Notes under the pieces: model-generated | What the model saw: only the letters and a program-made list of their open reading frames with translations | The model's database searches: none | Told to the model about the DNA's origin: nothing | Program-made: the position numbers and the translations under genes | Assembly: GCA_905178155.1 (NCBI GenBank) | Contig: CAJINV010000002.1 | Location: 3,052,515 to 3,116,514, forward strand | DNA length: 64,000 nucleotides | Direction of reading: 5' to 3' | Source of the DNA: Amoebophrya sp. A120 | Taxonomy: Eukaryota; Protista; Dinoflagellata | Part shown: piece by piece, positions 1 to 64,000 of the stretch | Position numbering within the stretch: position 1 is the first letter of the stretch | How the letters are laid out: every line of letters begins with the position of its first letter

Positions 1-3000
1 ATCGAAGACCACAAACCGTATCAAGTGTAAAAATGTCTGGGTCTGGAAGAGTGCATGTTTGCCATGCTTGTCTGGCATGACTCTCAAATCTGTCATGCAC
101 GTTGCCCAAGAGCGCCACTTTTCGTTTTCTGTCATGTAGAAACGCAGTTTGTCATGCAGAATAGGCAACACCTAGAAGCTCAGAAACTTGTCATGCTGAG
201 CGAGCACTTGTGGCCTCCTCATGATACGCCACCCAGCGTCACAAGTTTCCAGACCCAGACACTTTTACTTTTGATAAACCGGAGCAGATGCTGATTTTCC
301 ACGACGGCAGTCGGTTACCGTACTCCATTTACGACGTACGCATTGCAAATATGATGCCTGGGTCTGGAAAAGTGCTGTAACTTGTCATGCTACATCTGGA
401 TCGTGGAAAAATTTGTGTTGCATGATTACCAAAAGAGGTCCACTTTTGAACAAGTTTAGAGGCAGTTTCTCATGCAGGAATGGCATGACTATAGAGATCT
501 CACAGAACCTGTCATGCTAGGCAGTGCGTGCCAGACCGCGTGGGTCATGGAAAACCTGCATGACAAACCTAGCAACTTTCCAGACCCAGACACTTTTGCA
601 TTTGATACGACATGAAAAAGGACCATCCGGACTGTGAATCCTTTGCGGACTACGTGGAAAAAATCGTTTGCAACAGCGACATATCCAGTGCAAAAGTATC
701 GCGCTCGTACCAATTGCAAGTATGCGTGACAAATCTTGTCCTTAAGGTAAAACTGCATGACAAGTTCCAGCTCTCATGCTGAGCAAATTTGTAATGCAAT
801 TGATTGCACTAATACGATACTTTTGCAATGCATACGACATGGTGAAGCACAAGACGATTCTGTGTGAGCAGCGCGATTTCCTGGTGGAATGGAACTACTG
901 TTTTGAAAATGATGTTTACGGAGAAACGAAATCTTCGGAACATCAAATAGATCCGGACTATGCGGACGTCATTACGAAGTCGAGGCAGTTGTCGCAGTGC
1001 GTCAATGTCTGGCTGCGGCTTTTGAAAGCGAGCATTGCGAAGTTTGACAAGAATACGGTGAGTGTTGCCGATTACGTCAAAGCCTTCGAGTTGGATGATT
1101 TGGAACTAGCAGGGGAACGGGAACAACTGGAAGCTCCTGCTGTGAATGAGGAGTCCTTGCACATCCTGCGGGAACGACTTGCAATCATTCGGGAATCGCT
1201 GTATATTATGGGTTTTTCGTGTTTTTTTTCGTCTGAATCTCATGCGGTTTTGCTTTTGTCCTGCACAGTGATCTGTAGTCAACACGCCATGATGTGAACG
1301 ACGTAAATTTTTACAGTTACACTACAAAAACAAATATAAATTATCAATCACAGAACTGCAATCAAGGACGAAGCTTATTGGATATTCCGCGACAGCAGCT
1401 TTGCCTGGATTAACGAATTCTACTACGCCCGGCCGGGGTTGACTTTGCGGGAAACTCTTTTGCAGCGGCCGGTCTTGTTTGATGAGGAGAAGAGACTGAT
1501 CCTCGCAGCTGAAACGGAAGAAACAGAGGAAAGTGGAACCGAAGAAACAGAAGAAAATCAGAAAAACGTCGACTCTTGGTCCTCTTGGTGCGACGGACAT
1601 AGCAGCGGCAAAAAAGCCTCGCCGTATGAGACTAAGAACCGCAAGAACTTCTCCGCTTCCCCGCGACCACCGGACTTTTACTGCAAGCTGACGGATAGTT
1701 TTTCCTATGGGATCCCGTATGATCGGTGGGCCGTTTCGATCGAATATCTGGAAGCGAAGATGAAGCATCTGACGCTGTATGGGCGGTGGAGGTTGGACGA
1801 AATGAGTAAGCCGGTGACGGTGGAGGAAATTTGGGAAAAGCTGAAGCAAGAGCAACAGGTGGATTTGAATTTGTTGAATGAGAAAAATGGTGAACAAGTG
1901 GGACAAGGTCAAGGCAGCGGAGGTACTATCCCCGGTAGCACCACAGTTGTGAAGAGCAACAGGATCAGCAAGGGCTTCGTCGGCAATTACTGGCTCGACC
2001 AAAGTTTCGCAAGAAGACCTGACTCATCTTCTTCCGGTGGGGGTCGTAAACATGGTTTATTGAAGAAAACTATTTCTGTCAAGGCGGAGACGGTAGCTGA
2101 CCTGCTTGGCGACGATAGTGGTCAACTTGTTCCGCAGGATGAGACGACGAAAGTGCCGCAGGAGGAGGGGGCCGTCGAGGTATCACGATTACTTGTTCTA
2201 CTGTGGTTGCAGCGAATGCAAAGTGTTGCGTTCATGTTGCGAAAGGAGCAAGTGTCATGTCTATAATTCCTGGAAGTAGAGCATGCATGTTGTGCATTGC
2301 AGTACTGGTACTGTACGAATCATGATAAGTAAGTAAAAATTCCCATCGAATAGATCCGAAATGAAAATAAATACGAATGAATTAGGTACAGTCGCAAGAA
2401 ATCCTAGCGCCGGAGGTCAACAGCGACCAGAACCCGGATCGCAAAGTCAAGGCCCACCTGCTCCAAGAATTCGAGTCCAGCTTGTTACCACAACACGACG
2501 ATGAGTTATTTCTCAGCCCGCGGGATCAAGAACCTGAGGGTGAGGACAGCAAAAAGTTGTGTACAACTACTGGCGCCGCTGATAAAGCAGATGCAGATGG
2601 GGATGGTCACAACAGCTCTTCCGCCGAGGAGGTGGATGACGGTGAGGAGGTGAAATTCCCCCCCTACGAGAAAAACCGGCTTTACGACGGCGGCAATTTC
2701 GACCCCTCCGTCCCATTCTTAGTGTTTCGCGTGACGAAGATATGCATCGCAAAGTAGGCATCGCGCCACGTATTAATTGCATCACAAGAAATTTGTAAAC
2801 TTTGCAGCAACCTGAAAAGGATTTCTCATGCAGCAGCAGCACAAATACTTAACAATAAGACAAAGAAACCCAAACCGGCAGCGAAACAGCACATCTGTCA
2901 TCGCATGAATGCAATTAAAATACGAGCAGGATACAACTTTTGCAGAAGTTGATAGCAGAAACACGACAGCGGTAGCATGTTCCACTCTTTACGCCTCGCA

Positions 3001-6000
3001 GTGCCGGAGAACTTCATGACGCTGGGGGAGCCGTGCTCCGCCTTGGTCCGCGAACCGGGCACCCATGCGGCGCTGAGTGGGCAGGAGATTATTAAGCAGC
3101 AGGCGGGGCACGGGCGGCTGTATTTCTATGCATTGCAAATCCAAAAGTATCGCTCATCTAGTATAAAATGCATGACAAATTTCTTCAGCATGAGGAATGA
3201 AATTTGTAATGCAGATTTAACTTGACAGAGACATCTGTAATGCATTAATCCGATTAGAAGTACGATACTTTTGCAATTCATAATTTTTCAACGTTGGCGA
3301 TTCCGATTGACGTGGCCAGTCCGGACAGCTTGCCGTTTTACGTTGTATCCAGTGCAAAAGTACCGCACTCCTACTCGTATCGTAATCATGCATCACAAAT
3401 CTTTTTCTTGAGGTGCATCAGCATTACAAATTTCATTTCTCATGCTGAGGGAATTTGTGTTGCATTCATACGACGAGTGCGAGACTTCTGCCATTCATAC
3501 GTTGTGGTGGATAACAAAAAGCTGCTTCCCTGGAAGTGCTCAGCCGATCGATGGGTAACAGACGAGAGGAGCATCAAGCACCAACATGCCGCACGAGGAG
3601 GTAAGATTTGTTTGAAAATCCGTCGTAGAAGTAGTTGCAGAGTCAAGAAAAAGAATTAGAATAGACATAGAGCAGACGCATGGAAACAATAAGAATAACA
3701 CACCATCGTCAAAAAAATCTAACTCACCCTAAGTATAAGTACTTAGAAAATAAACCTGATTTGTTCCTGACATGTGGACCACGGGTGGAATAGAGATTGC
3801 TACATACTTGATCTATCATCACAGGCAACTACATCAAGGATAAAAGAAGTACCACCACCACCTCCTGTTCTTTTTCCGAAGCCCTTCCCAGCGGTCGCTC
3901 CCACGCGGTTTCGTCCTACTTTAAGAAGGGCTATGTCACAGAAGTTTTCTTCGACCTCGACACGGGGGAAGAGTGGCAGGATATTGCAGTGAACAGTGCC
4001 CCCCACCCCCAAAGTTGCAAAAATTTGTAATGCGAAGTTTCCAAATGAAACCTTTTTGTCATGCATGAAAGGAATATGAATCTTTCTGATGCAGATTCTA
4101 GTGTTGTTTCGCATCGCTTGCATGACAAGCACCGCTCTTGCTGGGATCTTTTGCAATACAAACTTTTGCTATTCACGATCGGAAATCTGTGATGCTGATA
4201 CAGAGGGCGAATGTTTCATTTGGAAAGGTTTGCAATGCAAATGCTTTCAAGTTCGGGGGTGGGGGCATTTTTCATTGTAATACAGGAGCCCCGGAATTCC
4301 TTCACCATTCAGGAGTACTGCGACCGGCAGTTCACCCAGCTCAAGAGCGACAAAGACGGGATGTGGGAAAGCGCGCCAAAGCACCGTGCCGACGCGGTAA
4401 AAATGATCGGCTTTCTTCGACAAGGTATGCAATGCAAAAGCATATCAAACTAGTTGTAGTACTCGTTTAATATCGCATTTTTCCAGCTCTGCGTGCGGGT
4501 GCGGAGGACGAGCACGACTAGTACGCTTTCTAATCTCAGTCAGCATGACTACAGGTTTTTTCTTTTTGTATCTTTGCAATTATTTCTGCTAGTACATATA
4601 CATATTACAACAGCAGTGCTGTAAAAACTTTTGCAATGCATACCAGGGCAGATGTGCCCCGTGCAGGTTTGCACAAAGAACATGTTGATGAGTGCCATGG
4701 TGTACCTTCCGCATGTATCAACTGCAAAAATGTCTGGGTTTGGAAGATTGCAACTTTTCATGCTGTTTGTGGACTCTAAAAAAAAATTGTATTGCATGAC
4801 CAGCAAGAGGGGTGGAATTTGTGCTACACGCACAGGGCATTTCTCATGCGGAAGGTCCATCAGGAAGGGTTCTAAAAATCTGTAATGCTAGGGCATACAT
4901 CACAGACTATCATGGGTCATGAGAAATAATATACATAACAAATCTTGCATCCTTCCGGACCCAGACACTTTTGCACTTGATAGCATGTCCGAGCGCAGGA
5001 GAGTCGCATTCAGCGGTTCCGGGAGAACTGGCTCCAGAGGGTTGAAAAAAGAAACTACGAAAAAAACATGAATTACCCACAGAAAAAGAACTATCCCCAT
5101 CCGATTTGTCCTGCAGAGCATGCATGAAAAACAAAAAATCCTGTGTAGTCTGTCGTCCAAAAAATGGATGGGGATTTGGTTGTTTTTCTTCGGATATCCC
5201 GGAAGCAGCTTGGTGGCACAAACAGAATGGTGGAACGAGTTGCACTAGTACCTCTGAGGAAGGCAACATAGAAGGAACTGGAGCATCAACAACTTCGTGG
5301 TATGACTGGAAGAAGGGAACATCAAGTAGAAATGGCTGGGAACAAGGAGCTTCCGGCACCGCTGAAAATGATGAGCTGCAAAAAGAAGCAGAGCAGCATG
5401 AGGAGCAAGACCTGCTAATCCTTGATGACGACGAGGAAAAAAACGATGCTGGAGATGTTGACTCAACCGCAGCAGGTGCTGGTTCACAAAAGCAAAAAAC
5501 CGCCGCCACCACTGCTGAAGAGAAAAATAAAACTCGGCGCCGCCCGTATCCTGAGTAAAAACGTCCCACACCAGAGTCAAGCTGGGAAATCTGCTAGACA
5601 AATCTGTCAGCTTTTGCTGTTGCGCATGACACGTTTGGCCTCGCAGTGTAATCCTGTTTAGCTTGTTCAGCAGCATCACAGTTCTAGCATATCATGCTGA
5701 TTCTAACATCACAAATCCCACAACACGACTAGAGACTGCCTCTCATGGGTCTCCGCATGAGAAACATTTTCAGCATGCCGATTTGCATTACAACTCTGGC
5801 GCGTCAAGCCATCTGCGGCCTGGGGCAGAGGGGGGGGCAAAGTGTGCTGCAATTCCTTTAGCATTACAACTCTGGCGTGGGGACGTTTTTACACAGGATA
5901 GCCCGGTCTTTTTCTATCTCCACGGCGATCAATACCGATCCAAAGTTCACTGCCCCATCACGAAATTGCCCAATTACGCCTACCCGAAAGCGACGGCCGG

Positions 6001-9000
6001 GCCGTTGAAGACTCTGGCGGAAGACTGGCAGTGGTGCCATTTTCACACCAGTTTTGACCACTGGAACAACAAAAACATCACCTTTGACACGTTTGAGCAG
6101 AACTGGAAAGTCTTTTCCTTGCTATCCCAAGCAATTTTGGTGGACCCGATGTGCGACTACAGTTGCTACTGGTTCCGCGGGCCGCCGTGCCGGTGCGACG
6201 CGGATCGGTTCCATCTGGGAATCGCGGAGGCCTTGGCGAAATTGAGGAACATCTTGACCGGCGGCGGGGGAGTTTCAACTGCATCTAAATATGTTGATGC
6301 CAGTAAGAGGACTACAACTTCAACATCTACATCTACAGCACCTCCTCAACATGATGACCCAGCAGCTGCACTCTGCATTCCCGGCGTGGACCTTGGCGGG
6401 GATCCGAGCCGCATCTACCTCTCTGGCGTGTCCATGGGCGGCTACGGGGTGCTGGAGCTCGCCAGTCTATGAACTGCAAATATGTCGGGGTCTGGGAGAT
6501 TGCGAGATTTGTCATGCTAATCTGGCACGGCGACGGCTCTGAGCTCTGTATTGCGTGGCCGCGAAGTAGAAGAGCTTGTCTTGCCTGTCATGCAAAAACG
6601 CAGATTCTCATGGGGAGTACGCAACTCCGAACCACGGTAAAACTTGTCATTTGCTGGGCAGCGCATTAGAGTGCTTTCAGTATAATTCCCTTCCGTGCAT
6701 CACACACAAGTTTCCAGACCCAGCAGACATATTTGCATTTGATACAGTCTGTGGGGCTACAAAAACGTCGCGGGGATTCTCGCGCCCGCGAGCTCCCACG
6801 AAACGCGGGCGATTCCGGAAGCCGAGCATTGGTTTGCGAAGCGGATGCGCAATATCCCAACCTGGTTTTTGCACTGTCCGGGCGACGCGTGGTGCAAGCT
6901 AGAAGAAACGTTGTCTCTGATCGAACGCCTCAAGAAGCTCCACCCACGAGACGTGCGGTTGACTACTATGCATTCGCAAATATGTCTGGGTCTGGAAGGA
7001 TGCAACTTGTGATGCTTCTTCTGGACTCGAAAAAACTCTGTATTGCATAACAGCCAGGAGGCGACGTCCAGTCTGTGCTACGCGGAGACGGCATTTCTCA
7101 TGCGGAAAAAGCATCAGAAAGCCCTCTAAAAATCTGCGATGCTAGGTCAAGAATTACAGGCGTCATGGGTCCTGCCAAATATGCATGACAAACTTGGCAA
7201 TCATCTTTCAGACCCAGACATAGTTGCAATGCATAGCTACCGCGTCGAAGCAATCTTCCCGTGAGTTTTTCCACTTTTCCGGGCACAGTTCCCCCGGGTA
7301 CGCAAACGAATCGCTGGCCGCTTTGAAGTGGCTGTTCGGGTACCGCAGCTACAAAAACGTGCGGAGCAGTTGCACAACGTCCTCATCAATCAAGAACAAA
7401 GTTTCATCATTGGGTGTAGCTGTACCCCATCAGGAACCTCCGCAGCCGTCAGTTGTGGATGTGGAGAAGGAGATCGCGCCGCTCATGTACTTATGCAATG
7501 CAAAAGGACCGTAGTACTCGTAGTAATGCATCACAAATTTCCTCAGCACGAGAAAGAAAATTTGTCATGCGGATCTACTTTAAGAAAAAAATTTGTAATG
7601 CATGACTGCAATTCCAATCACTACGAGTGCGATACTTTTGCACAGGATAGTACTGGCGACCGTCGAAAACTTGCTATCCGTGGAACGGGGAGCAGATATC
7701 AAGCGCAAAAGTATCGTACTCGTATGTTGAAAAATTCTTGCAATCGTGCATGACAAACATCTTTCCCGACCTGAATCCGCATCACAAACTGCACTTTTCC
7801 TTTTGTTCTTGCCAAAAGCAAAATTTGTGATGCAATTCACAGTAGTTTCGATGCTTTTGCGATGCATAGCAGATCACGAATTACTACTGGAAGTACTTAG
7901 AGGAGCAGTACTTTGACATGGCAAAATACGACGGGTCTGATGTGCTTTGGAAGGTGTCGGAGCCGGCGCGAAAAACAATTACGAAGTCCAGTGCTGGTGG
8001 TGCCACTGGTAGTCCTAGTCCAGCAGGAGGACGAGAAGCCGGGTATGGTGAAGAAAAACCATCCACAGAAAAATCGCAAGCGAAACATAAGGAGGCCGAG
8101 GATGAGGAACAACGAGTAGATAATAGCCAGCGTGACCACGACGACGAGTCTGATCGAAGAACGTCCGCTAAGGCCCACCGGATGAACAAGCTGCTGTTCT
8201 ATTCTCCGACAGGTGCTAATACAGGGGAAGAGCAAGATGAAATCGAAATGACGACGAGTGGGCTCGAACTCGTGGAAGCTGCTGCTCCTGCTGCTGCTGG
8301 AAGTAGTCGGGATGGAGACAAGAAGTACGATCTTGGTGAAGATGTCCCAGCACAAGGTCGTGATGCAGGAGATCAGGGGCACGGCGAGGAGGAGAAATTT
8401 AGATTCTTCGACGGCGTCGAGGAAGATGATTTGAAGATGCTGGAGCAACACGTTGATTGGGAAGGCGGAAGCAATTCGAAGAATAAGACACCAACAAGTA
8501 GTGATGACCGTGCAGCTCCTCCTACCGCTGTTCAGAATCTTCTGAAGAGCAGTCCTCCAGTTGCTGAGCAGTTGGACAATCTTTTCGGCGGCGGAACAAG
8601 TGGTGAGGGTGATGCTGGACCACAGAAAGACGTCGACATCGACATCCTTGGCGCCAGCCGGGAGTCGATCAAGGCAGAGTTGCTTGGAACTACAGGGGAC
8701 AAGAACGTCGGAGGTCGAGCATCAACTACAACTCGAGTTGATGTTCTACCTGGGACGTCTGAGGGAAAGAACCGAACCCAAAAAATGCCCAACGAACTCG
8801 ATCTCGCCAGCCCACCGTTGCAGATCAACCATCCGGGTAGAGGCCTGAGTGGCAAAGACGATGATGTAGAGGATCATACACATACTGAAGACGGGCTACA
8901 GGAAGTAGATCTCCTCGGCGGCGGGCCCGGCGAAGATGAGAATTATGCAACGGGCAGTGCAGCAGCAGCGAGAAAGAAAAAGGGCAAGAAGAACAAGCGC

Positions 9001-10449
9001 ACGAGCAGCAAGAGTCGCCGGTCCTCGCAGGCAAGCAGTGTGGAGGAGATGGCAGCTACTGGCAGAAAAGAACAGTACGACGAAGAGAATTATGCCTCCG
9101 AGTCAAGAAATAGAAACTCGTACTTAACAAAAGATGACGCCACCGCAGCCGCAGCAAGTAAAAGTCGAGGATGGCATCATGACAATGATCAGGACGAGAA
9201 GAACTACAAATCTGCTCAGCATCAAGAGAATGTTGACAAGGGGTGGAAAGACGATTGGAAATCCAAATCTTTTTCGTCAGATAAGAAGGAAAACAGCAGT
9301 TACGAAAATAAAAGCGACAAAGCAGTAGAGTGGCAGCATGACAAAAAGAACAAGAACTGGAATGAGAAAGATTGGAATTATGATCATGGGAAAAAGATGA
9401 GCGATAAAGATAACAACTCAAGATGGGAGAAGAACAACGATCGCTGGAATAAACAGCACGAAAGTAAGGATGACGACAAAAAGCAAGATTATAACGACAC
9501 CTACTACAACAAACAAGAAGCGCCTTCCAGCAGTTACACCTACAACAAAACTCGAAACTACGACGCTCGCTCCAGCCCGGCAATATCCGACAGATCTTGG
9601 AATAGTGGAGCAGGGTCGTCCTACAATCAGCAGGGCGGCGGAGGACGAGAAGGGGGTGAGGATTACAAGAATCACCAGTGGCAAGGAACTACAAACAGCA
9701 AAGAAAAGAGCGGGTACGCTGAGAAAAAGCAAAATTGGTCAGCGTCGTCTCCTGGCTGGAATAACAAAGAGGACGGTGAAAAGAAGACATCTTCATCTGG
9801 CGCTGTCGAGGACATGAGTAAGAAGTGGTCGGACTGGAAGCAGGAGGGAACCGATTCATCTTGGAAAAAGCAGGACCATCAAAATGAGAATTGGAAAAAA
9901 GACGATTGGAAAAAAGACGATTGGAAAAAAGACGATTGGAAAAGAGACGATTGGAAAAGAGACGATTGGAAAAAAGACGGAAAAGATGATTGGAAGAGCG
10001 ACGGAAAGGCGGACTGGAAGAAAGACGGAAAGGCAGATTGGAAGAAGAACGGGAAGGAAGATTGGAAAAAAGGCGGCGATAGTAGTTGGAAGAAAAGCAA
10101 TGCCGACCTCGACGATGAATGTGCGGATAATTTCTACCACGAGAAAGATTCTTGGAAGACGTCGAGTTACGGTGATAGTAAGGATGAAAACAAGCCGCGG
10201 CGGCACCAGAATACATCTAGTCAAGCGGCGGGTGCCTCAACCCAGGATGTCCGAGGAGACTTCAAGCACGAGGAGAAAGACGACCGGACGAACCACGGGA
10301 TCAAGCGGGGCTATGACCGGCGGGGGGGTGGTGCAGGTGCACCTGCAGGTGGTGATCAGGATTGGAAAAAGGACTGGTCCTCCGGCGCTTCGTGGGGGGA
10401 GAAGAGGGACGGCTATGATCATTTCCGAAAAAAGGAGGACAAGTGGTGA
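1..10449 (+). CDS. Large multi-exon protein (5' end outside window) with a central alpha/beta-hydrolase (esterase/peptidase-like) domain and a low-complexity W/K/D-rich C-terminus; 15 introners and 3 GT-AG introns (1201-1353, 2180-2385, 3601-3824)
   Basis: Frame is continuous from base 1 to the stop at 10449 after removing each element plus one DR. Motifs PVFFYLHG, DPSRIYLSGVSMGGYG (GxSxG), IPTWFLHCPGD and SGHSS...KWLF give a Ser-Asp-His triad. Confidence 0.8.
19..276. mobile_element. Introner family A (TIR TATCAAGTGTAAAAATGTCTGGGTCTGGAA)
   Basis: TAT..ATA ends, ~30-bp TIR, DR AACCG/AACCG; frame restored (HKPEQM). Confidence 0.9.
337..607. mobile_element. Introner family A
   Basis: TAC..ATA, DR CGACG/CGACA; closely similar to 55830-56108. 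Confidence 0.88.
682..834. mobile_element. Introner family B (TIR TAT..TGCAAAAGTATCG)
   Basis: DR CGACA/CGACA; frame restored (SDMVKH). Confidence 0.9.
2741..2954. mobile_element. Introner family B, degenerate
   Basis: DR GAAGA/GCAGA; frame restored. Confidence 0.75.
3127..3282. mobile_element. Introner family B
   Basis: DR ATTTC/ATTTT; frame restored. Confidence 0.85.
3346..3499. mobile_element. Introner family B (in frame and stop-free if retained)
   Basis: DR CGTTG/CGTTG; 154+5=159 nt. Confidence 0.88.
3982..4282. mobile_element. Introner family C (C-run/G-run TIR)
   Basis: TATTGCAGTGAACAGTGCCCCCCACCCCC / GGGGGTGGGGGCATTTTTCATTGTAATA; DR CAGGA/CAGGA. Confidence 0.9.
4426..4642. mobile_element. 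Introner family B-like with diverged interior
   Basis: TIR TATGCAATGCAAAAG / CTTTTGCAATGCATA; DR CAAGG/CCAGG. Confidence 0.8.
4716..4982. mobile_element. Introner family A
   Basis: DR GCATG/GCATG. Confidence 0.9.
5074..5196. mobile_element. Introner family D, decayed
   Basis: TACCCACAGAAAAAG..CCCCATCC / GGATGGGG..TTTTTCTTCGGATA; DR eroded, but removing element+5 restores the frame. Confidence 0.65.
5547..5900. mobile_element. Introner family E
   Basis: TATCCTGAGTAAAAACGTCCCACACCAGAGT / ACTCTGGCGTGGGGACGTTTTTACACAGGATA; DR GCCCG/GCCCG. Confidence 0.9.
6468..6744. mobile_element. Introner family A
   Basis: DR CAGTC/CAGTC; interrupts the hydrolase domain. Confidence 0.9.
6967..7235. mobile_element. 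Introner family A
   Basis: DR ACTAC/GCTAC. Confidence 0.88.
7492..7649. mobile_element. Introner family B
   Basis: DR GTACT/GTACT. Confidence 0.9.
7697..7868. mobile_element. Introner family B
   Basis: DR GCAGA/GCAGA; joins upstream exons to ORF 7918-10449. Confidence 0.88.
9891..10075 (+). repeat. Coding tandem repeat: 15-bp unit (WKKDD/WKRDD) x6 grading into a 24-bp unit (WKKDGKAD-like)
   Basis: TTGGAAAA(A/G)AGACGA tandem array read directly. Confidence 0.9.
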
Positions 10450-11735
10450 ACAGCAAGGTGAGACACGTGTGACGCGGATTGTTGCCACAGCATGATAGAT
10501 ATACGATGATGCTAGTAAAAAAGTGCCATGAGGTTGAGGTAGAAGTTCAAGTTACAGAGCTGTCCCAACGGCGATGGTGGTCTTCATCATCATCTTGCGC
10601 CCGGAATTGATATTTCCAAGAAGGAACAGCAACAAAGCGCTTTTGTTTCACGATTCAATCCTTTGAAATGCCCGGCATGCCCGGATGCCGGAAGAACGCA
10701 GCTCTCACGTTAGTAGGACTAGGAACTACACTTCTACCAGTTTATGAACATTACTTAAGCAGGAGCACCAGTCTCAATCTCGTGTGCGCATCGCAAGCGA
10801 CGTCCACTCGGTGTTTCAAGTAAATCCTGAGACAGTCTGTCTTGACTATTAACGTGTATCTTTTCAGAATCAGATTCAGACTCCACCTTTCATTGACGAA
10901 ATAAAGAAATAGCTATCGGTCGCTTGCCTCATGCTTGGACAAAGATCCTTGCGTGACAGAATGTCTCGGTATGCCATTGGTATCTCTACTTATATCAGTG
11001 TCATCTTGCTTTCATCGATTTCGGTTCGTCCGATAGCTTGATGTTGATGCACACATCATCTGCAGAAACAGGTTTTCTGCTTCGTACACGCAAGAGTCGC
11101 AGCTTTCAATTTCGTGCAAGAGACATGCTTTCGATTATTTCGTCCATTTGTCCTTTCTAAAAATGTTGAAATTTCTTTATCGCAGCTTTGCATCTCTCTA
11201 TAGAACAAGCAGCTACCTATGTGCTTCCATTATTTTTTCACACCGATTCAACTGCCGCCACCATTGTTGTCCTCTACTATTTTCGCGTGTCGCTCTTTTC
11301 CCCGCACAGGACCTGGTGACCCAAAAGCACGCACAAAACAAAACTCGCCTGTTCATTTCATGAGCGCGCGAGAGCAGAACCTCCTCCTGAGTATTTCCCA
11401 AGAAAGCCTTCAAATCAAACAATGACAATCACAGAACTGCTTCACGTGTAGTTGGCGATGATAGAATTAGAAATTGCTTTTTTCATAGATAACGCTCCTG
11501 TGTTACTTACACGAATAAACACCATCAGCAAGCTGTAACGGAAAAACTCGCATTGTTTTGAAGATCTTGAGTGTGTTACAAGCACAGCTGCCAAACAACT
11601 GGCGCGTGGTAGTCAAACAACTTCATCAACTGCCGAGTCGGACTCATCGGCCCAAATAGATTTCAATTTCATACACATCGCTTTGGTCTTGGTCGTGTAT
11701 TTTTTTAGTGTACTACCTGTAACTGTGATTTCATC

Positions 11736-14700
11736 ATGGACGTGCAGCGAAAGCAAATCGACTCCTTCACGTTAACCGTGAAGAAGGCATCTCGCGAGGA
11801 TACGTCTGGTCCGTGGACCACTTGGACATGCGAACGCTTCAGTTTTGGTGTGGTCGCAACAATCAGTGGCGAAATTCCGAACGAGCAGGTGGAAAAGGCA
11901 CGGATTGATATTAAAACGGTGCGCCCTTCCAAGTGGAACTTCGACCAAGGGAAAGCAACGGCTCTTTCCGGTGACACGGCACTCATACTTCCGGCTCCAT
12001 TTCTACCTCTTGACACGGCAGCCAGGTTTGGTGTTTATCCTCAACCAGGAGGGTCGCCAGCGGATGACAACGAGCAGGTAGCGTCATACGAGACAAGTGA
12101 CGGGAAGTATCTCATGTGTATTGCTATCAAGTACCACGGGGACAACTGTCGCAGCATCGCTTCGAATGCAGTCGCTTGTTTGTTGGAAGCAACACTGACA
12201 CCAAAACGGCAGCAGGACCCGCGCCAGCAAAGAGCTGCTCCAACGGCAACGAAAGAGCCGGAAAATAAAAAATCAAATCGCAACTCCGTTGCAAGGACGC
12301 CTGCTGAAACGCCATACGAGGTGTGTTCGGCCCTCGCCGATGGATTTGATTTGAGTTTCTTGGCCCTGTTTGGGGCCCTCGTGATCACCTTGCGCTTGTC
12401 AAATTCGATGAGCGTGCTCTTTGACAAGGCCGGCTGGGAATCCTCATGGCTCTCGCAAAACTGCCGGAAGTGCAGCTCCCGGAAAGAAGTGCAGCTGCCG
12501 GGCTTTTTCACTGCGACAAAACGACTATTGGAGCAAATGGCGTGTCAGTTGCAAACAGAAGCGACCAGCAATTTTTTGCGCGCCTACACCATGACGATGG
12601 CAGAGTGCTTGCTCCTGCGAAAATCTAAATTGTCGCCGATTGTGTTTCCACTTGACGTAGCGCCGACAAGCGTCTTCGCTAGCTGTTTTCCGGACCGGCT
12701 CGCCTGGGTTGTGGATGTGATGAAGTATCTGACGCACGTCGAAATTTTCTCCATCGTCGGACCGTTTTCTTCAGATCCAGATGACGTACGGGAAAGGTTG
12801 CTGGCGATGCTTTTCGATGTGTCCTTTTGGACAGGCGCCGCCACGAGTAGGCTGACCGAACAAGCGGACAACAAAGACTCTCGACCCAACCTCTTCTATG
12901 CGGTGCTTGACCAGTACAACGGACACGGAGCACCATGGCAAGCAAAGAGCTGGGAGGAACGGATGCTCGAACAACTTCCAGCTCCGGCAGAGATGAAAAG
13001 GGCCCTCGTTTTTTTTGGCACATCGCACAAAATTATTTTTGAAGGGCTGCTCCGTCCGATGCTTGAAATCATGCGGAACGGCCGCGTGCCATTTGGAAAG
13101 CCCTTCGAGGCGCGCGAGCAGTGGCTGAAGCGTCTCATACGGTGCCTGCAAATACTGAGGGCTACAGCCGAGGAGTCCTCGAACATGTCGCTGCGGAGGT
13201 GGGTACACACACTCGAGACGGACGCAATGTCGGCAGTCTTACCCGGGAACAGTCGGTGTGTGTTTCTGTGTACCGTGGGACAGTCGGTATTTATTGGTCT
13301 GTCTACCAAGGGCTGTGCAGATCTTGCGAATCTGGACTCTATGCTCAGCAAGTGGTGTACACAAGATGGCACTGCGCCGGAGACTCAAGACGACTTTTCT
13401 GGTGGGTTTCGACCAGACGAAATGGTGCGCGCGATGCGCAACCCGGGCACGCAACTTTGGAGTAAGCCTATTGCCACAAAATACTTATGGTTTCAGCAGG
13501 CGGTTCTGAAGTGCAGTGCCACACCCTCGATTAAAGGCCTGAACTGGATGTGGTCTGTGGATGACATCGCGAAGTGTATTTGTAGTGTCAACTTCGTGTA
13601 TTGTGCGAAACAGGGGATCGACGTGCCTCGTCGTGGAGTTCGCAACGACCCTCCTGCAAGCGGCAGATGCGAGCGGGTGAACGACCCAGCGCAAACACCA
13701 CGGCTTCCTGCAACACCACTTGAGATGGTAGATGCGCTTCGCAAAGACGTGCGCACAGTTCCGTGGCTACAAGACGGCGGCGATTTCGATTCCGATTTGT
13801 CACGACCACTGGACTTGGTTGAGGCGCTGCTACGTCCCGCGAAATTTCTTTACCCGCATTCGCTGTCAGGACGGTTGGACTGGATCACCGCGTTCAAAGC
13901 TGTGGGATCCTCGTGCAAATTCGCACTTGCGGACGTGGAGGCGTGCGCTTGCAAGCCGGAATTTGTGTGCGGAACTGGTGCCGGGGCCCGGATGACGCGC
14001 AGCCAATTGAGTATGCTCGACGAGAGGGTGCGAGACTGGTTGCAAAGCATTGGGTACAATTTTCTCTACACGGACAAGTTTCTTCCGTTGATTGACGATG
14101 CCCGCGAGAAGCTCCGGGTGCATTTCACACCAAAGGCGCCGGGCAGCGCTTCCGCAGAAGATGCCGGATTGGCTGCGTCGCTCGGTTCGACGAATGAGCG
14201 GCTGGACCGTTTGGAACGAACGGTAGCTGAAAAAATGGACAACTTGACGAATGTGTTCGAGAAAGTTTTGGCGCAACAGGCCATGCTGTGCGAACTTTTC
14301 GCTGCGCAGCAAAAGGGAGATCAGGGAACCTGGAAAGGTGCTGTCGTGCCCAGTCTCAACTTGAAGAACGTGCCAGGAACGCCCACCATCCATCCGCCCA
14401 TGAAATTCGACATCGCCACGCCGGGACGAGCCAACTCGGCCTGCGGCAACGACGACGACGAAGCGTGCAAAAGCGCCTCGGACTCCTCTGAAGCGGTTTT
14501 GCTTTCGGACGGCGGCCTCCAAATCGAGGAGATTCAGTTTGATGCGCTGGAAGGGGAAAACGAGAAGACAGCTGTTGCATCCACCGACGAAGGAAGTACG
14601 AGACAGCACGCGGACTCTGTAGTAAATGCAGCTCCTTCCGCTCTCTCGTCCGCACGCAGCGCTCCTGCATCAACCACACTGATGGCATTATCAATGCGGA

Positions 14701-16115
14701 CCCCGACCAAGAAAATCAAAATGCCGGCTGTGGCTTCTGCACCCGCAAGCAAGAATACCGGGGTGACGCGGCCGGCCATAGTTGCTTCTGCACTTCTTGA
14801 TCCATCCGAAAAATCCGACGCGGACGAGTACGAAGCTGCGGTATCAAAAGCGGAATCTGCGAAAAACGAAGCCTCGCCTGACGGGGAACAAAATGGAGTC
14901 GCGTTTAACGCCGAGGATGAGGACGATGCTGACGACGTCGAGGAAGACGCTGATGAAGAAGACAGTTCGCTGGACAGCTCACGCTTACCGTTGCGCAGTT
15001 ATCGGTCCTACCAGTATCTGTCCACGCCGGACTCCGTTCGGTATTCCGTGAACTCCGAGCACGAGGGCATGCGCACCATTCACCTGAAAGGGTTCAACAA
15101 ACCGGTCTTGCGGTGCGAAATGGAGTACGTCGTGAACAAAGTCGTGCAAGCGTTGTTCCAGGCACGCGGCCTCGCTGCCACATCCCCATACCTCTGGGTT
15201 GAGAAAAATGGCGAAATCCTTTCTGAAGATCAGGAGCAAAGCAATTTCATTGTGAACCCCGCCGGAGACACCAGCACGGCGGTCGTCGCAAATGAGCGCG
15301 CCGCTGAGATGAAAAATGTTGGAGGACTGCAGACACAAGGGACGAGCACTTTTACGAACATCAGCAGCTCTTGTTGTACTGGTATTAGTACACGACAAGC
15401 GACAACAAAGGTTGTGCAGTGGAAAACTTTGCGAATCGGAAATGAGTCGGAACATGTTGACTTGAAGATCGAGTTTGTGTTCGAGTTCGGCGAAAAAGAC
15501 GCGTTTTGCTGCTGCGTCGTCGCGCCGGACATCGCCACAAAAAACCAGATCGAGGTGAAATTCTTCCCGGACACCTCCGGCAGTGCGCGCAAGGTCGAGA
15601 TCGATATCCTTGATCTGTTCAGGGACTGCTCAGCGAAGGTGGAGGTGGCAGCCGGCGAAACTACAGAAGATGGCGCACTCCTTATTTCCTTGCGTGACGA
15701 AGTTCTCGCTGCCGCGAAAGCGAAGAGGCAGGGGCAGCAGCAGCAAGTACCGCAGCAATGCCAAAGTCCTGCTCTTAATTATTCCGGTGAGAAAGTGATT
15801 TTCACTGCGAAGCGCAACAAAGACCTTGTGCAAAAGATTTTCCAAGTCGTCTTCCGGGCCCTCAGGGGAGAAGACAAGGCTCAGCGCCGTGCGGAATTCC
15901 TCGGCAGTTTCTTTCAGGAACTGTGGTGCAGGAATTTTCTTGCCGGAGCAGGTGACGATACGGAAAAAGAGAAGAAGCTGGACGCAATGGAACTGGTTTT
16001 CTGCCGGTCTCGGTTGCAAACGGTCACCCTTGAGTTTGACAACGTTGCCGACGATTTTCCTTCGAAAATGGCCTACTCTCTGCCGAACCTGAAACTCGCT
16101 AACGACATCATGTGA
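11736..16115 (+). CDS. Intronless 1459-aa hypothetical protein with a short central coiled coil and an acidic linker
   Basis: 4.4-kb uninterrupted ORF with ATG start; no family motif recognised. Confidence 0.8.
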   Translation: MDVQRKQIDSFTLTVKKASREDTSGPWTTWTCERFSFGVVATISGEIPNEQVEKARIDIKTVRPSKWNFDQGKATALSGDTALILPAPFLPLDTAARFGVYPQPGGSPADDNEQVASYETSDGKYLMCIAIKYHGDNCRSIASNAVACLLEATLTPKRQQDPRQQRAAPTATKEPENKKSNRNSVARTPAETPYEVCSALADGFDLSFLALFGALVITLRLSNSMSVLFDKAGWESSWLSQNCRKCSSRKEVQLPGFFTATKRLLEQMACQLQTEATSNFLRAYTMTMAECLLLRKSKLSPIVFPLDVAPTSVFASCFPDRLAWVVDVMKYLTHVEIFSIVGPFSSDPDDVRERLLAMLFDVSFWTGAATSRLTEQADNKDSRPNLFYAVLDQYNGHGAPWQAKSWEERMLEQLPAPAEMKRALVFFGTSHKIIFEGLLRPMLEIMRNGRVPFGKPFEAREQWLKRLIRCLQILRATAEESSNMSLRRWVHTLETDAMSAVLPGNSRCVFLCTVGQSVFIGLSTKGCADLANLDSMLSKWCTQDGTAPETQDDFSGGFRPDEMVRAMRNPGTQLWSKPIATKYLWFQQAVLKCSATPSIKGLNWMWSVDDIAKCICSVNFVYCAKQGIDVPRRGVRNDPPASGRCERVNDPAQTPRLPATPLEMVDALRKDVRTVPWLQDGGDFDSDLSRPLDLVEALLRPAKFLYPHSLSGRLDWITAFKAVGSSCKFALADVEACACKPEFVCGTGAGARMTRSQLSMLDERVRDWLQSIGYNFLYTDKFLPLIDDAREKLRVHFTPKAPGSASAEDAGLAASLGSTNERLDRLERTVAEKMDNLTNVFEKVLAQQAMLCELFAAQQKGDQGTWKGAVVPSLNLKNVPGTPTIHPPMKFDIATPGRANSACGNDDDEACKSASDSSEAVLLSDGGLQIEEIQFDALEGENEKTAVASTDEGSTRQHADSVVNAAPSALSSARSAPASTTLMALSMRTPTKKIKMPAVASAPASKNTGVTRPAIVASALLDPSEKSDADEYEAAVSKAESAKNEASPDGEQNGVAFNAEDEDDADDVEEDADEEDSSLDSSRLPLRSYRSYQYLSTPDSVRYSVNSEHEGMRTIHLKGFNKPVLRCEMEYVVNKVVQALFQARGLAATSPYLWVEKNGEILSEDQEQSNFIVNPAGDTSTAVVANERAAEMKNVGGLQTQGTSTFTNISSSCCTGISTRQATTKVVQWKTLRIGNESEHVDLKIEFVFEFGEKDAFCCCVVAPDIATKNQIEVKFFPDTSGSARKVEIDILDLFRDCSAKVEVAAGETTEDGALLISLRDEVLAAAKAKRQGQQQQVPQQCQSPALNYSGEKVIFTAKRNKDLVQKIFQVVFRALRGEDKAQRRAEFLGSFFQELWCRNFLAGAGDDTEKEKKLDAMELVFCRSRLQTVTLEFDNVADDFPSKMAYSLPNLKLANDIM

Positions 16116-17489
16116 TTATGAAGTTAATGAAGTAAAAAAATAAATTGTCTCGAGTATGGAGTTTCTGTTTCTCAAGAACCGCCCACACCTAGTTGTGGAG
16201 ACTAAATTCATATTCAAATAACTTGAATTTTGTGAAAAAGTAAAAGAGCGGCCTGCTCGTTTTGTCTTTTAGCCTGTGGTCTTCGCTATTGGGCCCTATT
16301 GATTTATCAACATCAATGTAGTTGGAGTGCTAATTTATTAGTATTGGTTCAGGTTTCTATATCTCTTTGTCGTGGCCGGCAACTCATTGCAGCCACGACG
16401 AGAACTACACAGCCAGTTTCTGTTTCCCTCATGTTTTCCAGTACTTGATCAATTTGAACTCAAAGTTGTTCCTTGTTTTGCCAAATATGGATGTGAATAT
16501 GTCAAAGTCAAATAGTTCCCATTGTATATACACAGGTAGGCGATGTATGCCATACGAATACAACGAGAGGTCGCGATTTTGTTGCGTGCGCTCGTCTCCA
16601 GTCTCGTGATTCATGTTGCAGATAATCTAGACAAATAGGTCATATAAATTTGTATTGGATTGATCGATGTATATAAAAGTAGGCTCATCTTTTTAAGTCA
16701 GTCAAAAACCAAAACGTCATGACTTAGCATCAGCAATATCATTGCAGCCAAGAACAAAAACAAAATAAAATAAAAAAACGAAAATGAGCGGCAATATCAT
16801 TGCCACTGAAAAAAAAAAAACGACTCCGGGTGTTGTACCTCTTTGTGGTAACACGCTCTCTGGTCGAACAGGAGATATGATCACGATCAGCATTTTCTTT
16901 GATGGGCGGCCTATTTTTGTTCTACATTCATTCGTTTATCTGGTAGCACTTTTTTTCATTTTCATCGGTTGAATTGAAGAAAGGACGCTTGCGTTTTGTA
17001 AATAAAGCGCACCTCACGTATCAATCTTGACTTTTGTCGTGCACTATTGTCTTCTTGCGAGTTTTCTTTCATAACTTTCACTCTCGTCGATGCCCGTCAA
17101 GCTCAAGTCCTCTAAAAATCGGTCGCGATAGTGTAGTCGGTTGCTCCGGTAGTGCGTTGTTTCAGCAGGAGGAAGATTCGGGCATTTAAATTGTCGGACT
17201 TTTTGTTTTGGACAAGTGACTATGCATGTGGCATGTCGGGTGAAAACACTCATTCTCATACACAGACGCATATGCAATCAAGTCGATTTTCACTTTTTTT
17301 ATTTTTTATCATCTTTCTTTTGCCAAAGACAAAGAGCACCGGTATCTGATTGTTGCCCAAGTACTGTCTATTGTTTGACTTTAATGTCGTTAGCACGCTC
17401 CTTTGATATTCCAACGGAAAAGTATTTTGAATTGCATCAGGATACAACTGCTCTTCTAACATTTAACTTCCGCGAGCACGAGGATCAGT

Positions 17490-20400
17490 ATGGCCGCGAC
17501 TCCGTTCACAGCCAGCACCTCTGCCCCCTCTACTCGCGTCCGCAAGCGCGACAGCACTGCATCCCCCCCCTCGAGTCAGAACTACAACTTCTCCACTGCA
17601 GGAGCTGCAGGCGGTACCGCATCGAACTCTACTTCTGACAACCACGCCGCCACGACAAAGCAGCAGCAGCTGAAACTCTCGGACGGCGACACGGAGACCT
17701 TGCTCACCCTGTTACCAGTCCGGAACGAGAAGACGAAGAGAAACAGCACGCAGATCGTGGAGTTGGGCGGGAACGGTAGCGCAATAGGAGCGAATGGTAT
17801 AACAGCGTCATCAACACCAGGTGGTACTACGACATCAGGTGGAATTACAGCAGGAGCAGCTCCGAATGTTGTTGCCAGTGAAACAAGAACCACCGCTGGC
17901 GCAACTTCCCGCCGGGTGAGTCTGCAGCTTTACAACGAAGACCAGTTCCATAATCAGGATCAGAAATTCAATTTCAACTTCGCAAATCACGGGAATTTTT
18001 CGTCATCTCCACCGAGCAAACCAGGTGCAATTAATTCCGCCTCGACGACACGGCGACAAAGCGTAGCGACGGTTGCAGCGCAGCATTGGCGCAGACGGGC
18101 GACTTTGTTGAACGGGAGTACGAACAATGCCGCGGGGAAAGGCTCTACAACATCTTCTGGAAACAACAGAGCCGGTAACCAACAATTATCCGATGAAGAG
18201 TTGCAAAAAATCTACCGATTTTTGAAGAAGCGAGAAGCGAATGGGGGAGGAGGCGGGATGAACTACGCGACCGCCGGGCGGAACAGCGGGACGAACACGG
18301 CAGCTACAACTATCGGAAATCACCATGCGAATGCTGCAGCATTTCCTCTGGAGAACAACCGTAGCAGCGCCAACGGAACTACGTCCAGCACTATCGTTTC
18401 CCCCAGTGTTTCCTTCAACAGCCAGCAGTTGCAGTCGCTGCCGTTAGACCGTGGAATGAAGAGCAAAGCAGCGGGCCGTGCAGCCGCCCCGAGGAGCCCG
18501 ACGAGAACGACTCGGGAGGTCCTGAATGCGGTTTATGCTAGAAGAAAACTGTGGAATTGTAAGTCTGTAATGCAGCACGCACCACAGTTTTACAGTTCGT
18601 ATGCTGGCCAGCCATGATCATGAAGTAGAAGTCCTCTTTTTAATTATATCCGTTTGTTTCACGTACTACTAGCCGTGCTTGGAGACAGGCTTTCTTTTTC
18701 ATCATGCAGAGCAAATTTATTGATATTGTCATGTTGTCACTCCAAGATACGTACACTAACACAGTTTTTTCCTTGGATTCAATTTGCGACAGGCCGGCTG
18801 TGACACAGGATGATCCAGATATTGGTATGAACTGCAAAAGTATCGTACTCGTATAAATGCATTACAAATTTCCTCAGCATGAGAAAAAAAATTTGTAATG
18901 TGGATTTACCTTAAGAAAAAGATTTGTAATGCAAAACTTGCATTTATATGAGAGCGTTTGAGCAATTAATTTTTTCGCAATTCAAAAAATAGATTTTTGT
19001 AATAAAATCATTCCATTTTGTTTCTTTTATCGCCGCCGCCACGATGGTGATGTCGAAACCTGATGATCCGGTTGTTTGGTGATCCGGCTGTAAGGTATGG
19101 TTGTCAAATACGGGAGATTCCAACTTGAGCTAGCTAATTAAGATAGAAGTATTTATGCATGACAAATAATCAAGAACTGCGGCCGCTATTCAGCTGCCTT
19201 CTGGAGGTTGCTTCCTAGGTAGCCAGGTAAGACGGTGGCCAAGACGTCGCGGGGCCCCGTACACGGGGCCCCGCGACGTCAAATCGCCGGTCTTCAAAGG
19301 GTCGTCGCTTGGTCTAATCTAAATGCGTATCCTAACACCATCAGTATCTACATCAAAAACATACATACCAAGATACCTAAATTAGCTAGCTCAAGTTGGA
19401 ATCTCCCTATTTATCTCATTGCATAACTCACCCAAAACCGGCACCGGAGACACCAGCTTTTCCACTCCGCAACGGCGACTGCAAAAACGATCATACCGTG
19501 GGGATTGACAGATACTTTAATCTGAAATACGCGACTTTTTGAATTGCGGAAAAATTAATTGCTCAAACGCTCTCATAATTTATACGAGTACGTTACTTTT
19601 GCACAGGATAATTGGAGCTGGAGGCCAAAAGATAACTACGACTGCAACCTCGCCGCGAAATACCTGTGGAACTGGCACAACCACACTAACCACAAATCCT
19701 CCAAATGACGACGACGACGACGAACTAAACTTCGCCTTTTCCACCGCCGCGAAGGGGATACTCTCCGACGCAGTGATTGACTACAGCAAAAACCCGAATC
19801 GGCCCGCTACCGCGGGTATGCACTGCAAAAGAATCGTACTCATTTACAAATTTTCTCAGCATGAGAAATGAAATTTGTAATGCAGTTTTACCTTGGAAAG
19901 GAAATTTGTCATGCATGCTACATGCATAATTGCAATTAGTACGAGTACGAGACTTTTGCACAGGACAGCGGGGAGCCAGTCCGACACGAGTCGGAGTTTG
20001 TCCCGGTTGAGCTATCAAAAGGAAAAATCCCCCCTCCCCATACCAAAAGGGGTCACTTCTGAAAATTTGTGATGCTGATTTGTGGCCACAAATCGTCTCT
20101 GTGTTGCAAGAAGGCAAATCCAGACATCCCGCCGCATTTTGCAGGCGGTCTGTGATGCTGTTAGAACTACAGTTGGGATCTCTGTCATGCTAGGTGCCTA
20201 CGTCAGAACATCGCCGCCCAGGCTTTGTATCTGCCTGCATTTGTCTACTGCAAGACAAAGCTGATTTGTGTACAGAAATCCCGCATCACAGATTTCGACT
20301 GTGATTTAGGGAGGGGGGATGTTTCATTTTGATATGAGCAGCCGCCCAACGACGAGCGGGAATGGAGCGAACGATAAAGGGCCCGGGGCTGGGTCTACAA

Positions 20401-23400
20401 CACAACTTGTCGTGGACCAGTTCCCGCCGTCACCAGCTGGAACAGGGCCACAACAACATGATCCTCGTGGTTATCAACAACAAAAAGGCAGCAAAAGTGC
20501 TTCCTCCCACAACTCCAGAAGCCGCAGCAAAACGCCACCGTCGCAGCAAGAACAAAATGAAAATGTTGAAAACTGTCACAACCAGCATCAAACCAGTAAC
20601 CTGACCTTCAGTTCTTTCGAGGACTTTAAGAAACGCGTGGAGGAGGGAGATTTGGCAACGAAGCAGTTGATCGCGAAAACCAATCAGTTTCTGAACCGGA
20701 CCGTGAAACGAGCAAAAACTTTAGCAAAAGAATCTGGGCACAGGTTTCTGAACCTCGACCAGAAAATTCAACTGCTCTTCCACATGCAGCACCACTACAA
20801 ACAGATCGCGAATGTGAAATCTGGTTTCAAACAGTCCGCGGCTGCGTGGAGCAGTAAGCGAAACGGTGCGGAGGGTGTTTTCAGAGGTGGTAGTGCGAAT
20901 CTCGCTACCACAACATCCGGGGGAGCAGCTTCTGCCGCGGAAAAGAATTTCGTCCCCTCCCGGCGGAAAAATATCATGAAGCAAATCCGGCGAAGCACAG
21001 CGTTGCAGGAACGGAAAGCGAAGTTGTCGAGTTACCAGGAAGAACTGATGAGTGAAACAAGTTTGATGGAAGGTGGTCGTGGTGGTAGTGGAATACCCGC
21101 AACACAAATTGTGTCGCCAAGAAGTAGAGCAGCTCCTGCTGCTCCGGCCACCAATAATTGGGTTTCTGAGGCGAAGTTGCTCGCGTTTGAATCAGGCGGT
21201 GTCTACGACGGACTAGGGCAGCAGATCAGCAACTTTTTGCACATGCGGAACCATCTATCCCTGCTCGCGAAGTCAAAAATCGCTGTGGATTGCTATCTAT
21301 CAAATGTAAAAATGTCTGGGTCTGGGAGATTGCGAGATTTGTCATGGTAGTCTGGCATGACTCTAAACCCTGTATTGCGTGCCCGCGAAGAGGTCCTGTT
21401 GTCTGTCATGCAAAAGCGCAGTTTCTCATGCGGAGTACGCAACTCTGAATCACGGAAAAACTTGTCATGCTGGGGAGCGCATTACAGTGTGATCAATATT
21501 CCCTTCCTTGCATCACATGTTTCCAGACCCAGACATTTTTACATTTGATACTATCACCCACTGTTGGTGAACAAGCCGGGCGTGGGATATGGAAGCGTCA
21601 GGTTTGAAATCGTCAAAGTTCAAATAATTTGTAATGCATAAAATGCATGACCCGAGGCGCGTGTGTTGCAGAGCAGGCAAGTGAGGCCGATTGTGAGCCT
21701 GTTTGGGGTTGCAGCTCGAGCTGCTAAAGTAGCATGAGAAAATCGCTCTTCTTTGCCTAAACAGCATGACAAACTGGATTTAGGGACCGCCGAAGTTTGT
21801 CATGCGCCACTTGGAAACTGGGTTCCAACTGGCATCCGTTTTATGCATGGCAAATTATTTCAACTTTGTCGATTTCAACTCTGACACATCCATATGGGAG
21901 GTGGAGGGGGTACAAGTACTGGTCAGCAGCGACAAACAACAGGTTCTTTATTCCCATGCAACCACAAGCGGATCTTCACGACCAGCAGTAGAAAGAGCCA
22001 CACGACGAGCACAACTATCGGCACCAGAAAAAGCACAACACACCCCCCAAACTTCCGGAAATCTACCGCAAGACAGACGACGTCGTTTGGGCCGGGGAGG
22101 AACACCATGCACATATTGATGAACAACCTGGGGCAGAAAAAGAAATTATCCCAGAAGGTCCGCAAACGCTTCGTGGGGGTGAAGTTTTTCAAGAAATTCT
22201 TCAAGAAGCAGAACGGTAATAAAACAGCGACTCTCAGCAAGAAATCCGCTTTGGTTCTGGCCGCATCCGCTTTTCAACGACTGGCCAGAGACGCGTTCGA
22301 AACTGCCGCGGTGGAAAAACAGGAAATCGGGTTCTACTTGGGAGCAGGTACTAGTAGCCGAAAGAAGATAAGCAGCGGTGTAAGAATTCCCCGGCAAGAT
22401 GAACGGCTTCATCAAACTGACTCCGAGCTGCTGAACATGCAAGAAGAGAATATTAAACTGTTGAAAACCGAACAGATTTTGAACAACTCAAACATCAGGC
22501 CGTTGGCAAAGGACAGAATGCGGGAATTGCTGAAAAAGCCGGTAAGGGAGCAATCCTGGGTAAAGGAAAAGCAGGACCAGAAGTGGCAACCGACTTTTCC
22601 CTACAGCAAATCTGGATTTCTGTCCTGCGGGTTTCTCTGCGAGGGGAGCGAGTACCCCCTGCGGTATGAACACGCAGCAGGTGGAACAGCGACGGGCGGT
22701 TTCATCTCGTGGAGGGGAACTGGTAGTTTTTGTCCGCCCGCCAATGCTGGTAGTGGAAATAAGACAACAAGTTTTATACCGACGGACCATCTCGATCAAG
22801 GCGGTCGATTTGGAATGATGAATCCAAACAACTCTTATCATTCCAAGCAGTTTACGAAATTGCCACCGGAAAACCTGGAAGATTTTTTGAAGTACGATTT
22901 TCTGAAATCGCCTCTGTGGACGAACGTCCGATTGATGGAGCCGGAAGTCTACCACGGGAAGATCTTGAGCATATGAAATGCAAAAGTTAAAGTACCGGAT
23001 TTAGTACGTAATTGCAATACGATGAAATACAAATAGGATAATTAGCTCAGCATGATCAACGATAAGGGAACTTTTCATGCTGATTCAACTCGAAGAGGAG
23101 ATCTGTCAGATACATGATTGCGATTTACTAGGAGTACGATAGTTGTACTTTTGCAATTCATAGAGACGGGACGATGGCGATTACAACGCGATGTGCAAAA
23201 ATTTTCCGGTAAAAGTAGAACAGCAATCTCTTCAAAAGCATCAGTTTTCTCCCTACGGGCGCGGCACAAGAACATCTTTATCGAGAGATAAAACTACTTC
23301 TTCGTCAATGCGTCAGCACCAAAACCAGTTCCAGCAGAGGAAGAGACGGTGCTGGCAGGAGGTGTTTCAAGAGGCCGTGGATGAATTGAAAGACAGCGAG

Positions 23401-24513
23401 GAATCAGAAATTTGCTCAGACGAGGAAGAGGAGGAGGAGGATTCCTCTGGGCTTGGGGCGGATTCGTCTGACGAGGAGGGATTTGTTCCGGGGATGAAGA
23501 CAGTGACAGGTCGTAACAAGGGAGAGAATAAAGCACCAGCCGCGTCATTTTCAGGTAGCAGTTATTCTACCGGGAAAAAACAACAAGCCCAAGCGAAAGA
23601 TCCCCATCTAGGCGGTGACACCTGTGGCGTCGCCACCACGACAACCTGTGGGCGAGAGTCTCTGGAGCTCGGAGACCCTCAAAACAGCTTTGCGGAGGAA
23701 CGAGTTGAGATGAAGCGCGCTACAGTGGAGGAAGAGGTGGAGAACAATACCAACAACAACGTGATCATAGATCAGTCCGAACTACAAAACAAATCAACGG
23801 GAGGTGGCACCGGCAGCAAAAGCAAAACCAAAACTGCAGCCTCGGGGCTAGAAGTTGTAGGTGACTCTACTGGTGATCTTCATCAAACGGGAGGAAACCG
23901 AAACATCAAGCAAGTAGAGCCAGCCACTGAAGAAATCTTGAAACCAACCTCTTCATCTACTTCAGTTGTCCCGACCCCACCGCCACCCAGAAACAGCGGC
24001 GGCCTTGGAGGAGGTCCAACATCCAGTATCAGCATGCGCCGCCCGAGTTCCATCGCCCGTCGGTTGTCTCTGGAAGCCACACCCTCGAGGACGATGGGGG
24101 CTGCGATGCATGCTGGAGGGTGGACAACAGCCACTGGAGTAACTACAGCCACGTCTTCTGTACAGAGGCAGTTCGGCTCTTTTTTCGTCTCCGGGAATAA
24201 GCATCGCAGTTTGGAAGACGGGTTCGGTGCCACGACTTCTATCGGGTTACAGCCGCTAACTGATCTTCAGAGCAAAAACTTGTTGTTGACAACCCCGGTC
24301 GACAATGTACAGCCAAAGAGAAGAGGCAGCATCCGGATCGAATTGGAGCAGCAAAGTGCTGGAGCAGGCTCCATTGCGCATAATTCGCATCACCAGCAAG
24401 ACCATTCGAGCTTTCAGAGCTTGATGGGCGGTAGCGGCGTTGGGAGTCAGAATACCTCAAAACAGGAACAAAAAGCGTACTTGTCGAAAATGATGGGGAA
24501 AGTGGGGTGCTGA
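17490..24513 (+). CDS. Large low-complexity (S/T/G/N-rich) hypothetical protein with 7 introners
   Basis: ORFs starting 17490, 19539, 20319, 21894 and 23191 join in frame after removing each element plus one DR. Confidence 0.75.
18534..18779. mobile_element. Introner family I, decayed (ends ATT)
   Basis: TATGCTAGAAGAAAACTGTG / CACAGTTTTTTCCTTGGATT; DR CGGTT/CAATT; frame restored. Confidence 0.65.
18947..19577. mobile_element. TAT..ATA element with 42-bp TIR nested inside an introner
   Basis: TIR TATGAGAGCGTTTGAGCAATTAATTTTT(T/C)CGCAATTCAAAAA, one mismatch; TSD ATTTA/ATTTA. Confidence 0.9.
19112..19407. mobile_element. MITE-like element with perfect 28-bp TIR and a central 18-bp hairpin
   Basis: GGGAGATTCCAACTTGAGCTAGCTAATT and its reverse complement; hairpin at 19243-19280. 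Confidence 0.8.
19817..19967. mobile_element. Introner family B with ATA>ACA end (GT-AG compatible)
   Basis: DR GCGGG/GCGGG. Confidence 0.85.
20013..20334. mobile_element. Introner family C-like
   Basis: TATCAAAAGGAAAAATCCCCCCTCCC / GGGAGGGGGGATGTTTCATTTTGATA; DR TGAGC/TGAGC. Confidence 0.9.
21298..21550. mobile_element. Introner family A
   Basis: DR CTATC/CTATC. Confidence 0.9.
21588..21894. mobile_element. Introner family G
   Basis: TATGGAAGCGTCAGGTTTGAAATCG / CGATTTCAACTCTGACACATCCATA; DR TGGGA/TGGGA. Confidence 0.9.
22972..23162. mobile_element. Introner family B, degenerate
   Basis: DR GAGCA/GAGAC; frame restored. Confidence 0.75.
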
Positions 24514-25560
24514 AATTAGTCGTGTTGCACAACTTCTAGCGAACAACTTCTACTCTTGAGTAGATGAAACGAAGATCGTATAAAGAAAACAACCGTAATA
24601 TCAAGAATGCTCGATTTCTAATAGTCTGTCCAGCTAGTCCTGATGCATCGTGTACAATTTGGAAATTTACTTTTGTTGTTGAATACATGAGGAAGATTGT
24701 GTACCAGAAAAAATTTTAAGAAACGCTGCAAGAAAAAAGAAAATCCGTATGATAATGATTCATGAAGTGAGTAAGTTTAAGTACAACCTGTTTGATTTCC
24801 AAGTGACAGTCAGTGCGACAGTTGACATTAGAGTCTGAATAATTTGAGATTGTTCTTTGACAAGAGATGTACCCATGAAATACAACTACCCATGATGAAA
24901 TACAACTTTTGTTTGGGACGGCAGGCACCATGATCTTTTGCTTTCACAGTTGTTAGTGTCATAGAAGAAAAAGGACTCGCACTCGGCAAGCTGGCGCAGG
25001 CGGTGCCGGTAGTGGTCTTGTCAATAGCTGCGACGAGGCATCATGCTGGTCGAGCAAAAAGGTCAATGGAGGCAACTGTGAATAGCGGTGTTCACTTAGT
25101 TGTTCTTCCCACCGGGAGTAGCAGATGTTGAAACAGCAGCTCCGTGTCTGATATTCCGGTACTTTGTAGTCGTTTGTAGTCCATTTCATTTTCAGAAAAA
25201 TAGGCTTCATCCGCGAAGCGAAGAGTAGACCGCAGCTGGTGTTTTTGCCATCAATTTTGTTGGCGTAGGATCCACTCGCTTCTTCAACGATTGCTCTTGG
25301 CGTCTCCAATCAGCCGCGTACAGAACTCACACAACATGATCATTTGCACGCTCGTTCGATTTCCCAAGCGCATTTATTTTCCTCTTTCCCTGATGTGTGA
25401 TGTAGCTTTTAGCTTTACGTTTACACCAACACCTTGCAAGCATTGGTTTTTTTCTCTGTAGTCTCCTGTCTTGTGCGCCGCCGGCGCTTGAGGAGCGAGT
25501 AGTTTTTCTACTCCGATAGAATTCAGATCGTAGCGCCCCCTGCAAGGCGCAGTTTTGTAT

Positions 25561-26263
25561 GTAGTGAGGTCACCGAACGGTTCTAACCGGGGAGTTTTTT
25601 TGACACCCAGACAGCAAAACGACCGGCAGTTTTCAAGCGGGCGAAAGTGTTTTTTGACGAAAAAAATTTGCACTTATCAAGCGGCCGGGGCTTTGTTGTC
25701 AAACAAGCCCGGTCGAAAACTATCGATTCGCACTTGATAAAACGACGCAGGGGAGCCGGCAAAAGGGGCGCCCTTCTGAGGCGCCCACCGCCTTGATTTC
25801 TGGCGATTTGGGGCGCCCAAAAAGGGGCGCGCAAAAAACGCGCCCAAAATCAGAACAGCGAAACAGCATGGCACGGCCGCGATTTCGGAGCATTTTGGGC
25901 GGCCGCGAAAGCGGCCGCCTTTTCGCCGGTTTTAGAGCCTGGGAAGCTTTGCAAAAAGCGCTGGCGAGAAATATAAAAACGCAAAAAAGAAAAAGCGCGC
26001 CAGACGCGCAAAGCCAATCCGCATGCTATGGGCCCGATTTTTCCTCGCTTTTTGGGCGCCCCCCGTGGCGCCAGGATCGGCCTCATAGCATGTGGGCTGG
26101 CTTTCGGAAAGGAATTTCGAAAATCTGCCAAAATTTGCGACGCTTATCAGGCGGCCGCCATACCGTGGGGCCCAACGTTACTCACGGCGGTATGGCGGGC
26201 CCAGAAAAATCAAAGCCGCGGCCAAGGCGACGGCCGGCAAGAAAACGCCCACGACCTCACTAC
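25561..26263. mobile_element. Possible non-autonomous element: GC-block/A-tract DNA bounded by an 11-bp inverted repeat
   Basis: GTAGTGAGGTC .. GACCTCACTAC; composition differs from the flanks; no TSD seen. Confidence 0.4.
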
Positions 26264-26502
26264 CTCCGCCTCGGCGGCTATACTTGGTAGTTTTCAATTT
26301 CACCTCATCTCAGTCATGTTTCCATACCTGTGCTTAGGTTCTTGTTTACCACTTGCTGCAGAATCTTCTAGATGATCGTCGAGACTGCACGGAAACAAGT
26401 CATTTGAAGCTCCCCGTCGTGAAAGTGAAAGTCATTTGATTCTGATGTGACGAGAGATATTTATTAGAACCAACATTTCCAGTAAGCACGAAAAAACATA
26501 CA

Positions 26503-29500
26503 ATGCCGGTCATCGTCCACACACTGGTGGACGCCGCGCCGGCGACGGACACAACCGGTCGCCAGTCCTCCGCGACGACTATGGAAGCGTCAGGATTGAA
26601 ATGGACAAAGTTGAAGTAAGTTCTCATGCATGAGTTGCAAGGCATGAAATGCCTCTCTTGCAGGGATGGCGAGTGAGGCCCACTGTCGTCCTGTTTGGGG
26701 TCTGCAATAGGGATGTTAAAGTAGCATGACAAAAGACGCCTTCTGTCCCTTAACAGCATGACAAATTGGATTTACTTCGTGCCGAGATTTGTCATGCACC
26801 GCTTACAAATTGGGCTTCCAACCGGTATCGATTTTATGCATTACAAGTTACCAGCCATGCCCCGGCTGACGCCGGGCCGCAAGGCTGTTGGGGCGGGGCA
26901 GGACTATTTGCGGATCGGGCCACAATGCCACAGGCCTAATATGCATAATGAAACACACTGGAGTCCTGCCGCCTGTTTGCGCGGCGCCAACCCGCGGGAC
27001 CACTTGCGCGCTTCCCGCGCCTGTGGGCGCTCTGCGCAGGGAGCAGCTGCAAAGGACACCGGGGGCGAACAGAAGCCGCCCGGCGCGGGAGGGTGGCGCG
27101 AGAGGGTTGCGCGAGAGGGTGCGCGAGAGGGTGGCGCGAGAGGGTGCGCGAGAGGGTTCGGGCCTATGCATGAAAAGGCCACAAAAGAATCATCCTCGTG
27201 CCGGGCGGATTCGGGTTTTTCTACCCCTCTCGCAGACCCTCTTTTTGACCTCTCCCGGGAGGTGTTGCTAATAATCCGGCTATACTCGCCGGTAGAGGTC
27301 TACAGAGGTGGCCGAGAGGTGGCCCAGAGGGTGCGCGAGAGGTTCGCCCTTATTCGCGCAACCTCTCGGCACCTCTGCCCCCCTCTCGCTTACCCTCTCC
27401 CGACCCTCTCGGCCACCTCCGTCCCCCATAGGCGCGGCTTTAGGGTGAACGGTTCGGCTGGCTATACCCGCGCCACCTCTCGGCCACCCCCTCGAATGAC
27501 CTCCCGCGCCACCTCTCCACCTCTGTCGACCTCTTTTGACCTCTTTTTGACCTCTCGGCCACCTCCCTTCGACCCTCTGTAGACCTCTTTTTTCGCATGA
27601 ATATAATAGATAGTAATAATTTCAACTTCGTCAATTTCAATCCTGACACTGCCATAGTGACCCTGCCCGCCTTACACGGCATCCAGCTGCCATGGATTGT
27701 CTCCGAGGAAGACGCGAGAAACGCCGCGGAGGCGCTCGGGTTGCAGTTTTCCAAAGACGAGAAGACAAACCCCGACGGGCTGTATTATGAGATGAGAAGG
27801 TATATGAAGAGGATAAAATGAGAACAATGAGAAATAAGACAAAGCATAGATCACGTGAGAACAGTTTTTATTTGAGTTCGTTCTACTTGCTCTCCATTAC
27901 CATTGATCATAGATGTGATACGCGTGCGTAAACAAACACAAACTCATCAAAGTACTATGCTTGCACAACTCAACATAATCCATGTCCAAACCAGGCCCGA
28001 TGGTACCGTAGTCGCGACCCTGAGCAAGATGGGCTACCAGAAATACTGTACTGCGTTGACGGCGCCGGCATTGCTGGAGCGAGCCACGTATCCTGTGCAA
28101 AAGTATCGTACTCGTAGTAATCGCAGTCATGCATTACAAATCTTCATGCCAAGGTAAAACAGCATTACAAATTCCATTTGTCATGCTGAGCTAATTTGTC
28201 ATGCGATTTCTACTAGTACGATACTTTTGCAGTTCATACCACGTCTCGTCCACCTGAATCGACCTCAACGAGCGTCGATCAGAACAACAACCCGGCGTTT
28301 CTGAAGTTTTTCATCGAGCTGATGAACGCGAAATTTCTGAACTTTCTACAAAACGAGGAGGAAACGAAGCTGGAAAAGATGCGGCACGAGACAAATCTGG
28401 CGAACTTCTTGATCGAAAACCAATGGCGCTGGAAGGGAACAACTTCTGGAACTGACAACTACACTGCTCCCCACACAGCATCTTCAAGTTGTAGCAACAC
28501 AGCCCGGTGGTCAAAGAAACCTCCACCCCCACCTCCGCTCAGTGTGATTGCCGCGGCGACCACGACGTCACCGATTGGAGGTGGTTCCCGAGGACGTGGT
28601 AGCAAAAATAAAGGCAGCTTTCAGCTCGATGAACAAGGACAAGAGCAGCAAAACAGAAGTTGTTCATCGGTTGATCTACATGATATTAACTATGATACCT
28701 CCAAGAGCCCGAAGTTGCAGAATCCGCTTGGGTTTGACAAGCCGTTGGATGCGCCGAGAATCACCATTCAGGATGTGGAAGAACAGTTGCGAGCCCAGGG
28801 CGTGCAGGATGGGGAGGTTGGAACTACTGGATCGTCGACTACGAAAGGGGGGGAAGTAGAACAGGAGGGCAGGAAGAAGACCAAGGAAGAGGTGGAGATG
28901 AATAAGGACGAGGCCGCGGTACTTTTATAGGCGAATTTGATGTAGGTTGTATACTAGTTGTGGACATATTAGCTTTGTACTACAAGTCTTGCGGGTTGCA
29001 GATTTCGAGTACAGTGATTTGCGTCATTTAGGATTTTTCCACCCACATCAACATTAATAATGACCACATCTTCGAGGACTTGTATTCAAATCTCAGGTCC
29101 GCTCCCGCAACCCCTTTGCCGACATGCCGATCGAGTCCGACGAAGAGAACTCCCGGAGGAGAAGTAAGGAAAACAACAGGGCAGGGAGTCCGTCAAATGT
29201 AGGGAATGCCACATCGAAACGGCGAAAACTCGACGTGCTGCCCGGAAGCCGCAACGACGACCCAGGCCCAGCACCATCTTCGAAAACAAATACAAACAAG
29301 CACAAAGATCTCGACAACCTTGGAGGTCCTACACTGTCCAAAAAATCCTCCCCGCAGGCTTCGGAAGAGGAGCTGGAGCAGCGCAATATCCAATGCAAAT
29401 ATGTCTAGGTCTGGAAGGTTGCAACTTGTGATGCTGTCTTTGGATTCTAAAAAAATCTGTATTGCATGACCAGCAAGACGAGGCGCCCAGGTTGCAGTAC

Positions 29501-31766
29501 GCGGAGAGCAGGGCATTTCTCATGCGGAATACGCATGATCCGGAAGCCTCCTAGATATCTGTGATGCTAGGTCATGCATTACAGGCATGGTGGGTCGTCA
29601 TGCAAAACATGCATGACAAACCGGGAAATGGAAATCTTCCAGACCCAGACATATTTGCAGTTCATACGCAGGAAGCAAAACCCATTCGCCATGGACGAGC
29701 CGGATTTTAACGACGATCTGGATGAAGACGAGTATTCGCTATCTTTCTCGAAATCGGTGGCAGGAGGACTTCCAGAGGACGACGATCGCGTGATCGAGGA
29801 GGAAAATAATTTGTCCGATCGGGATGAAAGAGAGGTGGTCGATCATTACGATTCGGACAACTACTCCGATGGAGATCATGATGATGATAAGGACGTCGAG
29901 CAGCTTTTGGACGACGTTATCGCGGAGGTACAAGATGTAAATGAACGCGAAGATGATGATGAAAAGAAAGACGCAGGGACTACTACAACTTCTGGTGCAG
30001 TCAAGACCTCCGGTCAAAACCATCAAGCCAAGAACCACAGCACAAATTCAACCAAAAAAAACCCAAATAGTAGCCGGCCTAATAACAAGGACAGGAAGAA
30101 GCAACGTTGGAAGGATCTGAAGGAAAAAAAGCGCAAGGAGAGGGCGGCACGAGAACAAAGAGAAGGCAGAGGAAACAGAGGCATGATGAACAAGGACGAG
30201 AATCTTCAAAATGCAAATGCGTCATCCTCGGCGGGTGCGATGAAGCTGCACAAGGAACAGAACCAGGACCGTGGGGGAGCGAGGCGCGATCTTCATAGGG
30301 CGGGCGACAGGAAGGACGTCACATACGACGATCTTCAGCGTAGTTCTGCAAATGCAAAAGGACATATCCACAGAAAAAAAAACCATCCCCATTCATTTTT
30401 TGCATGACAAACACAGGACTTCATGTATGTTTCTTTTGCGTGCCAATATTTGATGAAAATGAATCTTTTTTTGTGGATAGAAAGCGAGGCTGACGTACTT
30501 CCTGTGCGGAAAGGTAATGATAAGCCGGATAGAAGGGGAGGTGGAGACCACCAGAACAACAGGCGTGGCGGGCGGGATCACCCCGCTCGGGATCAAAGGG
30601 AGCCCCCGCGGGACCTCCGCGACAGAAACAATAATCGTGGCCGGAACGACACGGCTGACATCAACGACCGGAGCAAGAATCATGAAGGGCGGAACACCTC
30701 AGATCACAACAAGCACCACACGAAAGAACAAAGGGCGGAACAACAAAATCGAAATGCAGCCCAGGGGCGAAACTACACTGGTGGTAACCACGCTCACGCG
30801 AACACGACCAACACAAACACCCGGAGGAACAACGACCAACAAAACAGAAACGACAAGCATCAAAAGCAGGAACAACAGCAGCAGCCCGCTGTAGCAGCTG
30901 GTGCAAATCCGAATCAACAGCCGCGGGCACCCCTTCAAAGAGGCCGGAATGGAGCTTTTCGTGATACTGACCATGTCGGGGAACAAACCAGTGTCGGACC
31001 TTCATCGAAGTCGAACAACGGAGTTGCTGGTGGGAATAAAAACGCGAATCAGTCCAACGTTTCTGCTCCTGGTGCAGCGAATCATGTTGTCTCCGCGACC
31101 TCGACCTTCCCACAGATGAGTAAAAAAGCAAGCAGCTTTTCCGATTTTGTGAAAATCCGTGCCTCTTCCGGCGCGGGTGGACCGTCGCCCCGTGGTGGAG
31201 CAAATCCACTAGCGAGTACTAGCGGCACAACTAGTGTCGGTATTAATAACCCAGGAAGTTCCTTCTCGACGTTTCCTTCTTTTGGCAAGACCACAAACGC
31301 GCCGAGCGGGGGTGGAGGACAGATGAACAAGAATGCGAATGCGCATGGAGTGATGAACCAAAACCAGTCGAACAACAGGCAAGGTCAACAACAAAAGCAG
31401 AACCATCCGAACCAGAACCACGACACCCAGCAGCAGCAAAACAGGAGTCCGAAGCCTCCGAACAACCAAATCGGCCAGAACAACCAAGTTCCTGGCAATG
31501 CCACAGGGAAGAAGAAACGCAGGGGCGGCGAGAACAGAAATAACCGGAATCAACATCATGACCGTGAAGAGATAAATAAAAACTCGTCCAATCACCCTGC
31601 AAGTGCAAGAACCGGGGGACAAAACTACAACGATAGTACCAACAAGCAGCAGAACCACAAAAATCGTGGAGACCAGCATCACAGCAACCAGAATGCCCGG
31701 GGAGGTCCTGGCGGGAAGGATCAGAACCGAGGTGGCGGTCAGAATAATCAGCAGCGGAGACGGTAG
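26503..31766 (+). CDS. Hypothetical protein with an acidic middle and N/Q/R/G-rich disordered C-terminus; 4 introners and probable GT-AG introns 27800-27952 and 28919-29096
   Basis: ATG at 26503; exons join in frame through ORFs starting 27597, 27903, 28322, 29124, 29574 and 30423. Confidence 0.7.
26580..27656. mobile_element. Introner family G expanded by a ~0.77-kb GC-rich insert
   Basis: Ends match 21588-21894; DR ACGAC/GTGAC; frame restored (SATTLPAL). Confidence 0.85.
27083..27157 (+). repeat. GCGCGAGAGGGT 12-13-bp tandem repeat x6 inside the cargo
   Basis: Read directly; related CCTCTC-type inverted copies at about 27220-27590. Confidence 0.85.
28089..28238. mobile_element. Introner family B
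   Basis: DR CCACG/CCACG. Confidence 0.9.
29387..29666. mobile_element. Introner family A
   Basis: DR CGCAA/CGCAG. Confidence 0.88.
30365..30479. mobile_element. Introner family D
   Basis: TATCCACAGAAAAAAA / TTTTTTTGTGGATA; DR eroded; 115+5 nt keeps the frame. Confidence 0.75.
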
Positions 31767-32148
31767 GAATATCAATAAAATATGACGGGAGAGGAACCAC
31801 TTTTCTTTAGCTGCGTTTCTTCCGCTCATCGCCCGAGGTGCTGTCCGAGCTGGAAAACGAGACACAATTTGGCGGTCAGGATACTAGCACGAGTGGTTTC
31901 TGAATCAGAAGGTTTTGACGTATAAAAAAGATGAAAATTGTGGCACGTAGATGAAACTTTTCAGACAAGATAGCTCACACACTCAGACTCTAAAATCTCT
32001 TCGGGACAGCACTTCTTCTTATTCATCAATAACCTTCTCCGCGGGCACGAGGCTGCACGGCGATGCTCAAGCAGGCTGCGCGCATTGGCGCTGCAGCTGG
32101 CGTTCTTCGCTTTATCGCTTAAAACTACTAGTAGTAAAGAGTGAGATC

Positions 32149-35478
<3,330 letters not shown>

Positions 35479-36639
35479 AATTCTCATCATGACATGATCA
35501 CCGTGTTTCTGGCGTTTCTGGAATTCGAATTGCGCTGAAGAGACCCTGTGGCAGCTTCTCCCAAAGAAGGAGCTCATACCTCGCACGTACTAAAGTAAGA
35601 GATGGAACAAGATGTTTTACTGTAGAAAACAAGGCGTGTAGGTTTCACAATTGCGCCTGCACCGCCCATGCCCCCGCGCCATCAAAGCTTGTACTTGTTT
35701 TGATACGCAAAATGTATCAAACAAGATCAACGAACACTGGCACGCGCGCGCATTGCAAAATGAAAGAAAATGATCCTGCTGTGCCTTTCAGGCAAGTTGA
35801 AAACCATCAGATCGTTTTTTTTTGAAAAAACCTCTTGAAATTAAAAAATTAGTGTTCGAGTTCGTCGCGCAACATTTAGAGTTTTTTTTAGCCGCTAATT
35901 CCAATTGAAAGCAAGACGAAACTATAAATGTTAAAAGAGGTGAACGCAGGAGAGTTTGGTCCCGTTGCACAGCGCGCGCGCCGCTTGATGCTTTGCGAGT
36001 AGCATCCGCTACGCCCTAATATGGACCTATCGCTATCTCCTTTTGGTTAGGTGGTAGAACAAGAAGTAGATGTCTGCAAGTCGATGAACAACGTAATTCC
36101 GTACTAAGAAACAAGAAAATCGCCAGGGCCTGCGCCACATGTATTGCGCAGAGCACTTGAAGCACGAGTAGCACGAATTTTAACTACTACTAGACTACAG
36201 TACGTTTTCGTTTCATCTTCTGCTAAACTGCCCATTTGACATTGACTTGAAAGCATGCACCTCACAGCCAGCAGCGCCTGCTTATTCATAATACTGCCCC
36301 GCGAAGCTCAAGAGCTACAGAGAAACTAACCGCACGGTTGTACTAGCGAGCATTGAACATTTTGGCTTGCACCCCAGCTTTGCGCCTGTTCACACCTTGG
36401 CTTGCACGAGCACGCTACGATAATATCACAAACACACCCCGCGCTGCAACGAGAAGAAGTTTATCGCGCTGCGCCGCCGCCGCGCCGCCTGATAATAGAT
36501 ACGACTGCGACACACAGGTACACGAGATCGAGGTGCAGTTGCGCACCAGCATTTTCACCCAGCAGTGCCGTTTTGAAGACGGCGAAAAACAAGATGCCGA
36601 TGAGGAAGACAACAGTTGCTGGAGTGATAGACGTTCTAC

Positions 36640-39600
36640 TTGGGGACGACGATAATGATGCAGTGTCACAAAACATGCTGTTCAAGCAGCACTAGTTCTT
36701 CTACTTGCAGCACAACGACACTTTTGCAAGTTCCAGAGAGAAGTTTTAGAACACCATATCAACATCGTGATGTTCATCTTGTCCAGCACATCTTCACGAA
36801 TCAACAGAAATCTTGTTGCACTCCCGATCATGGCAGAGGCAGCAAGACCTGTCGTATGACTATCGTGCAAAATAAATTACGGGGTAATTATCCCATGCCT
36901 GCATTGCGACAAAAAAAGATGTTGTCACAAGCACAACAGGTCGACGGAGGTGTCGCGCAGCGGAAAAATTATCCGCTGCTAACTGCAAACTCCGCAGCGC
37001 TCCTGAGTAAGCCCTTGCTTGATGTCGACCAAGCAGGAGCCTCGCCAGAAACTAGACCACTTTTCTCGTCTACAAGCGACGATGCAAGAGCAGCGACCGA
37101 CTCAACCCGTTCCCGAATTTTCATCCGGGGCATCTGTTGCGCCTCTGAAGTCCCCATGTGCGAGCGGATTCTGTACGCCATGCCTTCCGTAACGTCCGTA
37201 AACATCTCCGTCCCCCTCCGGGAAGCGACCATCGAGCACAACGAGTACCTCGCGCCGGCCAAAACCCTGGTGGATGCGCTGAACGAAGCAAAGTTGGACG
37301 CGAGTTTACTCCGGAAGAAAAGGGGCAGTAACAAGCGGAATAAATCCAACGTGCAGTTGACCGAGGAGGAGAAGGAACAGGAGAGGGACCATGATGAATT
37401 TTTAGGAATTATCAGCACGACGACATCGACAAACACCAGTCAAAGTCAAAAGTCGTCAGTATTAACTTCTTCCTCTGCCGCAGAAGCCACGAGGATTCTG
37501 TCGCTTTTATTCTGGGGCGCGAAGCACGGGCCGATGAAGCTCTACTTAGCGATGGCGGCGTGGGGAGTTTTAGTGGTGGTGAAAGCGGGGCTTGTACCAC
37601 TATTAGTTGCTGATGAAGGAACATCAGGTACAAATACTAGTACAACGCCAACCCTTCTATTTTTCATCCAATACTTTTTCCCGCTTCTCGCTCTCCTCTA
37701 CGCCGCTTCCGACGTCTACAAACGGGCAATCGCGAGTTTCCCAACATCTCTGGGCATGTACAGCTTGCTGTCCATCTGCTCTCTTGGGTCCATCCCGCTG
37801 AACCAAGGCGAAGACGGGCTGTTACTCATCTTCCTATTCCTTCTCGCGGAGAACCTGCAGGCCCGCGTGGCGAAGGCGACGATGGAGGTGTTGGATGAGT
37901 CTCTGAGCTCGTCTTTGGGGCTTAATAGTTCTTCAAATGCCGATGATTCATCAAACACGCCGAAATACTTCGTGAACCAGGAAATCCAACTCCGGAAGGG
38001 CATGGCGATCCCCTGCGACGGGGTTTTGATCACAGAAGGGGTGAAAATTTTCGTCGATGAGTCGTTGTTGACCGGGGAAATGCGGCCAGTGGTGAAGGAA
38101 CTGAACTCCACAGAGAAGAAGTCCAGTAAGTTAATCGGTGGAACCATCGTTGTGTCGATCGGGGAGAAGATGAACAAGACCACTACTTCTTCCAGTCGTG
38201 CTAGTGCAACAGGAGCTACAACAGGAGGTACAAAGGACAGCATCACAAGTAAAACCGACAAAAGATCTACTTCGTCATCAAATAAAGGTGTCTACATGCG
38301 CATCACCTCCCCAAAATCCGCTTCCCAGTCGGAAAGGATACTGCAACTAGCAAGACAGAGCCTTTCCGAGAAGAACAACAGCCCGGCGATGGAGAAGTTT
38401 CTGAACTTCTACACACCGTTCGTTTTCCTCCTCGCGGTGGTGATTACGGGATTGAAGCTTCTCTACTCCGGATTGAATATTAACACGACTACAAATAATA
38501 TTAACCTCGTCCCTCAACTCGGCACCTTCTTTCTCACCTTCTTAGTCGGCGCCTGTCCCTGCGCGTTGATTCTCGCCGGTCCGTTGGCGTTTGTGTGCGG
38601 TACCGTCGCCGCGTCTAGACGGGAAATTTTGATCAAAGACCCCTATTCCTGCTTCGACCGGTTAGCGGGGATTAGTAAGATCTTCTACGACAAAACGGGC
38701 ACTTTAACGCAGGGGCGGTTTCAGATTTGCGACTTCCAGTTGGTTTGGACCCAGAATACCAAGCCGGGATTCCAATCGAAGCACGCGTACAGTTTGAAAG
38801 ACGTTTTGCAGTTGATTTATCTGATAGAATCGGAACAGACGAGCGTCCACCCTTTGGCGCTAGCGTTGACGCAATTCTGCAAACGGAGATTGGCGCTATT
38901 GGAGGAGGGGGATGATGGAAAGGATGCTACCGGCTACGGCCTCAACCACAACCAAATTATCGGGAAGAACAAGCAGTTCATGCTTTCCGAAGATGACAAC
39001 ATCGAGGTGCTGCGGGGCCGCGGGGTACAGGCGGAGGTGGACATTTCGATGTCTGGGACGGGGATCGACGCCTTCACAGCAAATGTCATGATCGGGAATT
39101 ACACACTTGCGAGAGAAAGAAATTGGCTGTTACCATCAAATAATACCTCGAGCTCGACGATGATGAACAATAATATGAACCAGCAACAAATATCAAACAG
39201 TTCTTCTACTTCTGCGCACAACTACCTGGGCAAGCTCTTTGTCGCAGTCGATGATGTGGTAATCGCCGAGTTCTCCGCTTTAGATCCTTTACGGGAAGAG
39301 GCCGGGACCGCATTGAAGTTTCTCGGAAAGGAGTTCAAAATCAACGGCACCATGCTCACGGGGGACCAAAAAGAGATCGCCGGGCAGATCGCGCAACAAC
39401 TGGTCAACAAAATTCAGCAGCCCTTCACGGTATTGCCGCAGTTGTCGCCATATGCACTGCAAAAGTATCGCACTAGCATAAATCGCATGACAAATGTCCT
39501 CAGCATGAGAAATGGAATTTGTGATGCGGATTTGACTTGACAAAAAAACTTGTAATGCATGATAGCGATTACTACGAGTGCGATACTTTTGCAATGCATA

Positions 39601-40691
39601 CGCCAGAGGATAAAATGAAAGCCATCGCGCTCGTGCAGACGCAGCCGAATGTTGGAGGTGGAGTAGTGGCTGCTGGAGGTAGTTCTAACGCCGGGCACTA
39701 CGTTAGTCTACCCGACCACGACCGGCACCGGCACGACAGCAGCACAACTACAATCGCCTCTAAACTGGAGTTCCTCCGGAAATTCCTTAAAACGGCGATT
39801 TTCGTGTTCGGGGGGAAAAACAACTCCGCGTTGTACGCAAGTCATTCCCTGTGGACGATGAACAGCGGGAGTGGAACAACATCTGCGTCAGGTAGCAGTT
39901 CCTCAACAAATAAGCGCCTTGTCGCGATGGTCGGCGACGGGATCAACGACTCTCTCGCCCTGACCAAAGCCGACGTGAGTTTCTCCATGGCGGCCTCCGG
40001 AACCGCTCTCGCCGTGCAGTCGAGTGATATCGCGTTGTTCGACTCTGATTTGCGGAGCATCCCATTCTCCGTCTTGCTCGCGAGAAAAACGGTCCAGAAA
40101 TTCCGGCAGAACTTGTTACTGGCAATTGTCGGGAAATTGGCCTTGGTGTTGATTTTACTCTTCAATACAATGGTGTCCGAAGCGACGACGACAAATTTTT
40201 CCGTGTTCACCCTGGCGATCTGCCTGGATTTCCTGACGTTGTATCCTGCGCAAAAGCTATCGTACTCGTAGTAATTGCGGTCATGCATTACAAATCTTCT
40301 TATTAAGACAAATCCGCATTACAAATTCCATTTCTAATGCTGAGCAAATTTGTATATGCGATTTCTACTAGTACGATGTTTTTGCATTTCATACGTTGTT
40401 CGCAGTGTTGATGAACTCGGTGAGTCTGTTGGGGTTTGAAGGGCCGGTGGAGTTGCAGAAATCGAACATTTATGCCTTGCAAAAGGAAAAGTATCGCCCT
40501 AGTACAAATTGCATTACAAATTAGAATAGCGCGTCGACAGATGGAATCTGTAGTGCTGTTTTACCTCAGGAAGAAGATTTGTCATGCTGTACTGCAATTA
40601 GTACGAGTGCGATACTTTTGCAATTCATCACACTGCAGGGGTTGATTTCTGTGCGGCGGAAGAGGAGAAAAAGTCGGCAATTGAGGTGTAG
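36640..40691 (+). CDS. P1B-type heavy-metal-transporting ATPase (Zn/Cd-type likely); 3 introners; true start uncertain, possibly an internal ATG near 36855-36895
   Basis: HMA-like GICCASE, DESLLTGE, ACPCALILAGP, YDKTGTLT, HPLA, MLTGD, LSPEDK (after splicing) and MVGDGINDS. Confidence 0.95.
39451..39600. mobile_element. Introner family B
   Basis: DR CGCCA/CGCCA; restores QLSPEDK. Confidence 0.92.
40242..40393. mobile_element. Introner family B
   Basis: DR CGTTG/CGTTG; restores the last TM helix DFLTLFAVLMNS. Confidence 0.92.
40471..40629. mobile_element. Introner family B (ends ATC)
   Basis: DR ACATT/ACACT. Confidence 0.8.
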
Positions 40692-41473
40692 CTGGAGCTG
40701 CTGCAAGTGTAACGCGGATCAAATCTTTGCAAGGGCGGAGGTGGAGGCGAAGTAATCCTAATCGCCATGATCATGCGATGCATATACGCGAATATGTTGA
40801 AAAATTACTTGCATTCCAATCTACTGCAGTGGAGGAACAAAAAGGTAGTACCACTTGCAAAAAGACATGATAAGAAGCGACCCATCAAAAACCCATGAAA
40901 ATCTTCATCCCATCGTATTGAAATTTGAACGATAGTTGTAGCACGAGCTGCGCACTCACTCTTGGCTACAGAGAACTACTTTTGACGACACAAGAGGAAG
41001 GCACATTTTCTCCAACTGGCCCGCCTATTAAGGGGGAATCTTCATGATCTTTGAAAATTGTCGTGTTCATCTTCGAGCGCTGATTTTGTCGTTGTCGCTG
41101 CATCGTCAAGTGATGAGTAGAATCCCACATGCTCGTGAAATTAAATAAAAGTCGTGTCGTGGCACCAGAGCGAATCGCCTTCGTGGTTTTTGGCTCGTGA
41201 GCAGCTTGTGCTTGTTCTGGCGATGTCAGTCGATTTCTTTCGAGCGCTGTATTTTTGAGACGCGTGAGTGTCGCTATCCATCGTCTTTCGTTTATTTCGT
41301 GATACAGTTTACGACTGCTGTTGAGCGATTTTTCTCCTGTGTTGCAACCGGCGCAGCATGTTGTCCTGGGTACGGCTATGATTTTGACATCACCGGCCCA
41401 CCAGCCGTATTTCTTTATCAAAGTACAGCCTAGTTCTTGTTCACAGCTTGTTCTCTGCTTCACAAACAACAAG

Positions 41474-44400
41474 ATGAGAAAAGACAACAGCAACCGCGAC
41501 CGCGCAACCGCCCGCGGCACTCTTTCCGAGATCATCGGGTGTTACGCGAAAACCGCTTCGAACCAATCCAGCAGCTTGAACCCGGAAAGCTCGCTGAACT
41601 ATCCCCGGAGGAGAACAAACAGAACTGGTAACAAAACCTCCCAAATACCGCCACCGTCGGTAATCCCCTCCAGTAGAACACCATCCGAAAGAACCGGGCC
41701 AACGCCGCGGTTGCAACAACTGCAGCAAAAACCAAGACAGAAAGATTACGTCGCCCCTGTACATCTACAACATGATCAGCCACAAATAGATCTGCAGCAG
41801 CCCCCCTTCCTTTTCGCGCCTCAGGAAAGGAAGAGCAGAGCCACCAGCTCCAACGCTGGAGCTGGTGCTGACCGGAGCCAAGCCCCTCTCCCTGCTCCAG
41901 AACCACAGCAGGATGAAATAACAGTCGAACTGTCACGTTCCACCGGCGCATATTACGAGGGCGGTGAGCAAGGTGGCACGACAGGAGTAGAGTATGGCGA
42001 CGGCGCCCACACGACAGGTGGCGCTTACTATCCGGATGGAGAGGGGGAGCAGTACCACGAGGGGTATTACAACCACGACTACCAACATGAATACGGTGAA
42101 GATCAAGATCTTGTTCAGGGTAACTACTACGAAGATCATTACCAGGCCGAGGAACTGGAACATGAGCCAGATCTCCATCAGGATGAAGATGATGACCAAG
42201 AGCTGTTGTCAGACTCCTCTTTCCTGCAGTTTCACGACGATGATAACGTCGCAAAACTCCTGGATCGCAACATTACCCACGACCACGACGGGCACTGGGA
42301 TTTGATCTACCAGCGACACGACAACGCGGTGAGAACGAAGCAGGAGAACAGCGAAAAGTCGGAGGGTTTTTTTGGCTCGCTGAAGAAAAAAGCGGGGATG
42401 CGGGCGAGTTTGAACAATTATTTACCCAGTCCGGTGGAGGATTTCCAAGATTCGGAGGAAGAGAAAGGAATAGATGAAAACGCGAGGACAAACCCTGCAG
42501 TATTAACTGGACAACAAGCCGGTCGTGGTGCTGAAGATGAACAAAAAGGCACAGGAGCTACAGGCACAGCAGCAGCAGCAAACACATCACCATCAGGAGA
42601 TCTTCAAATCGATCTAGAAGAAGAGCAGCAACACCCACCGGTCGCGAAAACTATCGAGAAGAACGAAAATCGGCAGGTGCAGCACGACCACGCGGGCCAC
42701 TGGGAGATGATGTTTAGCCGGGCGAAAGGGGGGGCGGTGAAGAAAAGAACCTCTCTTTCCAACGCGAACACGGGGTTGCCGCCTGGTGGTGCTCCTCCTG
42801 CTGCAGCTAGTATGGATGATGAAATAAACGCAAACGCTGGAAGTTTCGCCGGAGCAGCGAGTAACGTCGACCGAGCGAAGCTACTTTCCTCTGAAGACGG
42901 GGATCAACATGATCTACAAGTGACTTCTTACGAGGATCAACAACCAGAAGATTTTGAAGAAGGAAATTCGATCGAGGCCAGTCCGGCGCTGGTGAAAATG
43001 AATAGTGCCCAGCAGCAACGACGCTCCGGCAATCCCATCACCGCGTACGCGACTGTGACTTCGAAGTCTGTTTTTCCGCCCGGGATGGCGGATACTGCAA
43101 CTGCCAGTCGGGAAAGAGTGCCTCCACCGCCACCGCAAGGGAACATCAAGATGAGTTCCCAGCAACAACGTGCAGCCGGCGGCCGCGGCTCGTCGCCAGG
43201 GAGTAATAATTACCAGCAGTCCTCTCCACCTTCCCTTGACCCTAGATACGTCCTGTTAGACGACGGCGCTGGGCCGGATAACATCGAGCAAGAGATCTAT
43301 TCTCCGCCCCAAACGGTCCGACTGTTGATCCAAAGGGATAACAGCGGGAAAAAGCAGGTGAAGGTGTTGCAGAAGGATGAAGTCGTTCCTCCGATCGAAC
43401 CTCCGGTAGCTTCTGTTGAGTCGAAGGCGAAAAGTAAGAAAGCGTCAGCGAAAAAAGGTACCGCTACCGCAAAAGGAAAAGCGAAGGCAAAAGCTACGGG
43501 GGCTTCTCCTGCAGCAGCAGCAGCGAGTTCGCCGAGTGACAATGGTGCAGCTACAGCAGGACCACCGCTTGCAGAGGGCGAAGCCGCTAGTCCAACGGAG
43601 ATCCAGGGCGGGTACCGGCGGGAGAGAAGGCCGCTGGGTGCGAAGGCGAAACCAGCTGGACGCGCGAAGGCACGGCCGAAGGGGAAGACGCGAACGGGTG
43701 GTGGTGGCGCCAGAACTGCGAGTGCGGACGACGATGCAGTTACGACTCCGGGGGCAGCTGCATCAGGAGAACTACAACCAGCGCCGCAAACAAACCTGAA
43801 GAAGGACCAAATTTTAACGACCGCTGGCGCAACGAGTACTTTTACCGGGGTAGAAGTAGTAGACACGCGTCCAGTTGTAACCCAGGAAGAACACCTACTG
43901 GAGCGCACGCGCTCGCAGGCCGCGGACGTGCGGCCAAGGAACACCCAGTTTCAGAAAAACACGGCTTTGTTCAAGCAAGACCGGGTTTTGAAGCCGAAGA
44001 ATTTCCAAGAAAAACTCCTCGAAGTCCTCACCCGGTCGAAGCAGTGTCAGGTGGGAGAGTACGAAGACTTCCCGTTTTTCGATTTTCAACCGAAAAAGTT
44101 GGGGTTACCAGACGATCCGGAGTTGAACGCGAATGCAGTAGGACGAACGACGGGCAATAATATCAGTCACGCCGCGCTCCACTCGGCTCTGGCTTCCATG
44201 TCCCACGAACTGCGGTCTTTGTACAATGAACGGGAAAGCGTCATTACGGTCTACGAAAACGAGATCGAGAGGCTGCAGGCGCTGGTGCAGATCGCGTTTC
44301 AGAAATTGGAGGAAGTTTTAACCGTCTTATGCATCGCAAAAGTATCGTGCTCTTGCAAATTGCATCACAAATTTTTCCAGAAGGAAACCTGGAATTTGTC

Positions 44401-46800
44401 ATGCTGATTGTGGTAAAAAGGGAAACTTGTCATGCTGGACTGCCCTTTATATTACGAGTGCGATACTTATTTTGCAGTTGATACGAGTACGACGACTACA
44501 ATGTGGTGTTCGTGGACGATGAAATCGAAGACGAAAGTTTGCGGAATCGGAAGAGAAAGAGGGCTTTGTCCACCTCTTCGGGTGATGTTCAAGAAGTTCC
44601 TCATCATCTTGAAAACCAAGCTTTAAACACCACCACCACTGTATGCAAAAAAAAAAACTGCGTTAGTGTAAGTTTGTGATGCAGAAAGTGCAAAACCGTT
44701 ACACTTGTCATGCTAGCTAGCTTTGCCCATGCAGCGCTATAATTTCGTGCGTGGTGTTCTCACGTACTGGCTGCGCATGACAAGCTTTCTCTGTCATGCG
44801 AAACAGATTTGTCATGCTGCAACCGCAAGACACCTACATCACAGTTTTTTTCTTGGATAGAGCGGCTCTCTGACCGTCGAATCCATTCTGACCGATCCGA
44901 ACTTGGTGAATCACGGGATAGGGTATCCACAAAAAATTTCCTGTAGACGTCCAAAAAATGCGGTTTCGGCATCACAAAGCTCGCCTTCGATCCTAGTTAG
45001 CATGACAAGTGCCATGCTCTAAGTTGGGGAAATTTGTGATGCATTTTGTACGTGTACGGGAAATTTCCAGTGGATATAGGGAACAAAGACGCGGAAAAGG
45101 AGGACACGAAGTTCAAGTCGCTGCTGGCGCGAAGTTACGCGTTTTTGAAAGAGGAGTTAGAGCCGGAAGCGAAAACTTACCAGTACTTGCAGCGGACGGG
45201 GTCGTTTGGGAAAAGGAAGAGCTTGCTGTTGGCGGATAATAGTAAAGGTGGCGCGACTGGTTCCAGTAAGAATAAGAAAACCTCGAGCAAAAAGACTAAT
45301 AGCAACCCGTTTGGTGCAGCAAAAAGTCAAGGATCAACATCCGTACCAGGTGCAGTAGCGACTGTCGACGGAATGAAGAAACGTGCTATAGCCGCAAAAG
45401 AGATAATGACAAGCAATTCCGCTCAGAGTAATCCGGTCCGCGGAGGAGCGACAGCTTCCGCTGCTGCTGTACCAAGGAACAACATGACAACTTTTTCGCA
45501 ACAAGAAAACAACGACCCCGCGAGCTCTTCCTCTGCAGAAGACGAGGAACTCCACGTCCAGCTGAAGCAGCTCGCGTCCTTACGGCAGGTCGAGATGAAA
45601 GCGGCGAAGAAACTGCAATTACAATTCCGCTCGAAGATTTTCCGGAAATTTCTGAAGGAGATATGCATTGCAAATGCATCGTACTAGTTCAAATCGCATG
45701 ACAAATCGTTCCAAAAAGAAAAATGGAACTTGTCATGCAGATTGTTCAGGTGAGAAATCAGATCTGTAATGCTAGACTGGCACTCGCATTTGTAAGAGTA
45801 CGATGCTTTTGGTTTTGGAGTGCATAAGGGATGGAAGTAAACAAAAAACTCCCGCCCCGTCCGAGTGACGACAATCGGAAATTTATCGCGAAGCAAATTT
45901 GCGAAGAGCTGTTTGCCGCGCCAGGGGAGAAGCCACCGAGGGCTTCCATATCAAATGCAAAAATGTCTGGGTCTGGAAGGTTGGAACTTGTGATGCTAAC
46001 TTTGGACTCTAAAAAAATCTGTATTGCATGACCAGCAAGTAGAGGAGTCTAGTTTGTGCTACGCGGGGAAGGCGTTGTCATGCGGAGTAGGCATCAGGAA
46101 GCCTTCTAAAAATCTGTGACGCTAGGTCGTGCATTACAGACATCCTGGGTCATGCAAAAAATGCATGACAAGTGCTGAGACTTGAAGTCTCAGAACCTTC
46201 TGCATTTGATATTCCAGCTTGATCAACGATCCGGTCGGGGTTTTGATTGCGGTTTTGCGGAAAAAGGAACAAACTGGGAAGGCGGAGTTACCGGTGAATT
46301 TGACGCATTTTTACTATCCGGAAGGAGGTCTGGAGGAGGGAAACGATAACGATGACGGGATCGAGGAGAAAGGAGAAGGAAGTAGAGGTGGAGATGTGCA
46401 TGTTGTTGAATCACAATCAAGTTCTATCTATCGGCGGGGAAAGAAGATGTACCTGGGAGGTCTCGACATAATCCGAGCTCCCTCTCAACCAGGAGCAGCA
46501 CATCAACAGCGATATAATTCCAGCCGGGGCCGGAGGAAAGAGAAGTTGGAAGAGGAGATTGGGAGACTGAAGCTGCGGTTAGAAACTTCCAAGAAGAGAA
46601 AGGAACAGAGGAAGGTGGAGAAGAGAAATGCGGTGCGGAAACTGAGAAAGGATAGAGAAGTAGATGCCGCGGACGAGATCGAGAGTGAAAAAACAATCGA
46701 AGACGTTCATGCGCTAGCGCGTGAGGTGGAAGAGCAGCAGGACGAGGGGGAGGATGTGAAGAGTATCAGTATGGTAGATTTGCAGAGGCTGCTGCGGTAA
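41474..46800 (+). CDS. Large low-complexity hypothetical protein with coiled-coil segments; 5 introners
   Basis: ORF 41321-44407 joins in frame to ORFs starting 45046, 45831 and 46219; first ATG with plausible context is at 41474. Confidence 0.72.
44328..44483. mobile_element. Introner family B
   Basis: DR CGTCT/CGAGT; frame restored. Confidence 0.8.
44642..44859. mobile_element. Introner family I-like, GT-AG compatible
   Basis: TATGCAAAAAAAAAAACTG / CAGTTTTTTTCTTGGATA; DR eroded (CACTG/GAGCG). Confidence 0.72.
44924..45076. mobile_element. Introner, D-like
   Basis: TATCCACAAAAAATTTCC / GGAAATTTCCAGTGGATA; DR TAGGG/TAGGG. Confidence 0.88.
45662..45826. mobile_element. Introner family B, degenerate
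   Basis: DR GGAGA/AGGGA; frame restored. Confidence 0.75.
45949..46211. mobile_element. Introner family A (right TIR partly eroded)
   Basis: DR TTCCA/TTCCA. Confidence 0.88.
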
Positions 46801-47708
46801 GATTTCTATTGTTCAGAGTCTCTGGCTCTGTAGTTTTGTGGACACAACGTTTCAAGAACTCGAACGTCAACGGAACCAAAAATAAGTGGTACTCGTCTTA
46901 CGGTTACGATCAGGATCGTGACCGTGTCAGATAGAGCAATTTTCACAAGGTGAGTAAGTACACTAGATCTGTGGTGGTTGTTGATCTCACAATTGACAAG
47001 ACTGACTTGTGACGAGCTGATGCCTGAACAATGTGGTACTTACTTGATGTTGGTTTCAAAGAAAACAGAAAGAAAAGCTTACAATAAAAATGAATACAGC
47101 CTCGTGCTGTTGTTTCCATCGCAGCGTACTTTGCTATTGCTCGTTGATCTACAACTTGAGTACTTGTCAACGAAGATTTTTCACAAGTAAACTGTTCAAG
47201 GGCGCAGTGAAGATGTCTAGTTGTTGTAGAAGATGGTAGCCGCGATAAAACTAAAAGACTGGCCAAGATCGCCCTCATTCTCGATGCGCGCGAGAAAGAG
47301 TACAGACGTTGGCGATGAGTACTGCACCCGACGCTGTCACTACGTACATGTTCACCACGTTGTTTTACCGTCTTCAATCCACTGACTTGTTGTTTCACAA
47401 CCAAGGTCCACAAGCGCGCGCGATGTTCCGGTGGTCACAACACGCTTAGCACACAAACTTAAACTTTTGAGAAAAAAAAAACATAGGGTAGGATAACGAG
47501 CTGTAGTACCTTGGCAATCTCTACTGTGGTGGAAATCCAATATTTGTTTCAGCTTGTACTACGATCTGAGACGAATAAAGCACGACCCATCAAACGGATT
47601 TTGGGTACTTCTAATTAAGACCGAAAAGAACTCTTTGAGATCTAAAAGCCTGAACGAAGTCCAAAATAAAACACAGATCGGTTTCGGTGTTGTCTTTTTT
47701 CCAACAAG

Positions 47709-50700
47709 ATGGCCGACATTTTCGGCAGTGGTTGGGGAGCTGCGAATCCCGGCACCACTACTGCAAAGAAAAACCAACAAAGTACCATCCTTCCACCACC
47801 ACCTCCTAAAAATATTAAGCCAGCGGAAACTTCCGGCGCTCCTTCCGGGTGGCTCGGGAGCAACCAGTCTAGTGCAGCGGCAGGAGCCCCTACTCCGGGC
47901 AGTAAAAAAGCAGAGCCAGGCTCTGCTTCTGCCAAGAAGAAGAAAAACGACGAGAAGAAAAGCCCGGGGAGTTGTCCTAATTCCGGCGCGAAAATAATTT
48001 CCCAGGCGCAGGCTTGGGGCAACGCGAATCCAGCTAAATTGGCGAACAAGGAAAACACGACTAACGGAGCTGGTGCCAATGGCTCCGCTGCAACTTCCGC
48101 AGCCACAACTTCTGGCACCACTTCTACTTCGAAAAAGACCGCCGCTTTATCGGAGCAGAAGATCCTTTCCGAAGCCGCTTGGGGCAATGCTAATCCGGCG
48201 ACTCTGAGCGCGAACAAAAGTTTAGCGTCTGCGAATACGCCTACTAGTACAGCGACCCATCACCACGCAACGGGTATCTCCGCCTTGATTGCTAAAAAAG
48301 GATTGGGGAAACAGAGCGGAAACAAGACGGCTCCCACTGGTGCAGGGACTGCCGCCGCGAATGGAACTACGAGTACCACCGGGGCCGCGGCCAATGGTAC
48401 TGCAACCGGCGCCGATGGAACTTCTGCAGACATCAAAAAGCCTTCTGCTACGGCGAAGAGCAACCCGAAGGCTATTTCCGGCGCGCCGTCTTCTTACACG
48501 GGAGCCGGGGACAAATCTACGACCACCTCGCTCAACACTTCTAAAACCGCGAAGAAGCACTTTTCTCCTCTGATTCAGAAAAAGCAGAGCAAGCCGCCGG
48601 CGGCGCCGTGGGAAGCCGCTCCGTGGGAGAAGGGTGGAGGTGGTGGGAACTTAAAAAATCGAAATAACGTTGATGATGATGATGATTTGAAATCGGATGA
48701 CGATTTGATATCCCCACACTCCGGAATCGGCTCCGGATCCGGCTCCGGGCACGACGAAGATGAAGATTCTGAGGACCGCAGTCCTCGGTCGCCATCCAGG
48801 TCTCGCTCCCCTTCGCGTGTTTCGAAGAGCGAAGAGGAGGAGGAAGAAGACTATTACGGAAAACCAGTGGTGAAGAAAAACGACTCGAATTCTTCCGAAG
48901 TTGTGCAGCAGCCCAAGACGGTGACTAGTACCAGCGACCATGGTATGACGAACGCCAAAAAGCTCGACGATTTATCGGTGAAAAATAATCGCAAGACTAC
49001 GACTCTTTCCGGACAGCCGATCCCGAAGTCTAGTGCGAAAAAGCCTCTTGATGCATCTTCTACTCGTTTTGGATTTGGAAAGCAGGGAGGTACTACTAGC
49101 ATCAAGGATGGCGCGGTCTTGGTGAAGACCAACAGGAGCAAGCGCTCCAGCAGTGTTTCCGATGACGACGGTGAAGATGCGCATGGAAACGGGTCCACTT
49201 ATGATCTCATTTCACCGCCGGCCCAGTTCGGAAAGTATAACCAGGCAACTGCTACTGCTGAGGGCAAAAAGTCGAAAGGAGGGGCGAAAAGCGGCCGTGA
49301 CAACGAAGCAGCTCCTGCCGAAAATAAGATGAAATCCGACAAGAAAACAGCTGCCCAAGACATCACAACTCAAACCGGTGGTGGCGCGGGTACTACTACT
49401 GGTCGTTCTTCCGCTACTTCCGCCGCGCCGGGACCTGGTGGTCTTGGTCTCAACTTGAACTTTATCGGGCGCCGCAGAGATAGTGAGGACTCGCTGCGAC
49501 ACGGCGAATCGTCCTCTCCGTCGTCATCGGATGAACATATTGAAGAGGAAAAATCAGACGGCGATGTTGAGATGGAGAGACAGCAGAATGACAAGAAAAA
49601 CGATAACCTGAAGTTGCCCGCTCCAGCCGACAACGACGACCCCGAAAGCAAAAAGCGCAAAATGACGGAAGATATCGAAACCCCAGCGAGTGTGCGATCC
49701 AAGGCGGAGGAACTGAAGTCGCGTTACAAGCAGAAGTTGCTGGACGACAAGCTGAAGGCGGCGAAGGAAATGGCAACTGCCAAGGCGGAGGAAGAAGATG
49801 AAGAACAAGAACGTGAACGTCTCCGGGTAAATAACTTGAAACGCGACAGGAGCAAAAGCCGAAGCGGAAGTAGGAGCCGCAGTCGCGGCACTCCTTCTGG
49901 CAAGCATAAAGAGTCGAAGCATGATGGTGATGATGACGTCATCATCCCTTTACTTGACCCAACCCCGGAGGAACTCGAGGATATGCGAAAGAACAACGTC
50001 ACCTTGGAGGAATTTCGTTTTCTCCGCGCCCAGTTAGAGAAGGGGAAGCAGGAAGAAAAACTGCGGTTAGAAGAGGAGAAGAAGCAGAAGGAGGAAGAGC
50101 GGGAAAAACGAATTCAGGAGCGGTTGGAGCGAGAACGGGAATTTCGGCAGAAGCAGCCGAGTAGGTCGCCGCGGCGCGGTGCGAGAGATCGGGATGCTGT
50201 ACCACGTGGAGGCGCTGGCTCCAACCGGAGCTGCAAAGAGGCTGACGTCAAAGAGAACAAGGAGAACAACAATAGCAGCACTGCTGGTTCTGGTACTACT
50301 AGCAGCACGAAAAATAATATCTTGCAACCGCCGCCGTCGAAACTAGCTGACAAGCACAGTGAGACCAAATCCCTGGGGCAGCAACTCCTCGATCAGTACG
50401 TCGGGAATGGAATGAAGGGCAGGGTGGAGCAGCTGAAGCTCGAGGCTGCCGCGGAAATAAAGACGAAGCGGGACCGAGCTGGCGCAACTACATCTCCCGA
50501 TCGTTTTGCTTCTGGGGACAACAAGACGGGCAAAAATAACCCGTCTGAAGAGATGAACATTAAATCTAGTGCAGCCGACATCAATCAGCCTTCCACCGTT
50601 CTTCTCCGACCCCCTTCGGGTGGAGCGCGCTGCGACTTACGCCCGAACGAGAAGTACGTGGAGAAGGAGCACAACAACTACAAAAGTGTTGCTGGAACTA

Positions 50701-53124
50701 CAAATGTCCTCACTTCTGAGGGGTTTAGCAATAGAAATCCCGCGGCGGGAAATTGCATTCTGAAACCGAACAGGAAAAGAGGCAGTTTTGGACCACTTGG
50801 AGCCAATGCAGGACGGAAAGGATCTTCCGAATACGGTGGTGGCAACGAGCCGTCGATTGAAAAATCTGCAACCGAAAAGAACGACAAGCAGCTGTCGCGG
50901 ACGAATTCCTTAGTCGTGGATAAAAGGTTGAACTCCGCTTCATTACAATCTTCGGAGGACATCGAGAAAAAGGTTGACCGGACCATCACCGAAAAGCTGA
51001 AACGGCGGAACAACCCCTTTGAGGATAAAGACTACGAGTACAACGGAAGAGGCGGTCGCGGGGAAACGAGGGACAAGTCGGATCAGGATCACGACGAGAA
51101 GTTATCTTCTCGCCGGGAGAATATTAAGAAGTCATCTCGCGATCGGGATCGCCGCGGCCAAAGTGGCCGATCTTACTCTGCTCCCCGCAGCGAAAAAGGC
51201 CGGGGCCGGTCGAAGGAGGCGCGGCGGTATGATAACAAGAAAGACCACAAAGACGACTACGACAAGAAATCTAAGCGGGGGAACAAAACCGACAGTGTCG
51301 GGAAGTCTTCTTCCCCAGCAGGAGCTGCGCGAGGCACCAGGCTGGAAGAGCTGAAGAGCCGGTCGGGAAAAGATCTGAAAACTCCGGAGTTGCGGAGTGT
51401 CTCCCGCGGAGGAGGAAAAGGGACCGGAACTACGGGGCGGAAGAAAGACCGGGAAGATGAAGATCGGAAGAGAAGTGCGGCAGATGGCAGTACTTCTGGG
51501 CGTGACCGTCGCGGAGGTGATAAAAGTCGTGACAAAAAATCTCGGTCTCCGAAAACCTCCGAAAGCCTCCGTGTTGCTTCTGAGGAGCGCCGAGAGCGGG
51601 AGCGGAAGATCTGGGAAGGAAAACGAGCGAAAATCGTGGCGGAGAAAGAACACCTGTATGCGGAGCGGAAGAAAAATGCCTGCCCGCCGGAGCAGTGGTC
51701 GTTTGATCCGTTTGATTTTTTTCTGCACGGACAGGTCCCGGGAACGGTGACCAAGGACGGCGAAATGTTTGTGTGCAAACCCCTGTCGAGCGGCGTTTGG
51801 GCGACGGTAAGTAGTTATTTCATACGGAGGATCATGCCGATAGATCAACTTTTCTGAAGTTTTTCTTGACCTGCCCACGCATTTGTAGATATATAATGAT
51901 TAGCAGAGCCTTCTATAATCCCACTCTGAAAAACAACTCGAACTATTCTCATTGCTACTATACATCTTCAGGCCGCACCCGTTCCCGAAACCTCGGAACC
52001 CGCCCAACCCCCGACCTACCACACGAAGCAGAGCATGCACGACGACGACGAGACTGAAGAGACAGTGCCGCTGACGCCGCAAGAACGCAAGCGATCCTCT
52101 CCACCCGGTGGCCGTCGCGGCGATGGAAATAAAAACCGGTCGCGCTCACGCGAAAACCACAACCGGACTCTGAAGAAAGAGGACATCAAAGCTCGTCCCA
52201 CCCGGGACGAGTCCATCGCCCGGCCCCACCCGCACGAATACGACTATAACCGGCTGGGAAAGAACCGAGATCTAGTCCGCATGGGCGAGGACGAAAGGAG
52301 TGCGCAATACAAGGCCGCAAAGGGAGCAGGGGGTGCTGGAGGACAGATTTACAACCTGAAGGAGCCCATGAGCAGTAGAGGAGGAGAGCATCACTACCAG
52401 CGTGAGCTGCAAGGGACTTCCAGCTCCAGTTCCTTCACTACTAACAACGCCATCCTCCGTCCGGCGCGCGGTCGGGCGAACACGGGTGGCTCCGATTTTT
52501 CGCACCAGGAGATTAAGGTCGAGAAACAGTTGGACCACATGGCTGTGATTGACCCGAACCAGATCAATCTCGAGCACCTCCTATGAACTGCAAAAGTATC
52601 TTCATACTCGTACTGATCGCATTTATGCATTACAAATTTCTTTGTCACGCTAAATCAGCATGACAAATTCCATTTGTCATGCTGAGCTCGTTTGTATTGC
52701 ATTTGCAATACTACCAGTGCGATACTTTTGCAATGCATACCTCCCGAAGCCGGTCCAGCAGGTTTCCCGCGGGGGCGAAGTGTGGGCGGTGTTTTCGGAT
52801 CACGTGGATCACAAGGCGCTGTTTGATTGCAGCGACCAGTGCCGGGAGATCTTTCGGGAAAAGAAGAAGCAGAAGCGCGGAGGTGGGGGGGAGGAATCGG
52901 TACGCGGCGGGGGTGGAACCACAGCCGCGACGGCAGTCGGGTCTGCAATGACAAGTAGTAGCTCAGCAACAGGAAGTTCTAACACCCACAATATCAGCTC
53001 TAGTGCTGCGGGGTCGTCTTCCAGAGACCACACCTCCAGTTCGGCTTTTGGCGCCTCCTCTACTAATGCCGGATCCTATTCCAGTCGAAATCGGGTGGGT
53101 GGAAAGGGGGGGAAGCGGTGGTGA
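47709..53124 (+). CDS. Large disordered K/S/R-rich protein with RS-like segments; GT-AG intron 51807-51971 and one introner
   Basis: 1382-aa ORF; GTAAGT donor and TTCAG acceptor are in phase with ORF 52035, which then joins ORF 52660. Confidence 0.75.
52582..52739. mobile_element. Introner family B
   Basis: DR CCTCC/CCTCC. Confidence 0.9.
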
Positions 53125-54944
53125 TGAAGCTCTTGCGGATCGAGATGGAGTGGGATCGTGTGAAGAGTTTTTTTACGACTTTTTGATGAAACACACTACG
53201 ACGCACGACACTAAGCTGCTCTTAGTCTCAAATAAAGCTCAAAAAGTACTATGTTCGAGGGGGTACTATACTAGTTAGGGGAACAACATCAAACAAACAA
53301 CTTCGAAGTCTGAGTTATGATTATAGCTTTTTGGAATTTATAGAGGAAATGATGGATAAAAAAGCGAAAGTGATAGATATTACTGTGATGGAAACGGAGC
53401 GGGGTCCACTCCTCGTCGTTCGTGGACAAGCATTTCGCGTGTTTCTACTCTCGAAACATATGTCTATACGGTGCAGATTACGGACGATGCTCCACATTTG
53501 ATGTACCTCCGAGGCGACAGCGACACTCCGACAAGCGACAACATAAATCCTACCACAATTTTGCGGAACGAAGTTGCATTTTTCTAATGCGGCAATATTT
53601 TTTTGCCGCAGAAGATCCAGATGATCTTCGGAGACGCATTTTCTTGTTTGCCCCATGAACGAGAAGATAGAATAAGTAGAAGAACGGCGTGGAATAAATT
53701 TTGTTTATTCGAGTGGTGTGGTGATTTGACAATTTTTTTGCCCACTGATGTCCATCTGGTGCTAAGAAAAAGGAAAAGAAATTTTAAAACTGCCCGTCTG
53801 TATGTAATAGCCGGGCTTCTCTACATTTTTTTAACAGCATTGCTAGACACTTCTTTCGATTATGTAGCAGCAATTTCTCCCTGATCTGTACCTTAAACAA
53901 TCGTATCGATGGTTATTTCTCTCGTGCCACTGCACCTGCTCGTAAGGGGGCAAGGTTCTGCTTATCTGCGAACGATGAAAATTATTACAACCAAACTACT
54001 TGCTCTACTTCTGGTTCTGTTTTATAAACCAGCTGCTTTACACTTCGCTGCGAAGACTTCGGCGAAGCTTATTCAGACCAAAGCTAAAAAAAAAAAAGCA
54101 AAAAACCAAAAAAAAAAAAAACATCCTCTTTCAACATTTTGATGAGTGGAAAAAAATTACAGTTTTGGAAAAGCAGCTGCTCGTAGGCATTTCTGCTTCG
54201 GCTCTCGCTATGGCAACGTCGTCGGAGAAGTCTCAGTTGCCAAGAGAAGAATATCGAGACGTCAACAAAGTTTCAAAACAAGCTGTTCGTCTTTAGGCCC
54301 CCCAGCAAGATTTTTACGATAAACTACCACGACACTGGCCTCTGAAAAAGAAAAACATTCCCTCATCAGATCGTCGTCATTCGTTTTCGTTGAGTGAAGT
54401 ATGAAGTAGAGTCTCGGACATTATTATAGCCGTCTCAACTATGTGAAGATTAGAGACAAAAACTGTCTTCGATCGATCTGCCCTTCGTCGAATGTCGTTG
54501 AATTCTTGTGCGTCGAGGTACTTAAGGAGGGTATAAAACAAGATAGAAGATGAAGAAGAGCAGTTTGATATCGTAGCTCCGTTGCCGGCACCGGTGGGTC
54601 GTCGTTTTGAAGATCTGACTACAAATACTTCGATCGTCATTCGCCGTTCGTTGGAATCGTGGCTGTCGATATTTTCATTGTTGACCATGTTGGTCTCGTC
54701 GTTATATTTGCTTTTCTTTCTCAACACAACAACCAGCAGGTTTCTTTTTTTTCAGTCAAATTGGGGCATTTGTTTGGCTGCATCAATTGAACAGGGGACG
54801 ACGTTCTTGATATAACTCCGATGTGAGAACAATGTTCATTCGAAGAATAAAACACTGCTAGCACAACACTAGCAACAAATTCAAAACTGCAACAGCGAAA
54901 GATCATTTAGAATTTATTTCCGCTAGAAACATACGAAGACAAAC

Positions 54945-57900
54945 ATGCAGACCCCTCCAAGAATACTTCCACCACAAGGAGGTCGGATGTCCCCCCGGGG
55001 ACCTCAGCAGCAGCGCAGTCCGCGGGGACCCAGGGTTGAGGCCGATGCGGGTTGTTTTATGGTGTTCTCAAATCGGTTACCTTCTCAACTGTTACATGAA
55101 TTTGTCATGCAGAACTACCATCATCATCCACAAGATCAAGCTGCTTCGCATGACAAATTTGTGAAGGGCTAAGCAGCACCTGAATCTGCGCGGGATTTGT
55201 AATGCATTTTTTGCAAGCTTCCCCCTTTTGCTTTTGCCATTCTTGCATTACAGATTCATGTAACAGTTGGGAATGTAACGTTTGAGAACGCCATATGTTT
55301 CGCGACCGCCATGTGGATCCGGTTTGCGGCGCTAGTGATCGGGGTCTTTTACTATCATGTGCAAAAGTATCGTACTCGTAGTAATCGCAGTCATGCATTA
55401 CAGATCTCCCTCTTAACCTAAATCCGCATTACAAATTCCATTTTTCATGCTGATGGAATTTGTCATGTGATTTATACTAGTACGATGCTTTGCATTGCAT
55501 ATTTACCTGATCATGGCGATCTCGGTGTTTACCAATTACCAGACGCACAAAGCCGACATCGACGCCGACCAGATGTACAATCCGGGCGGGAAGGATGCGT
55601 ATCACACCAAAAAGTGTTCACGTTAATACGGAATTTCGCATGCAGAAATCAATGCATGAGAGATAATGATGCCCAAATTTGTATTGCATAGCATGCATGA
55701 TAGCGAAAATTTGTCATGCATCACTGCCATGCCCCAAAACCGTTGAGTTAACGCTAACACTTTTTTGCTTGATAGTGCGCAAAAGCAGGCCATGCTCGGG
55801 GTTGCACCCTTCGAACAGGCCGCGGGCGCTATGCATTGCAAATATAATATGTCTGGGTCTGGAAGAGTGTTGTAACTTGTCATGCTACATCTGGATCGTG
55901 GAAAAATTTGTGTTGCATGAAGATTACCAAAAGAGGTCCACTTTTGAACAAGTTTAGAGGCAGTTTCTCATGCAGAAAAGGCATGATAGAGATCTCACAG
56001 AACCTGTCATGCTAGGCCGTCGTGCATGACAGACCGCGCGGGTCATGGAAAACCTGCATGACAAACCTAGCACTCTTCCAGACCCAGACTACATTTTTGC
56101 ATTTGATAGGCGCGGAGAAGAAACAAGAACAGCAGGAGGGGGAACAGCAGGAAAACGCGGAAGAGGCGGCCGCGGAGACCGGATCGGAGGAAGAAGAGGT
56201 CGAGGGCGAAGTAGAGACCGCGCCGGGGGAAGATGGACTACAGGAGGAAAACATTGCCGCTGAAGGAGAGGAAGCGAAGCTGGGAGAGGAAGTTGTAGAC
56301 GAAACGGGTGTATCAAATGCAAATATGTCTGGGTCTGGAAGATTCGGGGAGTTTGTCATGCGCATTCGTGCATGACCCAAGACACCTGTGATGCATGCTG
56401 TAGCATCACAGTTGTTCTCGCAAAGCCTTGTTAATGCCTATTCTGCATGAGAAATGCCCTCTCCGGGTGGCAAAAATTCCAGCCCCTTTTGCTGCTCAGG
56501 CAATACAGATTTTTCTATCATCGACAGTTAGCATCACAAATCCCATTCTTTCCAGACCCAGACATTTTTACAATCCATATGGTGCAGGAGCTGCTGGAGC
56601 CAGTACTACGCCGGAGGAACAGGCGGCAGCGGCGGAGGCTGCTGATGCTGCGGCTGCTGATGCTGCGACCACTGCAGCGACGTTGTCCCCGGCGGAAGAA
56701 GCAGCAGCCGCTGCTGCTGCGCAGGATGCTGCTGCGGCGGAAGACACTCGTGCCGCGGCGCAAGAGCTACTGGGCGCCAATCCTGCCGCTTCTTCCCCCG
56801 CTGGTGCAGCTGCCTCCTTCCTGGAAGATGATGAGCAGGTGGGAGATGAGCAAGCTGTTGTTGAGGAAGAGACTACGACTCCCGCAGGCGAGGACAATGA
56901 AGTTGAGGAAGTGGAGTATTCCCTGAAAATTAACCAGCCCCATCCAATTTGTCATGCAAAACATGTATAAAATTCTGTGTCTGTCATGCAAATCAAAAAG
57001 TGGTTGGGGATGGTTAATTTTCAGGCAATATGGAGCCGCCGGTGCACATCGAAACGAAGGATCATCTATGCACTGCAAAAGCGTTTATCGTACTCGTACA
57101 GTTACAATTGGAATTGCAGCCATGCAATACAAATGTCTTTCTTAAGACAATTCCGCACTACAAATTCAAATTATATTTCCCATGTTGGTGAGCAGATAAT
57201 TTGTGATCATGCGATTACTACTAGTACGAGCAGATTTGTGATGCAGCTTTGCAACGCATACCACCAAGAGCAGGACTATGCCACGGTGATTGAGTACACG
57301 GATGCCAAGGGCGCAAAACTGATGCAGAAGACCTTTTTCTTCCCGCCCGGGTACTTTCCCACAAGGGAGGCTTATAGCCCGCTCAGGTGTTACAATCTCA
57401 AACGTTACAATAGAATATAGAAATCTGTGATGCAAGAGTGCATGACCTAGCCAACTCTCATAGGATTGATTGCGCATGACAAGTTCCGGAGCCCGGAAGC
57501 CCACTACAGTCTGGCGATGGCGAAATTTGTATTGCAGAAAACGGAACGCTCTGCGAGTCTGTCATGCTCTGCTCATCACGCAATACAAAACCCAGACTCT
57601 ATTGTAACGTTTGAGATTGTAACGCTTGAGCAGGTCATAAGGCTGCCAAGGACTTTTTGCAGGGCAAGATGGACGAGATCAGCGGCGGGGACTCCGGACA
57701 CAAAGTCGTGAAACTCGACACGGTTCTACTCTACCGCCGCGTTTGGAACAACATCGAAGAGGGAAAGGACGGGAAACCGGCGACCAAGGTGAAAGAGTAC
57801 CGGGATCGAGTCTCGCAAATGGAGCGGATGATCACCCTGTTCGCCCGCGACCTCGTGCTTGCAGTGCTGTGGCTGGTATCAAACGCAAAAATGTCTGGGT

Positions 57901-60900
57901 CTGGAAGACTGCCAGGTTTGCCATGCATATTTTGCACAACCCATGATGCCTGTAATGCATGACCTAGCATCACAGATTTTAAAAGGGCCTTCTGATGCGT
58001 ATTCCGCATGAGAAACGCCGACTCCGCGTAGCACAAACTGAACTCTCTTGCTGGTCGTGCAATACAGATTTTTGTTACCCTCCAAAGACAGCATCACAGG
58101 TTGCAACCTTCCAGACCCAGAAACTTTTGCATTTGATAGCTGGTTCTGGCGTGCAGCACACGGAAACCGGTGGTCACGCTCATCGCCCTTACCCTCGTGT
58201 TATCAACTGTAAAAATCCCTGGATGTCTGGAAACTTGTGTTGCTGGTTGGCGTATCATGAGCCGGCCACAAGTGCTGGCTCAGCATGACAAGTTTCTGAG
58301 CTTCGAGGTGTAGCCTATTGTGCATGACAAACTGCGTTTCTGCATGACAAAAAAACGGGGCCCTTGGGTAACGTGCATGGCAGACTTTCGGGTCATGCTG
58401 GCAGAGCATGACAGACCTTCCATTCTTCCAGACCCAGACATTTTTAAAATCCATACGTGTTCGGTGTCGCGACCATGGTGCTCATGTACATTGGTCTGTG
58501 CACCGACCAGGTCGGGCCCTACCGCTTCGACCCGTCGGAAAGCGTATGCATTGCAAAACAACAACAAGTATCGTACTCGTACAAATGCATTACAAATTTC
58601 CGCAGCATGAGAAATGCGGAATTACCTTAAGAACAGGATTTGGAATGCATGACTGCAGTACAACGAGTATGATACTTTTGCACAGGATAAAGTGCTGGCT
58701 TGAACAAGACCGAAGCGGGTGCGACGGACACGACCCATCCGATACCAAATGCAAATATGTCTGGGTCTGGAAAAGTGCAACGTTTGTCATGCACGTTTTG
58801 CATGACGCATGAGGTCTGTGATGCATGCCCTAGCATCACAACTTCTGTGAGTTCTTTGCCATGCATTTTCCGCATGAGAAACTGCCTCTTGGGCTTCTCA
58901 AAAGTGTACAGCTTTATTGGTAATCATGCAACACAGATTTAGCATGACAAATTGCACTCTTGTTCCAGACCCAGACATGATTGCAATGCATACCCGAAAA
59001 CGGACGCCGATTTCCTCATGTGCGCGAAGCATCTGTTTGACGCCACCGAAGAACTGAACCTGGAGATCCAGAAAGCGCTGGCGGCAGATATGACCTGCTC
59101 AAACGTTACAATCTCAAACGTTACAATGGAGCCTGGATTATGTATTGCATGACGAGCATGACAGACTCGGACAGCATTCCGCTTTCTGCAATACAAATTT
59201 CGCCAGATTCTAATGCGGTTTGGGGCTCCGAAACTTGTCATGCGCAATCCTATGAGAATTGGCCAGATCTTGCACTTCTTGCATCACTGATTTCCACATT
59301 CTATTGTAACGTTTGAGATTGTTGTAACACCTGAGCAGGTTATAGCAGAAGGCAAAAAAGAAGAGAAAACTACCGACCAGGAGCCTGGAAAAGCTGCGGC
59401 GGAACAAGAGGCTGCATCCAACGAGGGTGCTGACGCCGCCGGCCAAGGGTCTGCAGGTGTAGAACCAGCAGCGGCGGCTGGTGATGGTCTTAGTGAAGAG
59501 CAAGCTGGTACAGTAGCGGTTGGCGATGGGACGCCGGCAGGAGCTGGTGCAGGGGAAGGAGCAGCTGCAGGAGATGAACAAGCAGCAGGCGACGCTGCGG
59601 CGGGGGACGTCGCCGCGGGTGGTGATGGAATTACGCCGGCAGAAGAAGCCGCTACCGTTACCGAAGCTGGCGGAGCTGGAGACGGGCTCACGGCGCAACA
59701 ACCAGCAGTGCAGCAGCAACCTGCAGGACCACAACCAGCGGCCTCCTTCGTCTCGAAAAAGGAGCACATCTTCACGGTGAATCAGCAGAAGCTCGTCATG
59801 GCGACCCGGCTCGGCAACGAAGCCTCCAAGATCGAATTGCACCAAGCCGATCGATATGCATTGCAAATGTATCGTACTAGTTGCAGTTAAATGAAATTTG
59901 TAATGCGGATTTGCCTCAGCGAAAATGCATATTAACAGCAAGCACTACGAGTACGATACTTTTGCACAGGATAATCGACGGAAGAAGACTGGAGTTGTGC
60001 TCCGACAGAGCGTCGGCGAGAACAAGAACTCGTTCCTTGGTGTCGACGTTTCTCAGAAGAAGAAAAAGCAACCACCAAGCAGTGCGGTGGAAAACGTCGG
60101 CGACCTGCTTACCGACACGGAGACAGGTGTTGCGGATGCTGGTGGGGAGAAGCTTGCTGACATCGCCCCACAAACGGTTGACGGCTCCGCACAACCTTCC
60201 GAGGGCGAAGAAGAACTGAGTGAAGCTGAAAAAGCCGCGATTCTTGCAGCTTCTGCTGGCGGTGTATGCATTGCAAAAGTATCGTACTAGTATGAATTGC
60301 ACTACAAATTTCCTCAGCATGAAAAATGGAATTTGTAGTGCGGATTTGCCTTTAAGAGAGAGATTTGTAATGCATGGCTGCAATTACTACGAGTGCGATA
60401 CTTTTGCACAGGATACGGCGCTGCTGGTGCATCTTCTGGATCCGGCTTGTCTGAGGCTGAAAAAGCTGCCATCCTCGCAGCTATCAAATGTAAAAATGTC
60501 TGGGTCTGGAAGAATGCAACTTGTCATGCTAAATCTGAAGCATGCAAAAATCTGTGTCGGATGATTACCAAAAGTCGTCCAGTTTTGACCAAGTCGGGAG
60601 GGAGTTTCTCATGCAGGATAGGCATGAGAGAGATCGCGCAAAATCTGCCATGCTAGGTCCTGCATTCCAGGCTTTATGGGTCATGGAAAAGCTGCATGAC
60701 AAATCGCGCATTCTTCCAGACCCAGACATTTTTACATTTGATAGCAGCCTCAGGTGAACAAGATGGGGTGCAAGAAAGTACGGACGGTTTGTCTGAAGCC
60801 GAAAAAGCTGCGCTCGGGGCTGCACAACAGGATCAGCAAGCTGGTGTTCTTGCGGATGGAGCAACCCCAACCTCGCCCGGAGGTGATCCTACAGAGTTGA

Positions 60901-62804
60901 AGATAGGAGACGAAGTGACAGATGCGGTTTACGACGGGGACCTGCCACAAGTCACCGTCGACGGGTATGGCGTGCTCAAACGTTACATTTTCAACTGTTA
61001 CATGAATTTGTAATCCAACAATGGCAAAAGTGAAAGGGGGGACCTTGCGCGTCTTGCATTACAGATTTGGCACAGATTGTAATGCTATTTAGCTTGTCGA
61101 AACCTTGTCATGCGAAGAAGCTTGATCGCGAGAAGCATGATAGTGATTCTGCATGACAAATTCATGTAACAGCTGAGAATGTAACGTTTGAGAGTCCCAT
61201 TACGGGGAATCTGCTTCGAAGGTCACCGCCTTTGCCCATCACGAACGTGTATGCATTGCAAAATTTCCGTCGTGGTCCTGCTGCAACACTAAATGCGGTA
61301 ATGATACAACGTGAACATGTAGCTGACGGGTCGTGTGTGATGCTGATGATGATGGTACGTATCTGCTGACTCCGCATGACAGAATCCATGATTTTTGATT
61401 GTCGTCCAAATAAAGTTTGTCATGCAATTACTGCTAGCATCGGATGCTTTTGCAATGCATAATGGGATCTGATCTCCAACATTGTCACCGAATTCCGCAC
61501 CAGTACCTACGCGCACCCGGATCTGGGTGACACGAGTGACGACGAGCAGATTTCCACTTTTCGGTATGATGAGATAAGATTGGTTTCTAGGAGTTGATCT
61601 TTTTTTTGTCATGCGTAAGGGTGCAACATGGGAACGAATTTTTTCATCTGTCATGCGGCGCAGAATAGATCGAAATCGTTTACATAGAAAATTTTTTATC
61701 ACAGGTTCTTTGTCTCCCTGCTCTTCGTCCTGTTCTCTCTGGTCGCCGTTTCCGCCGGTCTGTTTGTCTATGACAAGGAGGAGGAATGGGAGGCGCTGCC
61801 GTGCTTATGAGAGTGCACAACCCCCCCTGCCCCCCCTCATTTGTCATGTTGCAAAATGCTTAATTAAGAGCCTTGGCTCTTGGCACTGTTTGCATGACAA
61901 GTTTTGGCGGCCCAAATAGCACTACAGTCCTGTCAAATTTGTCATGCAAATCCTGTATTCTTGCTGACGCTTGTATTGCTGTTCATTCAATAGAAATGAG
62001 GGGGAGGCGGGGGGGTTTTGCACTTTCATAGTGCTGCGCAGAGTACTACTACGAACTGGACACCACCAACCCTATCAAATGCAAAAATGTCTGGGTCTGG
62101 AACATTCTAAACTTGTAATGCTGCCTGTCTCTGGATTCTAAAAAGATTTGTATTGCATGACCAGCAGAAGGACTCCAGTTTGTGCTACGCGGGGATGGCA
62201 TTTCTCATGCGGTAGAGGCATCACAAAGTCCTCTACAAATCTGTGATGCTAGGGCATGCATCACAGACATCACGAATCATTCAAAATAAGCATGACAAAC
62301 CTGGCAATCTTCCAGACCTAGACACTTTTGCAGTTGATAAACCCCAACAACGTGCAAATCATCAAGATCCCGGCCAAGGAATACGAGGCCCGAGGCACCA
62401 CGCGGTCCCCGACCAGCCCGGGCGCCGGGACGCAATATCAAACAAAAAAAGTTCGTCACACTCACCCATGTTGCGCATTTTTGCAATAAGAAACTTTCTG
62501 TCATGCGCAAAAATGCATCACAGCCAAACTGCAGAAGGGATGCCCCCAGTGTTTCTGCAATACAGGGGGCAGCTGTATTGCTAAAATTTGTAAAATGCAA
62601 AGCCTGCAAATTAGTGACTCTGAGTCTGATTGTGGCAAACTTTGTTCTCGCCATACGCAAGCAGGGGCTTCTTCTAGTAGTCAACGACAACCGACATCGA
62701 ATCGGCAACCGACGAATCCGCAGGTGGTCATGGGCGAACCAGTGCCGGTCGCGCAGCCGGGAGCTGGCTACGAGAGGGCCATGGCTGTGCAGCACTTTGT
62801 ATAA
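54945..62804 (+). CDS. Predicted four-transmembrane protein with two long Ala/Glu-rich loops; 22 element-derived introns
   Basis: Continuous frame from ATG 54945 to TAA 62804 after excisions; hydrophobic segments WIRFAALVIGVFYLIMAISVF, DLVLAVLWLVLAC, VVTLIALTLVFGVATMVLMYIGL and FFVSLLFVLFSLVAVSAGLFVY. Confidence 0.8.
55058..55295. mobile_element. Introner family H
   Basis: DR TGTTT/TGTTT. Confidence 0.88.
55353..55501. mobile_element. Introner family B
   Basis: DR TTTAC/TTTAC. Confidence 0.9.
55600..55774. mobile_element. Introner, singleton family
   Basis: TATCACACCAAAAAGTGTT / AACACTTTTTTGCTTGATA; DR ATGCG/GTGCG. Confidence 0.85.
55830..56108. mobile_element. Introner family A
   Basis: DR GGCGC/GGCGC. 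Confidence 0.9.
56311..56579. mobile_element. Introner family A
   Basis: DR GGGTG/TGGTG. Confidence 0.88.
56917..57030. mobile_element. Introner family D
   Basis: TATTCCCTGAAAATTAACCAGCCCCA / TGGGGATGGTTAATTTTCAGGCAATA; DR TGGAG/TGGAG. Confidence 0.9.
57067..57260. mobile_element. Introner family B, degenerate
   Basis: DR TCATC/CCACC; frame restored. Confidence 0.78.
57373..57639. mobile_element. Introner family H subtype with duplicated subterminal CTCAAACGTTACAAT
   Basis: DR AGGCT/AGGCT. Confidence 0.9.
57877..58138. mobile_element. Introner family A
   Basis: DR GCTGG/GCTGG. Confidence 0.9.
58201..58455. mobile_element. Introner family A (inverted relative of 33861-34114)
   Basis: DR CGTGT/CGTGT; shares the variant TIR AAAAATCCCTGGATGTCTGG. 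Confidence 0.9.
58545..58689. mobile_element. Introner family B
   Basis: DR AAGCG/AAGTG. Confidence 0.88.
58743..58992. mobile_element. Introner family A
   Basis: TAC..ATA; DR TCCGA/CCCGA. Confidence 0.88.
59089..59344. mobile_element. Introner family H subtype (inverted relative of 57373-57639)
   Basis: DR GCAGA/GCAGA. Confidence 0.9.
59855..59973. mobile_element. Introner family B, internally deleted
   Basis: DR ATCGA/ATCGA. Confidence 0.88.
60265..60415. mobile_element. Introner family B
   Basis: DR CGGTG/CGGCG. Confidence 0.9.
60482..60743. mobile_element. Introner family A
   Basis: DR GCAGC/GCAGC. Confidence 0.9.
60966..61201. mobile_element. Introner family H (ends ATT; inverted relative of 55058-55295)
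   Basis: DR ACGGG/ACGGG. Confidence 0.88.
61250..61461. mobile_element. Introner family B-like, degenerate
   Basis: TATGCATTGCAAAA / TTTTGCAATGCATA; DR ACGTG/ATGGG. Confidence 0.78.
61564..61704 (+). other. GT-AG intron retaining introner remnants
   Basis: GTATGAT..TTTTATCACAG, with internal TGTCATGC motifs; GT-AG splicing gives TFRFFVSLL. Confidence 0.7.
61806..62030. mobile_element. Introner family C-like
   Basis: TATGAGAGTGCACAACCCCCCC / GGGGGGGTTTTGCACTTTCATA; DR GTGCT/GTGCT. Confidence 0.9.
62073..62339. mobile_element. Introner family A
   Basis: DR AACCC/AACCC. Confidence 0.9.
62436..62655. mobile_element. Introner, singleton family with imperfect TIR
   Basis: TAT..ATA; DR CGCAA/CGCAA; frame restored to the stop. 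Confidence 0.82.
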
Positions 62805-64000
62805 ATATTTTTTTTTTTGGCTGTCAATGCAAGTTTCAGTTTCTTACCCTCGATAGTTGTTCTTTCGTAGCTTGAAAACAAAAACTACATGCAACAGAAA
62901 ATGCTATTTTCACGCGACACGTTGCAACACAGATATGACTCTTGAAGCAGAAAATCAGTTTGACAAACTTCTACCCGTAGTTCACCATCGATATATGCCA
63001 TTCATGCAACACAAGAAAAACAAACATCAAACAGGAACCCGCGCCCGTCAGCGGACGGTCAAAGAAGTCCAAGCGCCAGGTGCTATCGGAATAGAAAATG
63101 ATTGCTAGCACCAGAGTTGAGTACAACAGTTTAATTTCTTGTCATTTCAGAGCAGGCGAGGCTTGAAAAAATAAAGTGCCTCAAGCATAACTTTTTCGCA
63201 TGACAAATCAGTTCATGTCGTGCAACTGTGCCAGCAGGCATTTTTTGGCATGATACCCTGTTGACGACCAGGTGGAGATCATCGGGTGAAGAAAAGTTAT
63301 CGATGGGTGAAAGCGATTACTTTTCAAAGGGACAGTGGCATCAATGTAGCATGCCTAAATCTAGAAGTTTCGAACGAGAGTGTGTTTATTAGCATCACAG
63401 ATTTGCTCCTTGTTTTTACAGTTTACACATCACAGTATCACAGTTGCTTGTCAGAGTTTCACGCAGCAGAAAATTTCACAGTTTAGAAAACCTTTAATGC
63501 ACAATGAGAGAGAATCAGACGACGAGAATCTGAATTTTTAATATTCATTTTCGAGTGGGAACGAACCAAACGCGGTAGCAACCAGCAGACCAAGACCTTC
63601 TTTTGACTTTTACAGCAGGAATAGCATTTCAGAATCTTTTGACTAACCTAGTTTGAATTTAACAACGTAACTTGAATCAGATTTCCAACTTGTAACAATA
63701 AATTGCATCAGAATCAGTTTTTGTCGAGAACGTAACAGAACCCTTGTTGAAACTAGCTACAATTTAACTTTTATTTGATTTGAACAATTTTACGCATATT
63801 ACTGTTTACCTGTTTGAGCATCTTCAACTAACGTACCGGAATTACGATTTACAATGTAGCCTTGTTTGTTTTGATTTTCAGCTTCTAACAGCGTTTCTAT
63901 CTTTGTTTGACTTTTAGCAGATTTACGAATTTTTTTGTTGCACGATGAACAAAAGTGGCGGGCTTCTATCACACTGAAAAGCGCAACAAGACTCCAACAC

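What the first reader, a model, noticed from the sequence alone, without database searches (positions are those of the whole stretch)
19..62655. Genome-wide system of TAT..ATA inverted-repeat elements acting as precisely removed non-canonical introns
Seen: 63 elements of roughly ten TIR families sit inside coding sequence of 8 of the 9 genes, typically flanked by a 5-bp DR of arbitrary sequence. Removing element plus one DR restores the frame and conserved motifs such as QSGRLID, ESFKAEVVG and LSPEDK. Most offer no GT-AG pair at any position of the DR-sliding window. Established: inverted-repeat introners with short DRs have been described in Amoebophrya, and to my knowledge their excision machinery is unresolved. 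Inference: DNA transposon-type insertion is coupled to an RNA (or DNA) excision activity that reads the paired TIR ends rather than GT-AG.
Basis: partly seen in the sequence, partly recalled or inferred. Interest (0 to 1): 0.93.

Follow-up and report, generated by a model that had tools for sequence, protein, structure and literature searches.

The report
Transposon introns cut at fixed register
Genes of the marine parasite Amoebophrya A120 are riddled with already described hairpin-ended jumping elements that are missing from RNA-like contigs despite lacking normal splice signals, and here every usable junction fits one fixed cut position, likely read by a modified spliceosome that checks only two bases.

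Summary
In detail: 63 TAT..ATA inverted-repeat elements with 5-bp flanking repeats lie in 8 of 9 genes, and removing element+5 nt restores the frames. The window is Amoebophrya sp. A120. These are the introner elements of Farhat et al. 2021, so the system is already known. That paper left the cut points 'variable/unknown'.

New here: 11 junctions in RNA-like contigs all remove element+5 nt and share only one register, 1 nt before TAT and 4 nt after ATA. The four joins listed beside a DNA-like run are absent from it. Among 281 strand-oriented elements, only intron U+2 (0 variants, 6.9 expected) and A-7 (2, 8.5 expected) are conserved beyond the repeat's baseline. These two do not pair with each other, and +1 and the last four bases are free.

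Best reading (0.55): a relaxed spliceosome uses U+2 and a likely branch A at -7, with the stem holding the ends together. Main rival (0.25): a non-spliceosomal nuclease/ligase. No lariat, transposase or snRNA could be tested. Only two junctions exclude the next register.

The parts
1..10449 (+). Gene 1 (5' end outside window), 15 elements: 19-276, 337-607, 682-834, 2741-2954, 3127-3282, 3346-3499, 3982-4282, 4426-4642, 4716-4982, 5074-5196, 5547-5900, 6468-6744, 6967-7235, 7492-7649, 7697-7868; predicted GT-AG introns near 1201, 2180 and 3601
   Evidence: no reads laid here; GT-AG intron ends guessed and not closed
11736..16115 (+). Gene 2: intronless 1459-aa ORF with no element (the ninth gene)
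17493..24513 (+). Gene 3, 8 elements: 18534-18779, 18826-19610 (holding nested 18947-19577), 19817-19967, 20013-20334, 21298-21550, 21588-21894, 22972-23162
   Evidence: open over 1576 codons after excision; no RNA cover at 22972
26503..31766 (+). Gene 4, 4 elements (26580-27656, 28089-28238, 29387-29666, 30365-30479) and 2 GT-AG introns (27800-27994, 28919-29096)
   Evidence: all six joints in X3, X4 and X5, depth 0 in X1
32447..35478 (+). Gene 5, trypsin-like (HtrA-like) protease, 6 elements: 33025-33298, 33579-33744, 33861-34114, 34154-34362, 34504-34692, 34782-35044
   Evidence: Pfam Trypsin_2 on two exons; open frame; RNA join at 33025 (table 8)
36655..40691 (+). Gene 6, P-type ATPase, 3 elements: 39451-39600, 40242-40393, 40471-40629
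   Evidence: first exon 100% identical to annotated A120 protein P0001, which is reproduced exactly only at offsets -1 or 0
41378..46800 (+). Gene 7, 5 elements: 44328-44483, 44642-44859, 44924-45076, 45662-45826, 45949-46211
   Evidence: all five skipped by one X3 contig
47709..53124 (+). Gene 8, 1 element (52582-52739) and GT-AG intron 51807-51971
   Evidence: both joints in X3
54945..62803 (+). Gene 9, 21 elements: 55058-55295, 55353-55501, 55600-55774, 55830-56108, 56311-56579, 56917-57030, 57067-57260, 57373-57639, 57877-58138, 58201-58455, 58545-58689, 58743-58992, 59089-59344, 59855-59973, 60265-60415, 60482-60743, 60966-61201, 61250-61461, 61806-62030, 62073-62339, 62436-62655; predicted GT-AG intron 61564-61704
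   Evidence: one open frame of about 1020 codons after excision; no RNA joint among the rows shown
30364..30483 (+). Intron with unambiguous ends: starts 1 nt before TAT and ends 4 nt after ATA (AT..AA); DR matches 2 of 5
   Evidence: joint 30363>30484 with no slide, in X3, X4 and X5
29386..29670 (+). Intron whose RNA joint excludes the 0/+5 register
   Evidence: compatible offsets -5 to -1
44327..44487 (+). Intron whose RNA joint excludes offsets of -2 or less
   Evidence: compatible offsets -1 and 0
44641..44863 (+). Intron whose RNA joint excludes offsets of -2 or less
   Evidence: compatible offsets -1 and 0
26579..27660 (+). Longest element: a 307-bp family member with an insert of about 770 bp, still removed as one 1082-nt intron
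4425..4646 (+). The one element in the window with GT-AG ends at an equivalent offset; they fall exactly on the -1/+4 register

Best explanation
The elements are short non-coding inverted-repeat insertions with 5-bp flanking repeats, likely DNA transposons, that RNA-like contigs lack by exactly element+5 nt in a register fitting 1 nt before TAT and 4 nt after ATA, and they are likely removed by a relaxed U2-type spliceosome that would read only intron U+2 and a predicted branch A at -7.

Step 1 (inferred): an integrase-type transposase from elsewhere inserts the element in either orientation and duplicates 5 bp.
Step 2 (shown for 11 junctions): removing N-TAT..ATA-NNNN rebuilds the target exactly. 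The 5' exon keeps DR bases 1-4 and the 3' exon keeps base 5.
Step 3 (shown statistically): U+2 and A-7 are the two positions conserved beyond the repeat's baseline; +1 and -4..-1 are arbitrary.
Step 4 (inferred): U+2 would contact U6 as in GT-AG introns and A-7 would be the branch nucleophile a fixed 7 nt from the end. The terminal stem would replace U1/U2AF in bringing the ends together and would have to be unwound before catalysis. Because TAT read backwards is ATA, either end supplies either signal, so any site and either orientation gives a removable intron.
For: Register: 11 of 11 element joints seen remove element+5 nt, and only offset -1 is common to all; 2 exclude offset 0 and 3 exclude offsets of -2 or less. 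The chance under uniform sliding is 0.004, or 0.026 allowing for the post hoc choice. Annotated P0001 fits -1 or 0.

Constraint: U+2 is present in 281 of 281 elements while its mirror position -5 varies in 11 (p=0.001). Against the deep-repeat baseline, +2 has 0 variants vs 6.9 expected (p=0.001) and -7 has 2 vs 8.5 (p=0.008); +3, +4, -5 and -6 are neutral; deeper positions show no strand bias (20/818 vs 25/822).

Context: all 3 RNA-supported and 5 predicted GT-AG introns in the window start GTA, so N-TA-T differs from them only at +1. In Farhat Table S4 all 9 predominant A120 sites are NT-.. and all 9 A25 sites are TT-... U+2 pairs with U6 A51 in the yeast P complex (10.1101/212811). A120 has U2, U4, U5, U6 and 83 of 89 spliceosomal proteins but no detected U1 RNA, whereas a GT-AG-splicing Amoebophrya has U1. 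Mirror pairing is predicted for repeat positions 8-20 in 52 of 60 folded introns.
Against: G+1, A-2 and G-1, called invariant in the P-complex structure, are all free here (AG ends 31 of 281, GT..AG 7 of 281). That is a large departure for a spliceosome. A branch 7 nt from the end and buried in a stem is mechanically awkward (inference). A-7 has 2 exceptions, and its p value is about 0.05 after correcting for six tests. Whether canonical introns share A-7 is inconclusive: 2 of 3 RNA-supported and 3 of 5 predicted in the window, but 1 of 5 among ab initio calls in the loci. Only 2 junctions exclude the 0/+5 register, both from one sample; the runs are contigs labelled 'RNA?' and drop rare forms. 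Only 11 of the 38 elements in the laid stretches had a joint among the rows shown. No lariat, snRNA or transposase was seen.
Confidence: 0.55

Rival explanations
1. A non-spliceosomal endonuclease plus ligase (as for tRNA or Ire1 introns, or the unknown euglenid route) recognises the terminal stem and cuts 1 nt before it and 4 nt after it.
For: A fixed geometry relative to the repeat, free terminal dinucleotides and predicted terminal stems. Euglenid nonconventional introns have a similar stem and are reported to leave as circles (PMC11282704). No U1 RNA was detected in A120.
Against: Terminal pairs are broken in 7 of 281 (+2:-5) and 7 of 281 (+4:-7) elements, while the identities of U+2 and A-7 are kept. 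Repeat positions 4-7 can pair in only 50-76% of elements. In the RNA-confirmed intron at 29387 the predicted stem starts only at repeat position 8, yet its joint fits the same register. The two kept bases match spliceosomal signals.
Confidence: 0.25
2. A relaxed spliceosome uses U+2, but the branch lies further upstream and the 3' site is set by stem geometry; conservation of A-7 has another cause or is chance.
For: The U+2 signal is much stronger than the A-7 signal, and two strand-called elements have G at -7.
Against: No other strand-specific position appears in the last 34 nt, and elements work in both orientations, so an internal branch motif would be needed on both strands.
Confidence: 0.12
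3. The elements are cut out of DNA (programmed excision, as for ciliate internal eliminated sequences) before transcription.
For: They have transposon-like ends and a clean restored target.
Against: X1 (flat depth about 44, DNA-like) has depth 0 for the 4 joined forms listed and has contigs spanning the elements at 33025 and 34504 whole. The strand-specific constraint follows transcription direction. Contigs drop rare forms, so a stage-specific minority is not excluded.
Confidence: 0.03
4. The joints are reverse-transcriptase template-switch artefacts across hairpins flanked by direct repeats.
For: A hairpin plus short direct repeats is the classic setting for this artefact (recalled, no call).
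Against: The joint at 30365 has only 2 of 5 DR matches and no slide. Eight genes need the removal to be translatable. One contig skips five elements in a row. U+2 is under strand-specific selection.
Confidence: 0.03
5. The elements spread by reverse splicing into mRNA followed by reverse transcription, not by DNA transposition.
For: All 62 outer elements lie in coding sequence and none in 12.4 kb of non-coding DNA (15.7 expected).
Against: Both orientations are equally common (42:34, 22:22). A 5-bp duplication and terminal inverted repeats fit DNA-level insertion.
Confidence: 0.04

Closest known systems
Introner elements / non-canonical introns of Amoebophrya sp. A120 (Farhat et al. 2021, PMC7789003; also 58 A120 families in Gozashti et al. 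2025, PMC12130899)
   Same: Same organism. Inverted repeats start with TAT, then 7 looser bases and AAA; 3-5 nt (5-bp in Fig. S19) direct repeats; RNA-supported non-GT-AG removal; many families.
   Different: [quoted passage not shown] The 22 of 58 A120 rows I read in the 2025 dataset give mixed TSD lengths and mechanism labels. A single -1/+4 register and specific constraint on U+2 and A-7 are not stated in the parts I read.
Nonconventional introns of euglenids (PMC3935182; PMC11282704)
   Same: Non-canonical ends, a terminal stem, direct repeats at the junctions, a proposed MITE origin and an unknown enzyme.
   Different: Euglenids keep CA/TG at +4,+5/-7,-6 and pyrimidine|purine junctions, with +n pairing to -(n+2). 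Here the kept bases are U+2 and A-7, junction bases are free, and +n pairs with -(n+3).
MITE-derived non-canonical introns of Fritillaria borealis (seen through PMC11282704 and 10.1101/2025.08.15.670264)
   Same: TIR transposons turned into introns and removed by an altered U2 spliceosome.
   Different: Fritillaria has preferred ends (AG-AC, AG-AT) and a TAC target. A120 elements insert at arbitrary 5-bp targets and keep U+2 rather than G+2.
Canonical U2 (GT-AG) spliceosomal introns (10.1101/212811)
   Same: U at +2, A at +3 as in this genome's GTA donors, and a possible branch A.
   Different: No G+1, no terminal AG, no free polypyrimidine tract outside the stem.

Membership tests
Amoebophrya A120 introner elements (Farhat 2021) | Occur in the A120 genome | tested here: met
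   exon 36631-39450 is 100% identical to a protein named Amoebophrya sp. A120
Amoebophrya A120 introner elements (Farhat 2021) | Inverted repeat starting TAT, 7 looser bases, then at least three A | tested here: met
   TAT nearly invariant; A at repeat positions 11-13 in 242, 253 and 269 of 281 5' ends
Amoebophrya A120 introner elements (Farhat 2021) | 3-5 nt direct repeat at the boundaries | tested here: met
   37 of 62 perfect 5-bp DRs, 0 of 62 at 4 or 6 bp
Amoebophrya A120 introner elements (Farhat 2021) | Removed from transcripts without GT-AG ends | tested here: met
   11 joints in RNA-like contigs, none GT-AG at -1/+4
Amoebophrya A120 introner elements (Farhat 2021) | Repeated in families across unrelated genes | tested here: met
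   12 multi-copy groups with window members; the two largest hold 17 and 21 window elements
MITE / non-autonomous TIR DNA transposon | Terminal inverted repeats, short, no coding capacity | tested here: met
   the only long ORF inside an element (26725-27579) has no Pfam match
MITE / non-autonomous TIR DNA transposon | Target-site duplication proven by an empty allele | tested here: inconclusive
   the 5-bp DR fits, but no empty site was seen in X1 and no orthologous locus among the fetched loci
MITE / non-autonomous TIR DNA transposon | Cognate autonomous element with transposase | not testable with these tools
   no genome held; no long coding TAT..ATA element in 556 kb of loci
U2-type spliceosomal intron | G at +1 | tested here: not met
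   G 87, A 82, C 60, T 52 of 281
U2-type spliceosomal intron | U at +2 | tested here: met
   281 of 281
U2-type spliceosomal intron | AG at the 3' end | tested here: not met
   31 of 281, near composition
U2-type spliceosomal intron | Branch adenosine | tested here: inconclusive
   A-7 conserved beyond baseline (2 vs 8.5 variants); function not shown
U2-type spliceosomal intron | Excised as a lariat by snRNPs | not testable with these tools
   only contigs covered the locus
Euglenid nonconventional intron | Terminal stem joining the intron ends | tested here: met
   predicted only: 52 of 60 for repeat positions 8-20
Euglenid nonconventional intron | CA at +4,+5 and TG at -7,-6; pyrimidine|purine junctions | tested here: not met
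   +4 is T, -7 is A, junction bases are free (definition)
Euglenid nonconventional intron | Excised as full-length circles | not testable with these tools
   needs RNA experiments

The most novel reading that the evidence does not exclude
Amoebophrya A120 runs an 'any-site' splicing route: a spliceosome that has dropped three of the four invariant terminal bases and U1-type donor reading. It takes its only two sequence signals (U+2 and a branch A fixed at -7) from the transposon's own symmetric TAT/ATA ends and lets the terminal hairpin set both cuts. That makes every insertion, at any 5-bp target and in either orientation, a perfectly removable intron, and the same N-T-A donor rule would cover the TT- introns of strain A25.
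Probability: 0.5. Interest if true: 0.8.

Novelty: already known. Interest (0 to 1): 0.52.

Why it matters
The elements themselves are published, but how more than 60% of this organism's introns are removed without GT-AG is an open question, and the published account left the cut points unknown. A fixed -1/+4 register fixes the true exon ends, which matters for protein sequence wherever the repeats differ. It also turns the mechanism into direct tests: where to look for the branch, which two bases to mutate, and which product (lariat or circle) to expect. If the spliceosomal reading holds, it shows how far the spliceosome's active site can relax and how a transposon can become harmless at any insertion site.

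Tried and rejected
- No genome was held, so no search for transposase or U1/U6 variants was possible. Rfam found 0 matches in the window at E<=0.1.
- No RNA holder was listed on record; X3-X6 are guessed RNA. Raw-read runs X9-X11 covered only element copies from other loci and no exons, so they say nothing on these junctions.
- Joint rows set aside as cross-matches within or between repeat copies (side 20-36 letters): 8 of 15 shown and 9 of 15 shown (X1 only). A further 29 and 19 rows were not shown. Gene 3 had no RNA cover at 22972.
- The pairings 23279-25518 and 33579-34692 from my first scan were rejected (spurious; two separate elements).
- Searches for annotated proteins of genes 1 and 3, which hold three more register-deciding junctions (337, 5074, 22972), found nothing (length limits apply). 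The representative-protein search never ran, so these junctions stay open.
- The repeat pattern had 0 hits in viral contigs.
- No long coding TAT..ATA element was found in the loci.
- An ab initio finder for GT-AG introns was too noisy (1 of 3 RNA-supported introns recovered exactly); its A-7 test is inconclusive.
- An early idea that DR position 1 mismatches are special did not hold in the larger set (27, 22, 15, 23, 15 by position).
- No pairing preference of intron +1 with the last four bases.
- Whether the second assembly is A120 itself was not settled.
- Earlier scan findings held nothing for this genome.
Full report
Identity. The window is eukaryotic DNA with nine genes, all on the + strand. 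The first exon of a P-type ATPase (36631-39450) is 100% identical to a 1186-aa protein named Amoebophrya sp. A120. No whole genome was held.

Observation. Pairing TAT and ATA ends by inverted-repeat score alone gave 32 pairs with a perfect 5-bp flanking direct repeat (DR), and 0 in each of three shuffles. Curation by end similarity and frame restoration gave 62 outer elements and one nested one, 63 in all, in 8 of 9 genes. Of the 62 tabulated, 37 have a perfect 5-bp DR, 16 have one mismatch, 7 have two and 2 have three; none has a 4- or 6-bp repeat. The last element found (5074-5196) matches 1 of 5. Removing element+5 nt leaves no internal stop in seven genes and in the 1480-codon 3' part of gene 1; gene 9 is open across 21 elements. 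I did not close the guessed GT-AG introns at the start of gene 1. Only 3 of 62 elements offer GT-AG or GC-AG at an offset that gives the same mRNA. With elements from a second assembly they fall into 12 multi-copy groups with window members, 8 singletons and the nested pair. They occur in both orientations (42:34 and 22:22 in the two largest families) and in all phases (22, 15, 19).

RNA evidence and the cut register. Contigs of runs X3-X5 (one sample; RNA status is the tool's guess, but they join GT-AG introns) and of X1 (flat depth about 44, DNA-like) were laid on two stretches holding 38 elements. Eleven elements had a joint among the rows shown: six in X3 and five in X3, X4 and X5. I set aside 17 shown rows as cross-matches between repeat copies; 48 rows were not shown. 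All 11 joints remove element+5 nt. The only offset common to all starts the intron 1 nt before TAT and ends it 4 nt after ATA. The joint at 30365 allows only that offset; 29387 also excludes 0/+5; 44328 and 44642 exclude -2 or less. The chance under uniform sliding is 0.004, or 0.026 with the post hoc choice. The annotated ATPase is reproduced only at offsets -1 or 0, but it may rest on the same RNA data. X1 has depth 0 for the four element joints listed beside it and spans two elements whole, so removal is at RNA level in the dominant form. Limits: two junctions carry the exclusion of 0/+5, and contigs drop rare forms.

What the machinery appears to read. A scan of metagenome contigs returned loci from a second assembly with the same families (149 loci held, 556 kb). 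A detector blind to the end triplets (recall 48 of 63 on the window) found 390 elements. A coding model (49 of 51 confident calls right on the window) oriented 220, one of which was dropped as off by one. With the 62 outer window elements this gives 281. In the -1/+4 register, +1 is any base (G 87, A 82, C 60, T 52), the last four bases are arbitrary (AG 31, GT..AG 7), and the two arms have the same composition except at their first position: U+2 never varies, while its mirror at -5 varies 11 times (p=0.001). Against deeper repeat positions in the two main families, +2 has 0 variants for 6.9 expected (p=0.001) and -7 has 2 for 8.5 (p=0.008). Positions +3, +4, -5 and -6 are neutral, and there is no strand bias deeper in. 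Since +2 pairs with -5 and -7 with +4, and each of those pairs is broken in 7 elements, what is kept is base identity, not the terminal pairs. Caveats: the window set allowed only one triplet mismatch, the loci were selected on an exact match at one end (blind to strand), and strand calls err about 4% of the time. A terminal stem is predicted for most introns (52 of 60 at repeat positions 8-20), but positions 4-7 often mismatch, and at 29387 the predicted stem starts at position 8.

Mechanism. Shown: element anatomy, removal length, the register for 11 junctions, and the two constrained bases. Inferred: insertion by a transposase acting in trans, and removal by a relaxed U2-type spliceosome in which U+2 contacts U6 (as in the yeast P complex, 10.1101/212811), A-7 is the branch point and the stem replaces U1/U2AF. 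In favour: this genome's GT-AG introns all start GTA; published Table S4 lists only NT- donors among the predominant A120 sites and TT- for A25 (some of these may be aligner choices); U2, U4, U5 and U6 are reported but not U1; a GT-AG-splicing relative has U1. Against: three of the four invariant terminal bases are free, the branch would lie in a stem, A-7 has two exceptions, and my test of A-7 in canonical introns was inconclusive. I put this at 0.55, a stem-reading nuclease/ligase at 0.25, a spliceosome with another branch at 0.12, and DNA excision, template-switch artefact and RNA-mediated spread at 0.03-0.04 each.

Comparison with what is known. Farhat et al. 2021 describe these elements in this strain: TAT-starting repeats, 3-5 nt DRs, 29,850 repeated introns and RNA-seq support. 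They pass every membership feature tested, so the system is already known. [quoted passage not shown] I found no statement of a fixed register or of U+2/A-7 constraint in searches or in the parts read. Most subscription papers are not in the library, figures (including the Fig. 3 logos and Figs. S19-S25) are not held, and I did not see 36 of the 58 A120 rows or files 13-14 of the 2025 supplement; any of these could bear on that claim. The elements work like euglenid nonconventional introns and Fritillaria introners in outline but fail the euglenid end motif, and they fail G+1 and AG for canonical U2 introns.

What I saw of each paper. PMC7789003: abstract, passages, sections 10, 11, 12 and 16, supplement passages and part 3 of 5. 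PMC12130899: passages, supplement passages, 22 of 58 A120 rows. PMC11282704: passages and section 6. PMC11453091, PMC3935182, PMC12005148, PMC13326754, 10.1101/2025.08.15.670264 and 10.1101/212811: passages only. Roy et al. (10.1101/2020.10.14.339549): search listing only. Henriet et al. 2019: only through the review and the preprint. Helentron features and template-switch artefacts are recalled. Earlier scan notes on other genomes show similar introns elsewhere; they are unchecked leads and did not change my reading.

Verdict. The feature is real, correctly counted and already published as a system. The session adds a fixed cut register and a two-base constraint that make the open mechanism directly testable. 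Interest 0.52; the novel case (an any-site spliceosomal route) has probability 0.5 and interest 0.8.

Noticed in passing
window 25556-26285; L074 from 1178: An intergenic multi-copy repeat (X1 depth up to about 16,000 against 44) with short sub-terminal inverted repeats and a GC hairpin before its 3' end. It lacks the TAT..ATA plus 5-bp DR pattern and resembles a non-autonomous Helentron/HINE (features recalled, not tested).
   Followed up: partly
window 26850-27615: A GC-rich multi-copy insert of about 770 bp inside the 26580 element (X1 depth 2,200-3,500), with no Pfam match for its 285-codon ORF; type unknown.
   Followed up: partly
whole window: No element in 12.4 kb of non-coding DNA (15.7 expected) or in the 4.4-kb gene 2, but 21 in the 3.1-kb, most GC-rich gene 9 (6.8 per kb). 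Targeting bias or selection against UTR introns; unexplained.
   Followed up: partly
window 60482-60557 and 52651-52740 (runs X9, X11): Raw RNA reads of the same species label hold element ends joined to foreign exon-like flanks (63-178 reads), so some copies elsewhere appear unspliced or come from DNA; these runs cover no exons of this window.
   Followed up: no
window 18947-19577: A nested 631-bp element with a near-perfect 42-bp inverted repeat and no relative among the fetched loci; probably a young, rarer family.
   Followed up: partly
window GT-AG introns (1201, 1303, 2180, 3601, 27800, 28919, 51807, 61564): All start GTA (four GTAT), and three predicted acceptors end ATCACAG. U at +4 is reported to be favoured when U6 m6A is reduced (10.1101/2025.08.15.670264, passage), a lead for A120 U6.
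   Followed up: partly
L001-L149: A second public assembly (JACKZZ01 contigs; organism not named by the tool) carries the same element families at up to about 95% identity, 390 elements in 556 kb of partly overlapping loci.
   Followed up: yes
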